Part shown: positions 1 through 64,000 of the stretch, piece by piece
How positions within the stretch are numbered: the first letter of the stretch is position 1
How the letters are laid out: each line of letters begins with the position of its first letter
Source of the DNA: an uncultured Saprospiraceae bacterium
Lineage (GTDB): Bacteria; Bacteroidota; Bacteroidia; Chitinophagales; Saprospiraceae
Reading direction: 5' to 3'
Length of the DNA: 64,000 nt
Assembly: GCA_964508135.1 (NCBI GenBank)
Contig: CAZDSU010000040.1
Location: 5 to 64,004 of the forward strand
Position numbers and translations under genes: made by a program
Notes under the pieces: generated by a model
Told to the model about the DNA's origin: nothing
The model's input: the letters and a program-made list of their open reading frames with translations, nothing else
Database searches by the model: none

Positions 1-564
1 AAAATTGCTGGCCTCCAAGTACTGGAATACCGCATCGGGCAGCAGGTACTGTACCGATTTGCCCTCCCTGATGCACTGGCGGATGTAAGTGGCCGATATG
101 TCGAGCATTGGCGCTTCGAAGTGGCGGATGTTGGGGTAGTCGGCGAATTCGCCAAGTTCGACGTTGGGGCGCTTGTAGAGGTAAATCTCATAGTCCCGCA
201 ACAGGATTTCGTAGTTTTTCCATTTGTTGATGGTGGCGAGGTTGTCGCCTCCCATGATGAGCACAAACTGCTTGGTGGGATGTTTTTCCCTCAAAAATGC
301 AAGTGTGTCAATGGTGTAGGATGGCTTCGGAAGACCAAACTCGATATTGGAAGCCCGGAGCACGGGGTTGTCGCCAATGGCCAACTGCACGAGGTGCAGG
401 CGGTCGTGGTCTTTGGCCAGTGCGGCCTTGGGTTTGAGCGGGTTTTGGGGGCTTACGACCAGCCAAACCTGCTCAAGGTCGGTACGGGTGGCCATGTAGT
501 TGGCGATTATCATGTGGCCAACGTGAACTGGATTGAACGAACCGAAAAACAAGCCGATTTTCAT
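1..564 (-). CDS. nadD: Nicotinate-nucleotide adenylyltransferase (3' end runs off the window)
   Basis: Not in the ORF track because no stop lies in the window. Reverse translation from ATG (complement of 562-564) gives MKIGLFFGSFNPVHVGHMIIANY...PMLDISATYIRQCIREGKSVQYLLPDAVFQYLEASNF. It carries the GxFxPxHxGH and ISAT nucleotidyltransferase motifs. The listed + ORF 121..573 is its antisense shadow. Confidence 0.85.
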   Translation of the reverse strand, partial: MKIGLFFGSFNPVHVGHMIIANYMATRTDLEQVWLVVSPQNPLKPKAALAKDHDRLHLVQLAIGDNPVLRASNIEFGLPKPSYTIDTLAFLREKHPTKQFVLIMGGDNLATINKWKNYEILLRDYEIYLYKRPNVELGEFADYPNIRHFEAPMLDISATYIRQCIREGKSVQYLLPDAVFQYLEASNF

Positions 565-575
565 TGGCAATGAGC

Positions 576-599
576 GAATGAATGAATGGTGGAATGATT
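576..599. repeat. Short-word direct repeat (GAATGA/GAATGATT words)
   Basis: The sequence gaatgaatgaatggtggaatgatt lies immediately upstream of the nadD start. The same word (gaatgattgaa) recurs at 37205-37231. Confidence 0.5.
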
Positions 600-735
600 T
601 AAACTAAAGGGTGGAGAAGAAATTCAGAAAGCAAAAATCCGAATTATCCTTACCTTGCCCCGCTTTTCAGGCTGCAAGATAGCAGTTTCCTTCCCCCTCC
701 AAACACAACATAAAAATAACGAACCGTATTAAACT

Positions 736-1725
736 ATGACGAATACACGAGCAGCAATTACTGGAATCCACGCCTACGTGCCGGATTATGTGCTCACAAA
801 TGCTGAGTTGGAAAAAATGGTTGACACCAACGACGAGTGGGTCGTTTCTCGCACTGGCATCCGGGAGCGCCGGATTTTGAAGGGTGAGGGGCTTGCCACA
901 TCTTACCTTGGCATACAGGCCGTGAACGGCCTATTGGAGAAAACAGGCACCAAGCCCGAAGACGTGGAACTGCTAATTTGTGCCACCGTCACCCCGGACA
1001 TGATGTTCCCAGATACTGCCAACCTGATTGCACACCGAACAGGATTGAAAAATGCCTTCACTTTTGATGTGGGCGCTGCATGTTCAGGCTTCCTGTTCGC
1101 ATTGACCACGGGAGCACAGTACATCAATTCAGGCATGTGCAAGAAAGTCATCGTCGTCGGAGCCGACAAGATGTCCTCCATCGTTGACTACACCGACCGG
1201 GCCACTTGTATCCTTTTCGGCGATGCAGGCGGGGCGGTGCTGCTTGAACCATCCTCGGATGGCAACGGCATCATGGACTCGGTGCTGCACTCCGATGGCA
1301 GCGGCGCCGAAAACCTGTACCAGCGGGCAGGCGGCTCCCTCAAACCAGCCAGCCATGAAACTGTGGACGCCAAGGAGCATTATATTTACCAAAACGGGCG
1401 GCCAGTGTACAAGGCAGCCGTGTCGGGCATGGCCGGCGTGGTGAAGGAAGTGATGAAGAAAAACGGCCTTTCTGCCGACGACATCGCTTGGGTAGTGCCT
1501 CACCAAGCCAACCTGCGCATCATCGAGTCGGTGTCCAGCATGGCCGATTTTCCAATGGAAAAAGTCATGGTGAACATAAACAAATACGGCAACACGACTG
1601 CTGCCACTATCCCGCTTTGTCTTTGGGAATGGGAAAACCAGCTCAAAAAAGGCGACAACCTGATACTGACTGCATTCGGCGGGGGTTATACTTGGGGGGC
1701 TATTTGGGTGAAATGGGCGATTTGA
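736..1725 (+). CDS. fabH: 3-oxoacyl-ACP synthase III (KAS III)
   Basis: 329-aa ORF with the catalytic-triad contexts AACSGF (Cys), HQAN (His) and GNTTAATIP (Asn). The N-terminus is typical ([39 protein letters not shown]). Confidence 0.93.
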
Positions 1726-1729
1726 AATA

Positions 1730-1812
1730 TTGCTGGATTGTTATTATTGTTGAATTGTTTTGGAGCCATGGCCAGCAATCCCAACAATCAAACAATAATA
1801 ACAATCCAGCAA
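1730..1812. repeat. Imperfect 30-bp inverted repeat built from CAATC/CAACAAT-type words
   Basis: The left arm ttgctggattgttattattgttgaattgtt (1730-1759) is the reverse complement of the right arm aacaatcaaacaataataacaatccagcaa (1783-1812), apart from mismatches in a short central stretch. It starts 5 nt after the fabH stop and has no T-tract. Confidence 0.85.
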
Positions 1813-1817
1813 TTAAT

Positions 1818-1825
1818 TACCTTTG
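1818..1825 (+). promoter_or_regulatory. Candidate Bacteroidota -7 promoter box (TAnnTTTG)
   Basis: tacctttg lies 52 nt upstream of the efp ATG. This is a motif match only. Confidence 0.35.
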
Positions 1826-1877
1826 CGCCGTTTTTCAAAGCACCCATTTATTTTTCATCAATTAATTTAAAAACTCA

Positions 1878-2438
1878 ATGGCAACTACTTCCGATATACG
1901 AAACGGCTTGTGCATGGACATGGACAGTGATATTTGGACCGTAGTCGAATTCCAGCACGTTAAACCAGGCAAAGGCCCAGCCTTCGTGCGCACCAAGCTA
2001 AAGTCCTTGACCAAGGGCAAAGTGATTGACCGTACGTGGCCTTCTGGCCACGCCATCACCGAAATAAGGGTAGAAAGGCGTAAGTTCCAGTACCTCTATA
2101 AAGACGAAATGGGCTACAACTTCATGAACATGGACGATTATAACCAGGTTGCCCTTGAAGAAAGCCTTATCGTCAGCCCACAATTTTTGCAGGAAGGCAT
2201 GGTGGTGGATGTTCTGTTCAACTCCGCCAACGATGCGCCACTAACCCTTGAAATGCCGGCAATGGTCGTGGTGGAAATCACCTACACGGAACCTGGCATC
2301 AAAGGAGATACTGCCACCAACACCTACAAACCCGCCACAGTGGACACGGGTGCAGAGGTGAAAGTGCCGCTTTTTATCAATACTGGCGAAAAAATCAAAG
2401 TGGACACCACCACCGGTGAATACATGGGAAGAGCATAA
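1878..2438 (+). CDS. efp: Translation elongation factor P
   Basis: 186-aa ORF reading IRNGLCMDMDSDIWTVVEFQHVKPGKGPAFVRTKLKSLTKGKVIDRTW. This is a typical EF-P KOW/OB N-terminus with the conserved KPGKG loop. Confidence 0.95.
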   Translation: MATTSDIRNGLCMDMDSDIWTVVEFQHVKPGKGPAFVRTKLKSLTKGKVIDRTWPSGHAITEIRVERRKFQYLYKDEMGYNFMNMDDYNQVALEESLIVSPQFLQEGMVVDVLFNSANDAPLTLEMPAMVVVEITYTEPGIKGDTATNTYKPATVDTGAEVKVPLFINTGEKIKVDTTTGEYMGRA

Positions 2439-2533
2439 CAGCGGCAGGCCGCAAACGATTGACGATGGGCTTGCTTGCGCAATGGCCGCCCATCATCAAC
2501 CGTCCACCAGCTGCCGAACCTAAAACGAAAAAT

Positions 2534-3061
2534 ATGACTTTTCAGGAAATCCAGGAGCTTATCCGGCTCCTCAACAAGTCCAACCTGGCCGAGTTCAAGA
2601 TGGAGGAGGGCGATTTCAAACTCTCCATCCGAACGGCATTGTATCGCGACACAAAAACAGCGCACGTTGTCGCAGCGCCAATTCAAATGGCAGCACCTAC
2701 CATGGGCAGCCCTGCGCCAGCAAGCCTGGTTCCCGCTGCCTCTCCAGCCCCGGCAGCAGAAGCCGCCTCCGAGAAACCTTCCGAGGCCGTTGCCAAGCCA
2801 GCTCAACCTTCTGGCCAAGTTTACAAAGAAATAAAGTCGCCAATGGTAGGCACTTTTTACCGCTCCGCCACACCGGAGAAGCCATCCTATGTTGAAATTG
2901 GGCAGAAAGTCAAAAAAGGCGACGTCGTCTGCATCATCGAAGCCATGAAGCTTTTCAACGAAATTGAAAGCGAAATCAGTGGCACCATCGTCAAGGTAAT
3001 GGTTGACAACGCCCAACCTGTTGAATACGACCAAGTACTTTTCCTCGTAGAGCCGGATTAA
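2534..3061 (+). CDS. accB: Acetyl-CoA carboxylase biotin carboxyl carrier protein
   Basis: The ORF is 2459..3061, and I take the start at internal ATG 2534 (MTFQEIQELIRLLNKSNLAEFKMEEGDFKLSIR). It has an Ala/Pro-rich linker and the biotinylation motif CIIEAMKLFNEIES. Confidence 0.9.
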   Translation: MTFQEIQELIRLLNKSNLAEFKMEEGDFKLSIRTALYRDTKTAHVVAAPIQMAAPTMGSPAPASLVPAASPAPAAEAASEKPSEAVAKPAQPSGQVYKEIKSPMVGTFYRSATPEKPSYVEIGQKVKKGDVVCIIEAMKLFNEIESEISGTIVKVMVDNAQPVEYDQVLFLVEPD

Positions 3062-3065
3062 CTTA

Positions 3066-3159
3066 ATAGACATTAGACGTAGACATTAGACATTAGATGG
3101 GGTATAGTGCCTTACAATGTCCGCTGTCTAATGTCTAATGTCTATCGTCCAATGTCTAT
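3066..3159. repeat. Inverted array of GACATTA heptamer words between accB and accC
   Basis: The left arm is atagacattagacgtagacattagacattagat (3066-3098). The right arm is gtctaatgtctaatgtctatcgtccaatgtctat (3126-3159), its imperfect complement. The right arm ends 1 nt before the accC ATG at 3161. Confidence 0.85.
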
Positions 3160-3160
3160 T

Positions 3161-4507
3161 ATGTTCGATAAAGTTCTCATAGCCAATCGTGGCGAAATAG
3201 CGCTGCGAGTCATACGCACTTGCCGCGAGATGGGCATCAAAACGGTGGCCATCTACTCCACCGCCGATGCCGACAGCCTACATGTCCGCTTTGCCGACGA
3301 AGCCGTTTGCGTCGGACCTCCACAGTCCAAGGATTCGTACCTGAACATACCCCGCATCATGGCAGCCGCCGAAATAACCAACGCTGATGCCATCCACCCC
3401 GGCTATGGTTTTTTGGCAGAAAATGCCGATTTCGCTGAAATCTGCGGCGAGTACGGCATCAAGTTCATCGGCCCTACGCCCTCGCAGATCCGCTCCATGG
3501 GCGACAAAATCACTGCCAAAACCACCATGATTGCCGCAGGTGTGCCAGTCGTGCCCGGTTCCGGCGGCCTCATCTCCGATGTCAAAGAGGGCATTGGCCT
3601 TGCCAAGGAGATAGGCTACCCGGTCATCATCAAGGCAACTGCGGGCGGCGGCGGCAAGGGCATGCGCATCATTTGGGACGAAGCCTCTTTTGAATCCAAC
3701 TGGAACATGGCCCGCAACGAGGCTAAGGCTTCCTTCGGCAACGATGGCATCTACATGGAAAAATACATTGAAGAGCCACGTCACATAGAGTTCCAGATAG
3801 TGGGCGACCAGTACGGTACGGTCTGCCACCTCTCCGAGCGGGAGTGCAGCATCCAGCGCCGCCACCAGAAACTGGTGGAAGAAAGCCCCTCACCGTTCAT
3901 GACCCCAGAGCTTCGCCAAAAAATGGGCGATGCCGCCATCAAAGCAGGGCAGGCCATCAACTACGAGGGCGTCGGCACCATAGAGTTCTTGGTGGACAAG
4001 TACCGTAATTTTTACTTCATGGAAATGAACACCCGCATCCAGGTGGAGCATCCGGTGACGGAGGAGGTGATTGACCATGATTTGATAAAAGAACAATTGA
4101 AAGTGGCCATGGGCGAGCCAATTACCGGCAAGAATTACTACCCAGAAATGCACGCCATGGAGTGCCGCATCAACGCCGAAGACCCCTACCGGGACTTCCG
4201 CCCATCGCCCGGCAAAATCATTTCCCTGCACACCGCCAAGGGCCACGGCGTCCGGGTGGACACGCACGTGTACGCCGGATACGTCATCCCGCCCTACTAC
4301 GACTCCCTCATTGCAAAACTCATCTGCCGCGCCCGCACCCGCGACGAGTGCATCACGAAAATGGAACGGGCCCTCGAAGAATTCATCGTGGAAGGCGTCA
4401 AGACGACAATCCCTTTCCACAAAAAACTGATGAAAGACGAGAATTTTAGGTCTGGGAACTTCCACACTGGGTTCTTGAACGATTTTGATTTGGGAACGGA
4501 AGACTGA
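3161..4507 (+). CDS. accC: Acetyl-CoA carboxylase biotin carboxylase subunit
   Basis: The ORF is 3107..4507, and I take the start at ATG 3161 ([33 protein letters not shown]). It has the ATP-grasp glycine loop [12 protein letters not shown] and [14 protein letters not shown]. The upstream 18 codons of the ORF read through the repeat. Confidence 0.93.
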
Positions 4508-4512
4508 AAATA

Positions 4513-4582
4513 ACTGTGAACTATGAATTGTGAACTGTGAACGGGCGAACAGTTCACAATTCACCGTTCACCATTCACAGTT
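4513..4582. repeat. Inverted array of CTGTGAA heptamer words between accC and pcm
   Basis: The left arm actgtgaactatgaattgtgaactgtgaac (4513-4542) pairs imperfectly with the right arm gaacagttcacaattcaccgttcaccattcacagtt (4547-4582). The element starts 6 nt after the accC stop and ends 2 nt before the ATG at 4585. Confidence 0.85.
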
Positions 4583-4584
4583 CG

Positions 4585-5235
4585 ATGCAAGAGGACTCCT
4601 ACCGCCACAAAGGCCTACGCCGCAAGCTGGTTGATTCCCTTCGGAAAAAAGGCATTACTGACGAGCGGGTACTCGCCGCCATTGAGGCCGTGCCACGCCA
4701 TTTTTTCCTCGACAGCGCATTCGCCGACCTGGCATACGAAGACAAGGCCCTGCCCATCGAGCGGGAGCAGACCATTTCGCAGCCCTATACCGTTGCCTTC
4801 CAAACTCAACTTCTTGATTTGCAGAAACGGGACCGGGTGCTCGAAATCGGGACGGGTTCTGGCTACCAAGCAGCTATTTTAGGGCAAATGGGAGCAAGGG
4901 TCTTCACCGTGGAGCGGCAGGAGCAGCTTTTTCTCGAAGCAAAAAAACTACTTGCAACCTTGGGCTTCACCAACGTTCGTTGCTACTTTCGGGATGGCAC
5001 GAAGGGCTTACGGGAGTTTGCCCCATACGATAAAATCATCGTGACGGCGGGTGCCACAGAAGTGCCGCAGACCTTGCTCGACCAACTCAGCATCGGAGGT
5101 TTCATGATTATTCCTGTTGGTGTCCGCTTGCAAAAAATGCTTCGCATCACCAAAAAATCTGAAACCGATTACGTTGAAGAAGATTTTGGCGCCTTCCGCT
5201 TCGTTCCTTTCATCGGCGGCACAGAATCCAAGTGA
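4585..5235 (+). CDS. pcm: Protein-L-isoaspartate O-methyltransferase
   Basis: The ORF is 4537..5235, and I take the start at ATG 4585 (MQEDSYRHKGLRRKLVDSLRKKGI). It has VPRHFF, TISQPYTVA and the SAM motif VLEIGTGSGYQAA. Confidence 0.88.
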   Translation: MQEDSYRHKGLRRKLVDSLRKKGITDERVLAAIEAVPRHFFLDSAFADLAYEDKALPIEREQTISQPYTVAFQTQLLDLQKRDRVLEIGTGSGYQAAILGQMGARVFTVERQEQLFLEAKKLLATLGFTNVRCYFRDGTKGLREFAPYDKIIVTAGATEVPQTLLDQLSIGGFMIIPVGVRLQKMLRITKKSETDYVEEDFGAFRFVPFIGGTESK

Positions 5236-5265
5236 TTCAATTACAACTAGCCACCACAAATTCCC

Positions 5266-5273
5266 TAACTTTG
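5266..5273 (+). promoter_or_regulatory. Candidate -7 promoter box (TAnnTTTG)
   Basis: taactttg lies 78 nt upstream of the E2 gene ATG. This is a motif match only. Confidence 0.35.
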
Positions 5274-5351
5274 CAGCCGAATTTTTCCTAACCAAATATT
5301 TAAAAAACCGTTGAAAAGGTTTTCTAAACCGCAACGAACAACGACAACATC

Positions 5352-6701
5352 ATGGCGCAGTTAGAACTGATAATGCCCAAAATGGGCGAGAGCATCATGG
5401 AAGCCACCATACTGAAGTGGGCAAAAAAAGTGGGCGACCGAGTAGAAGCCGACGAAACCATCCTCGAAATTGCTACCGACAAGGTGGACTCCGAGGTGCC
5501 TTCCCCTACCGCAGGCGTCATCGCTGAAATCTTTTTCAAGGAAAACGACGTGGTACCCGTTGGCAAGGCCATTGCCATCATCGCCACCGACGGTGAGGCC
5601 GTTGCTCCCAAACCATCGCCAGCCTTGAAGGAGGAGCCAATTCCCGCAGCCGCTTCCAACGGCCATTCCAACCTCACTGTGGCAAACGGCGTGACCCATG
5701 CTGCGCAACCCGCAAACAGAGAAGCTGCTCCATCCGTTGCGCTTGAGGGCCCTGCAATACCTGGCCGCTTCTACTCACCTTTGGTAAAAAACATCGCCAA
5801 GGCAGAGAATATCAGCGCCGCGGAGCTGGAACGCATACCCGGCTCGGGCCAGCTGGGGAGGGTGACCAAGCAGGACATTCTGGCTTATGTTGAAACCCGA
5901 CATACTCCGGTAGCCGACCTCCAGCCAGTAGCCCAATCACCAATTCCCAATTCCCAATCCCCAACACCCAAGCCCGCCGTCAGCGTCTCCGGCAACGTGG
6001 AAATCGTGGAGATGGACCGGATGCGCAAGCTCATCGCCGACCACATGGTGATGTCGAAGCAAACATCGCCGCACGTGACCAGTTTCGTGGAAGTGGACGT
6101 GACGAACCTCGTCAACTGGCGGGAGCGCAACAAGGCAGTTTTTGAGAAAAAATATGGGGAAAAAATCACCTTCACGCCCATCTTCGTTGAGGCCGTAGCC
6201 AAAGCCATCAGCGACTTCCCGATGGTCAACGTCTCCGTGGACGGCAACCGCATCATCGTCAAGAAAGACATAAACGTCGGCATGGCCACTGCCCTGCCGA
6301 GCGGCAACCTCATTGTGCCCGTCATCAAAAATGCCAATACACTAAACCTCGTCGGCCTCACCAAGGCCGTGAACGACCTTGCTGGCCGTGCCCGCCAAGG
6401 CAAGCTCAAGCCCGAGGAAATACAGGACGGCACCTTCACGCTCACCAACGTTGGCACCTTCGGCAACGTGATGGGCACGCCAATCATTAACCAGCCGCAG
6501 GTGGCCATCATGGCTGTAGGTGCTATCCGCAAAAAGCCCGCTGTGGTGGAGACGGAGTACGGAGACCTGATTGCTATTCGCCAAATGATGTTCCTCTCCA
6601 TGAGCTACGACCACCGGGTAGTGGACGGTTCGCTTGGCGGTTCCTTCATCCGCCGGGTCGGGGATTATTTGGAACAGTTTGATGGGAAAAGAGAGGTTTG
6701 A
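5352..6701 (+). CDS. 2-oxoacid dehydrogenase complex E2 (dihydrolipoamide acyltransferase)
   Basis: 449 aa. It has an N-terminal lipoyl domain (EIATDKVDSEVPSP), a peripheral-subunit-binding domain (SPLVKNIAKAENISAAELERIPGSGQLGRVTKQDILAYV) and a catalytic domain (SMSYDHRVVDGSLGG). Substrate specificity cannot be told from sequence alone. Confidence 0.87.
   Translation: MAQLELIMPKMGESIMEATILKWAKKVGDRVEADETILEIATDKVDSEVPSPTAGVIAEIFFKENDVVPVGKAIAIIATDGEAVAPKPSPALKEEPIPAAASNGHSNLTVANGVTHAAQPANREAAPSVALEGPAIPGRFYSPLVKNIAKAENISAAELERIPGSGQLGRVTKQDILAYVETRHTPVADLQPVAQSPIPNSQSPTPKPAVSVSGNVEIVEMDRMRKLIADHMVMSKQTSPHVTSFVEVDVTNLVNWRERNKAVFEKKYGEKITFTPIFVEAVAKAISDFPMVNVSVDGNRIIVKKDINVGMATALPSGNLIVPVIKNANTLNLVGLTKAVNDLAGRARQGKLKPEEIQDGTFTLTNVGTFGNVMGTPIINQPQVAIMAVGAIRKKPAVVETEYGDLIAIRQMMFLSMSYDHRVVDGSLGGSFIRRVGDYLEQFDGKREV
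5932..5969. repeat. CCCAAT(T/C) word run inside the E2 interdomain linker
   Basis: cccaatcaccaattcccaattcccaatccccaacaccc encodes AQSPIPNSQSPTP. The same word (cccaattccc) builds the palindrome inside aroB at 9509-9565. Confidence 0.7.
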
Positions 6702-6730
6702 GAGGTATGAGGTGTAGAGGTATGAGGTAT
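6691..6730. repeat. Direct tandem GAGGT(A/G)T word repeat across the E2 stop codon
   Basis: The sequence is gagaggtttgagaggtatgaggtgtagaggtatgaggtat. The 15-mer gaggtatgaggtgta / gaggtatgaggtatt is duplicated. I see no complementary arm. Confidence 0.65.
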
Positions 6731-6740
6731 TAAACGCATT

Positions 6741-7250
6741 GTGAAGCTTATGAAAATTGATAAGATAAAACTGCTGCTGTTTGCTTTGCTCATCTTCTGT
6801 TCGGTCGGTTGCGACCGGGTGACGAAGGGCTTGGCCAAAGAGCATCTCGAAGGTTTGGGTGAGTTGTCGTACCTGAACGACACCTTCCGATTGGTGTACG
6901 TGGAGAACTCCGGCGCAGCCATGAGCTTGGGCGCCGATTGGCACCCCGATTTAAAGTTTTGGGTACTCAGCCTATTGCCAGTGGGCGTACTCGCATTGGT
7001 GCTTGGGTTCGTTTTGAAAAACATCAACAGGCTTGATTTCATCCACCTCACGGGGCTTGGGCTGATCATCGCAGGTGGGGCTGGCAATCTTTTCGACCGT
7101 TTTTTCAACAACAGCCTCGTGCCTGATTTTATGAACCTTGGCGTGAACAGCCTCCGCACTGGCATTTTTAACGTGGCGGATGTTTGTATTTCAATGGGGA
7201 TAATTATTACGTTGGTGTTTTATCGGAGTTTGGAGCGGGCGACTTCTTAG
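6741..7250 (+). CDS. lspA: Lipoprotein signal peptidase (signal peptidase II)
   Basis: 169 aa, four predicted TM segments. Conserved blocks are CDRVTKGLA, LVYVENSGAAMSLG, GGAGNLFDRF, VPDF and IFNVADVCISMG. The start may be GTG 6741 or ATG 6750. Confidence 0.85.
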   Translation: MKLMKIDKIKLLLFALLIFCSVGCDRVTKGLAKEHLEGLGELSYLNDTFRLVYVENSGAAMSLGADWHPDLKFWVLSLLPVGVLALVLGFVLKNINRLDFIHLTGLGLIIAGGAGNLFDRFFNNSLVPDFMNLGVNSLRTGIFNVADVCISMGIIITLVFYRSLERATS

Positions 7251-8620
7251 CACCCGGACAACCACTCCCGAAACACATCTTCCACTTCTGCCCCGTTCCA
7301 CTTCTCCTCCAAGCCCTTGATTTTCAGCATCTTATTGAACAACTGCTCATGTCGTGTCACCTCTGCCAGCGCCCGGCTGTACGGCACATGGCTGAAGCTC
7401 ACCATTGAATATACAGACTGGAACTCCTTCGGAAACCGTTCGTGCAGGTGCTTTTCGATTTTTTTCCAAAGCAAAAACTTGGGGTCTGCGACCTTGTCCC
7501 GCATTTCAATGAAGTTCAGGAGGGCCAGGTCGGCGATGGCGTTCGAGTCCTCGGGTCGGTTGGCGTTGAATTCCTCGATGATGGCGGGCCATTCTTCTTC
7601 GTACTTGTCCATCAGGCTGTCAAGGATGGTACAGTCCTCGAAGCCACAGTTCATGCCCTGCCCGAAGAACGGCACAATGGCATGGGCGGCATCACCGAGC
7701 AGCAAAATCTTGTGGCGGTAGTGCCAAGGATTGCAGCGCACCGTGACCAGCGCCGAGGTTGGATTCTCCGTAAAATCCTGCACCAATGTGGGCATGAGCG
7801 GGATGACATCCGGGAAGTATTTTTCGAAAAAGGCCATCACCTGCGCCTCCGATTTCAAGTTTTCAAACGAAGCCTCGCCCTCGAACGGAAGGAACAGCGT
7901 ACAGGTAAAACTGCCGTCCACGTTCGGTAGTGCGATGAGCATGAACTGGCCCCGTGGCCAAATATGCAGGCCGTTGATGTGCATCCGGTGGCCGCCGCCT
8001 GCCTGTCCGGTAGGCAGGTTTTCGGCTGGCGGAATGGAAAGCTCCTTGTACCCGTAATCAATATACTGCTGTGAATAATTGAACCGGGGCAGCTTTTGCA
8101 GGCTTTGCCGCACGGGCGAAAACGCACCGTCCGTCCCAAAAATCAGGTCGCTCTCGATGGCGTATTGGACGCCCGTGCGGGTGTCCTCGAAGCGCACCGA
8201 ACTGTTGTCGAGGTCAACGCCGAGGCAGGCCTGGTTGAAATGGAAGCGCACTTGGCTGAACTCGTCGGCGATGTTCACCAGTTCGATGTTCAGCCCACCA
8301 CGGGAGACCGAGTAGATGGCCTGCCCCTCTTCGCCGTAAGGTTGATAGGTGAGCGACCCGTCGGTGCCGTGCATCATGCGGCCCGGCATGGGAATGGCCA
8401 CGGCCTCGATTTTTTCACGAATGCCCGCAATCTCCACGGCCTTCCAGCCCCGCTCGCTCAGGGCTAGGTTTATCGAGCGCCCTCCCACGTAGCCCGCTTG
8501 CCGGAAGTCGGCCCGGCGTTCGTACACGTCCACTTGGTATCCCCGTTTTGCCAAAATGACCGCCCAGAGTGCGCCGACCAACCCTGCACCGACGATGACT
8601 GCTTTTTTTTCGTTTGCCAT
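7247..8620 (-). CDS. kmo: Kynurenine 3-monooxygenase (FAD-dependent)
   Basis: 457 aa. The Rossmann motif is VIVGAGLVGALWAVILAKRGYQVDVYERR. It also has RSINLALSERG, and GDAAHAIVPFFGQGMNCGFED, which is typical of KMO-type aromatic hydroxylases. Confidence 0.82.
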   Translation of the reverse strand: MANEKKAVIVGAGLVGALWAVILAKRGYQVDVYERRADFRQAGYVGGRSINLALSERGWKAVEIAGIREKIEAVAIPMPGRMMHGTDGSLTYQPYGEEGQAIYSVSRGGLNIELVNIADEFSQVRFHFNQACLGVDLDNSSVRFEDTRTGVQYAIESDLIFGTDGAFSPVRQSLQKLPRFNYSQQYIDYGYKELSIPPAENLPTGQAGGGHRMHINGLHIWPRGQFMLIALPNVDGSFTCTLFLPFEGEASFENLKSEAQVMAFFEKYFPDVIPLMPTLVQDFTENPTSALVTVRCNPWHYRHKILLLGDAAHAIVPFFGQGMNCGFEDCTILDSLMDKYEEEWPAIIEEFNANRPEDSNAIADLALLNFIEMRDKVADPKFLLWKKIEKHLHERFPKEFQSVYSMVSFSHVPYSRALAEVTRHEQLFNKMLKIKGLEEKWNGAEVEDVFREWLSGC

Positions 8621-8626
8621 TTATTT

Positions 8627-8705
8627 GGGTTAGGAGGTTTTGAGGGTTTTGAAGGTTTAGAGGGTCGTGATTAAACCTTCTAAACTTCCTAAACCTTCTC
8701 AACCC
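8627..8705. repeat. Inverted array of GGTTTnGA-type words in the kmo/aroB divergent spacer
   Basis: The left arm is gggttaggaggttttgagggttttgaaggtttagagggt (8627-8665). The right arm is aaaccttctaaacttcctaaaccttctcaaccc (8673-8705), an imperfect complement. Confidence 0.8.
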
Positions 8706-8746
8706 ATTCAAGTTTTGCCCCAAAACTAGGACGTTTTTGGTGAAAA

Positions 8747-9868
8747 ATGCCCGCCCAATTGCTAATCTTGCGCATGTTTATACTTCATCTAAACGAGTAC
8801 GAAATTTCCATCGGGGAAATGGGGCAGCCGCTCCGATCGCTGGTTGCCGGAAGCAACTACACGAAAATCGCCGTGCTGGTGGACGCCAACACCCGCCGTC
8901 ATTGCTTTCCCTATTTCTTACAAAGCATTGATTTTGAGGTAGTTGCCATCGAAATACCCACAGGGGAACGGTTCAAGAACCTCGACATTTGCAGCTTCAT
9001 CTGGTCTGAAATGATGCGCCACGGCCTCGACCGCCGCTCGCTGCTCATCAACCTCGGCGGTGGTGTCATTGGCGACATGGGCGGCTTTTGCGCTGCCACC
9101 TACCTGCGGGGCATTGACTTCGTGCAGGTGCCCACAACCCTCCTCTCGCAAGTGGACGCCTCGGTCGGCGGCAAGGTGGCCATTGATTTCAACGGCGTAA
9201 AAAACAGCATCGGCGTCTTCCAAAACCCCAAGGCCGTGTTGGTTGACCCCGTTTTTTTGAAAACCCTGCCCCTCACCGAAATCCGAAGTGGCTTCGCCGA
9301 GGTGTTCAAGCATGCGCTGATCGCCGATGCAGCGCAGTGGCAGGACTTGCAGCAAATCACCGACCTGATGGTGGTGGACTGGGCGAAGTTCCTCGCCCCC
9401 TCATTGTCCATCAAAAAACGCATCGTGGAGGAAGATCCGCTCGAAGGTGGCATCCGCAAGGCACTGAATTTTGGACATACCATCGGACATGCAGTGGAAA
9501 GCCATGTTTTGGGAATTGGGAATTCTAGCTCCCAATTCCCCATTTCCCCATTTCCCAATTCCCAACTATCGCATGGCGAAGCTGTTGCCTTGGGCATCGT
9601 CTGCGAGAGTTGGCTGTCGCACAAACTGTTGGGGCTTTCCTCAGCGGAACTGGGCGAGATAGTTGCGTTCGTGCGACGGTTTTACCCCCACCATCCGCTT
9701 GCAGAAAGGGACTTTCCAGCCATTTTTGATTTGATGAAAAAAGACAAGAAAAATGTGGGCGGTCGCATCAATTTCACGCTGTTGTCTGTCATTGGGCGGG
9801 CGAGGATTGACCAATATTGTGGGGTTGTGGTGATTGAGGAGAGTTTGCGGTTTTATAGGAGTTTGTAA
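8747..9868 (+). CDS. aroB: 3-dehydroquinate synthase
   Basis: 373-aa ORF with LINLGGGVIGDMGGFCAATYLRGIDFVQVPTTLLSQVDASVGGK and the metal-binding block LNFGHTIGHAVE...HGEAVALG. The start is uncertain (ATG 8747 or 8774). It contains an in-frame repeat insertion, listed as the next feature. Confidence 0.85.
   Translation: MPAQLLILRMFILHLNEYEISIGEMGQPLRSLVAGSNYTKIAVLVDANTRRHCFPYFLQSIDFEVVAIEIPTGERFKNLDICSFIWSEMMRHGLDRRSLLINLGGGVIGDMGGFCAATYLRGIDFVQVPTTLLSQVDASVGGKVAIDFNGVKNSIGVFQNPKAVLVDPVFLKTLPLTEIRSGFAEVFKHALIADAAQWQDLQQITDLMVVDWAKFLAPSLSIKKRIVEEDPLEGGIRKALNFGHTIGHAVESHVLGIGNSSSQFPISPFPNSQLSHGEAVALGIVCESWLSHKLLGLSSAELGEIVAFVRRFYPHHPLAERDFPAIFDLMKKDKKNVGGRINFTLLSVIGRARIDQYCGVVVIEESLRFYRSL
9509..9565. 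repeat. Palindromic CCCAATT-word element embedded in frame in aroB
   Basis: The sequence is ttgggaattgggaatt-ctagct-cccaattccccatttccccatttcccaattcccaa. The core gggaattggg (9511-9520) pairs perfectly with cccaattccc (9531-9540). It encodes GIGNSSSQFPISPFPNSQ between the two His-containing metal-site blocks. Confidence 0.8.
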
Positions 9869-9875
9869 ATAAGGC

Positions 9876-10298
9876 TTACAATACGGGCGGATGGCGATGA
9901 ATCTCTTGTAAATTAGCTCGCAGTTCAATCAACTTAGGGCGGTTCAGTTGCAATGCATCAATAGTCGCCCGTCCGGTGGGCGTGAGGCCGATTAGGTGGA
10001 GCGGATCGGTGTCCCAAGCAAAATGTTCCTGCCATTTTTGTTTGCGTGGGTTAAAGAGCGAAACGGTCAAGCCCGTGACTTCATCAATTGCCGTTGTTTT
10101 ATTGTACTTGTGGGAATTACAGCCCCTGCAGCAATTAGCAGCGTTTTCAAGTACCGTTAAGCCACCATGGCTCTCTGGTATGATATGGTCCAACTCAAAA
10201 GATTGGGTGGAAAAAGCCGCTGGGCTGAGGCAATACTCGCACCGAAAATGGGCGAGCTTGGCAAGTTCGGTTTTGAGGTCAGTTAGCAGCTTGCTCAT
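9876..10298 (-). CDS. HNH endonuclease (small stand-alone type)
   Basis: 140 aa. The HNH core is CEYCLSPAAFSTQSFELDHIIPESHGGLTVLENAANCCRGCNSHK, followed by LFNPRKQKWQEHFAW...GLTPTGRATIDALQLN. This is a layout I recall from small cyanobacterial/Bacteroidota HNH proteins. Confidence 0.85.
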   Translation of the reverse strand: MSKLLTDLKTELAKLAHFRCEYCLSPAAFSTQSFELDHIIPESHGGLTVLENAANCCRGCNSHKYNKTTAIDEVTGLTVSLFNPRKQKWQEHFAWDTDPLHLIGLTPTGRATIDALQLNRPKLIELRANLQEIHRHPPVL

Positions 10299-10702
10299 GC
10301 AGCTATTGATTGGTTCAAGCCCAATTGTTCCATCAAGTCCTCCACAGAAATACCCCTGAGTCGAGAGAGTTCAATCATGGATTTTAGCCAGTCGGCATTG
10401 TGCCCTTCAGCCGTTTCGACCAATGCCAGCAATTCTTGATGTTCCGCTGGAGTGAGGCTTTCATTTTTAAGTTTGGCATTTAGCAAGTCATATCTGCGCT
10501 GGATTTTTACTTTCAGCGGTTCGTAGATTTTCTTCAACAGTTCTAGTTCCCGCTCGGTGGGCTTTGGTGCTTTTCGGCGGGCCAGCAAATACCCAAGCCT
10601 GTCCATGAACTTCTCCAAGTCCTCCGTCCCCATTTGGGTAGCCCCCTTCAAAAGGTCTTCAAAGCCAACTTTTACGCCTTTTTTGATTTCTATCGTTTGC
10701 AT
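10295..10702 (-). CDS. Hypothetical helical protein, upstream partner of the HNH endonuclease
   Basis: The ORF is 10295..10846. I take the start at the ATG complementing 10700-10702 (MQTIEIKKGVKV...), because a -7 box lies 20 nt upstream and the longer N-terminus looks non-coding. Its stop overlaps the HNH start by 4 nt (ATGA). I recognise no catalytic motif. Confidence 0.6.
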   Translation of the reverse strand: MQTIEIKKGVKVGFEDLLKGATQMGTEDLEKFMDRLGYLLARRKAPKPTERELELLKKIYEPLKVKIQRRYDLLNAKLKNESLTPAEHQELLALVETAEGHNADWLKSMIELSRLRGISVEDLMEQLGLNQSIAA

Positions 10703-10721
10703 TGAAAAGTTATTTATAGGC

Positions 10722-10729
10722 CAAAAATA
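10722..10729 (-). promoter_or_regulatory. Candidate -7 promoter box for the partner/HNH cassette
   Basis: The minus strand reads TATTTTTG (TAnnTTTG), 19 nt upstream of the ATG at 10702. Confidence 0.4.
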
Positions 10730-10855
10730 GGTTTTTTTTAAAATAAAATCTGCGTTTACCCACCCATTCCGTTTCATCCGCATCCGCATCCTCCTCACTG
10801 GTTCATCATCAAAACCAATCCCGCCCCCACATGTTAAATATCCCATTCAAAATTC

Positions 10856-10863
10856 TACATTTG
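10856..10863 (+). promoter_or_regulatory. Candidate -7 promoter box for gcvP
   Basis: tacatttg lies 47 nt upstream of the gcvP ATG. Confidence 0.4.
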
Positions 10864-10910
10864 CGAGGCCAAAAACTCATCACCAAATATTTCCAAATCA
10901 AGGATTAAAA

Positions 10911-13796
<2,886 letters not shown>

Positions 13797-13816
13797 GCGT
13801 GGCCTTTTATTTGCAT

Positions 13817-13874
13817 GGGTTGACGGATTTCGCAGAATACATAGGCGAGTTTCGTCAACCCAATAGGTTTTTTT
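13817..13874 (+). terminator. Possible intrinsic terminator after gcvP
   Basis: The stem gggttgacggatttcgc (13817-13833) pairs with gcgagtttcgtcaaccc (13845-13861) with one bulge. A T7 run follows at 13868-13874 after a 6-nt spacer. Confidence 0.45.
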
Positions 13875-13951
13875 AGAAAAGGATTGGATTTATTGCCTTG
13901 AGGTGAAAGATTTTATGGATTAGGCATCAATTTTTGTAATTTCGAATTGTA

Positions 13952-15136
13952 ATGGCAGACAAAGCATACATAACACCAAACGTCCTAAAATGGGCAAGAG
14001 AATCGGCAAGAATTACCGAGGAGGTTGCTGCTGCCAAAGTTTCAATAAATATTGATAAGTTAAGGGAATGGGAAAATGGCACAAGTCAGCCAACGATAAG
14101 GCAAGCACAAACGCTTGCAAAAGCATATAAGCGCCCTTTTGCGCTGTTTTTTTTGCCGGATATCCCCAGGGACTTCCAACCATTGCAAGATTTTAGAAAG
14201 CCTCATTCGAAAGAATTAACAACGTCCTCTATTTTTATCATTCGTGAAATCCAACAAAAGCAGGCATGGATTAGTGAAGTATATTCTGATAACAATGAAG
14301 ATAAGCTGCCTTTTGTTGGAAGATTTTCTTTAAACGATAATCCAAAAATTGTTGCAGATGATATCTTATCTACTCTAAAAATAAATCCAGCAAACTACAA
14401 AGCTGAAAACCCAATAAGAGAGTGGATTGATGCGTCTGAATCTAATGGCATTTTTGTCTCTAGAACAAGTTTTATTCATTCTCGAATGAGACTAGATTCA
14501 GACGAAATACAAGGATTTGCCATCGCTGACCCATATGCACCATTTATTTTTATAAATTCTGACGATTGGAGTGCACCTCAGCTATTTACTTTAGTACACG
14601 AACTTGCCCACATTTGGATAGCAGCATCAGGTGTTTCAAATGAAATAGGGCCAGAACTAATCCAACGAGACAAGTTTAATCCAGTAGAGCTTTTTTGCAA
14701 CGAAGTTGCTGCTAACGCCCTCATTCCGAATGATATAATACTGAAAATTGACAGGTCTTTTTTTAAGGACTCTCAGGGAGTATTTAAGGCTGCTAAGAGT
14801 CTTAGTGTTAGCTCGTTTGCACTTTTAGTTAGAGCTTTAAATTTACATATTATTACACTTTCCTCTTATCAGGTTTTGAAAAAGCAAGCAGAAATTGATT
14901 ATGAAGCTTTCTTGAGCAGAGAGGCTGAAAAAAAAGAAAAACTCAAATTAAAGCAAAAAGAAAAACCAAGTGGCCCTAATTACTACTTGTTACGGCTCAA
15001 CAAAAATAGCAGGCTTTTTACACAAGTAGTTCTTGATGCATTAAGGAGCGGATTTGTTCAGCCTACTCAGGCCAGCTTATTACTAGGAACACCAGCTAAT
15101 AATTTTCATAAACTAGAAGCCCAGATTTACAAATGA
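13952..15136 (+). CDS. XRE-type HTH fused to an ImmA/IrrE (M78, DUF955) zinc metallopeptidase
   Basis: 394 aa. The N-terminal HTH is LKWARESARITEEVAAAKVSINIDKLREWENGTSQPTIRQAQTLAKAY. The HExxH motif is in FTLVHELAHIWI. The gene is visibly AT-rich compared with gcvP. Confidence 0.85.
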   Translation: MADKAYITPNVLKWARESARITEEVAAAKVSINIDKLREWENGTSQPTIRQAQTLAKAYKRPFALFFLPDIPRDFQPLQDFRKPHSKELTTSSIFIIREIQQKQAWISEVYSDNNEDKLPFVGRFSLNDNPKIVADDILSTLKINPANYKAENPIREWIDASESNGIFVSRTSFIHSRMRLDSDEIQGFAIADPYAPFIFINSDDWSAPQLFTLVHELAHIWIAASGVSNEIGPELIQRDKFNPVELFCNEVAANALIPNDIILKIDRSFFKDSQGVFKAAKSLSVSSFALLVRALNLHIITLSSYQVLKKQAEIDYEAFLSREAEKKEKLKLKQKEKPSGPNYYLLRLNKNSRLFTQVVLDALRSGFVQPTQASLLLGTPANNFHKLEAQIYK

Positions 15137-15654
15137 ACCAAGCAGTACATATCTATTGCATCGATGCCAACGTCCTTATTCAAGCTTGGCAAAAATATTA
15201 TGCTCCTGACATATGTCCTGATTACTGGGATATATTAAACGAGTTAGGAAGCCAAGGGCGGATTTTTATCCCTGAAGAGGTAAAAAATGAAATAGTTGTA
15301 CCAGACGATAAAGAAAAAACTGAAGACGACCTTTCCAAATGGTTAAAACGTAGCTCTATTCCTGTACATAAACCGACTGAGCAAGTCATAAAATGCTGGC
15401 AAAATATTCTTCAAGCGAATCCTTTACACCAACATTTGGTTGACAATATTAAGGGAAGGTCACTTGCAGACCCATGGGTTATTTCACATGCTTTAAGCGT
15501 AAAAGCTACTGTTGTAACCAAAGAAAATCTTGATATCGCTTTGAACACAAAAAGAATTAAAATCCCAAATGTTTGTAACAATATGGGCATTAGATGGATT
15601 GATGATTTTACTTTCGTAAAGGAGCTTGGTTTGAAGTTTTCATGTAGACTTTAA
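15133..15654 (+). CDS. DUF4411 family PIN-like nuclease-fold protein
   Basis: 173 aa with YCIDANVLIQAWQKYYAPDICPDYWD...ADPWVISHAL...ATVVTKE...IKIPNVCNNMGIRWIDDFTFVKELG, matching the DUF4411 pattern as I recall it. The start overlaps the upstream stop by 4 nt (ATGA). Confidence 0.75.
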   Translation: MNQAVHIYCIDANVLIQAWQKYYAPDICPDYWDILNELGSQGRIFIPEEVKNEIVVPDDKEKTEDDLSKWLKRSSIPVHKPTEQVIKCWQNILQANPLHQHLVDNIKGRSLADPWVISHALSVKATVVTKENLDIALNTKRIKIPNVCNNMGIRWIDDFTFVKELGLKFSCRL

Positions 15655-15900
15655 TCCATATTGCGCTAATACGGGTGTTTGCAGAAACCTAGTAACCCAG
15701 TTCCTGCAACTCTCACAGGCACTGCAACCCGCCCACTACAAAGTTCCATCAGCGGCCAATTAATCGCCCCCACTGGCGCAACATTTGTCACTTTCATTGA
15801 AAAACGGTACTGCTCGTTGATAGCTTTCCTATCATGCGGGCTTGGGTTTCGGCCTCTGGCCGCCGTGCGTAGGTCAGGTAGGTCAGCCGACATGGCCCAA

Positions 15901-16353
15901 TTATTTCAACGAAACCACTATAATCCCCTCGTCGTACCGCTTAAAATCAGCTTCGTTGTTGGTCAGAAGATTGGAAATGCCATTGATTTTCATGGCAGCG
16001 ACGATATTGCAGTCATGGACGGGTTTCCCTTGCACCTTGTATTTTTCTATCAACTGAAAGAGTTGCTTTGAAACCAAGTCGGTATCGTCGGCAATATTGA
16101 ATTGCGTAGTGAGTTTTTCCGTGTCAGCTACCAATTGTGCAGCATCGAAAGCACCTTGTTCGGCCAAAGCTCTTGACATTACCACCAAGTATTCCCGGAT
16201 GATTTGGCGGCTAATCCACAGTTCGAAACCTTGATGCAGGAAATCGTTCAGTTTGTTTTGAGCAGCAAGATGGAACGGGGAGTTCACCAAGCTGATGTAC
16301 GCCAGGATATTCGTGTCCACGAACAACCGTTTTTCACCTGCCGTCTTCGCCAT
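15901..16353 (-). CDS. vapC: PIN-domain ribonuclease toxin (VapC-like)
   Basis: 150 aa. The N-terminus is LFVDTNILAY (first acidic PIN residue). Later acidic positions are in IADDTD and VHDCNIVAAM...TNNEADF. The gene overlaps the upstream small gene by 20 nt. Confidence 0.82.
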   Translation of the reverse strand: MAKTAGEKRLFVDTNILAYISLVNSPFHLAAQNKLNDFLHQGFELWISRQIIREYLVVMSRALAEQGAFDAAQLVADTEKLTTQFNIADDTDLVSKQLFQLIEKYKVQGKPVHDCNIVAAMKINGISNLLTNNEADFKRYDEGIIVVSLK

Positions 16354-16579
16354 AAATCTCGGTTCTGCTAAAGGTTTGGGAAGGGTTCACGGGCACTTGA
16401 TAGGTAGGATGCCAGATAGTTTTTGGCTTGCTGCTGCGCTTCTTCGAACTTGTTTGTTGCGGTTTGGGCATCAATACCACCAGCACATCGTAGTCGCCAT
16501 TGGGCACGTTCTCGGCGACATGGATGCTCAACAGGCGGTCTTTCTTTGAAATTTGCGCTTTTGCGGCAATGGTTAACAT
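16334..16579 (-). CDS. Putative antitoxin of the PIN toxin (VapB-like)
   Basis: 81-aa ORF directly upstream of and overlapping vapC. The C-terminal tail SRTEIYGEDGR resembles tails I recall on small partners of PIN toxins. The assignment is mainly by position. Confidence 0.55.
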   Translation of the reverse strand: MLTIAAKAQISKKDRLLSIHVAENVPNGDYDVLVVLMPKPQQTSSKKRSSKPKTIWHPTYQVPVNPSQTFSRTEIYGEDGR

Positions 16580-16595
16580 GGATAGTTGTTTTTTA

Positions 16596-16603
16596 CAAAA
16601 ATA
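16596..16603 (-). promoter_or_regulatory. Candidate -7 promoter box for vapBC
   Basis: The minus strand reads TATTTTTG, 16 nt upstream of the ATG at 16579. Confidence 0.4.
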
Positions 16604-16625
16604 GCCGTTTTTCCTGATTTTGCAT

Positions 16626-16865
16626 TCAAAATGAGATATTGAGCGTTTTCATGTCCTCCTCCAGCTCTTCAATCCCGTAATGCACTGGGATTTTCCGCTT
16701 GGCGAGTTCTTCTTGAAACTGTACCCGGTGCAGCCCAGCCACTTTTGCTGCTTGGGCAAGCGTGAAGATTTCCATTTGGAAAAGCGAAATAGCAACACCC
16801 AGCCGAACCTGCGCTTCCGTGAGGCCCGAACTTTTTACAACAGAATCTGGCACTGTGATGACCAT
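16626..16865 (-). CDS. UPF0175 family antitoxin-like protein (orphan copy)
   Basis: The ORF is 16626..16952, and I take the start at the ATG complementing 16863-16865 (MVITVPDSVVKSSGLTEAQVRLGVAISLFQMEIFTLAQAAKVAGLHRVQFQEELAKRKIPVHYGIEELEEDMKTL). It is collinear with the UPF0175 protein at 60752..60994, sharing LGKAA-type, FQ.ELAKRKI and EE.E.DLKTL blocks. Confidence 0.75.
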   Translation of the reverse strand: MVITVPDSVVKSSGLTEAQVRLGVAISLFQMEIFTLAQAAKVAGLHRVQFQEELAKRKIPVHYGIEELEEDMKTLNISF

Positions 16866-17194
16866 GATGAGATTTGATTTTGGGTAAAAATAGGGGTTTT
16901 TGAGTAAATCCCAAAGGCTTGTCGAGCTAGAACACTCCATGCACCAAAGCATAAGCGCTTTTCGTTACGCTTGTGTTGCTTGTGAGGTATCGCATTTTGC
17001 GATTCCATGTCTCGACATTTTCTTAGCCTATGCAATTCCCCTCAAATCACCCCCTCCAGCACCTTCAAGTCCCCATTTTTCAGTCCGCCAGCCTTGGCTT
17101 TGGGTAAGAAGCGATCGGTGAGATTTTGAGGTCACGACACACATTATCCCTCGGCATTTATTGAACCTGCTCACAAGGAAGCGCCCTGTTTGCC

Positions 17195-17202
17195 TACTTT
17201 TG
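17195..17202 (+). promoter_or_regulatory. Candidate -7 promoter box for mvaD
   Basis: tacttttg lies 23 nt upstream of ATG 17226. Confidence 0.35.
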
Positions 17203-17225
17203 CCCCCGAACAAAATCAACAACGC

Positions 17226-18320
17226 ATGTCCACAACAGACTACAAAAACCCTCAACTCCTCCTCGAAACCGCCGACCTCGAACCTGGCGAAATCACTTGG
17301 CGCAGCCCAAGCAACCTCGCCATCGTGAAATATTGGGGCAAATACGGTGTGCAAATGCCGAAAAACCCCTCGCTGAGCCTGACCCTGAGCAGCTCGTTTA
17401 CGGAAACGCTGCTCGAATACCGCCCACGGGGGACCAGCGAGTCGGGCATTTCCCTCGAATTTTTCTTCCATGAAGAACCGAACGAGCCGTTCCGGGAGAA
17501 GCTGGTGAAGTACCTCGAAAGCGTGACGGACATCTTCCCATTCCTGCGCCAACTGGACTTGACCGTTTACAGCGGCAACTCGTTCCCGCACTCGGCGGGC
17601 ATCGCATCCTCGGCCTCGGCCATGAGCGCATTGGCACTATGCCTTTGCTCGCTGGAACACGAGCTGTTCGAGACGCTGGACGACGATGCGGCATTTGACC
17701 AAAAAGCATCTTACGTAGCAAGGTTGGGTTCTGGCAGCGCCTGCCGTTCCATTTTCCCAAAGGCAGCGCTTTGGGGCGAAACAGGCGACGTGAAAGGCTC
17801 GTCAGACCTGTTCGCCGTGCCGATGGGCGACGAGGTTCACACGGTTTTTGCCAATCTCCACGATGACATCCTGATTGCCAGCACGGCAGCCAAGAGCGTG
17901 AGCAGTCGGGCAGGGCATGGGCTGATGGAAAACCACCCCTTCGCCGAGGCCCGCTACGCCGATGCGAGGCGCAACCTGAGCCGCTTGATACCCGCCATGC
18001 GAAGCGGTGACTTGGAGGAGTTCGGGCGCATCGCCGAGAACGAGGCGCTGACCCTGCATGGGCTGATGATGAGCAGCAATCCATCGTTTATCCTGATGAA
18101 ACCGAACACGCTGGAAATGATTGAGCGGCTGCGCCAATACCGGGAGGAGACTAAGCATCCCGTTTATTTCAGCTTGGATGCTGGGCCGAATTTGCACTTG
18201 CTTTACCCGGGGGACATCATTCACGACGTTCGGGGTTTTATAGAGGAAGAATTGAAGCCGCTTTGCGAGAAGGGGACTTATTTACAGGATTGGGCGGGGG
18301 AAGGTCCGGCGCAAGTGTGA
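17226..18320 (+). CDS. mvaD: Diphosphomevalonate decarboxylase (mevalonate pathway)
   Basis: The ORF is 17190..18320, and I take the start at ATG 17226. It has the hallmark SPSNLAIVKYWGK block and the GHMP-kinase-fold motif NSFPHSAGIASSASAMSALA. Confidence 0.87.
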   Translation: MSTTDYKNPQLLLETADLEPGEITWRSPSNLAIVKYWGKYGVQMPKNPSLSLTLSSSFTETLLEYRPRGTSESGISLEFFFHEEPNEPFREKLVKYLESVTDIFPFLRQLDLTVYSGNSFPHSAGIASSASAMSALALCLCSLEHELFETLDDDAAFDQKASYVARLGSGSACRSIFPKAALWGETGDVKGSSDLFAVPMGDEVHTVFANLHDDILIASTAAKSVSSRAGHGLMENHPFAEARYADARRNLSRLIPAMRSGDLEEFGRIAENEALTLHGLMMSSNPSFILMKPNTLEMIERLRQYREETKHPVYFSLDAGPNLHLLYPGDIIHDVRGFIEEELKPLCEKGTYLQDWAGEGPAQV

Positions 18321-18444
18321 GGGGGGAACTTTGCAGTCAAAGTCTGCAAATGTGCAATTGTGTCCATTTTATGGTGTCACTTCAATATCGTGCAACGACC
18401 AACGTCACTGTTTTCGTTTCGGTACCTGCAAGTTGGCAAACTTA

Positions 18445-19260
18445 TCACGTGCGATCCTTCGAAAACAACTGCTTCACCGCAGAAACCACAAACCCCGACA
18501 AGTTCATGTACGGTGGTTTCATCAACAACTGCACCCCGGTCAGCCCGACCCAACCAGCCATGGCAGCAAACGACAGGTCACCGAAACGGGTGAAGCCTCG
18601 GAAGTCGTGCATGTTGAGCCGCATCAGTTCGTACATCACAAAATCGGTGACGATATAGGCGCTGTTCACCCAGAACAGCAGCAGCATGACTCGTAACATG
18701 CGCCGCAACACCAGCGCCTCGTAGAGCTGCTGGCCACCCTCCTGTTTTTTGCGGAGCGCCGAAACCTTAAACCGGATGTAACGGTACGCCGCAAACTGGT
18801 AAGTGTAAAAGGTGAAAATGTAAAGTGCCATCTCCAGCCCACCATAAAATGGCGAATAAAACCGCCGTATCAAAAGCCCATCCGTCAGCAGCCACGCACC
18901 GAGAAAATAGGCAAACTGCGTCAGCGGAAGCAGTGCATGTTTGGCGTCGCTGCCCACAAACTTGTAGGTAGGGAACAGCCGCAACTTCACCGAAATATAC
19001 AACAGCACCCCGAACGACAGGGTGAAATACAGTGGCAGCGAAGTCAGGTGCGGGTTGGCGTGGTAGATGCCCCGCAGGATGAAAATATGGTGCAGCGCCG
19101 TCAGGGCATAGGCCATCAACAGCCCGAAAAAAGCGAGGTCGGCCCGCTTGTTCTCGTTTTTGCGGAGCAAAAAAACGACGGCCACCGCCCCGTTCAGTGC
19201 GACCGTTGCGCAAAGAACCAGAAAGGACAAGGTGGTTAGCGTTCCGGTGAAGAAATTCAT
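18445..19260 (-). CDS. Hypothetical polytopic membrane protein
   Basis: 271 aa with about 7 hydrophobic segments and no recognisable soluble domain or catalytic motif. Confidence 0.55.
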   Translation of the reverse strand: MNFFTGTLTTLSFLVLCATVALNGAVAVVFLLRKNENKRADLAFFGLLMAYALTALHHIFILRGIYHANPHLTSLPLYFTLSFGVLLYISVKLRLFPTYKFVGSDAKHALLPLTQFAYFLGAWLLTDGLLIRRFYSPFYGGLEMALYIFTFYTYQFAAYRYIRFKVSALRKKQEGGQQLYEALVLRRMLRVMLLLFWVNSAYIVTDFVMYELMRLNMHDFRGFTRFGDLSFAAMAGWVGLTGVQLLMKPPYMNLSGFVVSAVKQLFSKDRT

Positions 19261-19341
19261 TGTTGAATTGCTATATTGTTGAATTGCTATATTGTTGAAT
19301 TGCTATAAAACAATACAACAATATAGCAATTCAATAATCAA
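19260..19341. repeat. Three perfect tandem 16-mers (TTGTTGAATTGCTATA) plus a complementary arm
   Basis: The copies are at 19260-19275, 19276-19291 and 19292-19307. The complementary arm is caatacaacaatatagcaattcaataatcaa (19311-19341). The element fills the spacer between the PBP4 stop and the membrane-protein start. Confidence 0.9.
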
Positions 19342-20690
19342 TTTCCCTCGTACACCCCCTTCAGCACCCGCTCCATTTCCTTGCGGAGTGCGCTCATGCT
19401 GCCGGTGTAGTTGTTGTGCATGAAGCTGAAAATCAGGAGCTTGCCTTTTTTTGAAATCAGGTAGCCGCTCAGGTTGTGGTTATTACGGAGCGTACCGGTT
19501 TTGGCGAAAATATAGGGAGTGCCGCCATTGCGATAGTAGTCCTTGATGGTGCCATTGACGCCCCCGGCTGGGAAGATGCCAAACAGCCTCTCCCTCGGCA
19601 CCATTTGCTGGATTTTGCTCAGCAATGCCACCAATGAGCGGGGCGTCACGAGGTTGTACCTCGACAGACCGGAGCCATCCACCCATTTTGGCTCGTCGGG
19701 CAGGTCGTTGAGCAGGTTTTTCTTCGCAAAATCAATGGCCTGCTCGGTGTTCATCGTCCCAGTTCGCTGCCAGGAGCAGAGCAGCAGCAGTTGCTCCGCA
19801 ATGAAATTGTCGCTCTCCTGCATCATCAACGTGTAGAGGCTGTCTGCCTTGAGGCTGTACAGCGTTTTGGCGTCGGGAGGTGGCAACATGTTTGATTCCA
19901 GTAGGCTCACTTGTCGCTTGAGTGTGTCGGCCAGCACTTCGGTAATAAAGTGGGGCGTGGCATGAAACGGTACGTGCATCTCGAACTTCTTCCCGGTTTT
20001 GGCCAAAGTGTTTAGGGTAAACTGGTTCTCGTATTCAACCCGCCCGACGAAATCGTCTTCGTGGAGGGTTGAGTCATAATCGAGCGTTTTTGCCAAAAAA
20101 GCGGGCTTAACCTGAATGCCTCCTGTCGTGTCATTTTGGATAAAATGAGCGACATTAGCGTAAATGGGCAGCGGCGTTTTTTCCGATTGATAGTCGTAAA
20201 AATTGTCGTCCCACATCCAGCCAGAGCCATAACGTTGATCCTTGTAATTGGCGGGGCAGAACAGCAGTTGCTCCCGGCTGTTTTTCAAAAAATCAAAGAC
20301 CTGCGGGTTCTGCGTCAAGTGCGGGTTCAGAAAGCTGGGGTCGCCCGTGCCCCAGAACACGAGCAGGTTGCCTTGGCGGCTGTACTGCAATGCGGGTATG
20401 GAGTCGCCAAGTGTGCGCAGACTGGTGTACAGCGTCAGGATTTTTGTGTTGGAAGCTGGCGTGAAATACTTGTCAGCGTTGAACTCGTAGAGTGTTTTGC
20501 CCTCGGCGGGATCGTAGAGCGAAAACCCCGTGAACGCCTTTTTGAAAACTTCGGAGTCTTCGAGGTGGAGGTCATAAACCTTGGCTTCGACAGTCTCTTT
20601 TTCGGCTTTTTTCTTTTTGTTTTTTTGGCAAAAAGCACTGAAGGGCAGCAGCAGCGCCGTGGCGAAAAGTAGGAGGGTGAGTTTTTTCAT
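19338..20690 (-). CDS. dacB: D-alanyl-D-alanine carboxypeptidase/endopeptidase (PBP4, peptidase S13)
   Basis: 450 aa with a signal peptide. It has the SxxK motif in TPASNTKILT and the KTG motif in FAKTGTLRNNHNLSGY. Confidence 0.82.
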   Translation of the reverse strand: MKKLTLLLFATALLLPFSAFCQKNKKKKAEKETVEAKVYDLHLEDSEVFKKAFTGFSLYDPAEGKTLYEFNADKYFTPASNTKILTLYTSLRTLGDSIPALQYSRQGNLLVFWGTGDPSFLNPHLTQNPQVFDFLKNSREQLLFCPANYKDQRYGSGWMWDDNFYDYQSEKTPLPIYANVAHFIQNDTTGGIQVKPAFLAKTLDYDSTLHEDDFVGRVEYENQFTLNTLAKTGKKFEMHVPFHATPHFITEVLADTLKRQVSLLESNMLPPPDAKTLYSLKADSLYTLMMQESDNFIAEQLLLLCSWQRTGTMNTEQAIDFAKKNLLNDLPDEPKWVDGSGLSRYNLVTPRSLVALLSKIQQMVPRERLFGIFPAGGVNGTIKDYYRNGGTPYIFAKTGTLRNNHNLSGYLISKKGKLLIFSFMHNNYTGSMSALRKEMERVLKGVYEGN

Positions 20691-20760
20691 GGATAAAAAT
20701 ACGGCCTAAGTTTTTGAAGGTGATGAGGCAAAGTTAAACGGAAGTTGCGGCTTTCGGAGT

Positions 20761-23700
20761 GTGGATACTTCCTACCTTTGCCCCGTGAGCAACCTCGACC
20801 GCATTCTTGCACTCTACCGAGACGACCAGCGCACCCAAAAACTCGTGGAAGCGCTTCGTTCAAAATCAACACCGACCGTCGTTCAACTCAACGGATTGGC
20901 TGGTGCGCAGGAAGCCTTTGTCCTCGCCGGAGCCTACCTCGCCGACCCAAGGCCGCAGCTTTTTATCGCCATTGACAAGGAGGAGGCAGCCTACATGCAA
21001 AACGACCTCTCCGGCTTGCTGGAAAAAAAGCCTGTGCGCTTCTTTCCCGACTCCTTCAAGCGGCCCATGTACTTCGAGGAACTGAACACGACGAACGTGC
21101 TGGAAAGGACGGAAGCGATTAACAAAATCAGCTCCCCGACGGGCAGTCCGGAGATTTTGGTCACTTACCCCGAAGCACTGTTTGAAAAAGTCGTTGCGCC
21201 AGCGGAACTCGAAAAGACCCGCATCGAAATACAGCCGGGGCAAAAATTGGACGTGGATTTTACCATCGAAATGCTCGTGGAGTATGGTTTTCGGCGAGAG
21301 GATTTCGTGTACGAACCCGGCCAGTTCAGCATCCGTGGCGCTATCGTGGACATTTTCAGCTACGGAAACGACTACCCCTACCGCATCGAGCTCTTCGACG
21401 AGGACGTGGAGAGCATCCGCACCTTCGACCCGCTCACGCAGCTATCCGTGCAGAACATCGGGCGGGTGAGCATCGTGCCGAACATCAACACCAAGTTCAA
21501 TCGCTCGCAAAAAGTCTCTCTGCTCAACGTGCTGGCGCCCAACACGGTCATTTGGGTCAAAGACTGGAATGCTTTGGAGGAAAAGCTCCAGCTCTGTTTT
21601 GAAAAAGCCGAGGAGTTTTCCAAAACGCTCCCCCTGATGGACGAGAGCGAGCTGGGGGAAATATTTAGGGACAGGGCATTTATTCGCCCCCATGAAGTCG
21701 TGGAAGATGTGGCAAAATTCTCTCAGGTTTTGCTTGGCCCTGGACTCAAATCCTCAAATCCTCAAATCCTCAAATTCTCTTCAAAGACCCAACCCTCCTT
21801 CAACAAAAACTTCCAGCTTCTTGGCAACAACCTGCGGAGCAACACCGAGGAGCGCATCGAGAACTTCATTTTCACCGACAACCCCAAGCAAATCGAGCGC
21901 TTCCACGCCATTTTCGAGGATATGGCCGAGGCAGTGGGCAGCGTCAAATTCGAGCCAGTCATCAAGGCCATCCACGAGGGGTTCATTGACCTCGACCTGA
22001 AAGTTGCTTTTTACACCGACCACCAGATTTTCCAGCGACACCACCACTACAAGTTGCGGCAGGGCTTCACGGCAGACAGGGCGCTGAACGTCAAACTGTT
22101 GCGGGAACTGCAACCGGGCGACTTCGTGGTGCATATTGACCACGGGGTAGGCAAATACAGCGGCCTTGAGAAAATCACCGTCAACGGCCACACGCAGGAG
22201 TCGGTGCGCATTTTTTACAAAAACAACGACGTGCTCTACGTGGGCATCAACTCGTTGCACAAAATATCGAAGTACAGCAGCAAGGACGGTACGCCGCCCA
22301 CGCTCAACAAGCTCGGATCCGACACTTGGCAGACGATGAAGAGCAAGGCCAAGAAGAAGGTCAAGGACATTGCGAAGGAGCTTATCAAGCTGTATGCGCT
22401 GCGCAAAGCCTCGCCGGGCCACGCCTTCCCGCCCGACAATTACCTGCAAGCCGAACTCGAAGCCTCGTTCATTTACGAAGACACGCCTGACCAAGAAAAG
22501 GCGACCATTGACGTGAAGGAGGACATGGAAAAGCCCTACCCTATGGACCGCCTCATCTGCGGCGACGTGGGTTTTGGGAAAACGGAAGTGGCCATCCGGG
22601 CGGCGTTCAAGGCGGTGACCGATGGCAAACAAGTGGCCATTCTCGTGCCGACGACCATCCTCGCCTTACAGCACTACAAGACGTTTAGCGACAGGCTTGC
22701 GCAATTCAAACTCAATATCGAGTACGTCAACCGCTTTAAGTCAGCGAAGGAGAAAAAGGAGATTTTTGAAAATACGAAGGCGGGCAAGGTGGACATTTTA
22801 ATTGGGACACACGCCCTGCTGAGTGCCGATTTGAAGTTCAAGGACCTGGGCTTGCTGGTCATTGACGAAGAGCAAAAATTCGGCGTGACGGCCAAGGAAA
22901 AGCTGCGCAACCTGAAGGTGAACGTGGACACACTGACGCTGACGGCCACGCCGATTCCCCGTACCCTCCAGTTCTCGCTGATGGCTGCCCGTGACCTGAG
23001 CATCATACGCACCCCGCCGCCCAACCGCCAGCCCATCCACACCGAAATCAGGGTGCTGCACGAGACGCTCATCAAGGACGCCATTTACAAAGAGGTACAT
23101 CGGGGCGGACAGGTGTTCTTTGTGCATAATCGGGTGAAAACGCTGGCCGATATGGCTGGCCTCATCAAGCGCCTCTGTCCCGATGTGGACGTGGCCACGG
23201 CGCACGGCCAGATGGAGAGCGACCATTTGGAAAGTACCCTGCTGGATTTTATTGACAAAAAATACGACGTGCTCGTCTGCACGAACATCATCGAAACGGG
23301 CCTCGACATCCCGAACGCCAACACGATGATCATCAACTCGGCCAACGAGTTTGGCCTCAGCGACCTGCACCAGTTGCGGGGCCGCATCGGTCGCTCGAAC
23401 AAAAAGGCATACTGTTACCTGTTTGCGCCGCCGATGTCCGTGCTCACGCACGACGCCCGCAAGCGCCTCAAGACCATCGAGGAGCACAACGACCTTGGTT
23501 CGGGTTTTGAAATCGCCATGCGTGACCTCGACATCCGGGGGGCGGGCAACCTGCTCGGCTCAGAGCAGAGCGGCTTCATCGCCGACATAGGTTACGAAAC
23601 CTTCCAGCGCATCCTCGAAGAGGCGGTGCAGGAGCTGAAGGAGACCGATTTCAAGGATGTTTTCAAAGAGGATTTGGAGAAAAAACAGGCTTTCGTGCGG

Positions 23701-24165
23701 GACGTGAACGTGGACACGGACGTGGAAATGCACATCCCCAGCGACTACGTGAGCAGCACCAGCGAGCGCCTGTTGCTGTACACGGCCATTGACGATATTC
23801 AGTCCGAGGATGAGCTACAGCTTTTCAGCGAAAACCTGAAAGACCGCTTCGGCCCTGTGCCAGAACCCGTGCTTGAGCTTTTCGACGGCCTGCGCCTCCG
23901 CTGGATTGCAAGGGAGCTTGGCTTCGAACGGGTCATTCTGAAAGACAGCAAGTTGCGCTGCTATTTCGTGGAGAACCCACAGTCTCCGTTTTACGATAGT
24001 GCCACCTTCCAGCAGGTGTTCCAATACCTTTCCAAGCATGGCGAGCAGATGCAGATTACTTTGAAGAAATCCGTTCGCAGCTTGATTATGGCGAGGGACG
24101 GGGTACGGACTTTGTCGGGGGCGAGGAAGTTGTTGGAAGGGGTAAGGGGGAAGGCGATTTCGTAG
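20761..24165 (+). CDS. mfd: Transcription-repair coupling factor
   Basis: 1134 aa. It has the RNAP-interaction region, the DEAD-box helicase motifs GDVGFGKTEVA and LLVIDEEQKFG, the later motifs LTLTATPIPRT and HQLRGRIGRS, and a TRG/C-terminal domain. The start is uncertain (GTG 20761 or GTG 20785). Confidence 0.95.
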   Translation: MDTSYLCPVSNLDRILALYRDDQRTQKLVEALRSKSTPTVVQLNGLAGAQEAFVLAGAYLADPRPQLFIAIDKEEAAYMQNDLSGLLEKKPVRFFPDSFKRPMYFEELNTTNVLERTEAINKISSPTGSPEILVTYPEALFEKVVAPAELEKTRIEIQPGQKLDVDFTIEMLVEYGFRREDFVYEPGQFSIRGAIVDIFSYGNDYPYRIELFDEDVESIRTFDPLTQLSVQNIGRVSIVPNINTKFNRSQKVSLLNVLAPNTVIWVKDWNALEEKLQLCFEKAEEFSKTLPLMDESELGEIFRDRAFIRPHEVVEDVAKFSQVLLGPGLKSSNPQILKFSSKTQPSFNKNFQLLGNNLRSNTEERIENFIFTDNPKQIERFHAIFEDMAEAVGSVKFEPVIKAIHEGFIDLDLKVAFYTDHQIFQRHHHYKLRQGFTADRALNVKLLRELQPGDFVVHIDHGVGKYSGLEKITVNGHTQESVRIFYKNNDVLYVGINSLHKISKYSSKDGTPPTLNKLGSDTWQTMKSKAKKKVKDIAKELIKLYALRKASPGHAFPPDNYLQAELEASFIYEDTPDQEKATIDVKEDMEKPYPMDRLICGDVGFGKTEVAIRAAFKAVTDGKQVAILVPTTILALQHYKTFSDRLAQFKLNIEYVNRFKSAKEKKEIFENTKAGKVDILIGTHALLSADLKFKDLGLLVIDEEQKFGVTAKEKLRNLKVNVDTLTLTATPIPRTLQFSLMAARDLSIIRTPPPNRQPIHTEIRVLHETLIKDAIYKEVHRGGQVFFVHNRVKTLADMAGLIKRLCPDVDVATAHGQMESDHLESTLLDFIDKKYDVLVCTNIIETGLDIPNANTMIINSANEFGLSDLHQLRGRIGRSNKKAYCYLFAPPMSVLTHDARKRLKTIEEHNDLGSGFEIAMRDLDIRGAGNLLGSEQSGFIADIGYETFQRILEEAVQELKETDFKDVFKEDLEKKQAFVRDVNVDTDVEMHIPSDYVSSTSERLLLYTAIDDIQSEDELQLFSENLKDRFGPVPEPVLELFDGLRLRWIARELGFERVILKDSKLRCYFVENPQSPFYDSATFQQVFQYLSKHGEQMQITLKKSVRSLIMARDGVRTLSGARKLLEGVRGKAIS
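20773..20780 (+). promoter_or_regulatory. Candidate -7 box (TACCTTTG) inside the longest mfd ORF
   Basis: tacctttg lies 4 nt upstream of in-frame GTG 20785. If it is functional, mfd starts at 20785 on a near-leaderless mRNA. Confidence 0.3.
21745..21776. repeat. Four tandem octamers CTCAAAT(C/T) in frame inside mfd
   Basis: ctcaaatc ctcaaatc ctcaaatc ctcaaatt encodes LKSSNPQILKF. Confidence 0.85.
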
Positions 24166-24262
24166 GGCGATACACTCGGGTATTCATAGGGTAGCGCGAT
24201 GTGTTCTCGTTCAAAACATCAATCCTGCCCATTCTTTTTACAACACATTTTTGCGATAATCT

Positions 24263-25432
24263 TTATTGGGCAACCAATTTTCCGGTCTTGCTGAAATTGA
24301 AAACCAGGAAGGTGCAAGACATTGCCAAAAGCAACCCTGCCGCCACCATAAATGTGGAAGAAAGTGACAAAACGCTCAATACCGGGAATATGATAATGGG
24401 CGAAAGGAATTGCCCAAGAAACCAGAATGTAGTCAATTTTCCTATTTCTTTTCCCCGGATTTCGGGCGGTGCGATTTTCATCACCCACATGTTTGTATTT
24501 GGTATCATCATGCCCATTCCCAGTCCGGAAAGCATCATCGCAATGACCACCAATGCGTAGCTGTTAGAAACAGAAATGCATATAAATCCAACCGCCATGA
24601 GCAGGTATCCGATGGAGAATATGGCGAGGAAACTAAAACGGCCTTTTAACTTGCTATAAGAAAAAGAGGAGATGGCAGAAAAAGCGGTACTCATGGCGAT
24701 AGCCGCTCCGATTAATGCATTCTTTTCAATGCCGATTGCCTTCAGGTGAAAAGGTATCTGAATCGGAATTAAAAAGAAAATAATCCACATCATCATGGTA
24801 TTGAAAAACAACATCCAGATAATAGATGGCGCTTTAATACTTGTAGCTTCGTTATTTCTTTTTTGAATAAGTTCAGGTTCTTCCAGAAACATAATACTGA
24901 GCGGAAGTACCAGCAGGGAAAACAAATAAATTAGGAAAGGATATCGCCAGCCAAAGTCGGCCAGTACTCCTCCCAGCCCAATAAATAATATTCCTCCCAA
25001 TGACATAAATGCAATCTGTATGCCCACGAATTTCTGCCGCTCCTGTCCATTAAAATAATCAGCAATTAATGTTATCACGATGGTCATGGACATGCCCACC
25101 GACATCCCCAGAATGGCCCTCGATATTAGTATGTGGTATAGGTTATTTAAAAAATATCCACTAGCACCTGCTATTGCATATACTAAAAGAGAAGCCCAAA
25201 GGATTTTCAAACGGCCGTACCTATCTATAAGGCGTCCGGTAATCGGAGAGAAAATGGCGATCATCAATGCAGGTATGGTCAATACCAATTTGACAAGCAA
25301 TGCTGCATTTTCAACATCCATGAATGCGACGGCCATCTGCGGCAATGCTGGGGAAATGGTGATGACCGACATAATGGTCAAACTGCTTACGAGCAATAGC
25401 GTAAGCTTCAGTTTCCAACTTTTATTTTCCAT
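24263..25432 (-). CDS. MFS transporter
   Basis: The ORF is 24263..25474, and I take the start at the ATG complementing 25430-25432 (MENKSWKLKLTLLL...). It has about 12 TM segments and the MFS loop 2-3 motif GRLIDRYGR. GC looks lower than in flanking genes. Confidence 0.8.
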   Translation of the reverse strand: MENKSWKLKLTLLLVSSLTIMSVITISPALPQMAVAFMDVENAALLVKLVLTIPALMIAIFSPITGRLIDRYGRLKILWASLLVYAIAGASGYFLNNLYHILISRAILGMSVGMSMTIVITLIADYFNGQERQKFVGIQIAFMSLGGILFIGLGGVLADFGWRYPFLIYLFSLLVLPLSIMFLEEPELIQKRNNEATSIKAPSIIWMLFFNTMMMWIIFFLIPIQIPFHLKAIGIEKNALIGAAIAMSTAFSAISSFSYSKLKGRFSFLAIFSIGYLLMAVGFICISVSNSYALVVIAMMLSGLGMGMMIPNTNMWVMKIAPPEIRGKEIGKLTTFWFLGQFLSPIIIFPVLSVLSLSSTFMVAAGLLLAMSCTFLVFNFSKTGKLVAQ

Positions 25433-25538
25433 GTTTTGCGACCTTGTGGCTTTTGTAATTAATGAACAAGTCAAGATAGGACATTACCCCTGGCCCCCTA
25501 ATTGGTAATTGGGACAGGGGTAAATGTCCAAAAGTCCA

Positions 25539-27119
25539 TCACTTCTTCTTTTCAGGTGGCGGCGGCGGCAATATAAATGGCTTGGGCTGCGGATCTATGG
25601 GTACCAGCTTGCGACCTGCGAGGCCCGGATGGTCGGCAGAAACAAATGTTGACCGAAACAGCGAATAGGCCATTGGCACAGCTGGCCGTGGGTCTCCATT
25701 TAGTTTGCGTATTTCGCCCCGGTAAGGATTTGCATATTCCCAAACAGTTTTGCCATCTGGTGTTACTTCAAAAAACCGACCCCTCGCACCTTCGTTAATA
25801 AGAGTGTTGCCATTTTTCATACGGTGCGCTCCCGAGATAAAGCTGCTGTAAAATGAAAGCTTGTCTGGCGCTGTGTACATCCATACCGGCTTGTCCGGGC
25901 CAAAAGGTTTGCCAGCTTCTATCACATAATTTCCTTTATCATCAATTGGTGGCACCAATTCATAAACAGCCGAATAATTAAGGCTATCGCTGCCTTTTTT
26001 ATCCCAATCAACAGCTTTGGGAGGAGCATTATTAAACACAGTTAAGTTTCCTGCTCCGGGCGTTCCTTCCTCAATCCACCGAACATCGTGTTGGCCGAAC
26101 AACTGTTGGGAAGTGGAGTCGGCCCTTGCATAGTTTTGTGCATTGCCCCAGCGCCACAACAAATCGCCTCCCTTCCCCCTACGACCACCCTTATGCCCGG
26201 CTGCTTCTTTGGTAGTAGTGCTGTGGTCAATGATATAGATTTCGTTCAAGTGTGGGGAGCTAAATGTAATCTGGTCAAGTGAGGCATTGTATTTAATCGC
26301 ATTAAAATGATAAAGGTCTGAGCCTAGGTTTTCAAGTGTTTGATTTCTCCATTGATGGCCCTGCGCAACAAGTATATCAAAGCTGTCCTGCGTGATGGCT
26401 GGTGGCAGTGGGACGCCCCTATTAATATCTATTAATTCGGGATGATCGGCTGGCTTTCCATAGTTGGCTTTTTTTGGGTCAAAGTCTTGTATCAAGTGGT
26501 CCCAAACATGCCATTCCCAAACAACCTTACCGCCATGTAGGCCCTGTGGTTCTATTTCCACAATTTTATCTGGCCAAATCCCTGCTTTAGGTATCAATTC
26601 CGGTTTGCGCCCAGCCGCCAAAGCTTGTTCGACCGTCTTAGCCTCCCAGGCAATGGCCAGAATATGGCCATTGGGCATCACGGTAAAATCATGGTGGGCA
26701 TGTTGGGTCTCATCGGCATATTCAAAATCCCAAAGTATTTTATTGTCCCAAGATATTTTCTGTATTCTTCCCGATTCACCGCCGCCTGCAAATACGGGGA
26801 AATCTGGGTCATACGCATTTTGGAAAAGGGAGCCATCTTCATTTAAATAGGCCCCCATCACGCCATAATTGCCTTTCCATTCTTTTACCACCTTCCCCTT
26901 TCGGTTGAGGAGGTAAGTGGTTGCGGAGTTGGGAACAACATACATGGCATAGCCATCGGTCAGGCCATCGGTGTTTGTTATCAAACCTCGTTTGATGCCT
27001 AAGCCAAACATGTCCCGGTCTTTTTTCGCATCGCCTTTTGGCCCCTGTTTGTTTTCGGAATTACAAGAGGCCATTAACAGGATTAAGAGGAGATAAGGGA
27101 AGAATTGGTTAGTTTTCAT
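25539..27119 (-). CDS. Arylsulfotransferase (ASST)-family beta-propeller lipoprotein
   Basis: 526 aa. The lipoprotein signal is LLLILLMASC. Blocks HAHHDFTVMPNGHILA, VWEWHVWDHLIQD and YHFNAIKY are as in ASST-type (PAPS-independent) sulfotransferase families. The family call is from memory. Confidence 0.7.
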   Translation of the reverse strand: MKTNQFFPYLLLILLMASCNSENKQGPKGDAKKDRDMFGLGIKRGLITNTDGLTDGYAMYVVPNSATTYLLNRKGKVVKEWKGNYGVMGAYLNEDGSLFQNAYDPDFPVFAGGGESGRIQKISWDNKILWDFEYADETQHAHHDFTVMPNGHILAIAWEAKTVEQALAAGRKPELIPKAGIWPDKIVEIEPQGLHGGKVVWEWHVWDHLIQDFDPKKANYGKPADHPELIDINRGVPLPPAITQDSFDILVAQGHQWRNQTLENLGSDLYHFNAIKYNASLDQITFSSPHLNEIYIIDHSTTTKEAAGHKGGRRGKGGDLLWRWGNAQNYARADSTSQQLFGQHDVRWIEEGTPGAGNLTVFNNAPPKAVDWDKKGSDSLNYSAVYELVPPIDDKGNYVIEAGKPFGPDKPVWMYTAPDKLSFYSSFISGAHRMKNGNTLINEGARGRFFEVTPDGKTVWEYANPYRGEIRKLNGDPRPAVPMAYSLFRSTFVSADHPGLAGRKLVPIDPQPKPFILPPPPPEKKK

Positions 27120-27295
27120 TTTGATTTAGTTAGTTGATTAACAATTAGTTGTGAAGATTTTTTGGAGAAAAAATTTTTAAAATTTGGTAAACCTAAATAA
27201 AAAACAAACCTGAAATCAAATATTTTTCAATTATCAATAAAATATTTGAAATGTCGCTACATTTACCAAATTAAGACCAACTAAACAATCTACCT

Positions 27296-27976
27296 ATGTC
27301 AATCAAAATCATTGGAGCCGGACTTCCACGTACCGGCACAAACACCCTAAAAGCCTCGCTGGAGATGCTGGGTTTTACGAAAACCTACCACATGAAGGAG
27401 CTTTTGGTGCATCCCGAAAACCTTCACTACTGGACTACATTGAGGGACACTGGAACCATGCAATGGGACAAGCTATACGATGGCTATCAGGCCACTGTGG
27501 ACTTCCCCTGTTGCCCTTGGTACAAGGAGCACATGGCACAGTATCCTGATGCGAAGGTCATTTTTACCACCCGGCCTTTCGAGGGCTGGTACACTAGCAT
27601 TTACAGCACCATCTGGAAAGCCGGGCCGCAGACCATCGGGCAAAAACTTGGGATGATGATTAAGCTGCTGCTCAATTCCCGCCTTCGTTCTGTCATCAAA
27701 TGCGTAAAATTTGCAAAATCATCCATCTTCGGAGGTTTGCTTCATGGCAAGTTTGAGGACAAAGCCGCTACCGAAAAGATTTTTGACCAGTGGATGGAAG
27801 ACGTAAAAGCGGCCGTTCCAGCAGATAAATTACTCATTTTCGATGTCAGGGATGGATGGAGCCCACTCTGCAAATTCTTGGGTGTGCCAGAGCCCACCGA
27901 ACCACTTCCGCACTTGAACAAGAAGGAGAATTTCAAGACGATGTTGGTGGAATTGATGAAGGGGAATATGGTGTAG
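27296..27976 (+). CDS. Sulfotransferase family protein (PAPS-dependent type)
   Basis: 226 aa with an N-terminal 5'-phosphosulfate-binding loop GAGLPRTGTNTL. Size is typical of small cytosolic sulfotransferases. Confidence 0.7.
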   Translation: MSIKIIGAGLPRTGTNTLKASLEMLGFTKTYHMKELLVHPENLHYWTTLRDTGTMQWDKLYDGYQATVDFPCCPWYKEHMAQYPDAKVIFTTRPFEGWYTSIYSTIWKAGPQTIGQKLGMMIKLLLNSRLRSVIKCVKFAKSSIFGGLLHGKFEDKAATEKIFDQWMEDVKAAVPADKLLIFDVRDGWSPLCKFLGVPEPTEPLPHLNKKENFKTMLVELMKGNMV

Positions 27977-27987
27977 TACGCTTGGAG

Positions 27988-28024
27988 TTGGCAAGGGGGA
28001 TTTTCAAAAGCAACCCCTTGCCAA
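27988..28024. terminator. Hairpin between convergent sulfotransferase and TPR genes
   Basis: An 11-bp perfect stem, ttggcaagggg (27988-27998) with ccccttgccaa (28014-28024), closes a 15-nt loop. It is followed by ttt. Confidence 0.45.
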
Positions 28025-28031
28025 TTTCGGT

Positions 28032-29054
28032 TTACTTCAACCGCTTCACCCCCTCCTTCGCCCCCGCAAAATCGGGGCTAAAGCGCAGCACGTTCTCATA
28101 ATCCGAGAGCGCTTGCGCCTTATCGCCCTTCATTTCGGCGGCCAGTCCCCGGTGGTAGTAGCCTTCGGCAAACTCCGGGGAGAACTTCACGGCCAAGTCG
28201 AAGCTCGTGTAGGCTTGCTGTACGGAGTCCATGTCGAGGTAAATCAATCCAAGGTTATAGTAGCCCTCGGCGTACTGCGGGTCAATCGTGTTGATTTTCT
28301 TGTAAAGCTGGATGGCACCTTTCAGGTCATTTTTCTTGTTGGAAAGGTAGTATGCTTTGGCGTGGAGCGCGTCCACGTTGGTCGAGTCGGCCTTGATGGC
28401 GTTGTCGAAATACTTGCCAGCCTGCGGCAAGCCCTTGTCGGCGAGCAGGTTGGCGAGCTTCACCCAAGCGTCCACAAGGCTGGGGTCGTTTTCCACGGCG
28501 CTCTGGTAGGCCGTGATGGCCTGGTCTGTCTTGCCCATGTCGGAGAAGACGTTGCCGAACATGAAGAACATCTCCGGGTTCAGCGGCTCCTTCACCTGGA
28601 TGCGTTGGAGCGTGACGAGCGCCGGGGTGTGTTGTTTCACGATGAGCTGAAACTCGGCAAGCTTGAGCTGTGTGGGAATGCGGTCTGGAAAGAACGCCCC
28701 CGCCTTTTCCATCACGGCCAGCCCCTGCCTCGACTTGTAGTAGTCCATGTACATATCGGCCAGCACGTGGAAATATTCCGGTTTGGTGGAGTCTATCTGG
28801 ATGGCCTTTTCCAAGTCGGCTATGCCCTCGTCGAAGTTCTCGTTTTCGTACCAGAGCGCCCCACGGGTAGCGTAGAGGCTGCCGTTGGTGGGGCTTTCGC
28901 CAATTTTTTTGGAAATGTCCTGGATTTGCGGTGTGCCGCCAGTAGCGGTTTCTGTGGCGTTGGCCACTTCATTGCTTGGTTTGTCATTGCAGGCCGAGAA
29001 GGCAAGCAGAAGGAGCATGGCCCCAAGGAGGAATGGATAGTTTTTAGATTTCAT
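28032..29054 (-). CDS. TPR-repeat lipoprotein
   Basis: The ORF is 28032..29132, and I take the start at the ATG complementing 29052-29054 (MKSKNYPFLLGAMLLLLAFSAC). There are multiple TPR units (e.g. AEGYYNLGLIYLDMDSVQQAYTSFDLAVKFSPEFAEGYYHRGLA). Confidence 0.8.
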   Translation of the reverse strand: MKSKNYPFLLGAMLLLLAFSACNDKPSNEVANATETATGGTPQIQDISKKIGESPTNGSLYATRGALWYENENFDEGIADLEKAIQIDSTKPEYFHVLADMYMDYYKSRQGLAVMEKAGAFFPDRIPTQLKLAEFQLIVKQHTPALVTLQRIQVKEPLNPEMFFMFGNVFSDMGKTDQAITAYQSAVENDPSLVDAWVKLANLLADKGLPQAGKYFDNAIKADSTNVDALHAKAYYLSNKKNDLKGAIQLYKKINTIDPQYAEGYYNLGLIYLDMDSVQQAYTSFDLAVKFSPEFAEGYYHRGLAAEMKGDKAQALSDYENVLRFSPDFAGAKEGVKRLK

Positions 29055-29125
29055 AGCCACAAAGGTAATTAAGGGGTTGAGAGTTTGAGTGCTTGGGATA
29101 GGGGCATTACTCGAAACTACTTCAC

Positions 29126-31312
29126 CTACCACTTCCCATCCAACGCCTGCACCTTCACCTCCAGCCGTTGGTTGACCAGATGCTCGTCCATGCTACAGGG
29201 AGTGCCATTTCGGCAGTGGTTGATAGGCATGGTTTCGCCACAACCCTTGGCCAGGACACGCTCCTTGGCAATGCCTTCCCGGAGTATATAGTCCACCACT
29301 GTGGCTGCCCGATTTTCAGAAATGTGCAGATTTTCTTTGTCCACGCCCAAGGCTTCGGTGTGCGAGCTGATTTCGATTTGCACGGAAGGGTATATTTTTA
29401 ACTGCGAAATGAGCTTGTCGAGTGGGCCGGTGATGCGTGGCGTGAGTTGCCAAACAGCGGGGTCGTAAACCGCACCATCTAGCCGAAACCGCTCCCCAAC
29501 GACTAAGTTTCCTTCATCCAACTTTCGGGAAAAATCAATAAAAAAACCAAGTTGTGCCATATCGGTAAGAGGGATTGACGTTGGAGCCTGATGCTGTGCC
29601 ACCGGCATTTCCACCCGGAGTGGTACAGGCGGTGTCGCTACGGCGGGTACCTGCGGCAGTTCTTCCTCCAATATTGGCGTTTCGACCGTTTCCACAGGCG
29701 TTTCTATTGTTTTTGCTGGGGGCAAAATGGACTCCGGTGTCGGTTCCACCTTCGGTGCTTCGATGGTTGCAGGTGGCACTGGTTCAGGTTCGGAGTTGGT
29801 AGCCACCTCCTTGAGTGGTAGCGCTGTGGCCTCCTCCTCAACGATGGGCAGTTCCGGTTCCTCAACAACTGGAGATGGCGGCAACACTTCTACCACTTCC
29901 TCCAAGACTGGGGAAGGCTCCGCTGCTTCTGGGTTTGCCACTTGGGTTTCAGCGATTGGCAACGGTTCGCTGATAGGGACTGGCGGTGCTTCATCCAGCA
30001 CGGTGAACAGGTAAATATCATCGTCACCGCCGCTGCGAGAGCTGGTGAAATAGCCACTGCGCTGGTCGTTGGCCAAATAAATCGAGATGTCGTCGAGTGG
30101 GCTGTTGATGGGTTTGCCGAGGTTGGTGGCAGGCTGCCAAGCGCCGTTTTCGTCCTTGTAGGTCACGAAGATGTCGAAGCCGCCGTAGCCGGGGTGGCCT
30201 TTTGAGCAAAAATAGAGCTTGCCGTCCAATGCCACGAACGGAAAGCCCTCGTTGGCCGTGGTGTTCACCGCTGGGCCGAGGTTTTCGGGCTTGCCCCATT
30301 CGCCGCCCTTGCGCTCCGATACCCAAAGGTCAGTGCCGCCGAAGCCGCCCGCCCGGTTGGTGGCAAAGAACAGCAGCTTGCCATCAGGTGACACTGCCGG
30401 GTGCATGAAGTTGAAATTGGAAGAGCAAAAAGGCAGCTTTTCCACGTCCTTCCAGCGTTCCGTTTCGCCCGACTTTGCGGAGAAAAGTTGCAGGCTGTAA
30501 GTGTTTTGCTTGTTCAGTAGGTTGTCGTTGCGGGTAAAAAATATCTCCGAACCTTCGGCGGTCAGTGAGGCATTGCCCGTGTTTTTATTGACCTCGCTCA
30601 ACTTCGATGAGTATTGGATGGGTTCGGCAAAGCTGCCGTCCGATTTTTTCTCGCTGATATAAAGGTTGAGGTAGTCTCGCCCGGTCCAGCCCGATTTTTC
30701 CTTCAACAACTTGACTCCCTGCTGGCGGTCTGAGGAAAAAATCAGGCCTTTTCGGCTGGCGATGGGGGCATTGTCGTCTGCCTCCGAATTGTGTGCAAAC
30801 TCCTGAATATCAAGGTATGGGAAATATGGCTCGATGAGTGGGGCGTAGTCGCAGGCACGTAGCATCAGCACGGCTTTTTCGTCGGTAGGCTCCATTTTTT
30901 GATAGTCGGCAAACCACTTTTTAGCTTCTTCGTACTTGCCGTTGCTCATCAGCGACTCGCCGTAATAGTAGTAGGAATCAGCCTTGGCGCCTTCGTCCTT
31001 CACCACCTCAGCGTAAAGTGCCTCGGCCTTGTCCATCTTGTTGTTCATGCGGTAGCAGTAGGCGAGCTTGCTCTTGAGCAGGATGGCGTTGCGGCCTTGC
31101 TTTCCCTCGTTTTCCATCTCCTGGAGGGCTTGGCGGTACAGTTCAGCGGCGTCGGAAAACTGGTTGTTTTTGTACAACTCGTTGGCCTTGTCCACCAGTT
31201 TAGACTGTGCCTGCAACGGGGAGGCGATGACCAAAGCTGCGAGGGTCAATGTTGCGATTGCTATTTTGCGCAGCACATTTTTTCGAAAAATGCCAGACGG
31301 TACGATTCTCAT
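29126..31312 (-). CDS. OmpA-family protein with N-terminal TPR, TolB-like beta-propeller repeats and a Pro/Glu-rich linker
   Basis: 728 aa with a signal peptide and TPR (NNQFSDAAELYRQAL). It has WD40-like TolB repeats (PAVSPDGKLLFFATNR; GYFTSSR), a low-complexity linker of roughly 130 aa (EPLPIAETQV...VPLRVE) and a C-terminal OmpA-like domain (IEISSHTEALG...NRAATVVDYI...NQRLEVKV). Confidence 0.85.
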   Translation of the reverse strand: MRIVPSGIFRKNVLRKIAIATLTLAALVIASPLQAQSKLVDKANELYKNNQFSDAAELYRQALQEMENEGKQGRNAILLKSKLAYCYRMNNKMDKAEALYAEVVKDEGAKADSYYYYGESLMSNGKYEEAKKWFADYQKMEPTDEKAVLMLRACDYAPLIEPYFPYLDIQEFAHNSEADDNAPIASRKGLIFSSDRQQGVKLLKEKSGWTGRDYLNLYISEKKSDGSFAEPIQYSSKLSEVNKNTGNASLTAEGSEIFFTRNDNLLNKQNTYSLQLFSAKSGETERWKDVEKLPFCSSNFNFMHPAVSPDGKLLFFATNRAGGFGGTDLWVSERKGGEWGKPENLGPAVNTTANEGFPFVALDGKLYFCSKGHPGYGGFDIFVTYKDENGAWQPATNLGKPINSPLDDISIYLANDQRSGYFTSSRSGGDDDIYLFTVLDEAPPVPISEPLPIAETQVANPEAAEPSPVLEEVVEVLPPSPVVEEPELPIVEEEATALPLKEVATNSEPEPVPPATIEAPKVEPTPESILPPAKTIETPVETVETPILEEELPQVPAVATPPVPLRVEMPVAQHQAPTSIPLTDMAQLGFFIDFSRKLDEGNLVVGERFRLDGAVYDPAVWQLTPRITGPLDKLISQLKIYPSVQIEISSHTEALGVDKENLHISENRAATVVDYILREGIAKERVLAKGCGETMPINHCRNGTPCSMDEHLVNQRLEVKVQALDGKW

Positions 31313-31432
31313 ACTTTAATTTTTTACGGATTTGGGTAGCGTGCATGTTCAAACTTTCTCTTCGTTCAAAAAGTGTGCGAGATAAGGTTTTGGCGGGTTA
31401 AAGAGTGGTTTTTAACGGTTTTGGAACAAGCC

Positions 31433-34411
31433 TCACTCCCGAATGATAGCATCGTACACCGCATCCTGCACCTTCACACGCGTGTTCAGCTTCGTCAATT
31501 TGTTGTTCTTCATGCTAGGAAAAGTGCGGTTGGAGAGGAAGACGTAAATCAGTTCCTCCTTCGGGTCAACCCAGACGGCAGTGCCGGTGAAACCGAGGTG
31601 GCCGAAAGTAGCCTCGCTGGCCTTCGTCGAGAGGTTGTTCTCAAAATGCGTATTGTGCTCGAACATGTCGAAACCGATGCCCCTGCGGGTGCAGCCTTTG
31701 CAGCGGGTGGTGTAGTAGTTGATGGTCTCTGGGCGCAGGTATTGCATCCCGGCGTAGCTGCCCTTGTTCAGGAGCATTTGCATGAGTACGGCCAAATCCT
31801 CGGCGTCGCTGAATAGCCCGGCGTGGCCTGTGGCTTGGTTGAGCATGGCAGCGCCCATGTCGTGCACATAGCCTTGGATGCGGCGATCCCGGAAATAATT
31901 GTCGTTTTCCGTGGGTGGTATGCGTTCCAGCGGGAACTTCTCGTAGGGGCGGTAGGTCATGGTCTGGAGGCCGAGCGGCTGGTAAAAATTTTGCTTAGCA
32001 AAATCTTCGATGGGCATTCCGCTTTGCCGCTCCACGATTTCCCCGGCGATGTAGAAACCGAGGTCGCTGTACCTGTATTCCTTCGATGGGTCCAGCGGGC
32101 TGTCCATGATTTCTTGCCAGATTTCCTTTTCGTAGCCCGCCTTCAGCCAGAGGTTTTTTGCCACGGGCATTGGGAAGGCATTGCTTTTTTTGGTTTGGTA
32201 AAAATTGGGCGAAGGCTTGGCGGAAATGGTGATGGTTTTTTCATAAAACTTAATCCACGGCATCAGCCGCCCCCGGTGGGTCATCATGTCCACGAGTGGT
32301 ATGCCCTTTTTGTTCGTATTGGCGAACTCCGGCAGGTACTTTTCCACGGGGTCTTTCGGGTCAAATTTGCCGTCTTCCTGCAACCGCATCAGCGAGATGG
32401 TGCTGGCCGCAATCTTCGTGATGCTCGCCAAGTCCCAGATGTCGTCCGGCTCGGTGGGGTGAGCGTTTTTGTCGTAGGTGTGATGGCCGTACGACTTCCT
32501 CCAAACGATTTTTCCCCGCCTCGCCACCAGCACCACACCGCCGGGCAATGCGCCTTCAGCAATTGCTTCGGCCATCAGTCCGTCCACTTTTTCCAGCTTG
32601 CTGCTGCTCACGCCCACCTCCTCGGGTACGCCGTAGCCGAGCCGTTCGACGGCCTCCGTGGCGATACCCGTGCCAGCGGGCAATTGCGCCGAAGCGGTCA
32701 CGGGCAGCTTTCCCCGCAGGGGAAACACGCCAAAAAGCGCTTGCGCAGCCAAGTCCTGCACCTCGTCATCTTCCTCGTAGCAAACCAGCAGGTTCGGCAC
32801 GTTTTCAAAAAACTTGGCGGCGTAGGGGTTGCCAAACATCACCAGCACCACACGGGTTTGCTTGCGCAATGCCTCAATAAAATCCTTCGTGCCCTGCGTC
32901 AGCCCGTAACCTTTCGAGGCGAACTGGCTCATGTCGTGCAGGCTTACAATTACAGCGTCCTTGTCTTTCAGCCTCGCAATCAGCGAACTGGAAATGTCCT
33001 TGCCGGAGGTGAACGTCTCTATTTTTCCGAAGGAACTTAGTCTTTTGTGAAACGAATTGCCGCTTCCTGCCCCAATTGCCAGCGCTGCCAATCTAGCAGG
33101 CCCTAACTGCACACTGCCAACTGTCGAACTGCCAACTGGAAGAAAACTGTCGTCATTCTTCGCCAAGGTCAGCGCATTCGCAATCAACTCCCGCTTGACA
33201 GCGAGGGCAGGTGCATCGTTCACGTCGGCTCGCACATTTTCGAGGGGCATTGGCTGGTAGCTGGTGATGCCCATTCGGTGCTTCCAAAGCAGCACTTTTT
33301 TCACGCTGGCATTCACGGCATTGGAGTCGAGCTTGCCATTGGTTAGCCACTGTTTCACGGTACGGAAGGCGGCGTCCACATCGCCGGGGAGGAGCAGCAC
33401 GTCGTTGCCAGCGGCAAGGGCACGGGCCTCCACCTCGCCCTTGCCGAAGTGCTTGGTCACGGCCTGCATTTCGAGGGCATCGGTGAGGATGAGGCCCTTG
33501 AAATTCAGCTTGTTGCGTAGCAAATCCGTCACCACCTTGGGCGAAAGCGACGATGCCAAATTGGGTGTGCTGTCGAGCGCAGGCACGTTCAAGTGGGCAA
33601 TCATCACGCTGCCCACGCCCTGTCGGATTAGGATTTTGAAGGGGAAAAGCTCTACGCTGTCGAGGCGCCCGATGGAGTGGTTGATTTGGGGCAGGTCGTA
33701 GTGGCTGTCGGTGCCTGTGTCGCCGTGGCCGGGGAAGTGCTTGGCGGAGGCCATCACGCCGTTGTCCTGCATCCCGAGCATGTACTGGTAGGCTTTTGCG
33801 GCCACGTTGTACGGGTCTTCGCCGAAGCTGCGAAATCCGATGACGGGATTGGCGGCGTTGTTGTTCACGTCAGCCACTGGTGCAAAGTTGACGTTGACGC
33901 CGACCCGCTTGCAGTGCTTCGCAATCTCGGCGCCCATGCGGTAAATTAGCGTGTTGTCTTGGATGGCACCGAGCATCATTTGGTGGGGAAAGCTCATGGC
34001 CGTGCCCCGCATCCTCATGCCGAGGCCCCACTCGCCGTCAATGGTGATGAACATGGGCAGTTTGGTGCTCAGGGCTTGGTAGCGGTTGGTGAGTTCGACC
34101 TGTTTTTCGGGTGTGCCTTTGGCCGTGGGGTTGAAGAAGCAAAGGCCGCCGGGCTGGTATTTTTTCACGAGGTTTTCCACGGCTGCTTCGTATTCCGAGT
34201 CCTTGTCGGTGTGCGCTCGCAGCCAGAAGAGCTGTCCGAGGCGCTCGTCGGTGGTGAGGGTGGCGTAGGCGCTGTCCACCCAAGCGGTCTCTTGCAGGTG
34301 CTTCTCGAAGCTGGGCATTGGCTGGGCTGCCTGCCGAGTGAAGGACGTGGCAGACACCAGTAGATAGGCCAACGCAATGAGGAGGAGTGAAAAGGTCTTT
34401 TTCAAAATCAA
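31433..34411 (-). CDS. GH3 beta-N-acetylhexosaminidase (NagZ-like) fused to a serine beta-lactamase/PBP-like hydrolase domain
   Basis: 992 aa. GH3 blocks are FITIDGEWGLGMR and AKHFPGHGDTGTDSH. The C-terminal half carries an SxxK motif (ASITKIAAST) of class C beta-lactamase-type esterases. The start looks like a TTG. Confidence 0.86.
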   Translation of the reverse strand: MILKKTFSLLLIALAYLLVSATSFTRQAAQPMPSFEKHLQETAWVDSAYATLTTDERLGQLFWLRAHTDKDSEYEAAVENLVKKYQPGGLCFFNPTAKGTPEKQVELTNRYQALSTKLPMFITIDGEWGLGMRMRGTAMSFPHQMMLGAIQDNTLIYRMGAEIAKHCKRVGVNVNFAPVADVNNNAANPVIGFRSFGEDPYNVAAKAYQYMLGMQDNGVMASAKHFPGHGDTGTDSHYDLPQINHSIGRLDSVELFPFKILIRQGVGSVMIAHLNVPALDSTPNLASSLSPKVVTDLLRNKLNFKGLILTDALEMQAVTKHFGKGEVEARALAAGNDVLLLPGDVDAAFRTVKQWLTNGKLDSNAVNASVKKVLLWKHRMGITSYQPMPLENVRADVNDAPALAVKRELIANALTLAKNDDSFLPVGSSTVGSVQLGPARLAALAIGAGSGNSFHKRLSSFGKIETFTSGKDISSSLIARLKDKDAVIVSLHDMSQFASKGYGLTQGTKDFIEALRKQTRVVLVMFGNPYAAKFFENVPNLLVCYEEDDEVQDLAAQALFGVFPLRGKLPVTASAQLPAGTGIATEAVERLGYGVPEEVGVSSSKLEKVDGLMAEAIAEGALPGGVVLVARRGKIVWRKSYGHHTYDKNAHPTEPDDIWDLASITKIAASTISLMRLQEDGKFDPKDPVEKYLPEFANTNKKGIPLVDMMTHRGRLMPWIKFYEKTITISAKPSPNFYQTKKSNAFPMPVAKNLWLKAGYEKEIWQEIMDSPLDPSKEYRYSDLGFYIAGEIVERQSGMPIEDFAKQNFYQPLGLQTMTYRPYEKFPLERIPPTENDNYFRDRRIQGYVHDMGAAMLNQATGHAGLFSDAEDLAVLMQMLLNKGSYAGMQYLRPETINYYTTRCKGCTRRGIGFDMFEHNTHFENNLSTKASEATFGHLGFTGTAVWVDPKEELIYVFLSNRTFPSMKNNKLTKLNTRVKVQDAVYDAIIRE

Positions 34412-34658
34412 GCCGTTGTATTGAAGGGGCTAAGTTAAGATGATTTGGCGATGGGACGGTTTTTTGACATTGTGAAACATGGCATTTCATCTTTGAAAAT
34501 CTAAAATTTGAATTTAAATTTTCAAGGATGAAATGCCTCAATGAAACCCCAAACATTGTCAACGGGGAGTGGACTCCCACGATTTTGGATGCAATGGTTG
34601 CCACGAATTTTATCAATTTTCACGGATAATTATGCCCATGTTTGCTCCGCAATAATTT

Positions 34659-35840
34659 ATGTTGTCCAAAACTATGGCCGGACTTTACCTTCATATCCCT
34701 TTTTGCAAACAGGCTTGTCACTACTGCAATTTCCATTTTTCGACTTCCCTCAAGTTGAAGGATGAAATGGTGGCCGCCATCCTGCGAGAGTTGGCACTGC
34801 AAAAAGACTACCTCGGAGGCGAGCCGCTGGAGACCATTTACTTTGGCGGTGGCACGCCCTCACTCCTCAACCAGCGTGATTTGGATTTGATTTTTGGTGA
34901 AATTTTCAAGCACTACCCACTTGCAAGTGACGGCGTGACTTTGAGTCACGCCGTCACTAAACCTAGCCTCGAAATCACATTGGAGGCTAATCCAGACGAC
35001 TTGAACCCATTGAAAATCAAGGAATTGCGACAAACGCCCGTGAACCGCCTGAGCATCGGCGTACAGTCTTTTTCGGAGGCAGACCTGCGCTTCATGAACC
35101 GGGCGAACAATGCCTCGGAGGCGCTTGCCAGCATCCAAAATACCCAAGCAGCGGGCTTTGATAACCTTTCGGTTGACCTTATTTACGGCTCTCCAACTAC
35201 CTCTCACGAACAATGGGCGGCGAACTTGGAGCAGGTTTTCAAGTTGAAAATCCCGCACCTCTCCTGCTACTGCCTGACCGTGGAGCCGAAAACTGCCCTC
35301 GCCCACCAGATAAAAAAGGGCACCGTTCAGCCTGTTGACGACGAACATGCCGCTCAACAGTTTGAGTTTTTGATGGAAAAAACGGCGCAGGCAGGCTACG
35401 AGCATTATGAAATCAGCAACTTGGCCTTGCCCGGCCACTATTCCCGCCACAACACGAGCTACTGGCTGGGCAAAAAATACCTCGGCATCGGCCCATCGGC
35501 GCACTCGTTCAATGGCGTGAGCCGCCAGTGGAACGTGGCGAACAATGCTGCCTACATCCGCTCCCTGCAAGTGGGCGAGCTGCCTTTTGAAATAGAAGTG
35601 CTGACGCCGACCCAGCGTTACAACGAGTACGTGATGACGGGGTTGCGCACCAAATGGGGCTGCAATCTATTGAAAATCAAGGAATTGGGATTTGAAGTGC
35701 ATTTCGACGAAGGCGCAAAATCATTTTTGGCGGATGGCACGATGGAGCGGGAGGGCGATGTGTTTAGGCTAACTCAAGCGGGTCGGTTCTTGGCAGATGG
35801 GATTGCGGCGGAGCTTTTTGCGGAGGAGGGAAATGGTTGA
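34659..35840 (+). CDS. hemW: Radical SAM heme chaperone HemW / oxygen-independent coproporphyrinogen oxidase-like protein
   Basis: The CxxxCxxC cluster motif is in LYLHIPFCKQACHYCNFHF. It also has GGGTPS, EITLEANP and a HemN_C-like C-terminus. The start is ATG 34659 or 34674. Confidence 0.85.
   Translation: MLSKTMAGLYLHIPFCKQACHYCNFHFSTSLKLKDEMVAAILRELALQKDYLGGEPLETIYFGGGTPSLLNQRDLDLIFGEIFKHYPLASDGVTLSHAVTKPSLEITLEANPDDLNPLKIKELRQTPVNRLSIGVQSFSEADLRFMNRANNASEALASIQNTQAAGFDNLSVDLIYGSPTTSHEQWAANLEQVFKLKIPHLSCYCLTVEPKTALAHQIKKGTVQPVDDEHAAQQFEFLMEKTAQAGYEHYEISNLALPGHYSRHNTSYWLGKKYLGIGPSAHSFNGVSRQWNVANNAAYIRSLQVGELPFEIEVLTPTQRYNEYVMTGLRTKWGCNLLKIKELGFEVHFDEGAKSFLADGTMEREGDVFRLTQAGRFLADGIAAELFAEEGNG
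34926..34958. repeat. Perfect 15-bp-stem palindrome in frame inside hemW
   Basis: The sequence is agtgacggcgtgact-ttg-agtcacgccgtcact. The arms are exact reverse complements. It encodes SDGVTLSHAVT just before the conserved EITLEANP block. Confidence 0.92.
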
Positions 35841-35910
35841 AATGGTTAAATTGGTTGAAGTAGTTGAATTAGGGTAGCGCCTAGCCAATTCAACAAGTTC
35901 AACTATTTCC
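35829..35910. repeat. Inverted array of GGTTGAA/AATGGTT words across the hemW stop
   Basis: The left arm is ggaaatggttgaaatggttaaattggttgaagtagttgaattaggg (35829-35874). The right arm is ctagccaattcaacaagttcaactatttcc (35881-35910). An A9 run follows. Confidence 0.8.
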
Positions 35911-36051
35911 CAAAAAAAAAGCAGCCGGAAGCTATCTGGGGGGCAGTGCTTCCGACCACTTTCCGGGAATAGGGGGCATCCGGTTTTTAGGATGCAATCG
36001 GCTTTCTTCTTTTTTCTTTCCCGGAGCAGGGTCTCTTTGCCCGGCTCGGGG

Positions 36052-36089
36052 AAAAAAGTGCAGGGCCACTTTTTGAAGAGTGCCTGCAC
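36052..36089 (-). terminator. Intrinsic-terminator-like hairpin on the minus strand inside a gene-free region
   Basis: The minus strand reads gtgcaggcactcttcaaaaagtggccctgcac followed by tttttt. The stem is gtgcagg/cctgcac. It lies about 420 nt downstream of the response-regulator stop. Confidence 0.4.
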
Positions 36090-36508
36090 CGAATTTGAAA
36101 CCGACTAAAGTCTTTAGTCTTGGGGTAAACTATTGCTAATCAATGCTTTGACACGATTGTTGCGCAGCAAAAACAGCCTGATCGTTCAGGGAAATACTGG
36201 CTTGACCGTTGCATTTTTTCTCGAAAACTAAATTGGGTGTGGATAACGACGGCTTGGTTGGCGGCATGGCCAATCAGCGGGTCTCAGGTGTGCGGTGTGT
36301 AAAAATGATACGTGATGCCTGTCGAAAACTGTGGAGTGAAAATATTGGGAAGTGTGTGGAGTGTCGGCCTGCTGTCGGCCCTTGTTGTTCACAGTTTCTC
36401 AAGTAGGTCTAATCACCTAAAAAAACGAAAATAAAAGTCCCTTCCGGGTTCTTCTTCCTTCGGATGTTCGGTTAAAATTTCGCAAGAACCGTGCCAAGAA
36501 TTTTAATT

Positions 36509-37192
36509 TTACATATTGAATCGAAATCCGACACCATGAATATTCTCCACCTTCAAGTTTTCGTCGTGGCGCAGGTATTTGCGCAGGCGGGAAATGAACA
36601 CGTCGAGGCTTCGCCCCATGAAGTAGTCGTCTTCGCCCCATAGCTTTTCCAGGATGTCGGAGCGTTTTACGACCTGGTTGGGGTTGTCGAGGAAGAACTT
36701 GAGCAGGTCAGCTTCCCGTTGGGTGAGGGTCTCGGTTTGGCCGTTGCAGGTTAGGCCAAGGTTTTTGTAGTCGAATTCGTAGCTGCCGAAGCGGTAGGTG
36801 GTTGGCTTGGGCGCATTGGCCGACATATTCTTGCGGCGCAAGAACACCTCCACTTTCAAAATCAGTTCTTCGATGCTGAACGGCTTGGTGATGTAGTCGT
36901 CGCCGCCGAGTCGCAAGCCCTTGATTTTGTCCTCCTTCAGCGACTTGGCAGAGAGGAAGATGATGGGTATTTCGGTGTTGAAGCGGCGTATTTCCTCGGC
37001 AAGGGTGAAGCCGTCCATTTCGGGCAGCATCACGTCGAGGATGCAAAGGTCGAAGCTACCTGACTTGGCGGTTTCGAGGGCGGACTTGCCGTCGGTGCAA
37101 TGCGTGATTTGGTAGCCTTGCATTTCGAGGTTGTCCTTGGTCACGAAGCCGAGGCTTTCATCGTCTTCAACGTAGAGCAGGTGTGGTTTCAT
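36509..37192 (-). CDS. OmpR-family response regulator
   Basis: 227 aa. The receiver domain has LYVEDDE, the phospho-acceptor context LCILDVMLPEMDG and YITKPF. The C-terminal winged-helix domain has LTQREADLLKFF...RLRKYL...IENIHGVGFRF. Confidence 0.9.
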   Translation of the reverse strand: MKPHLLYVEDDESLGFVTKDNLEMQGYQITHCTDGKSALETAKSGSFDLCILDVMLPEMDGFTLAEEIRRFNTEIPIIFLSAKSLKEDKIKGLRLGGDDYITKPFSIEELILKVEVFLRRKNMSANAPKPTTYRFGSYEFDYKNLGLTCNGQTETLTQREADLLKFFLDNPNQVVKRSDILEKLWGEDDYFMGRSLDVFISRLRKYLRHDENLKVENIHGVGFRFNM

Positions 37193-37204
37193 GTAAAAAT
37201 GAGT

Positions 37205-37231
37205 GAATGATTGAAGGTTGGAATGATTGAA
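37205..37231. repeat. Direct GAATGATTGAA word repeat
   Basis: gaatgattgaa occurs at 37205-37215 and 37221-37231, between the kinase stop and the regulator start. The word is related to the one at 576-599. Confidence 0.5.
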
Positions 37232-37252
37232 TGGGTTGACAGTGCATGATTT

Positions 37253-38524
37253 TCAAATGATAATGGTTACGGTCGTACCCTTTCCACGTTCACTTTCGAT
37301 GCCGATTTTCCAGCCGTGAGCATCGCAGATGTTTTTGGTGTAAAAAAGGCCGAGGCCAAATCCCTTGACGTTGTGGACGTCGCCGGTGGGTACACGGTAG
37401 AATTTTTCAAAGACTTTGCCCAAGTCTTCCTTCGAGATGCCAATCCCGTTGTCAACCACTTGCAACTGGATTTTGCCGGTGGCAATATTCTGGGTTTTGA
37501 GCAAGATATTGGGTGCGTCCGTGCAGTATTTCGTTGCATTGTCAACGAGGTTGTGCAGGATGTTGGTCAGGTGGAGCTTATCGGCCTTGATGGTCGGTGA
37601 CTTTGCCAGCAGTTCGCAGTACAGCGTGCCACCCTGTTTTTCTACTTGCACCCTGATGCTTTCGAGCACGCCCCGCACCAATTCGTGAAGGTCGGTTTCT
37701 TCGAGGTGCAGTTGGAAATTGTCACGTTCGATTTTGGCCAATTGCAGCACTTTTTCCACTTGGTTGTTCAGCCGGGAGTTTTGTTCTTGGATGATGTTGG
37801 CGTACTGCGCCAAGCGTGGGCTGGCCATGATTTCCGGGCTTTTCAGGAACACGTCGGTAGAGATGCGGATGGTTGAGATGGGCGTCTTGAACTCGTGGGT
37901 CATGTTGTTGATGAAGTCTTTTTGCATCTCCGATAGGCGTTTTTGGCGCAGGATGATGGAGATGGCGTAGAGGAAAAACAGGATAGTGACCAGCAGGATG
38001 CCCGAAAAGATGAGCGTCAGCCGCATATTGCTGAGTATCTGCGAGTTGCGGTTCGGGAAGCGTATTCCAAAATAGTGCTGGTACTCCTCGTGAACGGGCA
38101 TTTGGTCGCCCTTGATGGTCGAAGGCTTTGGGTTTTCAGTGACAACGTCGTAGTCAATGTACCTGCCGTAAACCATTTTCCGGGAGTCACAGTCGTAGAT
38201 GCCATATTCAAAGTCCTCCCGAAGCCCGATGCTCTCCAGTTCCAAGCGGAGGAAATGCTCCAAGTTTTTCGGGTTGATGTCGTCGTTGATGTTCACCACC
38301 CAATAATTGGAAGTCACTTGGTTGATGATGTTGTAGGCGGGCGGCGAGCTGCCCAGTTTTTCAAACTCCTTGGCCACCCCTTGCAGGGCTATCGTCACTT
38401 TTTCCTGATAGTCCTTTTCCTCCGCGTTCCAAGTGTTCATGAGCAGGTATGCCTGAATGGCTATGATGCCGATGATGGCCAAAGCGCCCAGAATTACCAC
38501 CCTGTTGATTGCCGTGTTTTTCAT
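37253..38524 (-). CDS. Sensor histidine kinase
   Basis: 423 aa with two TM segments. It has the H-box NMTHEFKTPISTI, the N-box LHNLVDNATKY and G-boxes VVDNGIGI / GFGLGL. Confidence 0.88.
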   Translation of the reverse strand: MKNTAINRVVILGALAIIGIIAIQAYLLMNTWNAEEKDYQEKVTIALQGVAKEFEKLGSSPPAYNIINQVTSNYWVVNINDDINPKNLEHFLRLELESIGLREDFEYGIYDCDSRKMVYGRYIDYDVVTENPKPSTIKGDQMPVHEEYQHYFGIRFPNRNSQILSNMRLTLIFSGILLVTILFFLYAISIILRQKRLSEMQKDFINNMTHEFKTPISTIRISTDVFLKSPEIMASPRLAQYANIIQEQNSRLNNQVEKVLQLAKIERDNFQLHLEETDLHELVRGVLESIRVQVEKQGGTLYCELLAKSPTIKADKLHLTNILHNLVDNATKYCTDAPNILLKTQNIATGKIQLQVVDNGIGISKEDLGKVFEKFYRVPTGDVHNVKGFGLGLFYTKNICDAHGWKIGIESERGKGTTVTIII

Positions 38525-38754
38525 TGAAAATTAGACCTTAAACGTTGAAAATCAAGTGGTTAAATTTCTTTCTTGCAAAGCAAAATATACTTTAAAAAAA
38601 CCTCGAAACAATACATGCAAAACAGGTTTTCGTTTTTCTTGCTGCGCAATTTAGGTGCTTGAGCAGTTTGTTGAAAAACGGTTAACACCTCTTTAACACC
38701 CACCTAACGTCAAACCCAAGTGTAAAGATTTTAAGAAAACGCCACGGGAACGTT

Positions 38755-38762
38755 TAATTTTG
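38755..38762 (+). promoter_or_regulatory. Candidate -7 promoter box for the DUF4271-hemD pair
   Basis: taattttg lies 17 nt upstream of ATG 38780. Confidence 0.4.
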
Positions 38763-38779
38763 CGCCTTTCAAAGATTTC

Positions 38780-39709
38780 ATGTCAAAATCCACCTTCATA
38801 ACAACAAGACTTATCGCAGCATCGCTGCTGGTTTTGTGCGGCGTTGGCGCAAACGGTCAAAGCACCGCCAGCCCTTTTGACCTAAATCCTAGGTTGCAGA
38901 CTGCTGCTGCTGAGGACAGCATTGAAGCCGTTCCCGTTTCCGCCAATCCCTTCGACATCGTAAAAGGGAGGTCAACGGGTCAGGCGACTAAGGGGCCAGG
39001 TTTTCAGATTCGGCCTGAAAAGAATGTCAAACCGCTCACGACCAAGGAAAAAGAGACCAACTATCGGCGCTTTCTGTTCGTGTCCATCCTGATAATGTTC
39101 ATCATCCTGACACTCATTGTCACCATTTTCAGGATTTTGATTGAAAAAATCTGGAAGGCTTTCCTAAACGACAACCTGCTCAACCAACTGCACCGAGAGC
39201 AAAGCTCCGGCCTCGCGTTGGCCTACGCGATGCTCTATCTATTGTTTTTCATCAATGGCGGGCTTTTCGCCTTTCTGACAGCCCGTCATTTTGGAATTTC
39301 AATTTCGTCGTCCAACCTATACTCGTTGCTGATGTGCATGGGTGGCCTTGCGGGGTTCTTTGTGGCAAAGCATTTTGTGCTTTGGCTGGCAGGGTTTATT
39401 TTTCCTATTGGCAAAGAGGTGGATTCCTACCAGTTCACCATCATGATATTCAATATCGTGGTTGGTTTATTCCTCGTGCCAGTGGTACTTTTTATTGCTT
39501 ATGCTCCGCAAAGTACCACCGGAATAGTCGTTTATGGTGCCTTGGGCCTGCTCGGGCTTATCTATTTGTTCTTGGCGTTACGTGGCCTCTTTATTGCCAA
39601 CCGCTTTATCGTGGGTAACAGATTTCACTTTTTGTTGTATCTTTGCGCCGTTGAAATCGCACCCTTGCTCGCCATTTATAAAATAGCTTTGACTTATGGA
39701 AGCAACTGA
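38780..39709 (+). CDS. DUF4271-like membrane protein
   Basis: 309 aa with a signal peptide followed by about 6 TM segments. Its position directly upstream of the HemD-like gene is a pairing I recall as conserved in Bacteroidota. The family name is from memory. Confidence 0.55.
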   Translation: MSKSTFITTRLIAASLLVLCGVGANGQSTASPFDLNPRLQTAAAEDSIEAVPVSANPFDIVKGRSTGQATKGPGFQIRPEKNVKPLTTKEKETNYRRFLFVSILIMFIILTLIVTIFRILIEKIWKAFLNDNLLNQLHREQSSGLALAYAMLYLLFFINGGLFAFLTARHFGISISSSNLYSLLMCMGGLAGFFVAKHFVLWLAGFIFPIGKEVDSYQFTIMIFNIVVGLFLVPVVLFIAYAPQSTTGIVVYGALGLLGLIYLFLALRGLFIANRFIVGNRFHFLLYLCAVEIAPLLAIYKIALTYGSN

Positions 39710-39742
39710 TTTCATTATTCTTGAAACAACTCAAATTCTATA

Positions 39743-40531
39743 TTGCGAATGGACGTTGTAAATGGTAAGACATACGTGGAGACTCACAAAAAGGTTAAAA
39801 CGATACTTGTATCGCAACCGAAACCTGAGCGTTCCCCCTACTACGAGCTTGAGAAGAAGTACGAACTCCATATAGACTGGATTCCCTTTATTCAAGTGGA
39901 AGTACTCTCCGCTAAAGAGTTTCGCAAGCAGCGAATTAGACCGGACGAATTTTCCTCCATCATTTTCATGAGCAAAAACTCTATTGACCATTTTTTCGCC
40001 CTTTGCGAAGAAATGCGGGTGAAAATGTCGCAGGAAACCAAGTACTTCTGTCTCACCGATGCCGTTGCCAACTATCTTCAAAAATTTATCATTTACCGCA
40101 AGCGCAAGGTATTCTCAGGTGAGCGCAGCATACAGGACCTGAAACCCTACCTGATGAAGCACAAGGACAAGGAAAAATTCCTGTTGCCCTGCTCCAACCT
40201 TGGCGCCAAACAGATTACATCGGTGCTCGATGAGTATGGTGTTCCGTACCAAGAGGCCATCATGTACAACGTGGTGAGCAGTGACCTGAGCAACTTAAAG
40301 GACATCTACTACGATATCATCGCCTTTTTCAGCCCACTTGAAATCGAGGCGCTTTACGAAAACTTCCCCGATTTCGAGCAAAGGGCCACCCGCATCGCCG
40401 TCTTCGGTCAAAGTGCACTCAAGGCCGTGCTCGACCGTGGCCTTCATCCGAACATCAAGGCACCTGAACCGGAAACACCGTCCATGACTATGGCTTTGGA
40501 AAAATACTTACAGGTCTCGAACAAAGAATAG
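39743..40531 (+). CDS. hemD: Uroporphyrinogen-III synthase (HemD-like)
   Basis: 262 aa. ILVSQPKPERSPYYELEKKY...IPFIQVE and the duplicated flavodoxin-like halves are typical of Bacteroidota HemD-family proteins. The exact start is uncertain. Confidence 0.7.
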   Translation: MRMDVVNGKTYVETHKKVKTILVSQPKPERSPYYELEKKYELHIDWIPFIQVEVLSAKEFRKQRIRPDEFSSIIFMSKNSIDHFFALCEEMRVKMSQETKYFCLTDAVANYLQKFIIYRKRKVFSGERSIQDLKPYLMKHKDKEKFLLPCSNLGAKQITSVLDEYGVPYQEAIMYNVVSSDLSNLKDIYYDIIAFFSPLEIEALYENFPDFEQRATRIAVFGQSALKAVLDRGLHPNIKAPEPETPSMTMALEKYLQVSNKE

Positions 40532-40603
40532 GAAATCAGTGTTATCGCTGGAATTCTAATATTAAGAAATCTTCTAGTTGTTTTCTCATAGTATGTTTGT
40601 TTG

Positions 40604-40633
40604 AAGCCCCGGTGCGTCGCATCGGGGCTTTTT
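40604..40633 (+). terminator. Intrinsic terminator after hemD
   Basis: aagccccg-gtgcgtcgcat-cggggctt is followed by ttt. The stem is 8 bp and GC-rich. Confidence 0.6.
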
Positions 40634-40712
40634 ACATTCACACTGTTGGGGGGCTATTAATTTAGTGGGGTCATTGCCAAATAGCACAACATCTCAATAA
40701 CGAAATATCCGG

Positions 40713-41912
40713 TTACACCTCGAAGAAACCAACGCCGCCGCCCACCCAGGTTTTTCCCATGTTGTAGCGAACACCGACCATCTCGCCCTTGCTCAACCGC
40801 ACGAGGTTGGTAATCACCTGTGGCCTCGCCGCCCCATCTTCCCAGACGAGCATCATTCTGATTTCCACTTTAGCGGGTTCATCCAGTGTCTTGATGACCG
40901 GGGCGTAGGCCACTTTTTTCTGAAGGATAAAATTTTTGCGGTCTGCATCCGGTATCGCCTCTATGTCAGCCGCCTTGGGATGGATGATGACGCCTTGGCC
41001 GGAAAAGGAATATAGCGGTTTCAAAACATAGCTTTCCAAATCGCCGGGAATGCCGTTCAGCTCGCTTAGGTAAATTGACTTTGGCACAAACTTGCTGTTG
41101 AAAAGTGGCAGCGTGTGCTTGCTGATGCGGGCAAACCAGTGCGGGTGGCCCACCCATTGGATATTGTACTCGTTTTCAAAAAAGAACTCCCGCTTCAAGT
41201 CCGTTCGCTTTTGCAACTCGTCAAAAATTACCCGGTTATAGATGCGCTCCACCGCCACTTTCCGCCCATTTTCATCCAGGTAAAAAACATCCTTCCCTTC
41301 CGTTTTTAGGTCGGTTAGGCATTTCACCTTGATGCCCAACGCCCGTTCTGTCGCCCAAAAATCCACTTGCGTATTCTGCTTGTGCGGTTCTACTTCCAGC
41401 AGCACCACGTTTTCAGGCTTCGAGTTGCCGACGATGATTTGGCGCATCCGCTCCACATACTCCTCGGTGGTTAAGACACCGAACAGGTGATGCAAATTGT
41501 CGGGGATGTCGAAATGCTTTCGGTAAGACCGGGCGCACAGGTCTTGGTAGAAAAACAGTGACGGAAACCCTTGTATTTCAATCAGTTGTGGGGAAATATG
41601 GCCGTCCGCATCTTGGCAAATGCCGAAGTCAATGACGAGGAACGTGGTGTGCGTCGTCTCGCCCGGCACGTAGCAGTCCGGCATGATAGTCTCCGCCGAT
41701 ATAGCCTTGAAATCAGGGCGGCATAGCGTGTCCACCAGTTCCTCGCAAGCTTGGAACAGTTGGTTAGACAGCGCCTTTGGCACGAAAATCGGCGTCTCAG
41801 CGATGTGAAACGGCACCTTGTGGTGGGTTTCCAAGTAGATTTCGTGGAGGAATGCCTGGTATTTTTCCTCCGTAAAGGCGGCGTTGTAGGCGCTGCGGAT
41901 GTGGGGAATCAT
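40713..41912 (-). CDS. Hypothetical protein, possibly a circularly permuted ATP-grasp-type ligase
   Basis: 399 aa. VERIYNRVIFDEL and YVLKPLYSFSGQGVII resemble blocks of ATP-grasp / glutathionylspermidine-synthase-like amidoligases. The assignment is tentative. It is the last gene of a three-gene minus-strand cluster. Confidence 0.45.
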   Translation of the reverse strand: MIPHIRSAYNAAFTEEKYQAFLHEIYLETHHKVPFHIAETPIFVPKALSNQLFQACEELVDTLCRPDFKAISAETIMPDCYVPGETTHTTFLVIDFGICQDADGHISPQLIEIQGFPSLFFYQDLCARSYRKHFDIPDNLHHLFGVLTTEEYVERMRQIIVGNSKPENVVLLEVEPHKQNTQVDFWATERALGIKVKCLTDLKTEGKDVFYLDENGRKVAVERIYNRVIFDELQKRTDLKREFFFENEYNIQWVGHPHWFARISKHTLPLFNSKFVPKSIYLSELNGIPGDLESYVLKPLYSFSGQGVIIHPKAADIEAIPDADRKNFILQKKVAYAPVIKTLDEPAKVEIRMMLVWEDGAARPQVITNLVRLSKGEMVGVRYNMGKTWVGGGVGFFEV

Positions 41913-41947
41913 AGTGCTTGGGTTTCGTTTTTTTTAAAGCAAACAGG

Positions 41948-42772
41948 TCATGCCAACTCCAGCACACCCCTCTTAACCCGCCGTATCGAGTCATGCAAGA
42001 ACAGCGGCAGGATGATGGCATGTGTACGGGCAATCTTGGCAGGGTCTTGCAGGTCCTTTACCATGCTCTCGTATTTTTCCTCGCCATACTCTTCGAGGAT
42101 AGCTGCGACCCTTTCTTCTTCCCCAAAATAGCTCCTCATGCCCACTGGGTCGGCCTCTGGGTGGAACTGTGTGCCAATCATTTCCGGCGAAAAACGCACG
42201 GCCATCATTGCCCGTTCCACTTCCAAGTGAGGGCGGTCTTTTTCAACGCAAAGCAAGGTGGCACCAATCTCCCTCATGCGCTCCAAGTTCGGCTTTACAA
42301 CTTGGTACTCCCGGAAGTCGGCTACCCAAAATGGCTCGTTCAACTCGTTGAGCAGCCATTCGTGTTCGCCGCCATCAGTCTTGTGTACGGGAAAGGTGCC
42401 GAACGACTTCTCCCGCCGACGGTTAATTTCCCCAATCTTGAAGTGGTGGCAAGCCATTTGGAAGGAGTGGCAAATGAAGAACACGAATTTTTTAGGCCCT
42501 TCTTCGTGTCGGTTGTAGTGCCACAGTTCGTCAATCAGCTCATGGAAAGGCGCCAGCCAGCTTTCGTCGCCCACCAGGGGGTTGCCGGGGCCACCGGAGA
42601 AGATGTAAATATCGTGGCTCAGGTCGGGCACTTTCACCGCACTGCGCACGTCGAAAATTTCAAAATCAATATCGGCGCCGAACTGCTTTACGATGTCTTG
42701 GATGTTCGTCATGCCGAGGTTGCGGGTGCCCTCGTACATGTCCAAAATTGCCAGCTTTAATTTACTTTCCAT
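41948..42772 (-). CDS. Class I glutamine amidotransferase-like protein (GATase1 fold)
   Basis: 274 aa. It starts LKLAILDMYEGTRNLG, has the nucleophile-elbow context FFICHSFQMA and a later His context in GTQFHPEADP. Confidence 0.72.
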   Translation of the reverse strand: MESKLKLAILDMYEGTRNLGMTNIQDIVKQFGADIDFEIFDVRSAVKVPDLSHDIYIFSGGPGNPLVGDESWLAPFHELIDELWHYNRHEEGPKKFVFFICHSFQMACHHFKIGEINRRREKSFGTFPVHKTDGGEHEWLLNELNEPFWVADFREYQVVKPNLERMREIGATLLCVEKDRPHLEVERAMMAVRFSPEMIGTQFHPEADPVGMRSYFGEEERVAAILEEYGEEKYESMVKDLQDPAKIARTHAIILPLFLHDSIRRVKRGVLELA

Positions 42773-42781
42773 GTTCTAAGT

Positions 42782-42854
42782 AATTGTTGGCTTGCAGGAT
42801 TGTTCAATTGACTTGTGTTGCTCAACAATCAAACAATCCAGCAATCCAACAATT
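42782..42854. repeat. Inverted array of CAATC/CAACAAT words between ATP-grasp and GATase1 genes
   Basis: The left arm is aattgttggcttgcaggattgttcaattgac (42782-42812). The right arm is ctcaacaatcaaacaatccagcaatccaacaatt (42821-42854), an imperfect complement. The word family matches 1730-1812 and 51870-52328. Confidence 0.8.
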
Positions 42855-42873
42855 TTATTCCAAAATCAAACCA

Positions 42874-43872
42874 TTATTTCTTCTTCTTGGCTGCAGCCTT
42901 TGCCGGAGCGCTTGGCGGTGTGAGGTGGTTGCCCAGCACGGCTTGCTGCACGAAAGTGCCCCAAGTCAGGTTGTGCTTGCCCTCCTCGTGCGCCTGTGCC
43001 CGCTCGATGGCGTAGTTGGCCATGGTCTCCACCACCCACTCGAAGTTTTCCTTGCCCACGGAGTTCACGTCGGCATCGGGTGCCGGGTTGCAGAAGTCAA
43101 TGGCGACGGGTACGCCGTTTTCCACGCCAAACTCAACGGTATTGAAGTCGTAGCCGAGGCCGTTGCAGAGACGGAGCACGTAGTCCTCCATCAGTTCCAG
43201 CAGTTCCTTCGATGCACCGTGGTCGGCCACGTAGCGCAGGTGGTGCGGGTTGCGTGGCTCATAGTCCATGATGCGGACGTATTTGCGACCGATGCAGTAG
43301 CAACGGTAATAGCTCTCAAAATTCACGGCTTTTTGGAAAAGCATGACCAGTTGGCCCGTTTCATGGTAGGCTTTGAACACCTCAGCCCAGGTGTCTACCG
43401 GGTAAACGCTCTTCCAGCCACCGCCAGCGTGGGGCTTCATGAAGGCCGGAAAACCGCCAAGGTAGTCGAGCATCGCCTCCCATTCCATCGGGAATTTTAG
43501 GTTGGAAAAACTCTCCGAGGAAGTGTCGTCTGGGTGGTCCTTGCTGGGCAACAGCACCGTCTTCGGCACGGGTACGCCCACCTGCTCGGCCAGTATGTTG
43601 TTGAAAAACTTCTCGTCGGCGCTCCACCAAAACGGGTTGTTGATGACGGCCGTGCCAGTGGCTGCGGCGTTTTTCAGGTAAGCCCGGTAGAACGGTACGT
43701 CCTGCGAGATACGGTCAATGATGACTGCATAGCCGCTTGGCTGGTTCTGCATCAGCTCTTCCACCTTCACAAATTCTGCCGTGATGCCTTTTACTTTTTT
43801 CGAGTTTACACGCTCCACGAAAGCCTGAGGGAATGTCCTTTCCTTGCCGAAAAGTATGCCTATCTTCTTCAT
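42874..43872 (-). CDS. ATP-grasp domain protein (RimK / glutathione-synthetase-like ligase)
   Basis: 332 aa. It has VIIDRIS, VINNPFW, the block FPAFMKPHAGGGWKSVY and VNFESYYRCYCIG...VEFGVENGVPVAIDFCNP, consistent with an ATP-grasp fold. It ends in a Lys/Ala-rich tail. Confidence 0.72.
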   Translation of the reverse strand: MKKIGILFGKERTFPQAFVERVNSKKVKGITAEFVKVEELMQNQPSGYAVIIDRISQDVPFYRAYLKNAAATGTAVINNPFWWSADEKFFNNILAEQVGVPVPKTVLLPSKDHPDDTSSESFSNLKFPMEWEAMLDYLGGFPAFMKPHAGGGWKSVYPVDTWAEVFKAYHETGQLVMLFQKAVNFESYYRCYCIGRKYVRIMDYEPRNPHHLRYVADHGASKELLELMEDYVLRLCNGLGYDFNTVEFGVENGVPVAIDFCNPAPDADVNSVGKENFEWVVETMANYAIERAQAHEEGKHNLTWGTFVQQAVLGNHLTPPSAPAKAAAKKKK

Positions 43873-43942
43873 TTACAGGTGTTTTAAAATGGTGTAAAAG
43901 ATTATGGTTGAATTTTCGAACTTAGTCAAAAAATGATTTCGC

Positions 43943-43950
43943 TAAATTTG
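43943..43950 (+). promoter_or_regulatory. Candidate -7 promoter box upstream of the esterase gene
   Basis: taaatttg lies 111 nt upstream of ATG 44062. This is a motif match only. Confidence 0.3.
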
Positions 43951-44061
43951 CCTTAAATGGATTTGCTTTGTCGCGCTGTTTTCAGGAAAAGGGGTGGGGT
44001 AGAATGGCCGACAAAGCTAAGGCGAAATCCTGACAGCAAGCGCAAACTGCTTTGATTTTCA

Positions 44062-44937
44062 ATGTCAAAACTGCACATGAGGCTTTTGGATAAACCGGCA
44101 ACGAACTACCAACGGTTCGATTTTTCGGAGGAACAGCGCCACTCGCTTCACCTTCATCGGCTTCGCAATTTCCGCTCGGAGTACCTCCCGACCCGCTTCA
44201 ACATTGACATTTTCCTGCCGCCCGATTACGACGCCAGCGGCTCTTGGCGCTTCCCCGTACTGTTCTTCAACGATGGGCAAGACATGGAGGCCGTGCGCCT
44301 CGCCGAGACCCTGACCGCACTCTACACCTCGCAGCGAATCCCATCCCTCATCGTCGTGGCCATCCATGCTGGGGAGAGGCTGCAGGAGTACGGCACTGCC
44401 CATCGTCCCGACTACCGCAACCGAGGCAGCAAGGCGCATTTGTACACAAAATTTATCATTACAGAACTGATACCGTACCTGAAAAAGACTTACCCGGTGC
44501 GGGAAGGTGCCGTGCACACAGCCTTTGCTGGCTTTTCGCTCGGCGGCCTCTCGGCAATGGACATCGTCTGGAACAACCCGAAGTTGTTTGGAAAGGCAGG
44601 CGTTTTCTCTGGCAGCTTTTGGTGGCGACACTGCGACTTCTGCGACGACGACCCCGATGGCGGCCGCATCATGCATGAGCTGGTGGACAAGGGCTACCAC
44701 AGTCCCGGCCTCAAATTCTGGTTCCAGACTGGCACGATGGATGAGACCGACGACCGCAACCGCAACGGTGTCATTGATTCCATTGACGACACCCTCGACC
44801 TTATTGAACTGCTTAAAAAAGTTGGCTATCGCCACAAGCAAGACCTGCACTACCGGGAAGTCAAAAACGGCATCCACCACCCGCACACTTGGGGAGCGGT
44901 CCTGCCGGAGTTCTTGGTGTGGGCGTTCGGGAAATAG
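44062..44937 (+). CDS. Alpha/beta-hydrolase esterase (esterase D / enterochelin-esterase-like family)
   Basis: 291 aa with FPVLFFNDGQD, the nucleophile elbow AFAGFSLGG and FSGSFWW. This is the pattern of the 'putative esterase' family. Confidence 0.72.
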   Translation: MSKLHMRLLDKPATNYQRFDFSEEQRHSLHLHRLRNFRSEYLPTRFNIDIFLPPDYDASGSWRFPVLFFNDGQDMEAVRLAETLTALYTSQRIPSLIVVAIHAGERLQEYGTAHRPDYRNRGSKAHLYTKFIITELIPYLKKTYPVREGAVHTAFAGFSLGGLSAMDIVWNNPKLFGKAGVFSGSFWWRHCDFCDDDPDGGRIMHELVDKGYHSPGLKFWFQTGTMDETDDRNRNGVIDSIDDTLDLIELLKKVGYRHKQDLHYREVKNGIHHPHTWGAVLPEFLVWAFGK

Positions 44938-45032
44938 TGGTCGCCCAATTTATTGGCAACCGTATGTGCCGGGTTTCAATCTCAAAAAAACCAATAATAT
45001 CCATCGGTCTGCCCAATAAATTGGGCGACCAC
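44937..45032. repeat. 96-bp unit bounded by perfect 20-bp terminal inverted repeats (MITE-like)
   Basis: gtggtcgcccaatttattgg (44937-44956) is the exact reverse complement of ccaataaattgggcgaccac (45013-45032). The core is 56 bp. The unit begins at the last base of the esterase stop codon and ends 11 nt before the SDR ATG. Confidence 0.85.
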
Positions 45033-45043
45033 AATGCCTCACC

Positions 45044-45742
45044 ATGAAAATCATCATCACGGGCGCCACCAAAGGCATTGGCAGGGCCATTGCGGAGAAG
45101 TTTGCTTCAGAGGGTTTTGACGTGGCAGTTTGTGCCCGCTCGGAAGCCGATTTGGCCACTTTAAAAAAGGGGTTTGAGGAAAAATATGGCGTGGAAGTTT
45201 TGGCCAAAGCCACCGACATGCGCCAAAAGGCGGACGTGATAGCCTTCGCCGATTTTGTGAAACAGCACTGGGGCGATGTGGACTGCCTCGTGAACAATGC
45301 GGGCGTTTACCTCTCCGGTGAAATCACTGACGAGCCAGACGGCCAACTCGAACAGCAAATCGAGATAAACCTGTACAGTGCCTATCACTTCACCCGTGCC
45401 ATGCTGCCAGCGATGCTTGCCAAGGGCAGTGGCCATATTTTCAACATGTGCAGCATTGCCAGCCTGATAGCCTACCCCGGCGGCGGCTCCTACACCATCT
45501 CCAAGTTTGCGCTGCTGGGTTTCTCCAAAGTGCTGCGGGAGGAGCTAAAAACCAAGGGAATAAAGGTGACGGCCATCCTGCCCGGTGCCACTTGGTCGAA
45601 CAGTTGGGCGGGCGTGGACCTCCCCGAAAGCCGCCTGATGCAGGCCAGCGACATCGCCCTCGCTGTGTGGTCGGCTTGGCAAATGAGTCCCGCCGCCGTG
45701 GTGGAAGAAATCGTGATTCGACCGCAGTTGGGAGATTTATAA
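45044..45742 (+). CDS. Short-chain dehydrogenase/reductase (SDR)
   Basis: 232 aa with the cofactor motif ITGATKGIGRAIA, NNAG, and the catalytic YxxxK in YTISKFAL. Confidence 0.88.
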   Translation: MKIIITGATKGIGRAIAEKFASEGFDVAVCARSEADLATLKKGFEEKYGVEVLAKATDMRQKADVIAFADFVKQHWGDVDCLVNNAGVYLSGEITDEPDGQLEQQIEINLYSAYHFTRAMLPAMLAKGSGHIFNMCSIASLIAYPGGGSYTISKFALLGFSKVLREELKTKGIKVTAILPGATWSNSWAGVDLPESRLMQASDIALAVWSAWQMSPAAVVEEIVIRPQLGDL

Positions 45743-45795
45743 TTGTGGATTTGTGGCACGGATTTCACTCATTTTGTATCAAAAATTTTACCAAC

Positions 45796-46344
45796 ATGAA
45801 AAGCTTCGCCACTTTACTCACCGCACTGATTTTGCCCATACTACTTTCTGCCCAATCAGAAGAAACCCTGAAAGTCCCCCGCCTTTCAAAAATGGACATC
45901 GGGCAATCCGGTTGCTCAGGCTATTTCCCGGAGGGCATGCCTAAGTTTGTGCTTGAAAAATCGGAGGATGGCGCCGATGTTTATACTTCGGAACTGGAAG
46001 TGGATGGCTATCTTTTTGGCTGTATCACCGTTCAGTTTACCGAGCCTTTTTCGGATTCATCGCCAGAGGAACTGGAGGAACTGCTCATAGGCTACCTGGA
46101 CTATCTGGAAGAAGCTTTTGATATTTATGATTCGGTCGGCGTGGGCAGGGGGCACACGCTCGAAAGCTGTCCCAGCGCAAGGGGCGTGATTGACTACTGG
46201 GATGACCTCGACGAAAATCATTTTGCCGTCAAAGGTTGGGTCAACCAAAAATACATCGGCGTTATGTTCATAGCTGGCGAAGCGGAGTACCCGCACTTCA
46301 ATTTGCAGCAGATGTACTTGGATGGGTTTAGGTTTGGGGAGTGA
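45796..46344 (+). CDS. Hypothetical secreted protein
   Basis: The ORF is 45448..46344 and overlaps the SDR gene out of frame. I take the start at ATG 45796, which gives the signal peptide MKSFATLLTALILPILLSAQ. I recognise no family. Confidence 0.5.
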   Translation: MKSFATLLTALILPILLSAQSEETLKVPRLSKMDIGQSGCSGYFPEGMPKFVLEKSEDGADVYTSELEVDGYLFGCITVQFTEPFSDSSPEELEELLIGYLDYLEEAFDIYDSVGVGRGHTLESCPSARGVIDYWDDLDENHFAVKGWVNQKYIGVMFIAGEAEYPHFNLQQMYLDGFRFGE

Positions 46345-46390
46345 GGGGCAGTAGGCTTTTTTCTCTATCTTCCCACCTTAAAACCCATCC

Positions 46391-47198
46391 ATGAATTTAC
46401 CTGGGAAAGAAACGGTTGAAACCAACCAACGATATTTGGACGAGGCAGGCGACACGACCTTTTACGGAAAAGGCAAGGTCAATATTATTGGGCAAAATGG
46501 AGTTTCTCTTTCCTTCATTCTTGGCATGGTAAAGTTCAAAGAACCTCTACCGTCAATACGGGAAAGGATATTGGCACTCCAACATCAAGTTTCAAACGAC
46601 CCGTATTTTGTCGAAATACCAAGCATTCAAAAGAAAATTGAGAGAGGCGGCTTTTTCTTTCATGCCACAGATGACTTGCCAGAAGTTCGAAAACTGTTCT
46701 ATGATTTTATCAAGACTATCGATTGCAGCTTTGAAGCGATGGTAGGCCGGAAAGTTCCTTCATTAATATGAAAATAGGCACAATGGCAAAGAAGCTGAGT
46801 TTTATGCTGACCTGCTTTCTCACTTATTGAAAAATAAGCTTCAAAAAGGCGGCAAGTTGACGCTGAACATTGCAGCAAGGGCAAATTCAACCAGAAACCA
46901 AAACCTCCAGCTTGCCCTTTCAAAAGCTATTGGTCGAAACCACAAAAAGGTTGGCAAGTCTGCCAAAACACATGTGGCTTTCAACGTTCAGAACCACTTG
47001 ACTGAGCCGCTTTTGAACATAGCTGATTACTTCTGCTGGTCAGTTCAAAGGATTTTCGAGCGAGGCGAAGTGCGCTATTACAATTTTTTAAAGGATAAAA
47101 TCTCGCTGGTGGTGGATTTGTACGATTCGGAAAGGTATCAAAATAGCCAAAACTACTACTCACCAAAACATCCACTATTGGCAAGCAACAAGCTATAA
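46391..47198 (+). pseudogene. DUF3800-family gene split by a frameshift
   Basis: ORF 46391..46771 carries the N-terminal YLDEAGDT block. ORF 46827..47198 carries the C-terminal LLNIADYFCWSV block. The second frame is already open from 46767 (YENRHNGKEAEFYADLLSHLL...), so the two ORFs overlap near 46766-46771. This is consistent with a single-base frameshift. The segment is AT-rich. Confidence 0.6.
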
Positions 47199-47253
47199 AA
47201 TAAAAAAGCCCGCCATTGCACTAAGAAGGATACCCTTCAACGACATGGAGTCG

Positions 47254-47297
47254 GAATTCATGCAACGCAGGATGTTGCAAAGTTATGAATTTTTTTT
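47254..47297 (+). terminator. Possible intrinsic terminator after the DUF3800 gene
   Basis: gaattcat-gcaac-gcaggat-gttgc-aaagtt-atgaatt forms a composite stem, followed by a T7 run. Confidence 0.4.
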
Positions 47298-47306
47298 AAG
47301 TTTTAC

Positions 47307-47340
47307 GACAACTTAGGACAACTTAGGACAATCGAGACTT
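47307..47340. repeat. Direct decamer repeat GACAACTTAG
   Basis: The sequence is gacaacttag gacaacttag gacaatcgag actt, upstream of polA. I see no complementary arm. Confidence 0.7.
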
Positions 47341-47412
47341 ACTCATCACGGCTTCTAGTCCAAAGAAATTGTTCAAATTCCCGCTATCTTTCCGCCCTAA
47401 AATTCACCCGCA

Positions 47413-50241
47413 ATGACAAACGACAAACGCCTTTTCCTCCTCGACGGCCACGCCCTCGTGTACCGGGCGCACTATGCATTCATCACCCGCCCACTCATCA
47501 ACTCCAAGGGCTGGGACACAAGCGCCATTACGGGCTTCGTACGCACCCTCACCGACCTCATCAACAACCAAAAGCCGACGCACTTAGCCGTGAGCTTCGA
47601 CCTGCCGGGCGGCACCTTCCGGGACGATATGTACCCCGCCTACAAGGCCAACCGGGACGCACAGCCGGAGGGCATCACCTTCGGGCTGCCGTGGATTGTG
47701 AAGATACTAAACGCTTGGAAAATCCCCATCCTCACGCTGCCACGTTTCGAGGCTGATGACGTGATAGGAACTATTGCGAAGAAAGCAGAAAAGGCTGGTT
47801 ATCAAGTATATATGGTGACGCCGGACAAAGACTACGGCCAGCTCGTGAGCCCCAACATCTTCATGTACAAGCCCGGCAAGGCGGGCGGCGAGGTAGAGAT
47901 TTGGGGCGAAAAAGAGGTCTGCGCCAACTGGGACATCCAGCACGTGGACCAAGTGGTGGACATCCTCGGTTTGCAAGGCGACGCCGTGGACAACATCCCC
48001 GGCGTGCCTGGCATCGGCCCGAAAACGGCTGCGACGCTACTCAAGGAATTCGGCTCGGTGGAAAACCTGCTCGAAAACGTGGACAAGGTGAAGGGCAAAA
48101 ACCAGGAGAAATTGCGGGATTTTGCGGAGCAAGCCATGCTCTCCAAAAAGCTCGCCCGCATTGATATTGACGCCCCCATCGCCTTCGACGAGGACGACTA
48201 CAACCTCGACCCCTTCGATCGGGAGGAACTGGCGGCATTGTTTAAAGAACTGGAATTCAGGACGCTGGGTGCACAAATACTCGGCGGCGATGGTACGCCG
48301 AATTCGGCACCGAAGCCTGCCGCAAAGCCCGCCGCCGCTGGTGCACAAGGCAATCTTTTCGGCGATACAGAGGAACCCGTTGAACGAAAAAGCGCCGCCC
48401 CGCCCATCCCCGTCCACTCGATGGCGGAGAAGAACGCCGAGAATACCCCGCACACCTACCACCTCACCGATACCCCGGAAAAGCGGGCGGAACTCGTCGG
48501 CATTTTATCCAAAGCAAAAACCATCTCGTTCGATACGGAGACGACGAGCGTGGACCAGATGCTGGCCGAACTGGTGGGCATGTCGTTCAGCGTGACGCCC
48601 TTCGAGGCGTGGTACGTGCCCGTGCCAGCCGACCGGGAGGAGGCTACGAAAATCGCCCAAGAATTCAAGCAAGTGCTTGAAAATGAGGCGATTGAAAAAA
48701 TTGGGCAAAACATCAAATACGACGCCGTGGTGTTCAAAAACTACGGCGTGGAGGTGGCTGGCTATTGGTTCGATACGATGATTGCGCACTACCTCATCGA
48801 GCCGGAACTGCGGCACAACATGAACTACCTCTCCGAAACCTACCTGAAATACCAGCCGATTTCCATCGAATCGCTGATTGGGAAAGGGGCGAAACAACTC
48901 AGCATGAGGGACATCCGGGTGGAGCGGGTGGCCGAGTACGCCGCCGAGGATGCCGACGTGACGCTGCAATTGGGCCATTATTTTCAACCAAAACTAAAGG
49001 AAGAGGGCCTGCAAAAACTCTACGACACGATGGAGCGCCCGCTCATCAAGGTCATCGTGGACATGGAGTACGAGGGCATCCGCATTGACGGTGACGTGCT
49101 GCGGGCGTACTCTGTGGAACTGGCAAAAAGCATCGCCGATTTAGAGTTGAAAATTTACGAAATGGCGGGCTTGCAGTTCAACATTGCCTCGCCCAAGCAG
49201 ATTGGCGAGGTGCTGTTCGACCGCATGAAATTGCCCTACCGCTGGGCAAAAACCAAGACCGGTGCCTACTCCACCGACGAGGCCATCCTAACGGAAATGG
49301 CGGTAGAGCACCCTTTCGTCGCCGAGATTTTGAAGCACCGTGGCCTGTCCAAACTCAAGTCCACCTACGTGGATGCGCTGCCCTTGCAGGTACACCCCCG
49401 CACGGGGCGGGTACACAGTTCGTTCAACCAGGCGCTGGCCGCCACGGGCCGCCTCGCCTCCAACAACCCCAACCTCCAGAACATCCCCATCAAGACGCCG
49501 GAGGGCCGCAAGGTGCGGGAGGCCTTCATCCCACGGGATGAAAACCACCAGCTGCTGAGTGCCGACTACTCGCAAATCGAGCTGCGCATCATCGCCGAAA
49601 TCAGCGGCGACGAGGCCATGATTGAGGCATTCCAGAAGAACCAGGACATACACCGGGCCACGGCAGCCAAGGTCTATGGCGTGCCCTACGAGGAGGTCAC
49701 CGGCGAGCAGCGCCGCAACGCCAAAACGGTCAATTTCAGCATTATTTATGGCGCTGGCGCAACGAACGTTTCACAACAACTCGGCATCAAGCGAGGCGAA
49801 GCTAAAGAACTGATAGACAACTACTTCCGGCAGTACAACGGCCTGAAAAACTACATGGAAAACACCGTGGAAAGCGCACGGGAAACGGGCTTCGTGAAGA
49901 CCCTGCTTGGCCGCCGCCGCTACATCCGTGACATTGACAGCCGCAACTCCCTCGCCCGCTCCAACGCCGAGCGGGTGGCCATCAACACGCCCATCCAAGG
50001 CACGGCTGCCGACCTCATCAAGGTGGCGATGATCAACATTCACCAAGCGCTGATTGACAAAAACCTAGGTACAAAGATGATTTTGCAGGTGCATGACGAA
50101 TTAGTTTTCGATGTGCCGACGGGCGAACTGGAGATAGTGAAGCCCATCATCCACGACCTGATGACGAATGCCATCCCGAACTTGAAGGTGCCGATTTTGG
50201 TGGAGATGGGGGTGGGGAAGAATTGGTTGGAGGCGCATTGA
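47413..50241 (+). CDS. polA: DNA polymerase I
   Basis: 942 aa. It has a 5'-3' exonuclease domain (LLDGHALVYRAHYA), a 3'-5' exonuclease domain (ISFDTETTS) and polymerase motifs A (LLSADYSQIELRI), B (RRNAKTVNFSIIYG) and C (QVHDELVF). Confidence 0.97.
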   Translation: MTNDKRLFLLDGHALVYRAHYAFITRPLINSKGWDTSAITGFVRTLTDLINNQKPTHLAVSFDLPGGTFRDDMYPAYKANRDAQPEGITFGLPWIVKILNAWKIPILTLPRFEADDVIGTIAKKAEKAGYQVYMVTPDKDYGQLVSPNIFMYKPGKAGGEVEIWGEKEVCANWDIQHVDQVVDILGLQGDAVDNIPGVPGIGPKTAATLLKEFGSVENLLENVDKVKGKNQEKLRDFAEQAMLSKKLARIDIDAPIAFDEDDYNLDPFDREELAALFKELEFRTLGAQILGGDGTPNSAPKPAAKPAAAGAQGNLFGDTEEPVERKSAAPPIPVHSMAEKNAENTPHTYHLTDTPEKRAELVGILSKAKTISFDTETTSVDQMLAELVGMSFSVTPFEAWYVPVPADREEATKIAQEFKQVLENEAIEKIGQNIKYDAVVFKNYGVEVAGYWFDTMIAHYLIEPELRHNMNYLSETYLKYQPISIESLIGKGAKQLSMRDIRVERVAEYAAEDADVTLQLGHYFQPKLKEEGLQKLYDTMERPLIKVIVDMEYEGIRIDGDVLRAYSVELAKSIADLELKIYEMAGLQFNIASPKQIGEVLFDRMKLPYRWAKTKTGAYSTDEAILTEMAVEHPFVAEILKHRGLSKLKSTYVDALPLQVHPRTGRVHSSFNQALAATGRLASNNPNLQNIPIKTPEGRKVREAFIPRDENHQLLSADYSQIELRIIAEISGDEAMIEAFQKNQDIHRATAAKVYGVPYEEVTGEQRRNAKTVNFSIIYGAGATNVSQQLGIKRGEAKELIDNYFRQYNGLKNYMENTVESARETGFVKTLLGRRRYIRDIDSRNSLARSNAERVAINTPIQGTAADLIKVAMINIHQALIDKNLGTKMILQVHDELVFDVPTGELEIVKPIIHDLMTNAIPNLKVPILVEMGVGKNWLEAH

Positions 50242-50252
50242 AAATGCCTACA

Positions 50253-50936
50253 TCACCTCGTAATTACCCGCATAAAATCCCACGCCACCAGCAAGGTCTC
50301 CCCCTCAAAATGCAGCCCCGGCGTCAGCCGCTTCTGATGCATCGCCAGTATTTCGGGGTCTTTTTTCAAAAAAGTAAAAATAGTGCGCATCACCTTGAAG
50401 TAACGGCCAAGCTCGTTCACCATTGGTACGTCACGGCTGCCGAGCAGCTCCATCAGCCGCCGGAAGCTGTCGAAATCGAAAGGTAGGTACTGCGTCGGAT
50501 AGCGGAAAGCGAGGTAGATGGACACCATCTGGTAGTTGTCGTGGTGGAAGTGGCTGTTGAGTTTGGAGCCGGGGTGGGCTTCCCGCCAGGCAGCCAGCAA
50601 CTCGTCGGAATGAAACACGAAGCGGCCAACCCGACCGTCCAAGTCCTTGGCCTCGTTGAAAAGGTCTTGAAAAGCATACCGCACGAACTCCCGGTCCATT
50701 TCGATGAACTTGAGCATCATCTCCTTCGGCTCGTAATGTTCCCGCTTCCAGAGGCGGCGAGAGCGGGAGTTTTCCAGACTGCGGTCGTACATCGTGCGGA
50801 AGTCCAGCGCCTCCACGTCCCAGTTTTCCTGAAAAATGCGCTGCGACTCCCACGGCAGGTAGGGGTCGTGCCGTGGGTTTTTGCGAAGAAAATTGGCGTA
50901 TTGCCCAATGGCATCGTTGAGTTTTTGCAGATTCAT
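50253..50936 (-). CDS. Hypothetical protein
   Basis: 227-aa soluble-looking ORF, convergent with polA with an 11-bp gap. I recognise no motif with confidence. Confidence 0.5.
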   Translation of the reverse strand: MNLQKLNDAIGQYANFLRKNPRHDPYLPWESQRIFQENWDVEALDFRTMYDRSLENSRSRRLWKREHYEPKEMMLKFIEMDREFVRYAFQDLFNEAKDLDGRVGRFVFHSDELLAAWREAHPGSKLNSHFHHDNYQMVSIYLAFRYPTQYLPFDFDSFRRLMELLGSRDVPMVNELGRYFKVMRTIFTFLKKDPEILAMHQKRLTPGLHFEGETLLVAWDFMRVITR

Positions 50937-51042
50937 ACCGGTAATTTCATGCAGTTTTTTCCCTCAAAACAAATGGAAGTACATTTGTCAGAAAAAATCA
51001 TCAAAAACTTGGCGGCGAAGCTACATATTTGCGGAAGTGGAC

Positions 51043-51103
51043 GGTTTGGTTTCAGGTTTAAAGTTTCAGGGTAGGCCCTGTCTGAAACCTGAAACCCAAA
51101 ACC
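51043..51103. repeat. Inverted array of GTTTCAGG words
   Basis: The left arm is ggtttggtttcaggtttaaagtttcaggg (51043-51071). The right arm is ccctgtctgaaacctgaaacccaaaacc (51076-51103). It lies in the divergent spacer upstream of the phosphoesterase gene. Confidence 0.8.
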
Positions 51104-51121
51104 TGGAACCGCTTAAACAGC

Positions 51122-51871
51122 ATGAAACTTATTCAAATCACTGACCTGCACGTTGCGAGCGAGGGCGAGTTCACCCATGGTGTGGACGTGCGGCAGAATT
51201 TTTTGGATATACTGCAAGCGGCCAAATCCTTCTCTCCAGACTACCTCATCCTCTCCGGCGACCTTGCCTACGAAACCGCCAACGAACAGGTTTATCGGTG
51301 GATGAAGTCGCAGCTTGATGACCTCGGCATCCCCTACGCCCCCATTGGTGGCAATCACGACAATTCTGCGCTGTTGGCGCGGGTTTTCGGGTTGGAACAC
51401 CTGCTCACCGACGGCAACCTTTACTACAAACTGCCCCTGCCTGAGCATACCCTGCTGCTGCTCGAAACATCCAATGGCACGATCACCGAGGCGCAACTGG
51501 TGTGGCTAGCCAATGAGTTGGCGCAACTAGACGCACCCGCCGTCATCTTCATGCACCACCCGCCGGTGGAAGGCGGTGTGCCCTACATGGACGTTAATTA
51601 TCCGCTTCGCAATATGGCCGATGTGCAGGAGGTATTGTACCAACACCCATTTCCTGTGTACATTTTCTGCGGGCATTACCATGTTGAAAAAATGCTTTGC
51701 GTAAAAAACCTTGTGGTGCACATCACACCAACCACCTACTTCCAGATGAAATGGCAACAACCAGGGTTCCTGCTCGACCACCTCAGAATCGGCCTGCGGG
51801 AAATCAACCTACGGCCCGATGGCGTAGTGGAAAGTGCGGTAGTTTACTACGATGGGAATAAAACGGAGTGA
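51122..51871 (+). CDS. Metallophosphoesterase (CpdA-like cyclic nucleotide phosphodiesterase family)
   Basis: 249 aa with the calcineurin-like motifs ITDLHV, SGDLA, GNHD, FMHHPP and GHYH. Confidence 0.8.
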   Translation: MKLIQITDLHVASEGEFTHGVDVRQNFLDILQAAKSFSPDYLILSGDLAYETANEQVYRWMKSQLDDLGIPYAPIGGNHDNSALLARVFGLEHLLTDGNLYYKLPLPEHTLLLLETSNGTITEAQLVWLANELAQLDAPAVIFMHHPPVEGGVPYMDVNYPLRNMADVQEVLYQHPFPVYIFCGHYHVEKMLCVKNLVVHITPTTYFQMKWQQPGFLLDHLRIGLREINLRPDGVVESAVVYYDGNKTE

Positions 51872-51902
51872 TTGTTTGATTGTTAAATTGCTTGATTGTT
51901 GG
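51870..51902. repeat. Left arm of the inverted repeat enclosing the four-helix-bundle gene
   Basis: The reverse complement of gattgtttgattgttaaattgcttgattgttgg matches 52298-52328 at about 29 of 31 positions. The arm overlaps the phosphoesterase stop codon. Confidence 0.8.
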
Positions 51903-51919
51903 ACTGCAAAACAACTACT

Positions 51920-52300
51920 ATGGGAGAGAAAAACTACCTCAAGCTCAACGATATTGATGCCTATAAAACAGCTTTTCACCTTTCGAATTATGTTTGGGAC
52001 CTGGTTGCACCGTGGGATTTTTTCGCAAAGAAGACAATAGGCGCTCAGTTTGTAGATGCTGCCGATTCCATTTCAGCAAATATTGCAGAGGGTTTTGGAA
52101 GGTGGAACAAGAAAGACAAGGTCAAATTTTACAGATACAGTCAAGGCTCTCGGAAGGAATGTTATGACTGGAACGAAAAGGCTCGTTACAGAAAATTGGT
52201 TACAGAAGAGCAATACGACCATATTTTTCAAGAACTGGAAAAGCTGGGCCCCGCCATTTCAAGGCTCATAAAATTTACCAATGAAAAACTGTCCCAATAA
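51920..52300 (+). CDS. Four-helix-bundle protein (23S rRNA intervening-sequence protein / Avd-like family)
   Basis: The ORF is 51896..52300, and I take the start at ATG 51920. AYKTAFHLSNYVWDLV...AADSISANIAEGFGR...KVKFYRYSQGSRKECYDW is the signature of the TIGR02436/PF05635-type family as I recall it. The gene is AT-rich compared with its neighbours. Confidence 0.8.
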   Translation: MGEKNYLKLNDIDAYKTAFHLSNYVWDLVAPWDFFAKKTIGAQFVDAADSISANIAEGFGRWNKKDKVKFYRYSQGSRKECYDWNEKARYRKLVTEEQYDHIFQELEKLGPAISRLIKFTNEKLSQ

Positions 52301-52328
52301 CAATCAAGCAATCTAACAATCAAGCAAT
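52294..52328. repeat. Right arm of the inverted repeat enclosing the four-helix-bundle gene
   Basis: The arm is ccaataacaatcaagcaatctaacaatcaagcaat. It overlaps the stop codon of the enclosed gene and ends 3 nt before the aminotransferase ATG. Confidence 0.8.
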
Positions 52329-52331
52329 AAA

Positions 52332-53474
52332 ATGCTTCTATCCTCCAAACTGCCGGGCGTCGGCGCCTCCATTTTCACCGTCATGTCGGCCATGGCCAAC
52401 GAGCACGGAGCCATCAACCTGGCGCAGGGCTTCCCTGATTTCGACTGCTCCGACCACCTCAAGGGGTTGGTGGACAAGTACATTCGACAGGGCTTCAACC
52501 AGTACGCACCCATGCCCGGTGTGCCTGCGCTCCGCAAAATCATGGCCGAAAAAATCAAGTCGCTATACGGCCTGACGGTGAACCCCGAAACGGAAATTAC
52601 CATCACCAGCGGGGCGACCCAAGCGCTCTACAGCGCCATTTCGACGTTCATCCGCCCAGATGACGAGGCGATTCTGGTCGAACCGGCCTACGACTGCTAC
52701 CGCCCCGCCATCCAGGTGAACGGAGGCAGGCCTGTCCTCTACGAGATGACCGCCCCCGACTACGCCGTTGACTGGCGGATGCTCGAACGCCTCATCACCT
52801 GGAAGACCCGCATGATTGTCATCAACACCCCGCACAACCCGACTGGCAGAACTTTGAAAGAAGCCGACTGGAAGGAACTGCAACACCTCGCCGTCAACCG
52901 GGATATCATCGTGCTTTGCGACGAAGCCTACGAGCACCTCGTCTTCGATGGCGAGCGGCACGAGAGCCTGCTTCGCTACCCGAAGATATTCGAGCGGGGC
53001 ATGGCGGTCTTTTCCTTCGGTAAAACGCTGCACACCACAGGCTGGAAGCTCGGCTGCATCGTGGCGCCGCCCGATCTTACGAAGGAGTTCCGAAAGGTGC
53101 ACCAGTTCAATGTCTTTGCCGTCAACACGCCGATGCAACACGCCGTGGCCGAGTACTTTGAACAGCCGAAGGAGTACTTGGCGCTAAACGATTTCTTTGA
53201 AAAAAAACGGGACTTCCTGCTCAATGCCATGTCGGGGTCGAGGTTCAAACCGTTGCACAGCGAAGGGTCGTACTTTCAGCTTTACGACTACTCGGCCATC
53301 AGCGACGAGCCGGACACGGATTTTGTGAAACGACTAATCCTGGAGCACGGGGTGGCGGCTATTCCAGTTTCCGTTTTTTACAGCAGCCACAAGCAGGAGC
53401 GGGTTATCCGGCTTTGCTTCGCAAAAAAAGAGGAAACATTGGCCAAGGCCGCTGCGCTTTTGAGCAAGATATAA
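52332..53474 (+). CDS. PLP-dependent aminotransferase, class I/II (YbdL/methionine-aminotransferase-like)
   Basis: 380 aa with INLAQGFPDF, QYAPMPG, INTPHNPTG and the PLP lysine context VFSFGKTLHTTGWKLG. Confidence 0.87.
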   Translation: MLLSSKLPGVGASIFTVMSAMANEHGAINLAQGFPDFDCSDHLKGLVDKYIRQGFNQYAPMPGVPALRKIMAEKIKSLYGLTVNPETEITITSGATQALYSAISTFIRPDDEAILVEPAYDCYRPAIQVNGGRPVLYEMTAPDYAVDWRMLERLITWKTRMIVINTPHNPTGRTLKEADWKELQHLAVNRDIIVLCDEAYEHLVFDGERHESLLRYPKIFERGMAVFSFGKTLHTTGWKLGCIVAPPDLTKEFRKVHQFNVFAVNTPMQHAVAEYFEQPKEYLALNDFFEKKRDFLLNAMSGSRFKPLHSEGSYFQLYDYSAISDEPDTDFVKRLILEHGVAAIPVSVFYSSHKQERVIRLCFAKKEETLAKAAALLSKI

Positions 53475-53491
53475 TCGGTACTTAAATTCAA

Positions 53492-53499
53492 TAGCTTTG
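53492..53499 (+). promoter_or_regulatory. Candidate -7 promoter box for fadD
   Basis: tagctttg lies 56 nt upstream of ATG 53556. Confidence 0.35.
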
Positions 53500-53555
53500 T
53501 GCAAAGACCAAACTTTGTAATTTTAGCCCAATCCAATTTTTAAATTTAAACAATT

Positions 53556-55214
53556 ATGACTGAGCAAAGACCTTGGCTGAAAAATTATCCGAAGGGAGTG
53601 CCCGCCAATATTGACGAAAGCGCCTACCCCTCGCTGGTGGCTCTTTTGGACGATACCTTCAAAAAATTCTCGGACAAAAAGGCTTTCGCCTGTATGGGAA
53701 AAGCAATGACCTATGCACAGGTTGACCGCTACTCCACCCAGTTTGGCGCATACCTGCACTCCCGGGGATTGGAGCCTGGTGACAAGATAGCCCTGATGAT
53801 GCCCAACCTCTTGCAGTATCCCATAGCCCTGTTCGGCTGTATGCGGGCCGGGCTGGTCATCGTCAACACCAACCCACTGTACACCCCTCGGGAGATGCGC
53901 CACCAGTTCACTGATTCTGGCGTGAAGGCCATCGTGATTTGCGAAAACTTTGCCGCCAACCTGCAGGAGGTGCTTCCCGACACGCAAATCAAAACTATCA
54001 TCGTCACCAGTATCGGCGAGATGCTGGGGTGCAAGGGCATCTTCGTGAACTTTGCGGTGCGCTACATCAAGCGCATGGTGCCAGACTTCTCTTTGCCCAA
54101 TACCGTCACCTTTACCAATGCTTTGGCGCAAGGCAAACAATTTACCATCAAGCAGTTCCAGCACAACCCAGAAGATGTGGTATGCCTGCAATACACGGGT
54201 GGCACCACTGGCGTGGCCAAGGGGGCCATGCTCACCAACCGCAACCTCGTGGCCAACATGATGCAGATCAGGGCTTGGATTGCGCCCTCCGGCATGGGAG
54301 AGAACGAGGTCGGCCTGTCACCGCTACCGCTGTACCACATCTTCGCCTTTTCGGTCAATTGCTTGGCGCTGTTCAGCCTTGGCGCACTCACGGTGCTGGT
54401 GGTCAATGCCCGTGACCTGCCCTCGGTGATGAAGGAGTTCAAGAACTACAAAGTGACCATCATGACAGGGGTTAACACCCTGTTCAATGCCTTGCTCAAC
54501 CACCCCGATTTTGCTTCGCTCGACTTCAGTGCCCTGCGGTTTGCACTTGGCGGTGGCATGGCCGTGCAAAAGGCGGTGGCCGAAAAATGGCGCAAGGTGA
54601 CTGGTGTCCCGCTCGTTGAGGGCTTCGGCATGACCGAGTCCTCGCCTGTTGCCAGTGTGAACCCACTCGATGGCGCTGGCCGTCTGGGCTGCATCGGTCT
54701 GCCCGTGCCCTCTACCGACATGCGCATCGTGGACGATGCCGGAAACCCATTGCCGCAAGGCGAAACTGGCGAAATACAAATCAAAGGCCCACAAGTGATG
54801 AAGGGCTACTACAACCGCCCGGACGCCACCGCCCAAACCATCAAGGACGGGTGGCTCTGCACCGGTGACATCGGACTGATGCACCCGGACGGCTACTTCC
54901 AAATCGTTGACCGCAAAAAGGACATGATACTCGTATCGGGCTTCAATGTTTATCCCAACGAAATCGAGGACGTGGTGATGGAGCACCCGAAGGTGCTGGA
55001 GTGTGCCGCCATCGGCGTTCCCGACGAGAAATCGGGCGAGGTGGTGAAGATTTTTGTGGTAAAAAAAGACCAATCACTGACCGAAAAGGAAGTGTTGGAG
55101 CATTGCCGAGAGGGGCTTACTGGCTATAAAATACCGAGATCGGTGGAGTTCAGAAAGGAGCTGCCGAAGACGAACGTGGGAAAGATTTTGAGGAGGAAGT
55201 TGCGGGAAGAGTAG
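53556..55214 (+). CDS. fadD: Long-chain fatty acid-CoA ligase
   Basis: 552 aa with the AMP-binding motif LQYTGGTTGVAKGAMLTNRNL, GFGMTE, TGDIG and the C-terminal lysine context PKTNVGKILRR. Confidence 0.9.
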   Translation: MTEQRPWLKNYPKGVPANIDESAYPSLVALLDDTFKKFSDKKAFACMGKAMTYAQVDRYSTQFGAYLHSRGLEPGDKIALMMPNLLQYPIALFGCMRAGLVIVNTNPLYTPREMRHQFTDSGVKAIVICENFAANLQEVLPDTQIKTIIVTSIGEMLGCKGIFVNFAVRYIKRMVPDFSLPNTVTFTNALAQGKQFTIKQFQHNPEDVVCLQYTGGTTGVAKGAMLTNRNLVANMMQIRAWIAPSGMGENEVGLSPLPLYHIFAFSVNCLALFSLGALTVLVVNARDLPSVMKEFKNYKVTIMTGVNTLFNALLNHPDFASLDFSALRFALGGGMAVQKAVAEKWRKVTGVPLVEGFGMTESSPVASVNPLDGAGRLGCIGLPVPSTDMRIVDDAGNPLPQGETGEIQIKGPQVMKGYYNRPDATAQTIKDGWLCTGDIGLMHPDGYFQIVDRKKDMILVSGFNVYPNEIEDVVMEHPKVLECAAIGVPDEKSGEVVKIFVVKKDQSLTEKEVLEHCREGLTGYKIPRSVEFRKELPKTNVGKILRRKLREE

Positions 55215-55258
55215 GGGTAAAAAGAAGTTTCGAGGGACAAGTTTTGAGTTAAAAAAAA

Positions 55259-55289
55259 GGCGGCTGGGCACATGCCCGCCGCCTTTTTT
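55259..55289. terminator. Bidirectional intrinsic terminator between fadD and rny
   Basis: An A8 run is followed by the stem ggcggctgggca-ca-tgcccgccgcc and then a T6 run. The genes on both sides converge on it. Confidence 0.72.
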
Positions 55290-55308
55290 ATGCTTATAAT
55301 TTCAGGAT

Positions 55309-56958
55309 TTAACGTGCGAACTGCACCGCCCGCTTCTCCCGGATCACGGTCACTTTGATTTGTCCTGGGTACTGCATTTCCCCTTGGATTTTCTGTGAAA
55401 TCATGAAGGCAAGGTCGTCGGCATAGGCATCGGTGACCTTCTCGGCTTCCACGATAACCCTTAGCTCACGGCCAGCCTGCATGGCATAAGCCTTGGAGAC
55501 GCCTTCGTGCGCCATGGCGATTTCTTCGAGTTCGCCGATGCGCTTGAGGTAGCTTTCGAGGATTTCACGGCGGGCACCTGGGCGGGCACCTGAGATGGCG
55601 TCGCAAGCCTGCACGAGTGGTGAGATGATGTTGTTCATCTCGATTTCGTCGTGGTGAGCACCCACGGCGTTGCAAATGGCCTCTATCTCGCCGTGTTTCT
55701 CACAAATATGCATACCGACAATGGCGTGGGAAAGCTCGGTTTCCTCCTCTGCCACCTTCCCGATGTCGTGCAACAGGCCGGCCCGTTTTGCCAATTTTGC
55801 CTGTTTTGGGTTGAGGCCAAGCTCGGCAGCCATGATGCCGCAAAGGTTAGCGGTCTCAATGGAGTGCTTGAGCAGGTTCTGACCATAGGAGGAGCGAAAG
55901 CGCATCCGACCGACCATTTTTATCAGGTAGGCGTTGAGGCCGTGAACACCAAGCTCGATGACCGTGCGCTCGCCGATTTCCACGATTTGCTCATCCAACT
56001 GCTTGCGGGTCTTGGCCACCACCTCCTCGATACGGGCAGGGTGGATACGGCCGTCGGTCACGAGTTTTTTAAGTGCAAGGCGAGCGACTTCCCGGCGAAT
56101 CGGGTCGAAGCTGGAAATGACGATGGCCTCTGGCGTATCGTCCACCACGATTTCAGCCCCGGTAGCTGCCTCGAGTGCTCGAATGTTCCGGCCTTCCCGA
56201 CCGATGATTTGCCCCTTCATGTCGTCGGAGTCGAGCGGGAACACCGATACGGTGTTCTCGATGGTGTACTCCGAGGCCATGCGCTGGATGGTGGCGATGA
56301 TGATTTTCTTGGATTCTTTGGCAGCGTCCAATTTGGCTTGGGTGATGGTATCTTTCACGAGAGCCATCGCTTCGGTCTCAGCCTTGCCCTTGATGGCCCG
56401 GAGGAGTTCTTCCTTGGCCTCGCCCTGGGTTAGCCTGGAGATACCTTCGAGTGCCTTGATGCGCTCTTCGTTGGCGGCTTCAAGTTCTTCCTTCCGTTTG
56501 GCCACGATTTTGAGCTGCTTGTCAAGATTTTCCCGGACAGTGGCTATTTCCGCTACTTTTTGGTCATAGTCGGCGTCCCGGGTGTCCAGTTCCTTGATGC
56601 GGTCTTTGAGCTTGTCTTCCTTCAATTGGAGGTCTTTCTCAAGGCCCCGGATTTCCAGTTCCCGCTCTTTGACGGAGACCATTTTTTCAGCTTTTTCCTT
56701 GTCAAAATCGGCCCGCATGGCGTTGAAGCGGTCTTTTGCCTCTTGCACTTTGCGTTGTTTGATGGTTTCGTTCTTCGATTCCGCCTCGTCGAGGATTCGC
56801 TTGGCGGTGTCCTGTGCTTTCTTGATTTCTTGGTCGGTCTTTGAATTTACTTCGTCAAGTAGCGTCTGCTTCTTGCTTTTCATGGTAGCCTGGATGATAA
56901 AATACCCAGCGACCAGCCCGACGACTAGCCCAATGGCCAGTCCGATTCCTATTTCCAT
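55309..56958 (-). CDS. rny: Ribonuclease Y
   Basis: 549 aa. It has an N-terminal TM helix, a long coiled coil, a KH domain (GQIIGREGRNIRALE) and an HD domain (LLHDIGK...GAHHD). Confidence 0.93.
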   Translation of the reverse strand: MEIGIGLAIGLVVGLVAGYFIIQATMKSKKQTLLDEVNSKTDQEIKKAQDTAKRILDEAESKNETIKQRKVQEAKDRFNAMRADFDKEKAEKMVSVKERELEIRGLEKDLQLKEDKLKDRIKELDTRDADYDQKVAEIATVRENLDKQLKIVAKRKEELEAANEERIKALEGISRLTQGEAKEELLRAIKGKAETEAMALVKDTITQAKLDAAKESKKIIIATIQRMASEYTIENTVSVFPLDSDDMKGQIIGREGRNIRALEAATGAEIVVDDTPEAIVISSFDPIRREVARLALKKLVTDGRIHPARIEEVVAKTRKQLDEQIVEIGERTVIELGVHGLNAYLIKMVGRMRFRSSYGQNLLKHSIETANLCGIMAAELGLNPKQAKLAKRAGLLHDIGKVAEEETELSHAIVGMHICEKHGEIEAICNAVGAHHDEIEMNNIISPLVQACDAISGARPGARREILESYLKRIGELEEIAMAHEGVSKAYAMQAGRELRVIVEAEKVTDAYADDLAFMISQKIQGEMQYPGQIKVTVIREKRAVQFAR

Positions 56959-57098
56959 GATGTCAAAAGGTTAAAATGGTAACATGGTTGCGTGGTTTTC
57001 CGGCCTAAACTTCCGTAGTGCTTTTCGCTGAAATGCGAGCGCCACGCAGCTATTTGGCCAGCCAGCCATTTAACCAAAAAATATAACAGCAGGAAAAC

Positions 57099-57395
57099 TC
57101 AGGTCGTCGCTTCGTCCAAAAGCGATTCAATGCGGGAAAGTTTGTCGGAAAGGTCTGGTGAAGAAGCAGTCGTCTGGCTTGTGGCTTTGTGCAAATCCAC
57201 CGCGTAGGCCAAGAGCGCCATGGCAAGGCAGTCCTGTTTTTCACGGTTGGCATAGGTCAACTGGAACTTGTTCACTTTTTCGTTGACCTCTTTCACTATC
57301 TGGCGGATGACAGGCTCGTCATTCGCCTTTATTTTCAAAGGATATGGTCGCCCCGCAATCGTCACGGTCAGTTGTTTGCTATCTTGTTCTTCCAT
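57099..57395 (-). CDS. zapA: Cell division protein ZapA
   Basis: 98 aa. LTVTIAGRPYPLKIKANDEPVIRQIVKEVNEKV...DCLAMALLAYAVDL fits the ZapA pattern. The position next to rny/pheT is common in Bacteroidota. Confidence 0.75.
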   Translation of the reverse strand: MEEQDSKQLTVTIAGRPYPLKIKANDEPVIRQIVKEVNEKVNKFQLTYANREKQDCLAMALLAYAVDLHKATSQTTASSPDLSDKLSRIESLLDEATT

Positions 57396-57398
57396 ATC

Positions 57399-57689
57399 CT
57401 AAGCGTTTTGAAGCCACTCAATACATTTATCTATCTCGTTGATGTATTGGTCAATTTGCTTTCTCAACTTTTGGTTGCTTTCCGAATCATCTCCCCGCTG
57501 CCCGGCCAGTGCCTGCTGCGAGTTAGTTAATCTTTCTGTCAATTCGCCGGTGCGCTCTTGCTGTGCTTCGAGGTCGGCCTTGAGCTTGTTATTTTCCTTC
57601 GAAAGAACAGCGTTTTGCTGGCGCAATGCGGTCATCGCCTCCACCAGTTGCCGTACTTTCTGTTCGATATTTTCGAGTTGTTGGGTCAT
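57399..57689 (-). CDS. Coiled-coil protein (ZapB-like, hypothetical)
   Basis: 96 aa, heptad-rich and Gln/Glu/Leu-rich. It lies immediately upstream of zapA with a 3-nt gap. Confidence 0.5.
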   Translation of the reverse strand: MTQQLENIEQKVRQLVEAMTALRQQNAVLSKENNKLKADLEAQQERTGELTERLTNSQQALAGQRGDDSESNQKLRKQIDQYINEIDKCIEWLQNA

Positions 57690-57697
57690 GTGTTCAA

Positions 57698-60208
57698 TTA
57701 ACGCCGAATCAGCGCTCCAAGTTTTCCCTCAAACGCCTCGATGAGTTCGCTCATCACGGCGTCCACCTCCTTGTCCTGCAAGGTGCGGGTCGGGTCTTCG
57801 AAGGTGAAGCTCACGGCGTAGGACTTTTTGCCCTCGCCGAGCTTGGTTTCGTCTTCAAAGACATCGAACAAATTTATATCTTTCAACAGCTTTTTACCAA
57901 CTTTTTTGGCAACGGCGGCAAGGTCGCTAAATTTTACGGATTTACCAATCACCACCGCAAGGTCTCTGCGCACGGTAGGGAATTTGTTCAGATCCGCAAA
58001 ACTGATGGACTGTTTTTTCGCTGCCGCCAGCAGGGCGTCCCAATTCAGGTCGGCGTAAAAAACCTCGCCCCGGATGCCCATTTTCTTGCAAACTTTCGGC
58101 TGCACCTTCCCGAATGTCACCAAATCCTGCGGCCCCCGGTGGTACTTTATGCCGTAGGCAAAAACGTCGTCTTTCACCGCCGTCTCCTGAAAACCGCCAC
58201 CGACGCCAAGGCGGGCGAGTACATTGCCCACAATGGACTTCAAAGTGAAGAAATCCGCCGAAACCTTCTCCTTGTTGCGCCAACTTTCTGGGTATCGTTG
58301 ACCGGTTAAGAACAAAGCAAGATGCTGTGGCTCGGCATAAGCCAATTTACCACCGCTCTTTTGCTCCCCCTCCTTGGGAGGGGGCTGGGGGGAGGCCGTG
58401 TACGTCTTGCCAAACTCGAACAACTTCAAGTCCATCTGCTGGCGGTTCTGGTTGTTCACCACCGCCTCTAAGCCGCTGAACAGCATCGTGGGGCGCATGA
58501 TGTCGAGCTGCACGTTGCTCGTGTTGTTCACGAAGACGAGTTCGCTTGCTTCCTTCGGCAAAATTTCCTTGTAAAACGTTGATTGCGAGAGCGATAGGCT
58601 CATCACCTCGTTGAAGCCGTTGGCCGCTAGGTAGTCGGCGACGGTATTGCGCACGGCGTTCGGGTCGGGCTTCTCGCTGCTCACCATGCTGCTGCGGATT
58701 TGCGCAGGGGCGGGCACGTTGTCGAGGCCGAAGACCCGCAGGATTTCCTCCACCACATCGGCGGGACGGGTCACGTCGGCCTTGTTCGTCGGTACGCTGA
58801 CGATGAACGAATCACCATCAAGCGACTCCCCCTTGAGGGGGTTGGGGGGCAACATTTCCAGCGCCGAGAGGATTTCCTTGATTTTTTCCTTCGGAATTTC
58901 CATCCCAATGAGGCGGTTCACGTAATCGTAAGTCACCGCAACCTGCTGGTTTTCAATAGGTTTTGGATAAACGTCCACCACTTCGGAAGCGATTTCACCG
59001 CCCGCCAATTCCACTATCATGGCCGCTGCCCGTTGCAGGGCATACACGCAAACGTTCGGGTCACTGCCCTTTTCAAAAACCTTGGCGGCGTCTGTGCGAA
59101 GGTCGTGGCGGGTACTGCTGCGGCGAATCCATTTAGCGTTGAAATGGGCGCTTTCGAGGAAGATGTTTCGGGTCGTGTCCTTCACGCCCGACTTCGCACC
59201 GCCGAAGACGCCGCCGATGCACATTGGCTTCGAGTCGCCGTCGCAAATCATCAAGTCATGGTCGCTGAGGCTGCGCTCCCGGTCGTCGAGGCTTTGAAAT
59301 TTGGTGCCTTCCGGCAATGTTTTCACGATGATTTTCTGCCCAGCGATTTCATCCAAATCGAAGGCGTGGAGCGGCTGGCCCAGTTCATGGAGGATGAAGT
59401 TCGTCACGTCCACGATATTGCTGATGGGCCGCACCCCGACGGAAAGCAGCCGTTTTTTCAGCCAGTCGGGCGACTCGCCGATGGTCACGCCCTTGATGCT
59501 CACACCTGCGTAGCGGGGACAAGCCTCGGCGTTTTCAACGGTCACTTCGACGGGCAACAGATATGTCATGTTTTCAAAACATGACATATCTAGCTCCGGC
59601 ACTTTCACGCCGCCCGTTTGCCCAAACTGTACTTGCAACGCAGCCGCCAAATCCCTTGCCACGCCGAGGTGGCAAGTGGCGTCAGAGCGGTTCGGCGTCA
59701 GGCCGATTTCATAGACAACGTCTTTTTCGAGCTTGAAATAGTCCCGCCCGGTGGTGCCGATGGGCGTATCGGCGGGCAGCACGAGGATGCCGCTGTGGTC
59801 TTCGCCCATGCCGAGTTCGTCGGCAGCGCATATCATGCCCTGCGATTCCTCGCCCCTGATTTTGCCGAGCTTCAGCGTGAGCGGTTCGCCGCCAGTGGGG
59901 TAGAGCGTGGTGCCGATGGTGGCCACGAGCACCCGTTGCCCGGCGGCCACATTGGGCGCTCCGCAAACGATTTGGAGCAGTTCGCCCGTACCGATATCCA
60001 CTTTGGTGAGGCTGAGTTTGTCGGCGTTCGGGTGCCGCCAGCATTCCTTCACCTCGCCCACGACGACGCCTTGCAGCCCGCCCTTGATGCTTTCCACTTC
60101 CTCCATGCCCTCCACTTCGAGGCCAAGGCTGGTGAGTAGGTTCGAGATTTCATCGGGCGATAGGTTGATGTCCAGGTATGTTTTGAGCCAGTTTAGCGAT
60201 ATGGTCAT
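57698..60208 (-). CDS. pheT: Phenylalanine-tRNA ligase beta subunit
   Basis: 836 aa. It has the N-terminal tRNA-binding OB domain (ISLNWLKTYLDI...VVVGEVKECWRHPNADKLSLTKVDIG), B3/4 and B5 domains and a C-terminal FDX-ACB domain (KSYAVSFTFEDPTRTLQDKEVD). Confidence 0.95.
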   Translation of the reverse strand: MTISLNWLKTYLDINLSPDEISNLLTSLGLEVEGMEEVESIKGGLQGVVVGEVKECWRHPNADKLSLTKVDIGTGELLQIVCGAPNVAAGQRVLVATIGTTLYPTGGEPLTLKLGKIRGEESQGMICAADELGMGEDHSGILVLPADTPIGTTGRDYFKLEKDVVYEIGLTPNRSDATCHLGVARDLAAALQVQFGQTGGVKVPELDMSCFENMTYLLPVEVTVENAEACPRYAGVSIKGVTIGESPDWLKKRLLSVGVRPISNIVDVTNFILHELGQPLHAFDLDEIAGQKIIVKTLPEGTKFQSLDDRERSLSDHDLMICDGDSKPMCIGGVFGGAKSGVKDTTRNIFLESAHFNAKWIRRSSTRHDLRTDAAKVFEKGSDPNVCVYALQRAAAMIVELAGGEIASEVVDVYPKPIENQQVAVTYDYVNRLIGMEIPKEKIKEILSALEMLPPNPLKGESLDGDSFIVSVPTNKADVTRPADVVEEILRVFGLDNVPAPAQIRSSMVSSEKPDPNAVRNTVADYLAANGFNEVMSLSLSQSTFYKEILPKEASELVFVNNTSNVQLDIMRPTMLFSGLEAVVNNQNRQQMDLKLFEFGKTYTASPQPPPKEGEQKSGGKLAYAEPQHLALFLTGQRYPESWRNKEKVSADFFTLKSIVGNVLARLGVGGGFQETAVKDDVFAYGIKYHRGPQDLVTFGKVQPKVCKKMGIRGEVFYADLNWDALLAAAKKQSISFADLNKFPTVRRDLAVVIGKSVKFSDLAAVAKKVGKKLLKDINLFDVFEDETKLGEGKKSYAVSFTFEDPTRTLQDKEVDAVMSELIEAFEGKLGALIRR
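58366..58384. repeat. GC-rich mini-palindrome in frame inside pheT (copy 1)
   Basis: ccccctcc-ttg-ggaggggg has a perfect 8-bp stem. On the coding strand it encodes part of SPQPPPKEGEQ. Confidence 0.8.
58828..58841. repeat. GC-rich mini-palindrome in frame inside pheT (copy 2)
   Basis: ccccc-ttga-ggggg encodes part of PPNPLKGES on the coding strand. The sequence is related to copy 1. Confidence 0.7.
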
Positions 60209-60269
60209 TTTTCTGAATTTGAAGGGGCGAAGATAGGAATATGATAATTACCCTCGCATGAATGTTGGC

Positions 60270-60755
60270 CTACTCCCCCGCCAATTGCACTATTTGCGAA
60301 AACAGTCTATCGCTCAGGAAAAAATTTGCTTCGTCCCTCAACCGCTCCAAAATAGGCTTGACAACTGGCAAGAAGCCATGTTGTTTGGCCTGCAAAAGTA
60401 CGCCTAACAGGCCCGTTATTTTCAGCCCCTGTTGCTCGGCAATAGCCCGCCCTTTCAATTCGTCAATCAGTAACAGGTCGGCCCCAATTTCTTTGGCAAG
60501 AACTATCGCCTGCGCTTCACCTTCGTCAATGTTCAATAAAAATTCACGAACAAGTGCTTGATTTTCAGGTGTTTGCACCTTTATATAAATGGCTCCGACG
60601 ATTGGTTGGACATCAACCCCGAACTGCCGAAGCTCCAGCAATTCGTTGTGTACTTTTTGAGGAATGATGATGGTCGTGAACAGTTTTTGCAAAAGGTCGA
60701 GGTGCCCGATGAGGTAGAGATTGCTGATGACCGAAGTATCGCTGACGACTATCAT
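60270..60755 (-). CDS. DUF3368 family PIN-like toxin
   Basis: 161 aa. VVSDTSVISNL...IIPQKVHNEL...IDEGEAQAIVLAKEIGADLLLIDELKGR matches the DUF3368 pattern as I recall it. The gene overlaps the upstream UPF0175 gene by 4 nt. Confidence 0.78.
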   Translation of the reverse strand: MIVVSDTSVISNLYLIGHLDLLQKLFTTIIIPQKVHNELLELRQFGVDVQPIVGAIYIKVQTPENQALVREFLLNIDEGEAQAIVLAKEIGADLLLIDELKGRAIAEQQGLKITGLLGVLLQAKQHGFLPVVKPILERLRDEANFFLSDRLFSQIVQLAGE

Positions 60756-60994
60756 ACACCCAAAGCAGTAAGTGTTTTCAGGTCTTTCTCGACTTCTTCA
60801 ATCGAAAAATGGATGGCAATCTTGCGCTTGGCAAGTTCTTTCTGGAAGGCGATGCGGTGCAGGTTCGCAACTAAAGCAGCTTTGCCCAAGGAGAGGATTT
60901 TCCTTTCGTACAATGAAAGAGCAATTTCCAACAGGAATTCCTGTTCGGAAAGGCCGGAAGACTCAATGATTTCTGGTCCGATGACAACTCCCAT
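60752..60994 (-). CDS. UPF0175 family antitoxin
   Basis: 80 aa. LLEIALSLYERKILSLGKAALVANLHRIAFQKELAKRKIAIHFSIEEVEKDLKTL is the canonical partner of DUF3368. Confidence 0.8.
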   Translation of the reverse strand: MGVVIGPEIIESSGLSEQEFLLEIALSLYERKILSLGKAALVANLHRIAFQKELAKRKIAIHFSIEEVEKDLKTLTALGV

Positions 60995-61010
60995 TTGCAG
61001 TAATTTTATA

Positions 61011-61018
61011 CAAAACTA
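61011..61018 (-). promoter_or_regulatory. Candidate -7 promoter box for the UPF0175-DUF3368 pair
   Basis: The minus strand reads TAGTTTTG, 16 nt upstream of the ATG at 60994. Confidence 0.4.
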
Positions 61019-61048
61019 AGGTTTTGGCCGTAAAATTCAAACGTTTCC

Positions 61049-62542
61049 TCACCCCCTTTCCCCTAATTCCTTCAACACCTTCTGCACCCGTTTCCGCCGT
61101 TCCTTCGCCTCCAGTACCGTTGGCGCAGCCGCCCGTTCCAAACAATTCGGGATGGGGCAGCGCTCGCAAGTCGTATTCACTTCCCGGCGGGCAATGGCAG
61201 GGTCGTCGAGAAATTTCACCCGTTTGCGCAGCGAGGGGTCAATCAGGATGCCCACGGTAATGCTCACGTTCTGGTCGGGCGAGGGGTAGGCCGGTCGGGC
61301 GAGCGTGAAGCAGAGGTACTCATCCTTGGTGTCGTGGTAGCGGCTGCGCTGCGCCCCGACGAGCGCCCCGGTGTACTTGCCGCCCTGCTGCATCTGCGAG
61401 AGGTCGTTGAGCAGCGAGGTGGCCAGCCAGCGGCGGCAGTAGTGCTCGCTGATGGCGTTGCCGTGCGGCTGGTGTCGGCGATTGAGGTGCAGTTCCTTGT
61501 CCATTTTGAACTGCCCGGTGGCGGGCGTTTGGATGAAACGGAGCAGGAACAGCTTCTCCAGCCCGAAGAATTGCGGCAACACGTTGGTCATGCGCTGGAA
61601 GAGCATCTCCGGCGATGCCTGGTATTTGCGCAGCAGGCCGAGGATGAACTCGCCGTCCCAGCGGGGCAGTTGGAAGAACGATTCCATGTCCCGGTTGAAC
61701 GCCTCCCGGTTCAGCAGCAGCGCCGCCGAGAAGTAGCCCGCCTTGAAGTGGCTGAGCACTTCCTCAAAGGAATTGACCCGCAGGAGGGCGGCGGTATTGG
61801 CTCGTTCTTTCAAGCCTAAATAATTGAATCCCAGCTCTTTACCGAACTGAAACGCCTTTTGCATATCGTTCAGCTTGCCGTTCAGCAGCAGTTTTTTCAC
61901 CTTCGGCAAATAGACGGAACGGATGTCGGCCAGCTCCGGGTAGGGCGTCAGGCCGTTCTCGACGATGGTATAGCCGTAGCGTTTTTCGAGCAGCCGGGCC
62001 AATGCCTCCACCGACACGAGGGCCGTGGTCGGCAGTTTGTTCCGCTCCGCAAAATCGGCGGCAGCCTGTTCTATTTCCTCGAAATAATTGTTGTTGAGTT
62101 CCAGGTACGAGCGCAGCGCCCCGAAGTAGAAGTTCTCCTCGGCCAGTGCGTAGTTGCGGGACAGCTCGACGAGCGTGCTGATGAACGCCCCGACCTTCAG
62201 CGGCGCATTGGCGATGATTTCCACCACCTTGGCCAGGTCAATGTCGAAGAGGTCGAGGGGGAGTTCGTTGAGGAAATTGGAGTTGAGGAGGTCGGCCACG
62301 GGGCCGAGGTTTTTGCCAAGGTCGAGCGAGGTAAGCTCCGCCGCCCCCACGCCGAGCGCCCCGGCCAGCAGGGCTATTTTGTCTTCCTTCGGGAATTTTT
62401 TGCCCTTCTCAATCTCGTTCAGGTAGGAGATGGACATGCCAGTTTGCTTCGCAAAATCAGCGAAATTATGTCCACGGGCTTGTCGCAACTGCTTGATTTT
62501 CAACCCGAATATGATGCGCTCGTTGGGCGATTTTTGGCTCAT
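61049..62542 (-). CDS. XRE-family HTH regulator with ImmA/IrrE-like and C-terminal Cys-containing domains (RamB/ScfR-like architecture)
   Basis: 497 aa. The N-terminal HTH is FGLKIKQLRQARGHNFADFAKQTGMSISYLNEIEKGKKFP. A long central domain follows, and the C-terminal end is CERCPIPNCLERAA. The architecture assignment is from memory. Confidence 0.65.
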   Translation of the reverse strand: MSQKSPNERIIFGLKIKQLRQARGHNFADFAKQTGMSISYLNEIEKGKKFPKEDKIALLAGALGVGAAELTSLDLGKNLGPVADLLNSNFLNELPLDLFDIDLAKVVEIIANAPLKVGAFISTLVELSRNYALAEENFYFGALRSYLELNNNYFEEIEQAAADFAERNKLPTTALVSVEALARLLEKRYGYTIVENGLTPYPELADIRSVYLPKVKKLLLNGKLNDMQKAFQFGKELGFNYLGLKERANTAALLRVNSFEEVLSHFKAGYFSAALLLNREAFNRDMESFFQLPRWDGEFILGLLRKYQASPEMLFQRMTNVLPQFFGLEKLFLLRFIQTPATGQFKMDKELHLNRRHQPHGNAISEHYCRRWLATSLLNDLSQMQQGGKYTGALVGAQRSRYHDTKDEYLCFTLARPAYPSPDQNVSITVGILIDPSLRKRVKFLDDPAIARREVNTTCERCPIPNCLERAAAPTVLEAKERRKRVQKVLKELGERG

Positions 62543-62547
62543 GCCAG

Positions 62548-62555
62548 CAAAGGTA
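62548..62555 (-). promoter_or_regulatory. Candidate -7 box (TACCTTTG) abutting the regulator start codon
   Basis: The minus strand reads TACCTTTG, 5 nt upstream of the ATG at 62542. The octamer and spacing match those in front of mfd GVG 20785 closely (octamer identical, spacing 4 versus 5 nt). This would imply a leaderless mRNA. Confidence 0.3.
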
Positions 62556-62590
62556 GGGGGAATGCTGCGAATTTTCGCAAGAAGAAAGGA

Positions 62591-62690
62591 GGATGGAACG
62601 AGCGATTACAAAGCATTTTGCGAACGGGATGAACACGCTAGGAGGATGGGAACACGGACTAAACGGATGGGACAGATTTGCACGGATTTT
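62591..62690. repeat. Dispersed direct GGATG(G)GAAC / ACGGA words upstream of the XRE regulator
   Basis: The words are ggatggaac (62591), gggatgaac (62626), ggatgggaac (62644), ggatgggac (62665) and cggatt (62683). Confidence 0.6.
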
Positions 62691-64000
62691 TACACCACTA
62701 GCTTTGCCCTCACTTCTTCCAAATATTCCCGAACAGCAGTAAATGACACCGTTTTACCCTCAAAATATTTCATCGCTTCCGATGCCTCGTCAGCGTTTGC
62801 ACCAAGGTGGTTCAGGATATTCGCCAAGTGCATTTTCATGTGCCCAGACTGTATGCCCGTGGTCACGAGCGAGCGCACGGCAGCAAAGTTCTGCGCCAAA
62901 CCTGTACTGGCGATTATCATCATCAGTTCCTCCGCCGTGGGGTTGCCGAGCATTTCCAGCGAAAGCTTTGCGATGGGATGCAGCTTGGTGAGGCCGCCCA
63001 CCGTGCCGAGCGCCAGCGGCAGGTCGAGCCAGAAGCGGAAGATGCCGCCCTCGATGGTGCAGTGGCTGAGGCTTCGGTATTGCCCGTCACGGGCAGCGAA
63101 AGTGTGGCAGCCCGCCTCCACCGCCCGGAAGTCGTTGGCGGTGGCCAGCACCACGGCGTCCACGCCGTTGAAGATGCCCTTGTTGTGGGTGGTGGCCCGG
63201 TGCGGGTCGAGGTAGGCGATGCGCACGGCCTTGCGGAATTTTTCGGCGAGGGCAGCGGCCTCCAACCCATTGTCGAAGGGGCCGAGCGCCTCCACGGGGC
63301 ATTCCACCCAGGCCCGCACGAGGCATTCCGGCGTATAATTGCTAAGAATGGACATGATGATGTTCATGTCCCGCTCGTCGCCCTCATCAAAAATAGGATG
63401 AGTCGAAATGAACCGGTCGAGCGTTTTTGCGAAGCACTCCAGCACCGAGTTGATGAAGTTGGCGCCCATGCTGTCGCAGGTCTCGAAAGAGACTTTCAGT
63501 TGGTAGTAGTCCGGTTCTTGGTCGGTGAAGTTGACGAGTTCGATGTCGGTGACGCCACCGCCCCGCTTTTCCATGTTGGCGGTGATGTGCGCTGCATCCT
63601 GCTGGAGTTCGGTTTTGAGGTCTTCAATAACGCCTTCCAGCTTGCGAACGTCACCGCCCCACGAGAAGTGGACTTGTCCCAACTTCTTGGTTCCCAGCAC
63701 TTTAGCATGAAAACCGCCCCGGTCAAGCCAGTACTTGGCGGCACTGCTCGCTGCGGCCACCACCGAGCTTTCCTCGATGACCATCGGCACGGCGTACACC
63801 TTGCCGTTTATCAAAAAATTGGGGGCCACGCCAAACGGCATGGGGAAGTTGCTGAGGGTGTTCTCGCTGAATCCATCGAGGAGGCGCTGCTGTTCTTCGT
63901 CGGGATTCCACCAGCGAATGAGTTCCTGCGTGGCCTCAGCGGGGTTTTGGAAAAAATGCTCGGCCACCCATTTGACCTTGTCGGGTTTGGAGAGTTTGGA
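62690..64000 (-). CDS. mvaA: Hydroxymethylglutaryl-CoA reductase, class II (5' end runs off the window)
   Basis: The ORF is open to the window edge (…SKLSKPDKVKWVAEHFFQ…). It has PMPFGVAPNFLINGKVYAVPMVIEESSVVAAAS, DSMGANFIN, HNKGIFNGVDAVVLATANDFRA and TVGG. These fit a class II HMGR. Confidence 0.87.
   Translation of the reverse strand, partial: SKLSKPDKVKWVAEHFFQNPAEATQELIRWWNPDEEQQRLLDGFSENTLSNFPMPFGVAPNFLINGKVYAVPMVIEESSVVAAASSAAKYWLDRGGFHAKVLGTKKLGQVHFSWGGDVRKLEGVIEDLKTELQQDAAHITANMEKRGGGVTDIELVNFTDQEPDYYQLKVSFETCDSMGANFINSVLECFAKTLDRFISTHPIFDEGDERDMNIIMSILSNYTPECLVRAWVECPVEALGPFDNGLEAAALAEKFRKAVRIAYLDPHRATTHNKGIFNGVDAVVLATANDFRAVEAGCHTFAARDGQYRSLSHCTIEGGIFRFWLDLPLALGTVGGLTKLHPIAKLSLEMLGNPTAEELMMIIASTGLAQNFAAVRSLVTTGIQSGHMKMHLANILNHLGANADEASEAMKYFEGKTVSFTAVREYLEEVRAKLVV

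What the first reader, a model, noticed from the sequence alone, without database searches (positions are those of the whole stretch)
1730..52328. Intergenic spacers are filled with locus-specific short-word tandem arrays mirrored into long imperfect palindromes
At least nine spacers contain the same kind of construct: 1730-1812, 3066-3159, 4513-4582, 8627-8705, 19260-19341, 35829-35910, 42782-42854, 51043-51103 and 51870/52294. A 7-16 nt word is iterated 2-4 times with point variants on one arm, and the complementary word array forms the other arm, giving 25-45 bp imperfect stems.

The word differs between loci: GACATTA, CTGTGAA, GGTTTnGA, TTGTTGAATTGCTATA, GGTTGAA, GTTTCAGG and CAATC/CAACAAT. 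These are therefore not copies of a single mobile element, and most lack the T-tract of a classical terminator. Arrays without a mirror arm also occur (576-599, 6691-6730, 37205-37231, 47307-47340).

The nearest analogy I know is the cyanobacterial STRR heptamer repeats, but the systematic inverted arrangement tightly bracketed by stop and start codons is different. Possible roles are RNA-processing or insulator hairpins, T-tract-independent terminators, or products of slippage plus template switching.
Basis: partly seen in the sequence, partly recalled or inferred. Interest (0 to 1): 0.72.

Follow-up and report, generated by a model that had tools for sequence, protein, structure and literature searches.

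The report
Fast-changing tandem-word hairpins between genes
The spacers between genes in this Saprospiraceae-like bacterium really do hold long hairpins built from repeated 7-9 base words; they belong to dispersed repeat families, one of which frames a small "23S rRNA intervening-sequence protein" gene, and they change far faster than the DNA around them.

Summary
All nine cited constructs exist at the stated coordinates. Their RNA folding z-scores are -4.4 to -10.9, and a strict palindrome scan finds 10 in the window against 0 in six shuffles.

The words are not locus-specific. Four of the nine loci use one 8-mer family (nATTGTTn). The same family flanks, as inverted arrays, all 10 PF05635/TIGR02436 four-helix-bundle genes I inspected, including the one at 51920-52300. 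Other words recur at unrelated loci in related genomes, and some sit in frame inside genes.

In a relative that is 97.5% identical in coding DNA and 97.8% in other non-coding DNA, the hairpin spacers are only 41% identical.

Every 5' arm is G/T-rich, C-poor and rich in stop triplets, and every 3' arm is C/A-rich (25 of 26 across 2.3 Mb of Bacteroidota DNA).

Best reading: these are several families of dispersed palindromic elements, resembling both REP elements and rRNA intervening sequences. They survive at gene boundaries and probably form RNase III-type stems in mRNA. How they spread and what they do remain untested. I found no paper describing them.

The parts
1729..1813 (.). Hairpin in the fabH-efp spacer. 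Arms 1729-1759 and 1783-1813, word family nATTGTTn/ATTGCTGG. It looks like the version of the four-helix-bundle cassette repeats without the gene.
   Evidence: 31-nt arms, 94% complementary; -40.6 kcal/mol, z -8.7; starts 3 nt after the fabH stop; replaced by a GGTTTCA-word hairpin in L081.
2442..2516 (.). Weaker hairpin in the efp-accB spacer (ACGATTGACGATGGGC / GCCCATCATCAACCGT). The word GACGATT is related to the L172 11055 family.
   Evidence: found only when A-C/G-T pairs are allowed, score 23.8; sequence shown. Tentative member.
3060..3165 (.). Hairpin filling the accB-accC spacer, word TAGACAT. The base of the stem includes the accB stop codon and the accC start codon.
   Evidence: -54.8 kcal/mol, z -10.7; overlaps stop and start; replaced by a GTATGAG/GAGGCAT hairpin in L081.
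4512..4583 (.). Hairpin filling the accC-pcm spacer, word AACTGTG.
   Evidence: z -5.9; 4 nt after the accC stop and 1 nt before the pcm ATG; the same word and the same borders in L105 (pcm 83% aa identity), but a GTTATGA hairpin in L081.
8620..8711 (.). Hairpin between divergent genes (FAD monooxygenase start and aroB start), word GGTTTTGAG.
   Evidence: z -4.6; same word family but rearranged units in L081; a similar word at L105 7853-7925.
9509..9565 (.). Hairpin (TTGGGAA / TTCCCAA) in frame inside aroB, encoding about 19 extra residues between the HAVE and LSHGEAV motifs.
   Evidence: L083 carries a CCAATCA x4 array at the same place in aroB, and L081 carries a variant hairpin.
19252..19345 (.). 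Hairpin between two minus-strand genes, 16-nt unit TTGTTGAATTGCTATA (two 8-mers of the ATTGTT family). It overlaps the start codon of one gene and the stop codon of the other.
   Evidence: three perfect copies; z -10.9.
35828..35911 (.). Hairpin starting inside the last codons of the HemN-like gene, word GAAATGGTT. A canonical T-tract terminator follows at 35916-35964.
   Evidence: z -6.5.
42782..42854 (.). Hairpin between two minus-strand genes (GATase start, RimK-like stop), word GGATTGTT/CAACAATC (ATTGTT family).
   Evidence: z -7.2.
51048..51110 (.). Hairpin 11 nt upstream of the metallophosphoesterase start codon, word GGTTTCAGG.
   Evidence: z -4.9; same word family as the L081 fabH-efp hairpin.
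51869..51907 (+). Left inverted array (TGATTGTT units) of the four-helix-bundle cassette. Its first TGA is the stop codon of the metallophosphoesterase gene.
   Evidence: (30-nt arms, 93% complementary, 398 nt apart).
51920..52300 (+). Gene for a PF05635 / TIGR02436 four-helix-bundle protein ("23S rRNA intervening sequence protein"), lying in the loop of the palindrome.
   Evidence: PF05635, E 3.7e-21; TIGR02436, 77 bits against a cut-off of 24; more than 3500 homologs; the listed top 120 are 67-92% identical.
52294..52328 (+). Right inverted array (AACAATC units) of the cassette, ending 3 nt before the aminotransferase ATG.
576..599 (.). Unmirrored array (GAATGAAT type on the + strand). It is C/A-rich in the sense of the minus-strand gene whose start codon it abuts.
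   Evidence: conserved in L081.
6691..6730 (+). Unmirrored G-rich array (GAGGTAT) rich in stop triplets, straddling the stop codon (6699-6701) of the E2 acyltransferase gene and running on beyond it. It uses the same word as L081's accB-accC hairpin.
37198..37233 (.). Unmirrored array (AATGATTG on the + strand). It is C/A-rich in gene sense and lies immediately upstream of the response-regulator start codon.
47303..47331 (+). Unmirrored array, TTAGGACAAC x 2.9, upstream of polA.
5932..5975 (+). In-frame CCCAATC array in the linker of the E2 acyltransferase. Same word family as the 3' arm of the aroB hairpin.
21745..21779 (+). In-frame CTCAAATC x 4.4 array inside mfd, between two domains. The same word forms the 3' arm of the L172 15616-15702 hairpin.
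33095..33137 (-). Half copy of the AGTTGGC/AGTTCGAC hairpin family, in frame near the GH3 domain's C-terminal boundary (about residues 425-439) of a GH3 + beta-lactamase-like fusion protein.
   Evidence: 91-94% identity to L081 7387-7473.

Best explanation
The spacers hold members of several dispersed families of small palindromic repeat elements whose arms are tandem arrays of 7-9 nt words. One family (nATTGTTn) also occurs as a full cassette, in which the two arrays enclose a PF05635 four-helix-bundle gene. That is the same layout as the ORF-bearing intervening sequences (IVS) of 23S rRNA. The short hairpins of this family look like versions without the gene.

Shown:
- The elements turn over much faster than the surrounding DNA.
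- They recur at unrelated loci.
- They occasionally sit in frame inside genes.
- They have a fixed handedness: the 5' arm is G/T-rich, C-poor and rich in stop triplets, and the 3' arm is C/A-rich.

Inferred:
- A palindrome reads the same on both strands. This handedness therefore always puts a stop-rich sequence after an upstream stop codon and a G-poor, unstructured sequence before a downstream start codon, whatever the gene orientation. Copies with this handedness would do the least harm, so they persist at gene boundaries.
- The arms stay complementary through slippage and intramolecular template switching at the DNA level.
- When transcribed, the 25-45 bp stems are substrates for RNase III, as shown experimentally for IVS stems. 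Cleavage would separate or insulate neighbouring cistrons.

The way copies spread or are replaced is unknown. No transposase is associated with them.
For: Non-randomness
- 10 palindromes against 0 in shuffles.
- Folding z-scores of -4.4 to -10.9.

Link to the four-helix-bundle cassette
- 10 of 10 PF05635 genes are flanked by inverted GATTGTTn arrays. The genes are 71-85% identical to the window's copy in protein sequence. Their settings include the sdhA/sdhB spacer and one cassette antisense to both neighbours.
- Window hairpins 1729, 19252 and 42782 use the same words. 1729 also shares the inner junction motifs TTGTT(TT)GG and CCCAACAAT.

Dispersal
- L081 7387-7473 and L172 12691-12779 are nearly identical, including their irregular units, yet lie at different loci. 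A half copy sits at window 33095-33137.
- L081's fabH-efp hairpin matches the word family of window 51043.
- The GAGGTAT, CTCAAATC and CCCAAT words are shared between hairpins, unmirrored arrays and in-frame arrays within genes.

Turnover
- Window against L081 over 13 kb: coding 97.5% identical, other non-coding 97.8%, hairpin spacers 40.8%.
- The more distant L105 keeps the window's AACTGTG hairpin with the same borders. L081's allele is therefore the derived one.

Handedness
- 5' arm G>C in 11 of 11 window hairpins and in 25 of 26 tandem-word hairpins across 2.28 Mb. Ordinary hairpins split 71:70.
- 5'-arm words are 6% C, and 30 of 38 contain a stop triplet.
- Unmirrored arrays show the same bias in gene sense: 54:32 G-rich after stops and 50:33 C-rich before starts.

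DNA-level rather than RNA-level maintenance
- There is no excess of G-U-compatible mismatches on the sense strand. The sense strand folded better in 6 cases and the antisense strand in 8.

Precedent
- IVS elements with an S23p (PF05635) ORF have a 28-bp stem of terminal inverted repeats cut by RNase III (PMC4990558, read).
Against: - No mobility enzyme was found. The window has no transposase, REP-associated transposase or integrase, and PF05635 proteins are not known recombinases.
- No target-site duplications or clean occupied-versus-empty site pairs were obtained.
- A hairpin occupies the same three spacers in the window, L081 and L105 despite different sequences. This could mean host selection for a structure there rather than selfish spread.
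- The stop-triplet excess beyond base composition is modest (30 observed against 24.7 expected, p about 0.02, on a hand-curated and non-independent word list).
- RNase III cleavage rests on analogy only. No transcript data were available.
- The copy-number claim rests on about 125 kb from this clade, not on a whole genome.
Confidence: 0.5

Rival explanations
1. The hairpins are host-selected RNA elements that evolve in place. They might be T-tract-independent terminators or attenuators, mRNA-stabilising or processing stems, or translational-coupling devices that hide the C/A-rich leader of the next gene. In this reading the structure is what is conserved, the sequence drifts quickly through slippage plus compensatory change, and shared words reflect convergence under common constraints (stops, no C, no self-pairing).
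For: - A hairpin is kept at the accB-accC and accC-pcm spacers in the window, L081 and L105, with different sequences. Tandem-word hairpins also occur at the accB-accC spacer in distant relatives L026, L068 and L073.
- In many other Bacteroidota, a canonical terminator sits where the window has the accC-pcm hairpin.
- The stems abut stop and start codons exactly.
- Arrays show an orientation bias in gene sense.
- The handedness rule suits every gene-pair orientation.
Against: - No sense-strand G-U bias.
- Near-identical copies with the same irregular units at non-orthologous loci are hard to explain by convergence.
- Some copies are in frame inside coding regions.
- A conserved protein-coding cassette shares the arms.
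- 41% identity against a 97.8% background is too fast for drift with compensation.
- accB and accC are normally co-expressed, so a strong terminator between them is unlikely (general knowledge).
- The closest family-level relatives, L001-L008, have no hairpin at these spacers.
Confidence: 0.25
2. The hairpins are a neutral mutational by-product. A lineage-specific tendency to heptamer or octamer slippage, together with quasi-palindrome template switching, builds and rebuilds mirrored arrays wherever selection is weak, that is, in spacers. They have no function and are not truly mobile.
For: - Heptamer repeats are the commonest long simple repeats in many prokaryotes and have been attributed to polymerase slippage (Mrazek 2007, as summarised in PMC4679880).
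- Period 6-10 arrays are about 20 times denser in intergenic than in ORF sequence.
- The 8627 and 9509 hairpins differ from L081's by unit rearrangements and indels.
- No sense-strand G-U bias.
Against: - A strand-symmetric neutral process does not predict 25 of 26 hairpins with a G-rich 5' arm.
- Unmirrored arrays at 576 and 6691 are conserved between the window and L081, while the mirrored ones are replaced.
- Whole hairpins are shared between loci.
- The GATTGTT arrays are conserved around a gene under strong purifying selection in many lineages.
Confidence: 0.15

Closest known systems
ORF-bearing intervening sequences (IVS) of 23S rRNA (Leptospira, Coxiella burnetii), which encode the S23p / PF05635 protein
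   Same: The element at 51869-52328 has the same layout: terminal inverted repeats that can form a stem of about 30 bp around a PF05635 four-helix-bundle ORF. ORF-less IVS hairpins of about 100 nt also exist, which parallels the short hairpins here. The stem length suits RNase III.
   Different: These elements lie in mRNA spacers between protein genes, not in rRNA helices 9, 25 or 45. Their arms are tandem arrays of 8-mer words. They are very numerous (roughly one per 5-7 kb in the DNA sampled from this clade). Excision by RNase III is untested here.
REP / BIME / REPIN elements of proteobacteria, mobilised by REP-associated tyrosine transposases (RAYT)
   Same: Both are short extragenic palindromes present in several families per genome. 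Both are often placed between co-transcribed or convergent genes, and both are transcribed into mRNA, where REPs stabilise upstream messages.
   Different: There is no conserved GTAG or CGTC head. The arms are internally tandem-repetitive. The stems are much longer (25-45 bp). No RAYT was seen. Sequence differs strongly between copies, and the arms have a fixed G-rich/C-rich handedness.
Heptamer tandem repeats: cyanobacterial STRR, long simple sequence repeats (Mrazek 2007), and TAACTGA repeats of Beggiatoaceae, Cyanobacteria and a few Bacteroidetes (PMC4679880)
   Same: All are intergenic arrays of 7-nt words that contain stop triplets and do not self-pair, often directly upstream of start codons. 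The window's unmirrored arrays fit this description.
   Different: Those are direct arrays. The TAACTGA study found one inverted set among 170. Here the defining feature is a mirrored array forming a long stem. These hairpins also show hypervariability between close relatives and a link to PF05635 cassettes.
Rickettsia palindromic elements (RPE) (from my own knowledge: Ogata et al. 2000)
   Same: Both are palindromic repeats that can sit in frame inside protein-coding genes, adding a peptide segment in a tolerated loop (aroB 9509-9565; array copies in the E2 linker and in mfd; the half copy inside the GH3-fusion ORF).
   Different: RPEs are 100-150 bp families with conserved sequence and no tandem-word arms. 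Here most copies are intergenic.
MITEs such as Correia elements
   Same: Short elements without a transposase that have terminal inverted repeats and a longer relative carrying an ORF.
   Different: The ORF-bearing relative encodes a four-helix-bundle protein, not a transposase. No target-site duplication was seen.
Integron attC sites
   Same: Imperfect palindromes of variable sequence placed immediately after one ORF and before the next.
   Different: The flanking genes are housekeeping genes in conserved order. There are no GTTRRRY core sites and no integrase. I considered this and rejected it.

Membership tests
23S rRNA intervening sequence (IVS) elements | Inserted in a 23S (or 16S) rRNA helix (helices 9, 25 or 45) | tested here: not met
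   All copies lie between or inside protein-coding genes. There are no Rfam hits, and therefore no rRNA, in the window; gene map.
23S rRNA intervening sequence (IVS) elements | Terminal inverted repeats forming a long stem (28 bp in Coxiella) | tested here: met
   Arms of 30 nt, 93% complementary, at 51871-51900 / 52299-52328. The short hairpins have 14-43 Watson-Crick pairs.
23S rRNA intervening sequence (IVS) elements | ORF for an S23p / PF05635 protein in the loop (the ORF-bearing subclass) | tested here: met
   51920-52300 matches PF05635 (E 3.7e-21) and TIGR02436. The other hairpins have no ORF.
23S rRNA intervening sequence (IVS) elements | Excised from the transcript by RNase III | not testable with these tools
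   This needs RNA end-mapping with and without RNase III. Only the precedent in PMC4990558 is available.
REP / REPIN elements | Many near-identical copies with a conserved GTAG or CGTC head | tested here: not met
   The sequences listed share no common head. The words differ between families.
REP / REPIN elements | A cognate RAYT (Y1 transposase) gene in the genome | tested here: inconclusive
   None in the 64 kb window. The rest of the genome was not available.
MITE | Target-site duplication flanking the terminal inverted repeats | tested here: inconclusive
   No duplication is evident at the borders in alignments A1-A3. No clean pair of an occupied and an empty site was obtained.
MITE | A related autonomous element that encodes a transposase | tested here: not met
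   The ORF-bearing relative encodes a four-helix-bundle protein. An IS110 gene next to the cassette in L202 is a separate insertion.
Intrinsic (Rho-independent) terminators | Short G+C-rich stem, 3-8 nt loop, followed by a T-tract | tested here: not met
   None of the hairpins in 1-20000 was called. The flanks lack T-runs. Canonical terminators do exist elsewhere in the window (about 55255-55295 and 40590-40644).
STRR / long simple sequence heptamer repeats | Intergenic direct tandem arrays of units of about 7 nt | tested here: met
   periods 7 (20 words), 8 (10) and 9 (6); roughly 20-fold intergenic enrichment. The mirrored arrangement goes beyond this definition.
Integron attC sites | Conserved core sites (GTTRRRY / RYYYAAC), an integrase, and promoterless accessory cassettes | tested here: not met
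   The flanking genes are fabH, efp, accB, accC and pcm, in an order conserved in relatives. No integrase was found. The words do not fit GTTRRRY.

The most novel reading that the evidence does not exclude
Bacteroidota may carry an undescribed class of actively turning-over palindromic elements whose arms are written in tandem 7-9 nt words with a fixed handedness. These elements would be linked to the very abundant PF05635 four-helix-bundle proteins, which are relatives of the Avd protein of diversity-generating retroelements. They would be copied or replaced at gene boundaries by a mechanism that needs no transposase, such as hairpin-templated or four-helix-bundle-assisted synthesis. In mRNA they would serve as RNase III-processed insulators that place stop codons after one gene and an unstructured leader before the next.
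Probability: 0.2. Interest if true: 0.85.

Novelty: new variant of a known kind. Interest (0 to 1): 0.66.

Why it matters
If these elements are as common genome-wide as in the roughly 125 kb sampled from this clade, they would number in the hundreds to a thousand per genome. That would make them a major, unannotated component of Bacteroidota intergenic DNA.

They sit at the point where one gene's translation ends and the next begins, in a phylum that lacks Shine-Dalgarno-led initiation. They could therefore shape operon expression, mRNA processing and strain-level variation.

The consistent framing of PF05635 genes by the same word arrays gives a concrete handle on a very large protein family of unknown function. 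It also bears on the old question of where rRNA intervening sequences come from.

The hairpin spacers are the most variable segments between genomes that are otherwise 97.5% identical. That could make them useful strain markers, and it makes them a likely source of assembly and annotation errors.

Tried and rejected
- **Rfam scan of the whole window:** no family reached its threshold. There are no tRNA or tmRNA genes.
- **Sliding-window minimum free energy alone:** it did not separate the hairpins from G+C-rich coding sequence. I replaced it with a dedicated palindrome scan.
- **Terminator hypothesis:** no T-tracts, and no calls by the consensus scan.
- **RNA-level selection tested through G-U against A-C mismatches on the sense strand:** no bias.
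- **Metagenome-contig scan with Pcm:** no relative closer than 86% aa identity. Population-level allele series could therefore not be built. The only close relative, L081, came from an exact-protein look-up.
- **Viral contigs searched for GATTGTT arrays:** 25 hits, all unmirrored at that pattern and none next to a four-helix-bundle gene, so there is no sign of phage carriage.
- **PDB sequence search with the four-helix-bundle protein:** no hit.
- **Search for a transposase, RAYT or integrase in the window:** none. I found only an HNH endonuclease and toxin-antitoxin genes.
- **Integron attC, CRISPR and assembly artefact:** all considered and rejected. The window matches an independent record, L082, at 100% over 12.4 kb, and the hairpins also assemble in L081, L105 and L172.
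- **Literature searches:** I found no description of mirrored word arrays or of their link to PF05635. The library lacks most subscription journals, so this absence is weak evidence.

Full report
**What the window is.** The 64 kb window encodes ordinary housekeeping genes: fabH, efp, accB, accC, pcm, an E2 acyltransferase, aroB, gcvP, mfd and polA. Its AccC protein is closest to those of Saprospiraceae MAGs, at 82% or less. An ENA metagenome contig, L082, is 100% identical to the window over 12.4 kb. A MAG contig, L081 from GCA_016719855.1, is a close relative.

**Checking the observation.**
- The inverted-repeat tool returns arms of 22-41 nt with 73-100% complementarity at eight loci. It also returns the 30-nt arms, 398 nt apart, at 51871/52299.
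- Tandem Repeats Finder shows units of period 7, 8, 9 or 16 in both arms.
- My Watson-Crick-only palindrome scan finds 10 palindromes scoring 14 or more, and none in six dinucleotide shuffles.
- RNA folding gives z-scores from -4.4 to -10.9. No shuffle out of 200 folded as well.
- The hairpins lack T-tracts and were not called by the terminator scan.
- Bracketing by codons is tight. The accB-accC stem includes both the TAA stop and the ATG start. The accC-pcm stem starts 4 nt after the stop and ends 1 nt before the ATG.
- The scan adds two members: a hairpin in frame inside aroB (9509-9565) and a weaker stem in the efp-accB spacer (2442-2516).

**The words are not locus-specific.**
- The ORF in the loop of the 51870/52294 palindrome is a PF05635 / TIGR02436 four-helix-bundle protein, the "23S rRNA intervening sequence protein". 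It has more than 3500 homologs; the listed top 120 are 67-92% identical.
- I pulled the DNA around nine further homologs, from different genomes and gene neighbourhoods. Two of them lie between sdhA and sdhB, and one is antisense to both neighbours. All ten cassettes, counting the window's, are flanked by inverted arrays of the same 8-mer, nGATTGTTn. In the seven whose junctions I compared, the innermost left unit reads ATTGTTGG.
- The window's hairpins at 1729, 19252 and 42782 and the array at 37198 are written in the same words. Four of the nine cited loci therefore belong to one family, which also exists as a gene-carrying cassette.
- Other families are dispersed too. L081 7387-7473 and L172 12691-12779 are nearly identical, down to their irregular units, but lie between different genes. 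A half copy lies inside a GH3-fusion ORF at window 33095-33137.
- L081's fabH-efp hairpin uses the words of window 51043.
- The words GAGGTAT, CTCAAATC and CCCAAT are shared between hairpins, unmirrored arrays and in-frame arrays in the E2 linker, mfd and aroB.

**Turnover.**
- I aligned 13 kb of the window with L081. Coding DNA is 97.5% identical and non-hairpin non-coding DNA is 97.8% identical. The four hairpin spacers are 40.8% identical, which is effectively unalignable.
- Apart from gene-content differences, and deletions within the FAD monooxygenase gene and aroB in L081 (possibly assembly errors), the hairpins are the only hypervariable islands.
- The variable block runs exactly from the stop codon to the next start codon.
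- L105 is more distant (Pcm 83% identical), yet it keeps the window's AACTGTG hairpin with the same borders. L081's GTTATGA hairpin is therefore a recent replacement or a very rapid remodelling.
- L088 is still more distant and has an ACTCATA array, the complement of L081's word, at the same place.
- The unmirrored arrays at 576 and 6691 are conserved between the window and L081. It is the mirrored state that is unstable.

**Handedness.**
- A palindrome reads the same on both strands, so "which arm is G-rich" is a true asymmetry.
- All 11 window hairpins have G>C in the 5' arm and C>G in the 3' arm.
- Across 2.28 Mb of Bacteroidota loci, 25 of 26 tandem-word hairpins follow this rule, whereas ordinary hairpins split 71:70.
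- The 5'-arm words are 40% T, 28% G, 26% A and 6% C. Thirty of 38 contain a stop triplet, against 24.7 expected from composition (p about 0.02, on a hand-curated list). Periods of 7 or 8 dominate, which walks the stop through all three frames.
- The consequence holds for tandem, convergent and divergent gene pairs alike. The arm next to an upstream stop codon is rich in stops, and the arm next to a downstream start codon is C/A-rich and G-poor.
- Unmirrored arrays show the same tendency in gene sense: 54:32 G-rich after stops and 50:33 C-rich before starts.
- In-frame copies inside genes use the stop-free orientation or a stop-free frame.

**Distribution.**
- Tandem-word hairpins occur sporadically across Bacteroidota: L005, L026, L052, L068, L070, L073, L088, L096, L107, L119, L120 and L143.
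- They are dense in the window's own clade, with about 10 in 64 kb, and several (roughly 4-6) in each of the 20 kb loci L081, L105 and L172.
- Period 6-10 arrays are about 20 times denser in intergenic than in ORF sequence.
- The closest family-level relatives, L001-L008, lack them at the same spacers and use canonical terminators with A and T tracts. Canonical terminators also exist in the window.

**Mechanism.**
- Shown: the hairpins form several dispersed families, they turn over quickly, they have a fixed handedness, and one family frames a PF05635 gene.
- Shown: there is no sense-strand preference for G-U-compatible mismatches. This argues that the arms are kept complementary at the DNA level.
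- Inferred: template switching within quasi-palindromes, together with slippage, is the mechanism that maintains the arms.
- Inferred: selection filters out copies whose handedness would disturb the neighbouring genes.
- Inferred by analogy with IVS elements, where a 28-bp stem around the same kind of ORF is cut by RNase III (PMC4990558): the transcribed stems are RNase III substrates that separate neighbouring cistrons.
- Unknown: how copies spread or replace one another. No transposase, RAYT or integrase is present in the window.
- The main rival is in-place evolution of host-selected RNA structures. It is favoured by the persistent occupation of the same spacers. It is disfavoured by near-identical copies at unrelated loci, by in-frame copies inside genes and by the missing strand bias.

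**Comparison with what is known.** The nearest relatives in kind are these:
- ORF-bearing 23S rRNA intervening sequences: same layout, wrong location.
- REP/REPIN elements: same niche, but no conserved head, no RAYT and no tandem-word arms.
- Heptamer direct repeats (STRR, long simple sequence repeats and TAACTGA; PMC4679880). These describe the unmirrored arrays but not the mirrored stems.
- Rickettsia palindromic elements, for the in-frame copies (from my own knowledge).

None of the eight successful literature searches turned up a description of mirrored word arrays or of their association with PF05635. The library is incomplete, so I rate this a new variant of a known kind rather than categorically new.

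Noticed in passing
window 34481-34537: A 25-nt-arm palindrome, 92% complementary, with no tandem words (GGCATTTCATCTTTGAAAATCTAAA / TTTAAATTTTCAAGGATGAAATGCC). It lies in the divergent spacer between the GH3-fusion gene and the HemN-like gene. It could be an operator or a different kind of repeat.
   Followed up: no
window 44934-45035: A 23-nt inverted repeat, 96% complementary (ATAGTGGTCGCCCAATTTATTGG), with a 56-nt spacer, between the esterase gene and the short-chain dehydrogenase gene. It is not made of tandem words.
   Followed up: no
window 13950-16950: A low-G+C island (39% against about 52%) carrying toxin-antitoxin-like pairs: an HTH/Peptidase_M78 gene with DUF4411, and a PIN gene with UPF0175. 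It is probably horizontally acquired.
   Followed up: partly
window 9843-10829 vs L081 17844-18345: An HNH endonuclease gene (9876-10298) and an adjacent unknown ORF (10295-10846) in the window are replaced in the 97.5%-identical relative L081 by a short segment that includes a small Uma2-like ORF.
   Followed up: partly
L081 17466-17600 (aroB) and window 7972-8044: In L081, aroB has a deletion of about 65 nt next to the in-frame hairpin and was called as two genes. The FAD monooxygenase gene has a 21-nt deletion and was not called. These may be real pseudogenes or MAG assembly errors.
   Followed up: no
L172 16599-16804 and L172 11055-11206: Compound structures in a contig from the same metagenome as the window. 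One is a double hairpin of TTGGCG-type words that fills a stop-to-stop spacer. The other is a GACGATT-word hairpin whose 85-nt loop holds a second, ordinary stem. They suggest nested or adjacent insertions.
   Followed up: partly
L202 10561-11922: An IS110-family transposase gene lies immediately downstream of a four-helix-bundle cassette in a low-G+C Bacteroidota contig, and the right-hand GATTGTT array there is degraded. This may be an insertion into the cassette's arm.
   Followed up: no
window 59559-59591 and 34926-34958: Two perfect 15-16-nt palindromes with 1-3 nt loops lie inside coding regions (an 836-aa ORF and the HemN-like gene). They are not tandem-word hairpins.
   Followed up: no
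L204 2273-2397 and 6301-6399: A Saprospiraceae UBA6168 contig carries hairpins built from CATTGTTTCA/CATGGTTTCA words. These are close to, but distinct from, the GATTGTT cassette words, which hints that word families grade into one another.
   Followed up: no

Follow-up and report, generated by a model that had tools for sequence, protein, structure and literature searches.

An in-frame inverted pair of heptanucleotide arrays within the aroB gene of an uncultured Saprospiraceae bacterium

The window (the whole stretch of DNA analysed, 64,000 nucleotides from an uncultured Saprospiraceae bacterium) contains an aroB gene for 3-dehydroquinate synthase (DHQS), and within this gene lies a short palindromic element built of heptanucleotide arrays. 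Loci of related genomes are numbered with the prefix L.

8747-9868, plus strand: aroB (3-dehydroquinate synthase) open reading frame (ORF) of 373 aa, assigned from the ORF list, Pfam PF01761 and PF24621, PDB DHQS hits, homologue alignment and AF2
9509-9565, plus strand: the element, an inverted pair of heptamer arrays forming 19 in-frame codons (LGIGNSSSQFPISPFPNSQ, residues 255-273), from repeat search, fold and AF2
9509-9522, plus strand: left arm, (TTGGGAA)x2, from repeat search, TRF and comparison with L007
9523-9529, plus strand: centre, TTCTAGC, non-repeat and conserved in the closest relative, L014, from the sequence and the L014 DNA alignment
9530-9565, plus strand: right array, TCCCAAT TCCCCAT TTCCCCAT TTCCCAAT TCCCAA, of mixed 7- and 8-nt units, from repeat search and TRF

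Both domains, the Glu/His/His blocks and the fold of DHQS are present in the aroB product. In a Pfam scan of six window ORFs, ORF 8747-9868 matched DHQ_synthase and DHQS_C (1e-44 and 1e-30); it matches PDB entry 3okf at E = 3e-54, and its AF2 model (mean pLDDT 85) aligns with 3okf at a TM of 0.82 in Foldseek. Among 41 aligned homologues E185 is invariant and H244, H248 and H276 are at least 90% conserved, and we take these conserved Glu and His residues to correspond to the metal ligands of solved DHQS. Homologues begin at the position of the ATG at 8774 (MFILHLNEY...), probably the true start. Despite the insert the ORF is intact, the His/Glu blocks are kept and the DHQS fold is predicted with confidence.

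The 57 nt at 9509-9565 read TTGGGAATTGGGAATTCTAGCTCCCAATTCCCCATTTCCCCATTTCCCAATTCCCAA. The repeat search resolved a perfect 14-nt inverted repeat (TTGGGAATTGGGAA / TTCCCAATTCCCAA) whose arms at 9509-9522 and 9552-9565 are separated by 29 nt, the second arm being the last 14 nt of the right array. Additional CCCAATT/CCCCATTT words occur in the element beyond these arms, an inner perfect 11-nt pair links 9511-9521 with 9530-9540, and TCCCAAT/CCCCATT words form a direct family at 9530-9574. According to TRF, 9509-9524 has a period of 7 (2.3 copies, 100% matches) and 9530-9565 a period of 8/7 (3.8-4.9 copies, 86-90% matches), and each array comprises at least two head-to-tail units of 7-8 nt. Relatives without a left array (e.g., L007, which reads TCA TTG GGA ATC at this position, within TTGGGAATC) also have the Leu-Gly-Ile codons with which the first left-arm unit (TTG GGA AT) overlaps. 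The two arrays are convergent and complementary, able to form a stem-loop: as RNA, 9503-9571 folds at -20.7 kcal/mol versus -10.1 +/- 2.1 for dinucleotide shuffles (z = -5.0; 0/200 as good), and the element with its flanks folds at -30.6 kcal/mol (z = -3.8). The minus (template) strand of 9530-9565, TTGGGAATTGGGAAATGGGGAAATGGGGAATTGGGA, has a G-rich stretch that includes GGGAATTGGGAAATGGGGAAATGGGGAATTGGG and carries five G3-4 tracts with 4-nt loops, a G-quadruplex motif as read from the sequence; it has the at least four G3 tracts and short loops on one strand that define the motif of Rehm et al. 2015, making this a putative quadruplex. The initial annotation had described a 57-nt palindrome lying in frame between the GHTIGHAVE and HGEAVALG blocks, and its sequence, its frame (19 whole codons of aroB) and its placement are all as described there.

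The insert, which a predicted peptide such as ...ALNFGHTIGHAVESHVLGIGNSSSQFPISPFPNSQLSHGEAVALGIVCESWLSHK would span, lies between GHTIGHAVES and HGEAVALG. From E[ST] to HGE the loop of the window AroB measures 23 aa; of the 120 best homologues, 72 have a loop of 10 aa, whereas each of the 22 closest homologue clusters (at least 73% identity) has 18-55 aa. Vibrio cholerae AroB has 15 fewer residues here (a 14-residue gap plus a 1-residue gap). From these loop counts and this alignment it follows that the net insertion is 13-15 residues, not 19. The AF2 model places residues 256-275 in coil (pLDDT below 50 at 259-271) between helices at 244-255 and 276-295, so that the insert is predicted to be a disordered loop joining the helices that carry the conserved GHTIGHAVE and HGEAVA histidines. 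The extra residues are absent from the more distant Saprospiraceae with a readable loop (L012, L013, L015, L016, L018, L022, L060) and from solved DHQS structures; the outgroup form of the loop has 10 residues (ES-FSLKTDKPLL-HGE). The earlier expectation of a lineage-specific segment tolerated as a loop thus agrees with the orthologue alignment and, at the level of prediction, with the mapping onto structure. The peptide might alternatively be an adaptive addition (e.g., a loop next to the metal site that serves docking or regulation), as its retention in 22/22 closest clusters and its position between two conserved His blocks (metal ligands in solved DHQS) would allow. We consider this extremely improbable: at lengths of 18 to 55 residues the loop has essentially no conserved positions across homologues beyond the periodicity imposed by the arrays, it is predicted to be disordered, and the DNA word, whichever of the three phases it is read in, determines its sequence.

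Arrays of the same build occur elsewhere in the window, one of them with the same word. The intergenic hairpins below come from the repeat search and have no strand assigned.

5932-5975, plus strand: second array of the same word, CCCAATC ACCAATT CCCAATT CCCAATC CCCAA, with no inverted partner, from word search, TRF and Pfam
8631-8706: hairpin of 9-nt words (GGTTTTGAG / CTCAAAACC-type) in the intergenic region that separates KMO from the divergently oriented aroB
3060-3165: intergenic hairpin of TAGACAT words, the outer stem covering the accC start codon (3161-3163)
4512-4583: hairpin of GTGAACT/GTGAATT words in the accC-pcm intergenic region, ending 2-3 nt short of the ATG of pcm
1729-1813: intergenic hairpin of ATTGCT/ATTGTT words
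19252-19345: intergenic hairpin of ATTGTTGA-ATTGCTAT words (16-nt double unit x3)
51045-51110: intergenic hairpin of GGTTTCA / TGAAACC words that ends 12 nt short of ORF 51122

A 2-oxoacid dehydrogenase E2 (ORF 5352-6701) carries the second array, in frame, at residues ~193-208 of the linker that joins its E3-binding domain to its catalytic domain; the E2 linkers of L008 and L010 also hold heptamer arrays, with other words. Mfd and a GH3/beta-lactamase fusion likewise carry in-frame arrays between Pfam domains in the window. At least six intergenic hairpins of the window share the architecture of the aroB element, each with its own word, and the hairpin at 8631-8706 is absent in L002, L005, L006 and L009. 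In total, 18 arrays of 7-9-nt units were counted in the window (2.8 per 10 kb), with 0.9-5.4 per 10 kb in relatives; most non-Saprospiraceae control loci fetched with the same protein have none, the exceptions being Mucilaginibacter (0.5-2.9 per 10 kb) and scattered others. Within the 64-kb window the arrays are mostly intergenic or at gene ends, though coding sequence makes up 90% of it by a rough ORF call. Searched with up to one mismatch, the word GGGAATTGGG is found 17 times in the window versus 7.7 +/- 2.7 expected (0/100 shuffles), five copies lying in the aroB element and three in the second array (5939-5962), and exact GGGAATT hairpins were found on 28 metagenome contigs; in the five whose translations were read by eye, the hairpin sits just upstream of an apparent start codon. 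The initial annotation had called for a search for further copies of the word and had seen an intergenic type of repeat in the element, a view that these hairpins support. The whole window was scanned against Rfam at gathering thresholds with no match, so none of the window hairpins is a described RNA family.

Comparison of the window with L014, whose flanks are 87-99% identical, reveals four intergenic hairpins with unrelated words at identical sites; the boundaries of the swapped hairpins look alike. At one of the two accC-flanking sites the word family of L014 matches that of both L006 and L010, and at the other it matches that of L010 alone; the species matched are diverged by ~20%.

Some words are shared by several loci of a single genome: in the window, GGGAATT occurs in both aroB and E2 and ATTGTT/ATTGCT at a minimum of five loci, and in L001 GATTTCG occurs at three. 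This recurrence would be compatible with a mobile non-autonomous palindromic element (RPE-, MITE- or REP-like) having transposed into aroB and being carried in frame, as would the palindromic in-frame structure, the mostly intergenic distribution of like elements and the difference of whole hairpins at identical window/L014 sites. Moreover, a true insertion bounded by terminal inverted repeats (TIRs) inside the aroB hairpin of L008/L009 indicates that the site accepts insertions. Such a transposition is nevertheless very unlikely to account for the aroB element. No target-site duplication was seen at 9509/9565, where the flanks (...CATGTT / CTATCG) share no direct repeat, and no second copy of the 57-nt unit exists within the 64-kb window. 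Hairpins that share a word have no conserved consensus, ends or loop; among the ATTGTT/ATTGCT hairpins of the window no shared ends or loops were seen, which argues against a classical MITE family. The element is far smaller than the ~150-bp RPEs and encodes no conserved peptide (PMC10969869), nothing in the window matches Rfam, and the related yet different words at the same orthologous site fit vertical descent.

The orthologous site shows how these words turn over. In the closest clade the DNA at this site always consists of heptamer arrays; the words differ, the complementary arm is present or absent, and a nested palindrome occurs twice.

Window: TTGGGAA / TCCCAAT
L001 and L011: GATTTCG / AATCCGA
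L002: AATCCGC
L003: GAAATTG / CCCAATTT
L010: GATTGCG with AAATCCG and AATTCCC
L004, L006 and L007: CCAATCA-type right array only
L005 and L034: arms non-complementary
L008 and L009: nested ~105-nt palindrome

An array is present in every member of the clade with aroB at ~75-85% DNA identity, and no repeat was found at the loop site in outgroup DNA. The landing in a coding sequence put forward with the original description was therefore not recent. Arrays occupy the site in assemblies made independently in different studies, and an artefact was rejected on that ground. The nested palindrome of L008/L009 was considered as a repeated mobile element, and a search with its termini returned one copy per locus. 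Left-arm words can be arranged as a one-step mutational series (GGGAATT, GGGGATT, GCGGATT, TCGGATT), and the left arms of the window and L001 match at 13/16 positions in a register set by eye. Copy number and units vary between close relatives at the aroB site (12 loci and the L014 DNA alignment), in the E2 linker and at the accC-flanking sites. The aroB of L014 has a 60-nt deletion removing GHTIGHAVE together with several small indels, and its annotated product in NCBI is 214 aa (P0076). L014 looks like a long-read assembly ('tig' contig naming), and the disruption may be an assembly error or the gene may be dispensable or decaying in this lineage; with assembly errors not separable from decay, L014 aroB was used solely to show that the element is shared.

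Frame and stop codons leave a clear imprint on these arrays. The downstream HGEAVA block is in frame in 12/12 orthologue loci with a readable loop, despite the 7-nt units. All hairpin-forming words are stop-free in both orientations. CCAATCA and AATCACT contain TCA, so a complementary arm would carry TGA, and the forms with these words are exactly those that lack a complementary arm; in the AATCACT arrays, the unit that would yield an in-frame TAA reads AATCACC. The hairpin itself is facultative across orthologues, with fold z values of -4.6 to -6.6 in the window, L001, L002, L003 and L011, -2.2 in L010 and about 0 in L004, L006 and L007, and with weak hairpins in L005 and L034. These values bear on the possibility that nucleic-acid structure matters, either because an mRNA hairpin or template-strand G-quadruplex modulates aroB expression, or because unit slippage (+/-7 nt) switches the gene on and off by frameshift. 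Fold energies of -20 to -48 kcal/mol, with z down to -6.6, make the hairpins very stable, the minus strand carries its five G-rich tracts and GGGAATC repeats are reported to form quadruplexes (PMC4692102), the four perfect units of the L001 and L002 arrays should slip readily with a 7-nt unit that shifts the frame, and intergenic counterparts located at or on start codons suggest regulatory use there. Yet because the hairpin is missing or weak in several orthologues and the G-rich word is absent from most, no structure is conserved at the aroB site. Slippage is disfavoured by the shortness or imperfection of the window arrays, with 2.3 perfect units in the left one and mixed 7/8-nt units in the right one; turning off a chorismate-pathway enzyme offers no obvious benefit, and all 12 readable loci are in frame. 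A role of this kind is accordingly quite unlikely in aroB.

The reading that we prefer, with a probability of roughly 0.7, is that the element is an in-frame inverted heptanucleotide-array pair, the coding member of a repeat class abundant in this lineage, and that an ancestral array in a permissive loop has been carried as a tolerated passenger. The array would have been established once, in the ancestor of the genus-level clade, in a length-tolerant loop between two DHQS His helices. It would subsequently have changed in place, with units gained and lost by replication slippage and point mutations spread through an arm by concerted evolution, while some lineages may have lost one arm or gained a nested insertion. 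Constraint is visible in two respects only: the total length stays divisible by three, and units that would create a stop codon are avoided in every phase in which the 7-nt repeat is read; the encoded peptide would be a disordered surface loop without catalytic role, and the hairpin a by-product of how the array is built, not something that aroB needs. Neutrality is suggested by the variability of the loop and its predicted disorder. The anatomy of the element, its distribution among lineages, the turnover of its words, the frame and stop constraints and the disordered-loop prediction come directly from the data, whereas slippage with concerted evolution, the single origin and neutrality are inferences. 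In a neighbour-joining aroB tree with bootstrap the clade is a star, with support of 1-47% at most nodes and no polarity of array states, and because this aroB-only tree lacks support within the clade, a single origin and the order of changes are not demonstrable from it; repeated independent seeding of the aroB site as a hotspot is thus conceivable. The four word swaps between the window and L014 imply that intergenic words can change faster than stepwise slippage easily explains, and the process behind them could be acting in aroB too. An undescribed lineage-wide process that writes and rewrites hairpins of 7-9-nt words at fixed genomic addresses, with the aroB insert as one of its products, is a rather unlikely possibility. 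If such a dedicated mechanism existed (e.g., hairpin-targeted copying, or word-specific nucleic-acid binding or synthesis), it would mean that the loops of AroB, E2 and Mfd are being colonised, and this clade would offer a test of how one heptamer word spreads to many loci, a long-standing question.

Genes would be expected to exclude repeats with a unit length that is not divisible by three. In aroB, a 7-nt repeat with a strong hairpin has persisted over a genus-level span between the conserved His blocks of a housekeeping enzyme; it is read in each of the three phases and apparently filtered by frame and stop codons only. The locus can be regarded as a natural experiment on the junk load that a protein loop bears, on the way in which DNA repeat dynamics become peptide, and on the coding filter applied to words and hairpins. 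Saprospiraceae would be a third lineage with abundant heptamer-array hairpins, after Xanthomonas and Nostocales, and comparison of orthologous sites in this clade can address the origin and turnover of the arrays.

Cyanobacterial tandem heptanucleotide repeats are known as STRR, and Elhai is said to have described, in 2008, small dispersed repeats nested in heptamer arrays. Heptamers are an over-represented class of long simple sequence repeats (SSRs) in bacteria, according to the summary of Mrazek 2007 given in PMC4679880. Amongst mobile palindromes, MITEs have TIRs and target-site duplications, whereas the 'TIRs' of the aroB element are the arrays themselves, with no near-identical copies in the 64-kb window. 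REP/BIME sequences and REPINs with RAYT transposases are, like the window hairpins, short intergenic hairpin-forming repeats often located at gene ends, but the extragenic REPs are marked by a conserved GTAG/CGTC head on an imperfect palindrome of 20-40 nt and by one consensus across the genome (PMC3733652); the window hairpins lack a head of this kind, being low-complexity arrays whose words are specific to each locus, and the aroB element, whose arms start with TTGGG and end with CCCAA, is intragenic. The initial annotation was right that the element is in frame, self-complementary, lineage-specific and of an intergenic kind, but the likeness to RPEs that it drew is not one of kind. As with RPEs, which occur inside unrelated metabolic genes, a palindrome resides in frame without disrupting the gene, at what is probably a permissive surface position compatible with the fold. 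RPEs, however, are ~150 bp long and fall into about ten sequence families, each with a conserved encoded peptide (PMC10969869), whereas the aroB element is a 57-nt low-complexity array of 7-8-nt units that has no family consensus, no array-independent TIRs or target-site duplication, and orthologues of different sequence. Direct repeats of the heptamer TAACTGA, reported from Beggiatoaceae, Cyanobacteria and five Bacteroidetes (MacGregor 2015, PMC4679880), offer a parallel in that arrays lie just upstream of start codons (accC and pcm in the window; several metagenome GGGAATT hairpins), stop codons in the word limit overlap with genes, and some of the hosts are Bacteroidetes. TAACTGA arrays are almost all direct and use a single stop-carrying word that excludes them from coding sequence in forward orientation; those of the window type come as inverted pairs, with stop-free words where they lie in coding sequence. 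The element belongs to the class of inverted heptamer arrays typified by (GGGAATC)n of Xanthomonas and (GGGGA[T/C]T)n of Nostoc PCC 7120, both G-rich heptameric SSRs (Rehm et al. 2015, PMC4692102). Xanthomonas genomes contain 70-75 convergent (inverted) GGGAATC pairs each, and 7-11% of the repeat copies are intragenic, with length and sequence varying between close relatives (PMC4692102). The Saprospiraceae arrays share with these repeats the tandem 7-nt units, a near-identical word (GGGAATT), convergent pairs that form stem-loops, a mostly intergenic location, variability between close relatives and quadruplex potential on the G-rich strand. They differ in having a Bacteroidota host and many unrelated words per genome instead of one dominant word, and in that the aroB pair lies wholly inside an essential-pathway gene, in frame through both arms, at a coding site that is occupied clade-wide while its words turn over.

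The palindromic element that the initial annotation described inside aroB is real and was correctly placed. Window positions 9509-9565 (TTGGGAATTGGGAATTCTAGCTCCCAATTCCCCATTTCCCCATTTCCCAATTCCCAA) hold a perfect 14-nt inverted repeat (arms 9509-9522 and 9552-9565), a further perfect pair of 11 nt inside it and a family of direct words (TCCCAAT/CCCCATT), and TRF reports a left array of period 7 (2.3 copies, 100% matches) and a right array of period 7/8 (3.8-4.9 copies). The RNA fold of 9503-9571 reaches -20.7 kcal/mol, whereas dinucleotide shuffles give -10.1 +/- 2.1 (z = -5.0, 0/200), and the word GGGAATTGGG, with at most one mismatch, occurs 17 times in the window versus 7.7 expected (0/100 shuffles). 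The element consists of 19 whole codons, read in frame as the peptide LGIGNSSSQFPISPFPNSQ (residues 255-273 of ORF 8747-9868), and lies, as annotated, between the GHTIGHAVES and HGEAVALG blocks of AroB. The ORF is a 3-dehydroquinate synthase (DHQS) according to Pfam, matches the solved DHQS structure 3okf by sequence (E = 3e-54), and has a predicted fold with a TM of 0.82 to that structure.

The long segment is lineage-specific. The loop from E[ST] to HGE has 10 residues in 72 of the 120 best protein homologues and 18-55 residues in all 22 of the closest clusters (at least 73% identity); in the more distant Saprospiraceae with a readable loop (L012, L013, L015, L016, L018, L022 and L060), it measures 30 nt and contains no repeat. 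Two of these loci (L012 and L013) are aroB copies in one Saprospiraceae MAG (CBDCVJ01); their products share 61% and 59% identity with that of the window, and each has the short 10-residue loop. Loop DNA was taken from 12 close species-level genomes (L001-L011 and L034), and heptamer arrays are present at the exact aroB site in every close-clade member, although their forms differ.

Arrays at the aroB site in close-clade relatives
L001, L011: GATTGCG-GATTGGG-GATTTCG-GATTTCG ... (AATCCGA)x4; -40 and -48 kcal/mol
L002: AATCCGC throughout a homogenised right arm
L003: GAAATTG ... CCCAATTT
L010: (GATTGCG)x4 ... AAATCCG, then AATTCCC units
L004, L006, L007: right-hand CCAATCA/AATCACT array only, no hairpin
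L005, L034: arms non-complementary
L008 (9490-9605), L009 (3162-3270): palindrome of ~105 nt nested in the hairpin loop, bounded by ~20-nt terminal inverted repeats (CCCCTGCC[T/C]CCTAAA... / ...CCCCTTTAGGGGTCAGGGG), in frame and read through in translation, so that the loop reaches 53-55 residues; a single copy per locus was seen

Folding is strong in the window, L001, L002, L003 and L011 (z -4.6 to -6.6, 0/200 shuffles), weaker in L010 (z = -2.2) and about zero in L004, L006 and L007. The left-arm words across orthologues form a single-substitution series (GGGAATT, GGGGATT, GCGGATT, TCGGATT), and 13 of 16 left-arm positions are identical between the window and L001 in a register set by eye; because of these two resemblances, we infer that the arrays are homologous and not separate arrivals of unrelated elements. 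The species representative nearest to this uncultured Saprospiraceae bacterium (L014, JADJYH010000004.1; 91-98% DNA identity over BLAST segments, 94% over most of aroB), examined apart by DNA alignment, has the window's version of the element, including the central TTCTAGC. At L014 10650-10790, 60 nt of aroB are missing, among them the GHTIGHAVE block, with GTGGA direct repeats flanking the deletion and several small indels besides; NCBI annotates only a 214-aa product, and either the gene is a pseudogene or the assembly is at fault. The aroB-only tree gives no resolved branching order within the close clade and hence no order of array events.

Reading frame and stop codons constrain the arrays. 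Being indivisible by 3, a 7-nt unit shifts the phase at each repeat, so that all three phases are used; the downstream block nonetheless stays in frame at each of the 12 orthologue loci whose loop could be read, and the words that form complementary pairs in aroB (GGGAATT, GATTTCG, GATTGCG, GAAATTG and their complements) are stop-free in any phase and both orientations. The words CCAATCA, CCATTCA and AATCACT contain TCA and would therefore place TGA in any sense-strand complementary arm, and the orthologues with these words are exactly those without such an arm. Within the AATCACT arrays of L006 and L034, AATCACC stands at the unit where TAA would fall in frame. For each of the intergenic hairpin words sampled, by contrast, one or other arm contains a stop. 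Since roughly one heptamer in two lacks stops in both orientations, stop avoidance represents a filter and not a rarity.

The initial annotation's suggestion of a tolerated surface loop agrees with prediction. From an alignment of 41 sequences, AlphaFold2 models the DHQS fold with confidence (mean pLDDT 85), and in this model residues 256-275 are coil (259-271 with pLDDT < 50) between helices 244-255 and 276-295; these helices carry the conserved histidines H244/H248 and H276, which we take, by homology to solved DHQS, to be the metal ligands. No conservation of the inserted peptide was found across the homologues compared, and such an unconstrained peptide argues against an adaptive protein loop. 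Nor is the hairpin or its G-rich word conserved among orthologues, which argues against a function for the RNA or DNA structure and against a frameshift switch. The best-supported explanation is that a heptamer array was set up in a permissive AroB loop in the close-clade ancestor and has since evolved in place, by gaining and losing units, by the spread of mutations along an arm, by losing an arm and by nested insertion. On this account only frame and stops would be under selection, the hairpin would be dispensable for aroB, and the encoded peptide would be a disordered passenger. Slippage is the inferred mechanism, given the literature view of heptamer simple-sequence repeats (SSRs) and the homogenisation within arms (e.g., the L002 right arm).

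Other in-frame arrays in the window also fall between Pfam domains.

5932-5975, E2 acyltransferase (ORF 5352-6701): aroB word CCCAATT without an inverted partner, in the linker between the E3-binding and catalytic domains
21745-21779, mfd (ORF 20761-24165): CTCAAATC x4.4, between the UvrB-interaction and RID domains
33105-33138, minus strand, GH3/beta-lactamase fusion (ORF 31433-34411): AACTGCC x4.7, between the GH3 N and C domains

Orthologous E2 linkers are heptamer arrays of other words (GGCAGTT in L008, 15586-15732; GCAGTCG and CAATCCG in L010, 5123-5230). Outside genes, the shared build is two opposite-orientation arrays of a locus-specific 7-9-nt word forming a long hairpin.

Hairpins of this build in the window
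1729-1813, intergenic: ATTGCT/ATTGTT
3060-3165, intergenic: TAGACAT; outer stem includes the accC start codon (ATG 3161-3163)
4512-4583, intergenic: GTGAACT; its end lies 2-3 nt short of the pcm ATG
8631-8706, immediately 5' of aroB: GGTTTTGAG
19252-19345, intergenic: ATTGTTGA-ATTGCTAT
51045-51110: GGTTTCA

No Rfam family was matched by any window hairpin. At one TRF setting, 7-9-nt units form 18 arrays in the window (2.8 per 10 kb), against 0.9-5.4 per 10 kb in its close relatives; several arrays also occur in some other Saprospiraceae and in Mucilaginibacter, and none were found in most of the remaining loci retrieved with the same protein. An exact-pattern scan found 28 metagenome contigs (GC 0.38 to 0.67) with GGGAATTGGGAA...TTCCCAATTCCC hairpins, many of them flanked by further GGGAATN units; in five whose translations were read by eye (L087, L088, L099, L104, L106), the hairpin lies immediately 5' of an apparent start codon. 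Hairpins abutting start codons (window 3146-3165 and 4571-4586) recur in relatives and in several of these metagenome hairpins.

In the alignment with L014, the coding arrays are kept (E2 95%; aroB 77%, probably through assembly noise). The intergenic hairpins at 1729-1813, 3060-3165, 4512-4583 and 19252-19345 are only 36-45% identical to their heptamer/octamer-word counterparts (L014 3028-3111, 4350-4440, 5780-5850 and 19860-19960) because the words are unrelated, with flanks at 89-99%; a fifth, 8631-8706, shows 54% identity between flanks that are 87% identical. Upstream of accC, the L014 word family AGGTATG is that of the distant L006 and L010, and at the accC-pcm site its GAGTTAT matches L010 (a 3-kb insertion makes L006 uncomparable there); because of these matches, both accC-flanking hairpins were replaced recently in the window lineage. 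Replaced and replacing hairpins appear to have the same boundaries. The replacement hairpins 1729-1813 and 19252-19345 use ATTGTT/ATTGCT, also the commonest word in the rest of the window, and the L014 word at the 1729-1813 site is the window word at 51045. Words are also shared between loci of the L001 genome, where the aroB word GATTTCG recurs at 2070-2105 and 3075-3110, one array within a minus-strand open frame of 1026 aa and one site near its 5' end. The hairpin swaps are not easily explained by stepwise slippage and form the basis for suggesting a possible novel process. Together with the sharing of words within a genome, they keep alive a mobile element as the source of the aroB element. 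Two points speak against that source for aroB: no unit larger than the word is conserved, and homologous arrays occupy a single site throughout the clade.

Other repeats and insertions were observed nearby. Octamer inverted arrays of the TGATTGTT / AACAATCA type (51869-51900 and 52298-52328, ~400 nt apart) wholly enclose a small ORF (51896-52300, plus strand), and two strong non-tandem inverted repeats lie at 44934-45035 and 34481-34537, the first with 23-nt arms (ATAGTGGTCGCCCAATTTATTGG) and a 56-nt spacer, the second with 25-nt arms and a 7-nt spacer. Between KMO (the gene divergent from aroB) and aroB, L003 has a ~190-bp long-armed palindrome (8400-8590; CATGAGGTGACATCTTTTTCC... / ...GGAAAAAGATGTCACCTCATG) versus the 9-mer hairpin of the window, and L004 an extra insert of ~450 nt. 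The aroB-gcvP gap (9876-10846, minus strand) is a small variable island. It contains a gene for an HNH endonuclease of 140 aa and, upstream of it, an ORF of 183 aa that matches no Pfam family; most relatives lack alignable DNA there and only L004 aligns, through part of it.

The window hairpins and the aroB element are assigned to the known class of heptameric simple-sequence repeats. Heptanucleotides are in excess among long bacterial SSRs (PMC4679880), (GGGGA[T/C]T)n repeats occur in Nostoc, and (GGGAATC)n forms 70-75 convergent pairs per genome in Xanthomonas, with 7-11% of copies intragenic (PMC4692102). The start-codon-abutting hairpins of the window and its relatives are reminiscent of the TAACTGA arrays that adjoin start codons in Beggiatoaceae, cyanobacteria and a few Bacteroidetes (PMC4679880). 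The initial annotation's likeness to Rickettsia palindromic elements holds for the consequence, an in-frame palindromic repeat tolerated on the protein surface, but not for the kind: those elements fall into families of ~150 bp in which both sequence and peptide are conserved (PMC10969869), whereas the aroB element lacks a consensus, termini of its own and a target duplication. It is neither a relative of those elements nor a new repeat class. The aroB element, itself new, is a variant of the known heptamer repeats, of moderate interest both as an extreme example of a repeat whose unit is not a triplet yet which sits inside an enzyme and as a way into the study of heptamer-hairpin turnover in Saprospiraceae.

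Follow-up and report, generated by a model that had tools for sequence, protein, structure and literature searches.

What does the AT-rich islet that directly follows gcvP in this genome encode, and how would its two products act on each other? The islet lies in a 64,000-nucleotide stretch of DNA, here called the window, and carries two genes, ORF1 and ORF2. An earlier sequence-only reading described it as a toxin–antitoxin (TA)-like or conflict system with no experimentally defined function. The conflict-system part of this description is supported by the full-length homology of both proteins to the chains of PDB 9VZY. The statement that the system is uncharacterized is outdated, since these full-length homologues, VapB52 and VapC52, were characterized in 2026. 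We propose, with a probability of about 0.8, that the islet is a type II TA cassette of the VapBC52 family, self-contained and acquired horizontally, in which an HTH-M78 antitoxin is paired with a DUF4411 PIN toxin.

The islet downstream of gcvP

The gcvP gene ends at 13796 and is followed by a terminator-like hairpin that precedes the AT-rich stretch. This hairpin (13816..13862) is host-side DNA and forms the left limit of the cassette. Just past it, the GC content falls from 0.56 to 0.39. Across 13900-15660 the GC content is 0.366, whereas the window averages 0.52; just 0.04% of its 1760-nt stretches are this low, and the window minimum lies inside the islet, so that the impression of an AT-rich islet directly after the gcvP terminator is borne out. 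The GC3 of ORF1 and ORF2 is 0.29-0.31, compared with 0.76 for gcvP and 0.70 for mvaD (comparison range 0.66-0.76). The neighbors of the cassette are gcvP and a convergent VapC gene. Neither flanking direct repeats nor an integrase or transposase was found in the window to explain the insertion, and Rfam gave no match within 13500-17300.

As had been read from the letters, the two genes share the four bases ATGA, an overlap that suggests translational coupling and is kept in 72 of 78 related loci. A putative promoter box of the Bacteroidota -7 type (TAATTTCG) ends 7 nt ahead of the ORF1 ATG, and from its position the ORF1 mRNA may be leaderless or nearly so. Among the relatives, DNA homology begins ~55 nt 5' of the antitoxin ATG, and an exact TAnnTTTG ending 4-11 nt before the ATG, mostly 8 nt, is found in 49 of 73. 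A scan for consensus sigma-70 promoters upstream of ORF1 returned none, as expected for Bacteroidota. ORF1 and ORF2 would be co-transcribed as a bicistron from a promoter that belongs to the cassette, with their translation coupled via the ATGA overlap.

In relatives, a cassette-specific 3' element (consensus ...GCACGAACCGCCAACACGGGTTTTGC...) sits after the toxin stop codon. Allowing ≤4 mismatches, we counted 14 copies of the corresponding 21-mer in 2.16 Mb of retrieved loci, each immediately following the module. A tentative degenerate remnant of this element in the window has a local alignment score of 24, above 99.15% of random window segments. We considered and rejected an integron attC site, as its core sites are not visible in the element. 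The features of the islet are collected in the table.

Table. Positions of the features of the islet in the window
Feature	Position	Strand	Remarks
Terminator-like hairpin and T run of gcvP	13816-13833 / 13845-13862	+	Inverted repeat; 18-nt arms, 11-nt loop
Putative Bacteroidota-type -7 promoter box	13937..13944	+	Consensus TAnnTTTG, one mismatch
ORF1, HTH + M78 HExxH antitoxin	13952..15136	+	394 aa
N-terminal Cro/C1 HTH domain (~residues 9-68)	13976..14155	+	Pfam HTH_3; homologous to VapB52 N-terminal domain
FR motif F81-R82 ('LQDFRK') in linker between N-terminal and peptidase domains	14192..14197	+	Aligns with VapB52 F75-R76
M78 / IrrE-like zinc-peptidase domain (residues 187-294)	14510..14833	+	Pfam
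HELAH (HExxH) with zinc ligands H216 and H220	14597-14611	+	
Ser229 (TCA)	14636..14638	+	Aligns with VapB52 'cysteine switch' C229
Zinc ligand E246	14687-14689	+	Conserved C249
C-terminal helical domain (~residues 340-394)	14969..15133	+	Homologous to VapB52 C-terminal domain
ATGA, ORF2 start codon on ORF1 stop codon	15133..15136	+	
ORF2, DUF4411/PIN toxin	15133..15654	+	173 aa
Tentative degenerate remnant of 3' element	15664..15682	+	

Homology of the two proteins to VapBC52

VapBC52 of M. tuberculosis consists of Rv2515c (VapB52) and Rv2514c (VapC52). The pair was predicted to be a TA module in 2009 and in 2017 (DUF4411.1, Matelska 2017), was shown to be functional in 2019 according to PMC13273310, and was solved and characterized in 2026 (PDB 9VZY and 9VZZ; NAR 2026, PMC13273310). 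VapC52 is a tRNase that cleaves phage tRNAs. VapB52 binds it in a 1:2 ratio (VapB52:VapC52) through its N-terminal domain (NTD), which is required for toxin binding, and its C-terminal domain (CTD), seen in the crystal structure to block the active site of the toxin. Single-stranded DNA (ssDNA) induces an HExxH-dependent self-cleavage of VapB52, probably at F75-R76, which releases the NTD. In the auto-inhibited state C229, the 'cysteine switch', fills the fourth zinc site (PMC13273310).

ORF1 shares this architecture. The proposed combination of an XRE-type HTH and an M78 protease is confirmed by Pfam, with HTH_3 at residues 12-65 (E 6.8e-6) and Peptidase_M78 at residues 187-294 (E 1.5e-9), the latter containing the HELAH motif. 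Residues 9-388 align with residues 4-383 of VapB52 (9VZY chain A, E 1.5e-28), and the HTH domain is the best-conserved block of the alignment. Like VapB52, ORF1 has ~390 aa, an HTH NTD, an FR linker, an M78 HExxH plus Glu, a conserved Cys three residues past this Glu zinc ligand, and a helical CTD. Residues H216, E217, H220, and E246 align with H216, E217, H220, and E245 of VapB52 and are invariant across relatives. R82 of the FR motif is invariant in 75 close relatives and in all sequences of a diverse antitoxin alignment (n = 133, namely 132 representatives and the window sequence); it is present in 73 of 75 multi-phylum relatives, the remaining two being gaps. Position 81 is occupied by F, L, or Y. 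Across the family, conservation of the C-terminal block is very strong, with invariant G341, P342, and Y345 and, further on, L377, L378, G379, and T380.

The AF2 model of ORF1, built from a shallow alignment (76-83% identity), is poor (pLDDT 61). With this model, Foldseek gave only weak matches, to IrrE (E 5e-3) and to HTH domains, and did not return 9VZY from a PDB fold library extending to April 2026. We assign the three-domain arrangement of ORF1 from sequence alignment alone. NCBIfam holds no specific model for ORF1 or ORF2.

ORF2 is matched by Pfam DUF4411 over residues 8-169 (E 1.4e-40), in agreement with the predicted PIN-like nuclease partner, and a weak PIN match lies beneath (E 2e-3). 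Its match to VapC52 (9VZY chain D) has an E value of 2.8e-12. The acidic residues D11 (15163-15165), E53, D113, and E131 are invariant in 78 relatives, with D11 in the alignment position of the catalytic D6 of VapC52. N146 is likewise invariant in the relatives, whereas VapC52 has Asp at this position. The AF2 model of ORF2 is confident (pLDDT 88, pTM 0.85), and its best matches are the VapC toxins of solved VapBC complexes, with target-normalized TM scores up to 0.70. Judged from this model, ORF2 has the VapC fold. The module resembles canonical VapBC in its PIN/VapC-fold toxin and in an antitoxin gene that lies upstream and overlaps. In contrast, the canonical VapB is a small (~8-13 kDa) protein of the AbrB, RHH, or Phd type (also MerR) that is degraded by host proteases, whereas ORF1, at 45 kDa, comprises several domains and includes a protease of its own.

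Thus the window pair and VapBC52 agree in gene order (antitoxin, then toxin), in a DUF4411 PIN toxin with the same catalytic Asp and three more acidic residues, and in homology over the full length of both proteins. They differ in several respects, chiefly at the cysteine-switch position, where Ser replaces C229 of VapB52 both in ORF1 and in all of the family outside the actinobacteria. The BLASTP identity is only 26% for ORF1 and VapB52 (E 6e-36) and 27% for ORF2 and VapC52 (E 2e-20). The window pair comes from a Bacteroidota (Saprospiraceae-like) organism of groundwater.

By homology to the crystal complex, ORF1 would neutralize ORF2 by direct binding, its HTH domain anchoring on the toxin dimer and its C-terminal helical domain blocking the active site. 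When free, ORF2 would arrest growth as a PIN endoribonuclease that depends on Mg and, like VapC52, most likely cleaves tRNA. A stress signal would switch on the zinc peptidase of ORF1. For VapB52 this signal is ssDNA; for ORF1, ssDNA arising in phage replication or from DNA damage is one candidate, and a different trigger is another. The activated peptidase would then cut the linker at F81-R82, shedding the toxin-binding domain and freeing the nuclease. The term protease-gated nuclease, used in the sequence-only reading, remains a fair shorthand. The gating in VapBC52, however, is by self-cleavage of the antitoxin, unlike the ImmA/IrrE analogy that had been drawn: VapB52 cuts itself, and neither a separate repressor nor the nuclease.

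Gene pairing, mobility and biological role

The pairing of HTH-M78 with DUF4411 is near-obligate. An HTH-M78 partner accompanies DUF4411 in 78 of 80 loci, and 75 of 78 diverse antitoxin loci, from many phyla, have a DUF4411 partner; in five actinobacterial relatives of VapB52, DUF4411 is downstream too. The antitoxin always comes first in the related loci. At E ≤ 1e-30 the family comprises 760 clusters (50% identity) from many phyla and plasmids.

The module carries the signature of a mobile cassette: the lowest GC in the window, a module GC that is independent of the host (~0.32-0.39 for host GC of 0.31-0.58), variable neighbors, and plasmid copies. The 254 neighbors of related loci fall into 229 clusters, and no neighbor is conserved. 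The pair is absent from all of the 80 gcvP loci closest to that of the window (≤72% identity), consistent with the earlier view that it is not a syntenic core gene pair. The downstream junctions of these 80 loci have no neighbor in common with the window, and therefore an empty insertion site cannot be defined. Two metagenome scans, with the host-side terminator and with the gcvP C-terminus, gave no match. The same organism was found at low depth in contigs of four other groundwater or drinking-water runs. These contigs contained no cassette-free allele, and those of one of the runs, the groundwater sample X4, had the same gcvP-ORF1 junction.

The cassette could serve plasmid or chromosome addiction, abortive infection, or both. 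A dedicated anti-phage role, in which a RosmerTA-type module with a PIN toxin senses infection, the antitoxin destroys itself, and the tRNase kills or arrests the cell ahead of phage release, is quite possible, although the odds lean against it. It involves the same molecular parts as the TA cassette proposed here and differs from it only in role. RosmerTA combines a Zn-peptidase antitoxin with a variable toxin and defends against phages; its RmrA-type antitoxins are promiscuous, with variable gene order (58% toxin first), and PIN-like domains have been reported in association with this antitoxin node (Millman et al. 2022; Ernits et al. 2023). The islet likewise has two genes, and ORF1, an HTH plus ImmA/M78 Zn-peptidase, matches at least eight RmrA models of PADLOC with E values of 1e-12 to 1e-17 (best 1.3e-17, residues 9-312). 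Conversely, ORF2 matched no family in PADLOC v2.0.0 at E ≤ 0.01, so that no RmrT toxin family was recognized, and the present family is faithfully paired with DUF4411, always antitoxin first.

The behavior of VapBC52 bears on this role in both directions. Cleavage of phage tRNAs by VapC52 and the triggering of VapB52 by ssDNA are in line with abortive infection, but phage protection was obtained only when VapC52 was over-expressed alone and not when VapB52 was co-expressed (PMC13273310). The genomic context is similarly divided. One plasmid copy adjoins a TIR-domain gene and another a DNA methyltransferase gene, but the 122 nearest neighbors at 61 related loci are mostly housekeeping genes with only a handful defense-like, and the defense-island enrichment suggested as a check was not observed around these loci. 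Moreover, members of the antitoxin family are rare in phages (3 of 50,697 records).

A purely selfish addiction or stabilization module, whose loss kills the cell and whose peptidase sets only the turnover of the antitoxin without external sensing, is in our view unlikely, but it deserves consideration. Relatives are found on 51 plasmids, 26 of which are conjugative, and the chromosomal copies are solitary, amid unrelated housekeeping genes, and retain a foreign GC. The gcvP flanks in the window also carry two or three further TA-like modules. However, strict conservation of the full peptidase site, the FR motif, and Ser229 across phyla speaks for a catalytic function under regulation, and the homologue VapB52 is activated by ssDNA.

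It is highly improbable that the M78 protein is a derepressor of the ImmA/ImmR, IrrE/DdrO, or CapP/CapH kind, cleaving a separate HTH repressor and activating other genes, whether of a mobile element, of a damage regulon, or of a CBASS operon, with DUF4411 as regulated cargo. ImmA and IrrE act on a separate repressor and derepress a mobile element or regulon, and CapP cleaves the separate HTH repressor CapH, thereby controlling transcription of the CBASS operon. The M78 domain is common to IrrE, ImmA, and CapP, and a three-component model was proposed by the comparative analysis of 2009. ORF1 shares the M78 HExxH fold and an E-x-x-C-N motif with ImmA (ICEBs1) and IrrE (PprI, Deinococcus), although its sequence match to IrrE is weak (E 0.025), and an IrrE-like M78 peptidase with CapP (PADLOC capP, E 4e-10, residues 175-326). 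The ssDNA-activated proteolysis modeled for VapB52 is a further likeness to CapP (PMC13273310). In ORF1, however, the HTH is fused to the protease, so that protease and substrate are one polypeptide, and, unlike CapP/CapH, it is without a cysteine switch. The genes next to ORF1 and ORF2 in the window include neither a separate small HTH repressor nor an integrase, a CBASS gene, or a mobile-element gene, and the neighbors are not conserved in relatives, so that there is no constant third partner. ImmA/ImmR and IrrE/DdrO, for their part, have neither an adjacent PIN toxin nor a toxin-occluding C-terminal domain, and the VapBC52 structure shows direct antitoxin–toxin binding with self-cleavage. 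A mobile-element switch of the ImmA/ImmR type was rejected, as there is no element at the locus.

A decaying, no longer functional cassette is the least probable reading and was rejected: the degenerate 3' element and the single mismatch in the -7 box would fit decay, but both ORFs are full length with native N-termini, every family-invariant residue is kept, and the same junction recurs in another groundwater sample.

Serine at the switch position

Within the TA cassette reading, the residue at position 229 of ORF1 raises the question of how the peptidase is held inactive. This position is Ser in all 75 close relatives. In the 133-sequence diverse alignment it is Ser in 120 and Thr in five, with no Cys, and a Cys anywhere in the switch loop is seen in only two of the 132 representatives. 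Among the 75 multi-phylum relatives, 68 have Ser and none has Cys. In total, Cys at position 229 was absent from ~280 relatives examined, whereas all six members of the actinobacterial VapB52 clade have it. IrrE, like ORF1, is without Cys at the switch position in the alignment. Judged from these alignments, the cysteine switch is a trait of the characterized member and its clade and not of the family delimited by gene pairing. The published gating by this switch is, among the sequences examined, confined to the actinobacterial clade.

The substitution of Ser for the zinc-capping Cys in ORF1 and its whole subfamily implies that the peptidase must be kept inactive differently. As the cysteine switch is the only gating element described, its absence also means that activation by ssDNA is not simply transferable to ORF1. 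Ser-type modules appear to make up the bulk of the HTH-M78/DUF4411 family, including the window pair and essentially all non-Actinomycetota relatives examined. We tentatively suggest, at somewhat less than even odds, that both their inactive state and their triggering depend on a mechanism yet to be described, and that they could stand for a separate mode of sensing by a self-cleaving antitoxin. This suggestion is based on the invariance of Ser despite the retained catalytic site and FR cleavage motif. The mechanism might respond to zinc or redox availability, by analogy with IrrE, to ssDNA bound without a thiol switch, as in PprI, whose complex with ssDNA has been solved (PDB 8SLN), or to a phage protein.

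For the window itself, the result has little import. The islet can be annotated as a VapBC52-like or RosmerTA-like module. As a mobile type II TA module it is ordinary, and it may have a role in abortive infection. PADLOC v2 recognizes the antitoxin but not the DUF4411 toxin, and therefore such loci go uncalled. The survey indicates that the pairing characterized in a single pathogen defines a family that is discrete and whose two genes are faithfully inherited together.

The AT-rich islet and its relation to VapBC52

Past the hairpin and T run that follow gcvP, the GC content falls from 0.56-0.63 to 0.35-0.40 and stays low up to about 15660. Over its 1760 nt the islet averages 0.366, and the window as a whole 0.52. 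No stretch of this length in the window has a lower GC content, and only 0.04% are as low. Its two genes, ORF1 (putative antitoxin) and ORF2 (putative toxin), have an ATGA in common at 15133-15136, and their GC3 is 0.29-0.31, compared with 0.76 for gcvP and 0.70 for mvaD. Recomputed coordinates and GC place the two ORFs, their overlap and the GC drop where the sequence-only reading had put them. The Pfam search confirmed the domains named there: HTH_3 (ORF1 residues 12-65, E 6.8e-6), Peptidase_M78 (ORF1 residues 187-294, E 1.5e-9) and DUF4411 (ORF2 residues 8-169, E 1.4e-40, with a weak PIN match underneath). Rfam gave no match in the islet region, and the minus-strand ORFs within it are all short.

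Features of the islet and of the DNA around gcvP (window coordinates)
Feature	Position	Strand	Remarks
HNH endonuclease gene	9876..10298	-	140 aa; Pfam HNH 4e-12; PADLOC PtuB-like 1e-12
Helical ORF	10295..10702 or ..10846	-	135-183 aa; no Pfam match; ATGA overlap with HNH gene
gcvP end	13796		followed by hairpin 13816-13833 / 13845-13862, then T run
Putative -7 box	13937-13944		window copy TAATTTCG
ORF1	13952..15136	+	394 aa
ORF2	15133..15654	+	173 aa
Putative degenerate trace of 3' element	15664-15682
VapC PIN toxin gene	15901..16353	-	PIN E 5e-10
81-aa ORF	16334..16579	-	no match; 20-nt overlap with VapC gene
UPF0175 antitoxin-like gene	16626..16865 or ..16952	-	E 1.6e-19

The decisive result for what the islet is predicted to encode is the PDB sequence search. 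ORF1 matched chain A of 9VZY ('HTH cro/C1-type domain-containing protein', 393 aa; E 1.5e-28, residues 9-388), and ORF2 matched chain D ('DUF4411 family protein'; E 2.8e-12, residues 3-166). This entry is the M. tuberculosis VapB52-VapC52 complex (Rv2515c/Rv2514c; NAR 2026, PMC13273310). Pairwise identity is 26% between ORF1 and VapB52 (E 6e-36) and 27% between ORF2 and VapC52 (E 2e-20). The window pair is a further member of an already known TA family; with a homologue solved and characterised, the sequence-only view of it as uncharacterised no longer holds. The remark that such pairs had been noted computationally as TA-like is borne out by a 2009 prediction, in which Rv2515c exemplified COG2856-Xre fusions associated with PIN toxins, and by one from 2017, with DUF4411.1 downstream of HTH-DUF955 fusions. 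PMC13273310 credits a 2019 study with having established Rv2514c-Rv2515c as a functional TA pair. ORF1 also matches PADLOC models of RmrA (best E 1.3e-17), the Zn-peptidase antitoxin of the RosmerTA system; no PADLOC model matched ORF2.

Pairing, cassette boundaries and neighbouring genes

In the 90%-cluster database, 1482 homologues of ORF2 pass E <= 1e-3, with identities up to 84-88% in other Bacteroidota and of 64-66% in named sources from Ignavibacteriales and Alphaproteobacteria. ORF1 has 2669 homologues at E <= 1e-5. An HTH-M78 gene lies directly upstream in 78 of 80 species-representative DUF4411 loci, the remaining two being at a contig end, and the same 4-nt overlap recurs in 72 of the 78. 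The reverse search covered 80 loci, obtained via the diverse antitoxin alignment, from Bacteroidota, Ignavibacteriota, Bdellovibrionota, Planctomycetota, Chloroflexota, Proteobacteria, Spirochaetota and others. DUF4411 follows immediately in 75 of the 78 antitoxin loci with room for it, with a displaced copy in one more. In that locus (L200) the DUF4411 ORF is displaced by ~240 nt, possibly by a frameshift or insertion, and loci from Ignavibacteriaceae (L193) and Rhodoferax (L217) have a full antitoxin gene and no DUF4411 ORF downstream. These rare exceptions may represent orphan antitoxins or partner replacement. Whereas the RmrA node of RosmerTA is described as promiscuous, the ORF1 family is faithfully paired with DUF4411, always antitoxin first.

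Module GC in related loci is 0.31-0.39 (two outliers up to 0.48), against 0.31-0.58 in the flanks. In related cassettes, DNA homology sets in ~55 nt ahead of the ORF1 ATG. The homologous stretch takes in a Bacteroidota -7 box (TAnnTTTG), which in 49 of 73 loci ends 4-11 nt short of the ATG; with the window copy at 13937-13944, this suggests a near-leaderless ORF1 transcript. At the other end, a conserved element of ~40 nt, GAAGCACGAACCGCCAACACGGGTTTTGCGTCAGGCGGGGT, with an imperfect inverted repeat (CCGCC...GGCGG), directly follows the DUF4411 stop codon in L087, L089, L152 and 11 other loci, whose cassettes come from unrelated genomes. It is cassette-specific, occurring nowhere else in 2.16 Mb of fetched loci, and could be a cassette end, a recombination site or a 3' UTR element.

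The source of the DNA is a groundwater metagenome. Further groundwater and drinking-water runs contain this organism at low depth, and one contig from them, X4, extends across the gcvP-ORF1 junction. Closer relatives of the host did not turn up in two metagenome scans; the highest gcvP matches, at <=72% identity, belong to Saprospiraceae MAGs. In the junction comparison, none of the 80 nearest gcvP loci has a neighbour in common with the window. Hence the pair does not belong to a syntenic core around gcvP, and for the same reason no empty site can be defined. The window holds no repeats, integrase or transposase that would explain the insertion.

Across gcvP lies a second TA-like bicistron (9876-10846, minus strand) with a GC content of 0.45-0.48, under the housekeeping level. 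Its HNH gene has no PtuA partner. The pairing seems to recur, since on plasmid pP880101 of Rippkaea orientalis PCC 8801 a homologue with 41% identity to the small ORF lies ahead of an IS4 insertion, beyond which an HNH gene follows on the same strand. This bicistron seems not to have been characterised yet and could hold more novelty than the ORF1-ORF2 pair. The rest of the gcvP-mvaD interval has further TA genes (15901-16952, minus strand; GC3 0.53-0.61, between islet and core genes). The 81-aa ORF is probably the antitoxin of the adjacent VapC, and the UPF0175 gene is missing its usual COG2405/DUF3368 PIN partner. Thus, accessory TA modules lie on both sides of gcvP. The 246-nt spacer between the convergent DUF4411 and VapC genes (15655-15900, GC ~0.50) has no Rfam match, a 75-aa minus-strand ORF without Pfam match and no gene call in an independent contig (L081); it may be host DNA or part of the cassette.

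Proposed mechanism and possible roles

VapC52 has a PIN fold and cuts tRNAs in the anticodon or variable loop. VapB52 has three domains: an HTH domain at the N-terminus, a middle one with a Zn-bound HExxH peptidase and a C-terminal one of four helices. One antitoxin binds a VapC52 dimer (1:2); binding requires the N-terminal domain, and the active site is blocked by the C-terminal domain. Upon exposure to ssDNA, VapB52 cleaves itself in an HExxH-dependent manner, probably at a conserved 'FR' motif, and the N-terminal domain is released (PMC13273310).

Four ORF2 residues, D11 (VapC52 catalytic D6), E53, D113 and E131, show no variation in 78 sequences, and VapC52 is acidic at these positions too; N146 is an invariant Asn where VapC52 has Asp. 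The AF2 model of ORF2 is confident (pLDDT 88, pTM 0.85), and in structure it comes closest to PAE2754 and to the VapC toxins of solved VapBC complexes (target-normalised TM up to 0.70). A poor model of ORF1 (pLDDT 61) was left out of the evidence. When ORF1 and 74 close relatives from genomic loci were aligned with VapB52, F81-R82 ('LQDFRK') fell on VapB52 F75-R76, H216, E217, H220 and E246 on the zinc site (H216, H220, E245), and C249 on C248. The register is considered valid because all six residues numbered in PMC13273310 fall on expected residue types.

We propose, with a probability of about 0.8, that the islet is a type II TA cassette that operates in the manner of VapBC52. The present analysis demonstrates homology, retention of all catalytic and cleavage-site residues, near-obligate pairing and mobile-cassette behaviour. 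By homology, ORF2 would be a toxic PIN tRNase held inactive at two interfaces by the multidomain antitoxin ORF1, which would be able to remove its own toxin-binding domain by self-cleavage at F81-R82.

Abortive-infection defence is a plausible role, given the RosmerTA phage-defence precedent and the cutting of phage tRNAs by VapC52. However, the intact VapBC52 pair gave no protection, while the toxin alone did (PMC13273310), and the genomic context is not defence-enriched. The 254 nearest and next-nearest neighbours of related loci form 229 clusters; the nearest are mostly housekeeping genes, with few HTH, R-M, IetA-like AAA, FokI-like or transposase genes, so that no clear defence-island signal emerges. 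A plain addiction role is in keeping with the occurrence of the pair on plasmids and as solitary chromosomal copies. Relatives occur on 51 plasmids, 26 of them conjugative, but in only 3 of 50,697 phage records. The two plasmid copies that were inspected bear the annotations 'XRE family transcriptional regulator' and, after it, 'DUF4411 family protein'. A derepressor of the ImmA/ImmR or CapP/CapH kind, in which a protease acts on a separate HTH repressor, is unlikely, because the HTH is fused to the protease, no constant third gene is present and antitoxin and toxin bind directly in crystal complex 9VZY. A decayed remnant is also unlikely, since every invariant residue is intact.

The switch position of the antitoxin

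The exception in the alignment is the 'cysteine switch', in which VapB52 C229 caps the zinc in the inactive state (PMC13273310). The corresponding residue is Ser229 in ORF1, and Ser is invariant in the 75 close sequences. An exhaustive representative search with ORF1 gave 6365 clusters at E <= 1e-3, of which 760 reach E <= 1e-30; 132 full-length representatives from this search (31-69% identity) were aligned with the window protein. In these 133 sequences, R82, HExxH and E246 never vary, and 131 have Cys at the position of C249. At the residue-229 position 120 carry Ser, 5 carry Thr and none carries Cys; a Cys anywhere in the switch loop is found in just 2 of the 132 representatives. Among 75 multi-phylum genomic relatives the count is Ser 68, Cys 0. 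VapB52 and all five close relatives that could be fetched (Mycolicibacterium and Actinomycetota MAGs; L248-L252) have G-L-C-D (6/6). The relatives examined from other phyla (L086-L245) have Ser, in G-[VIL]-S-[ND], and Bdellovibrionales members have Pro.

As no sequence examined outside the actinobacterial VapB52 clade has Cys here, the family splits into an actinobacterial Cys type and a Ser type comprising the rest examined; by its predicted protein, the window pair is of the Ser type. Sensing of ssDNA by the Ser type without a thiol switch is conceivable, because IrrE also has no Cys at this position in the PDB-search alignment and a PprI-ssDNA complex has been solved (8SLN). The residual interest of the finding lies in this split, which means that the published gating mechanism is not transferable to most of the family.
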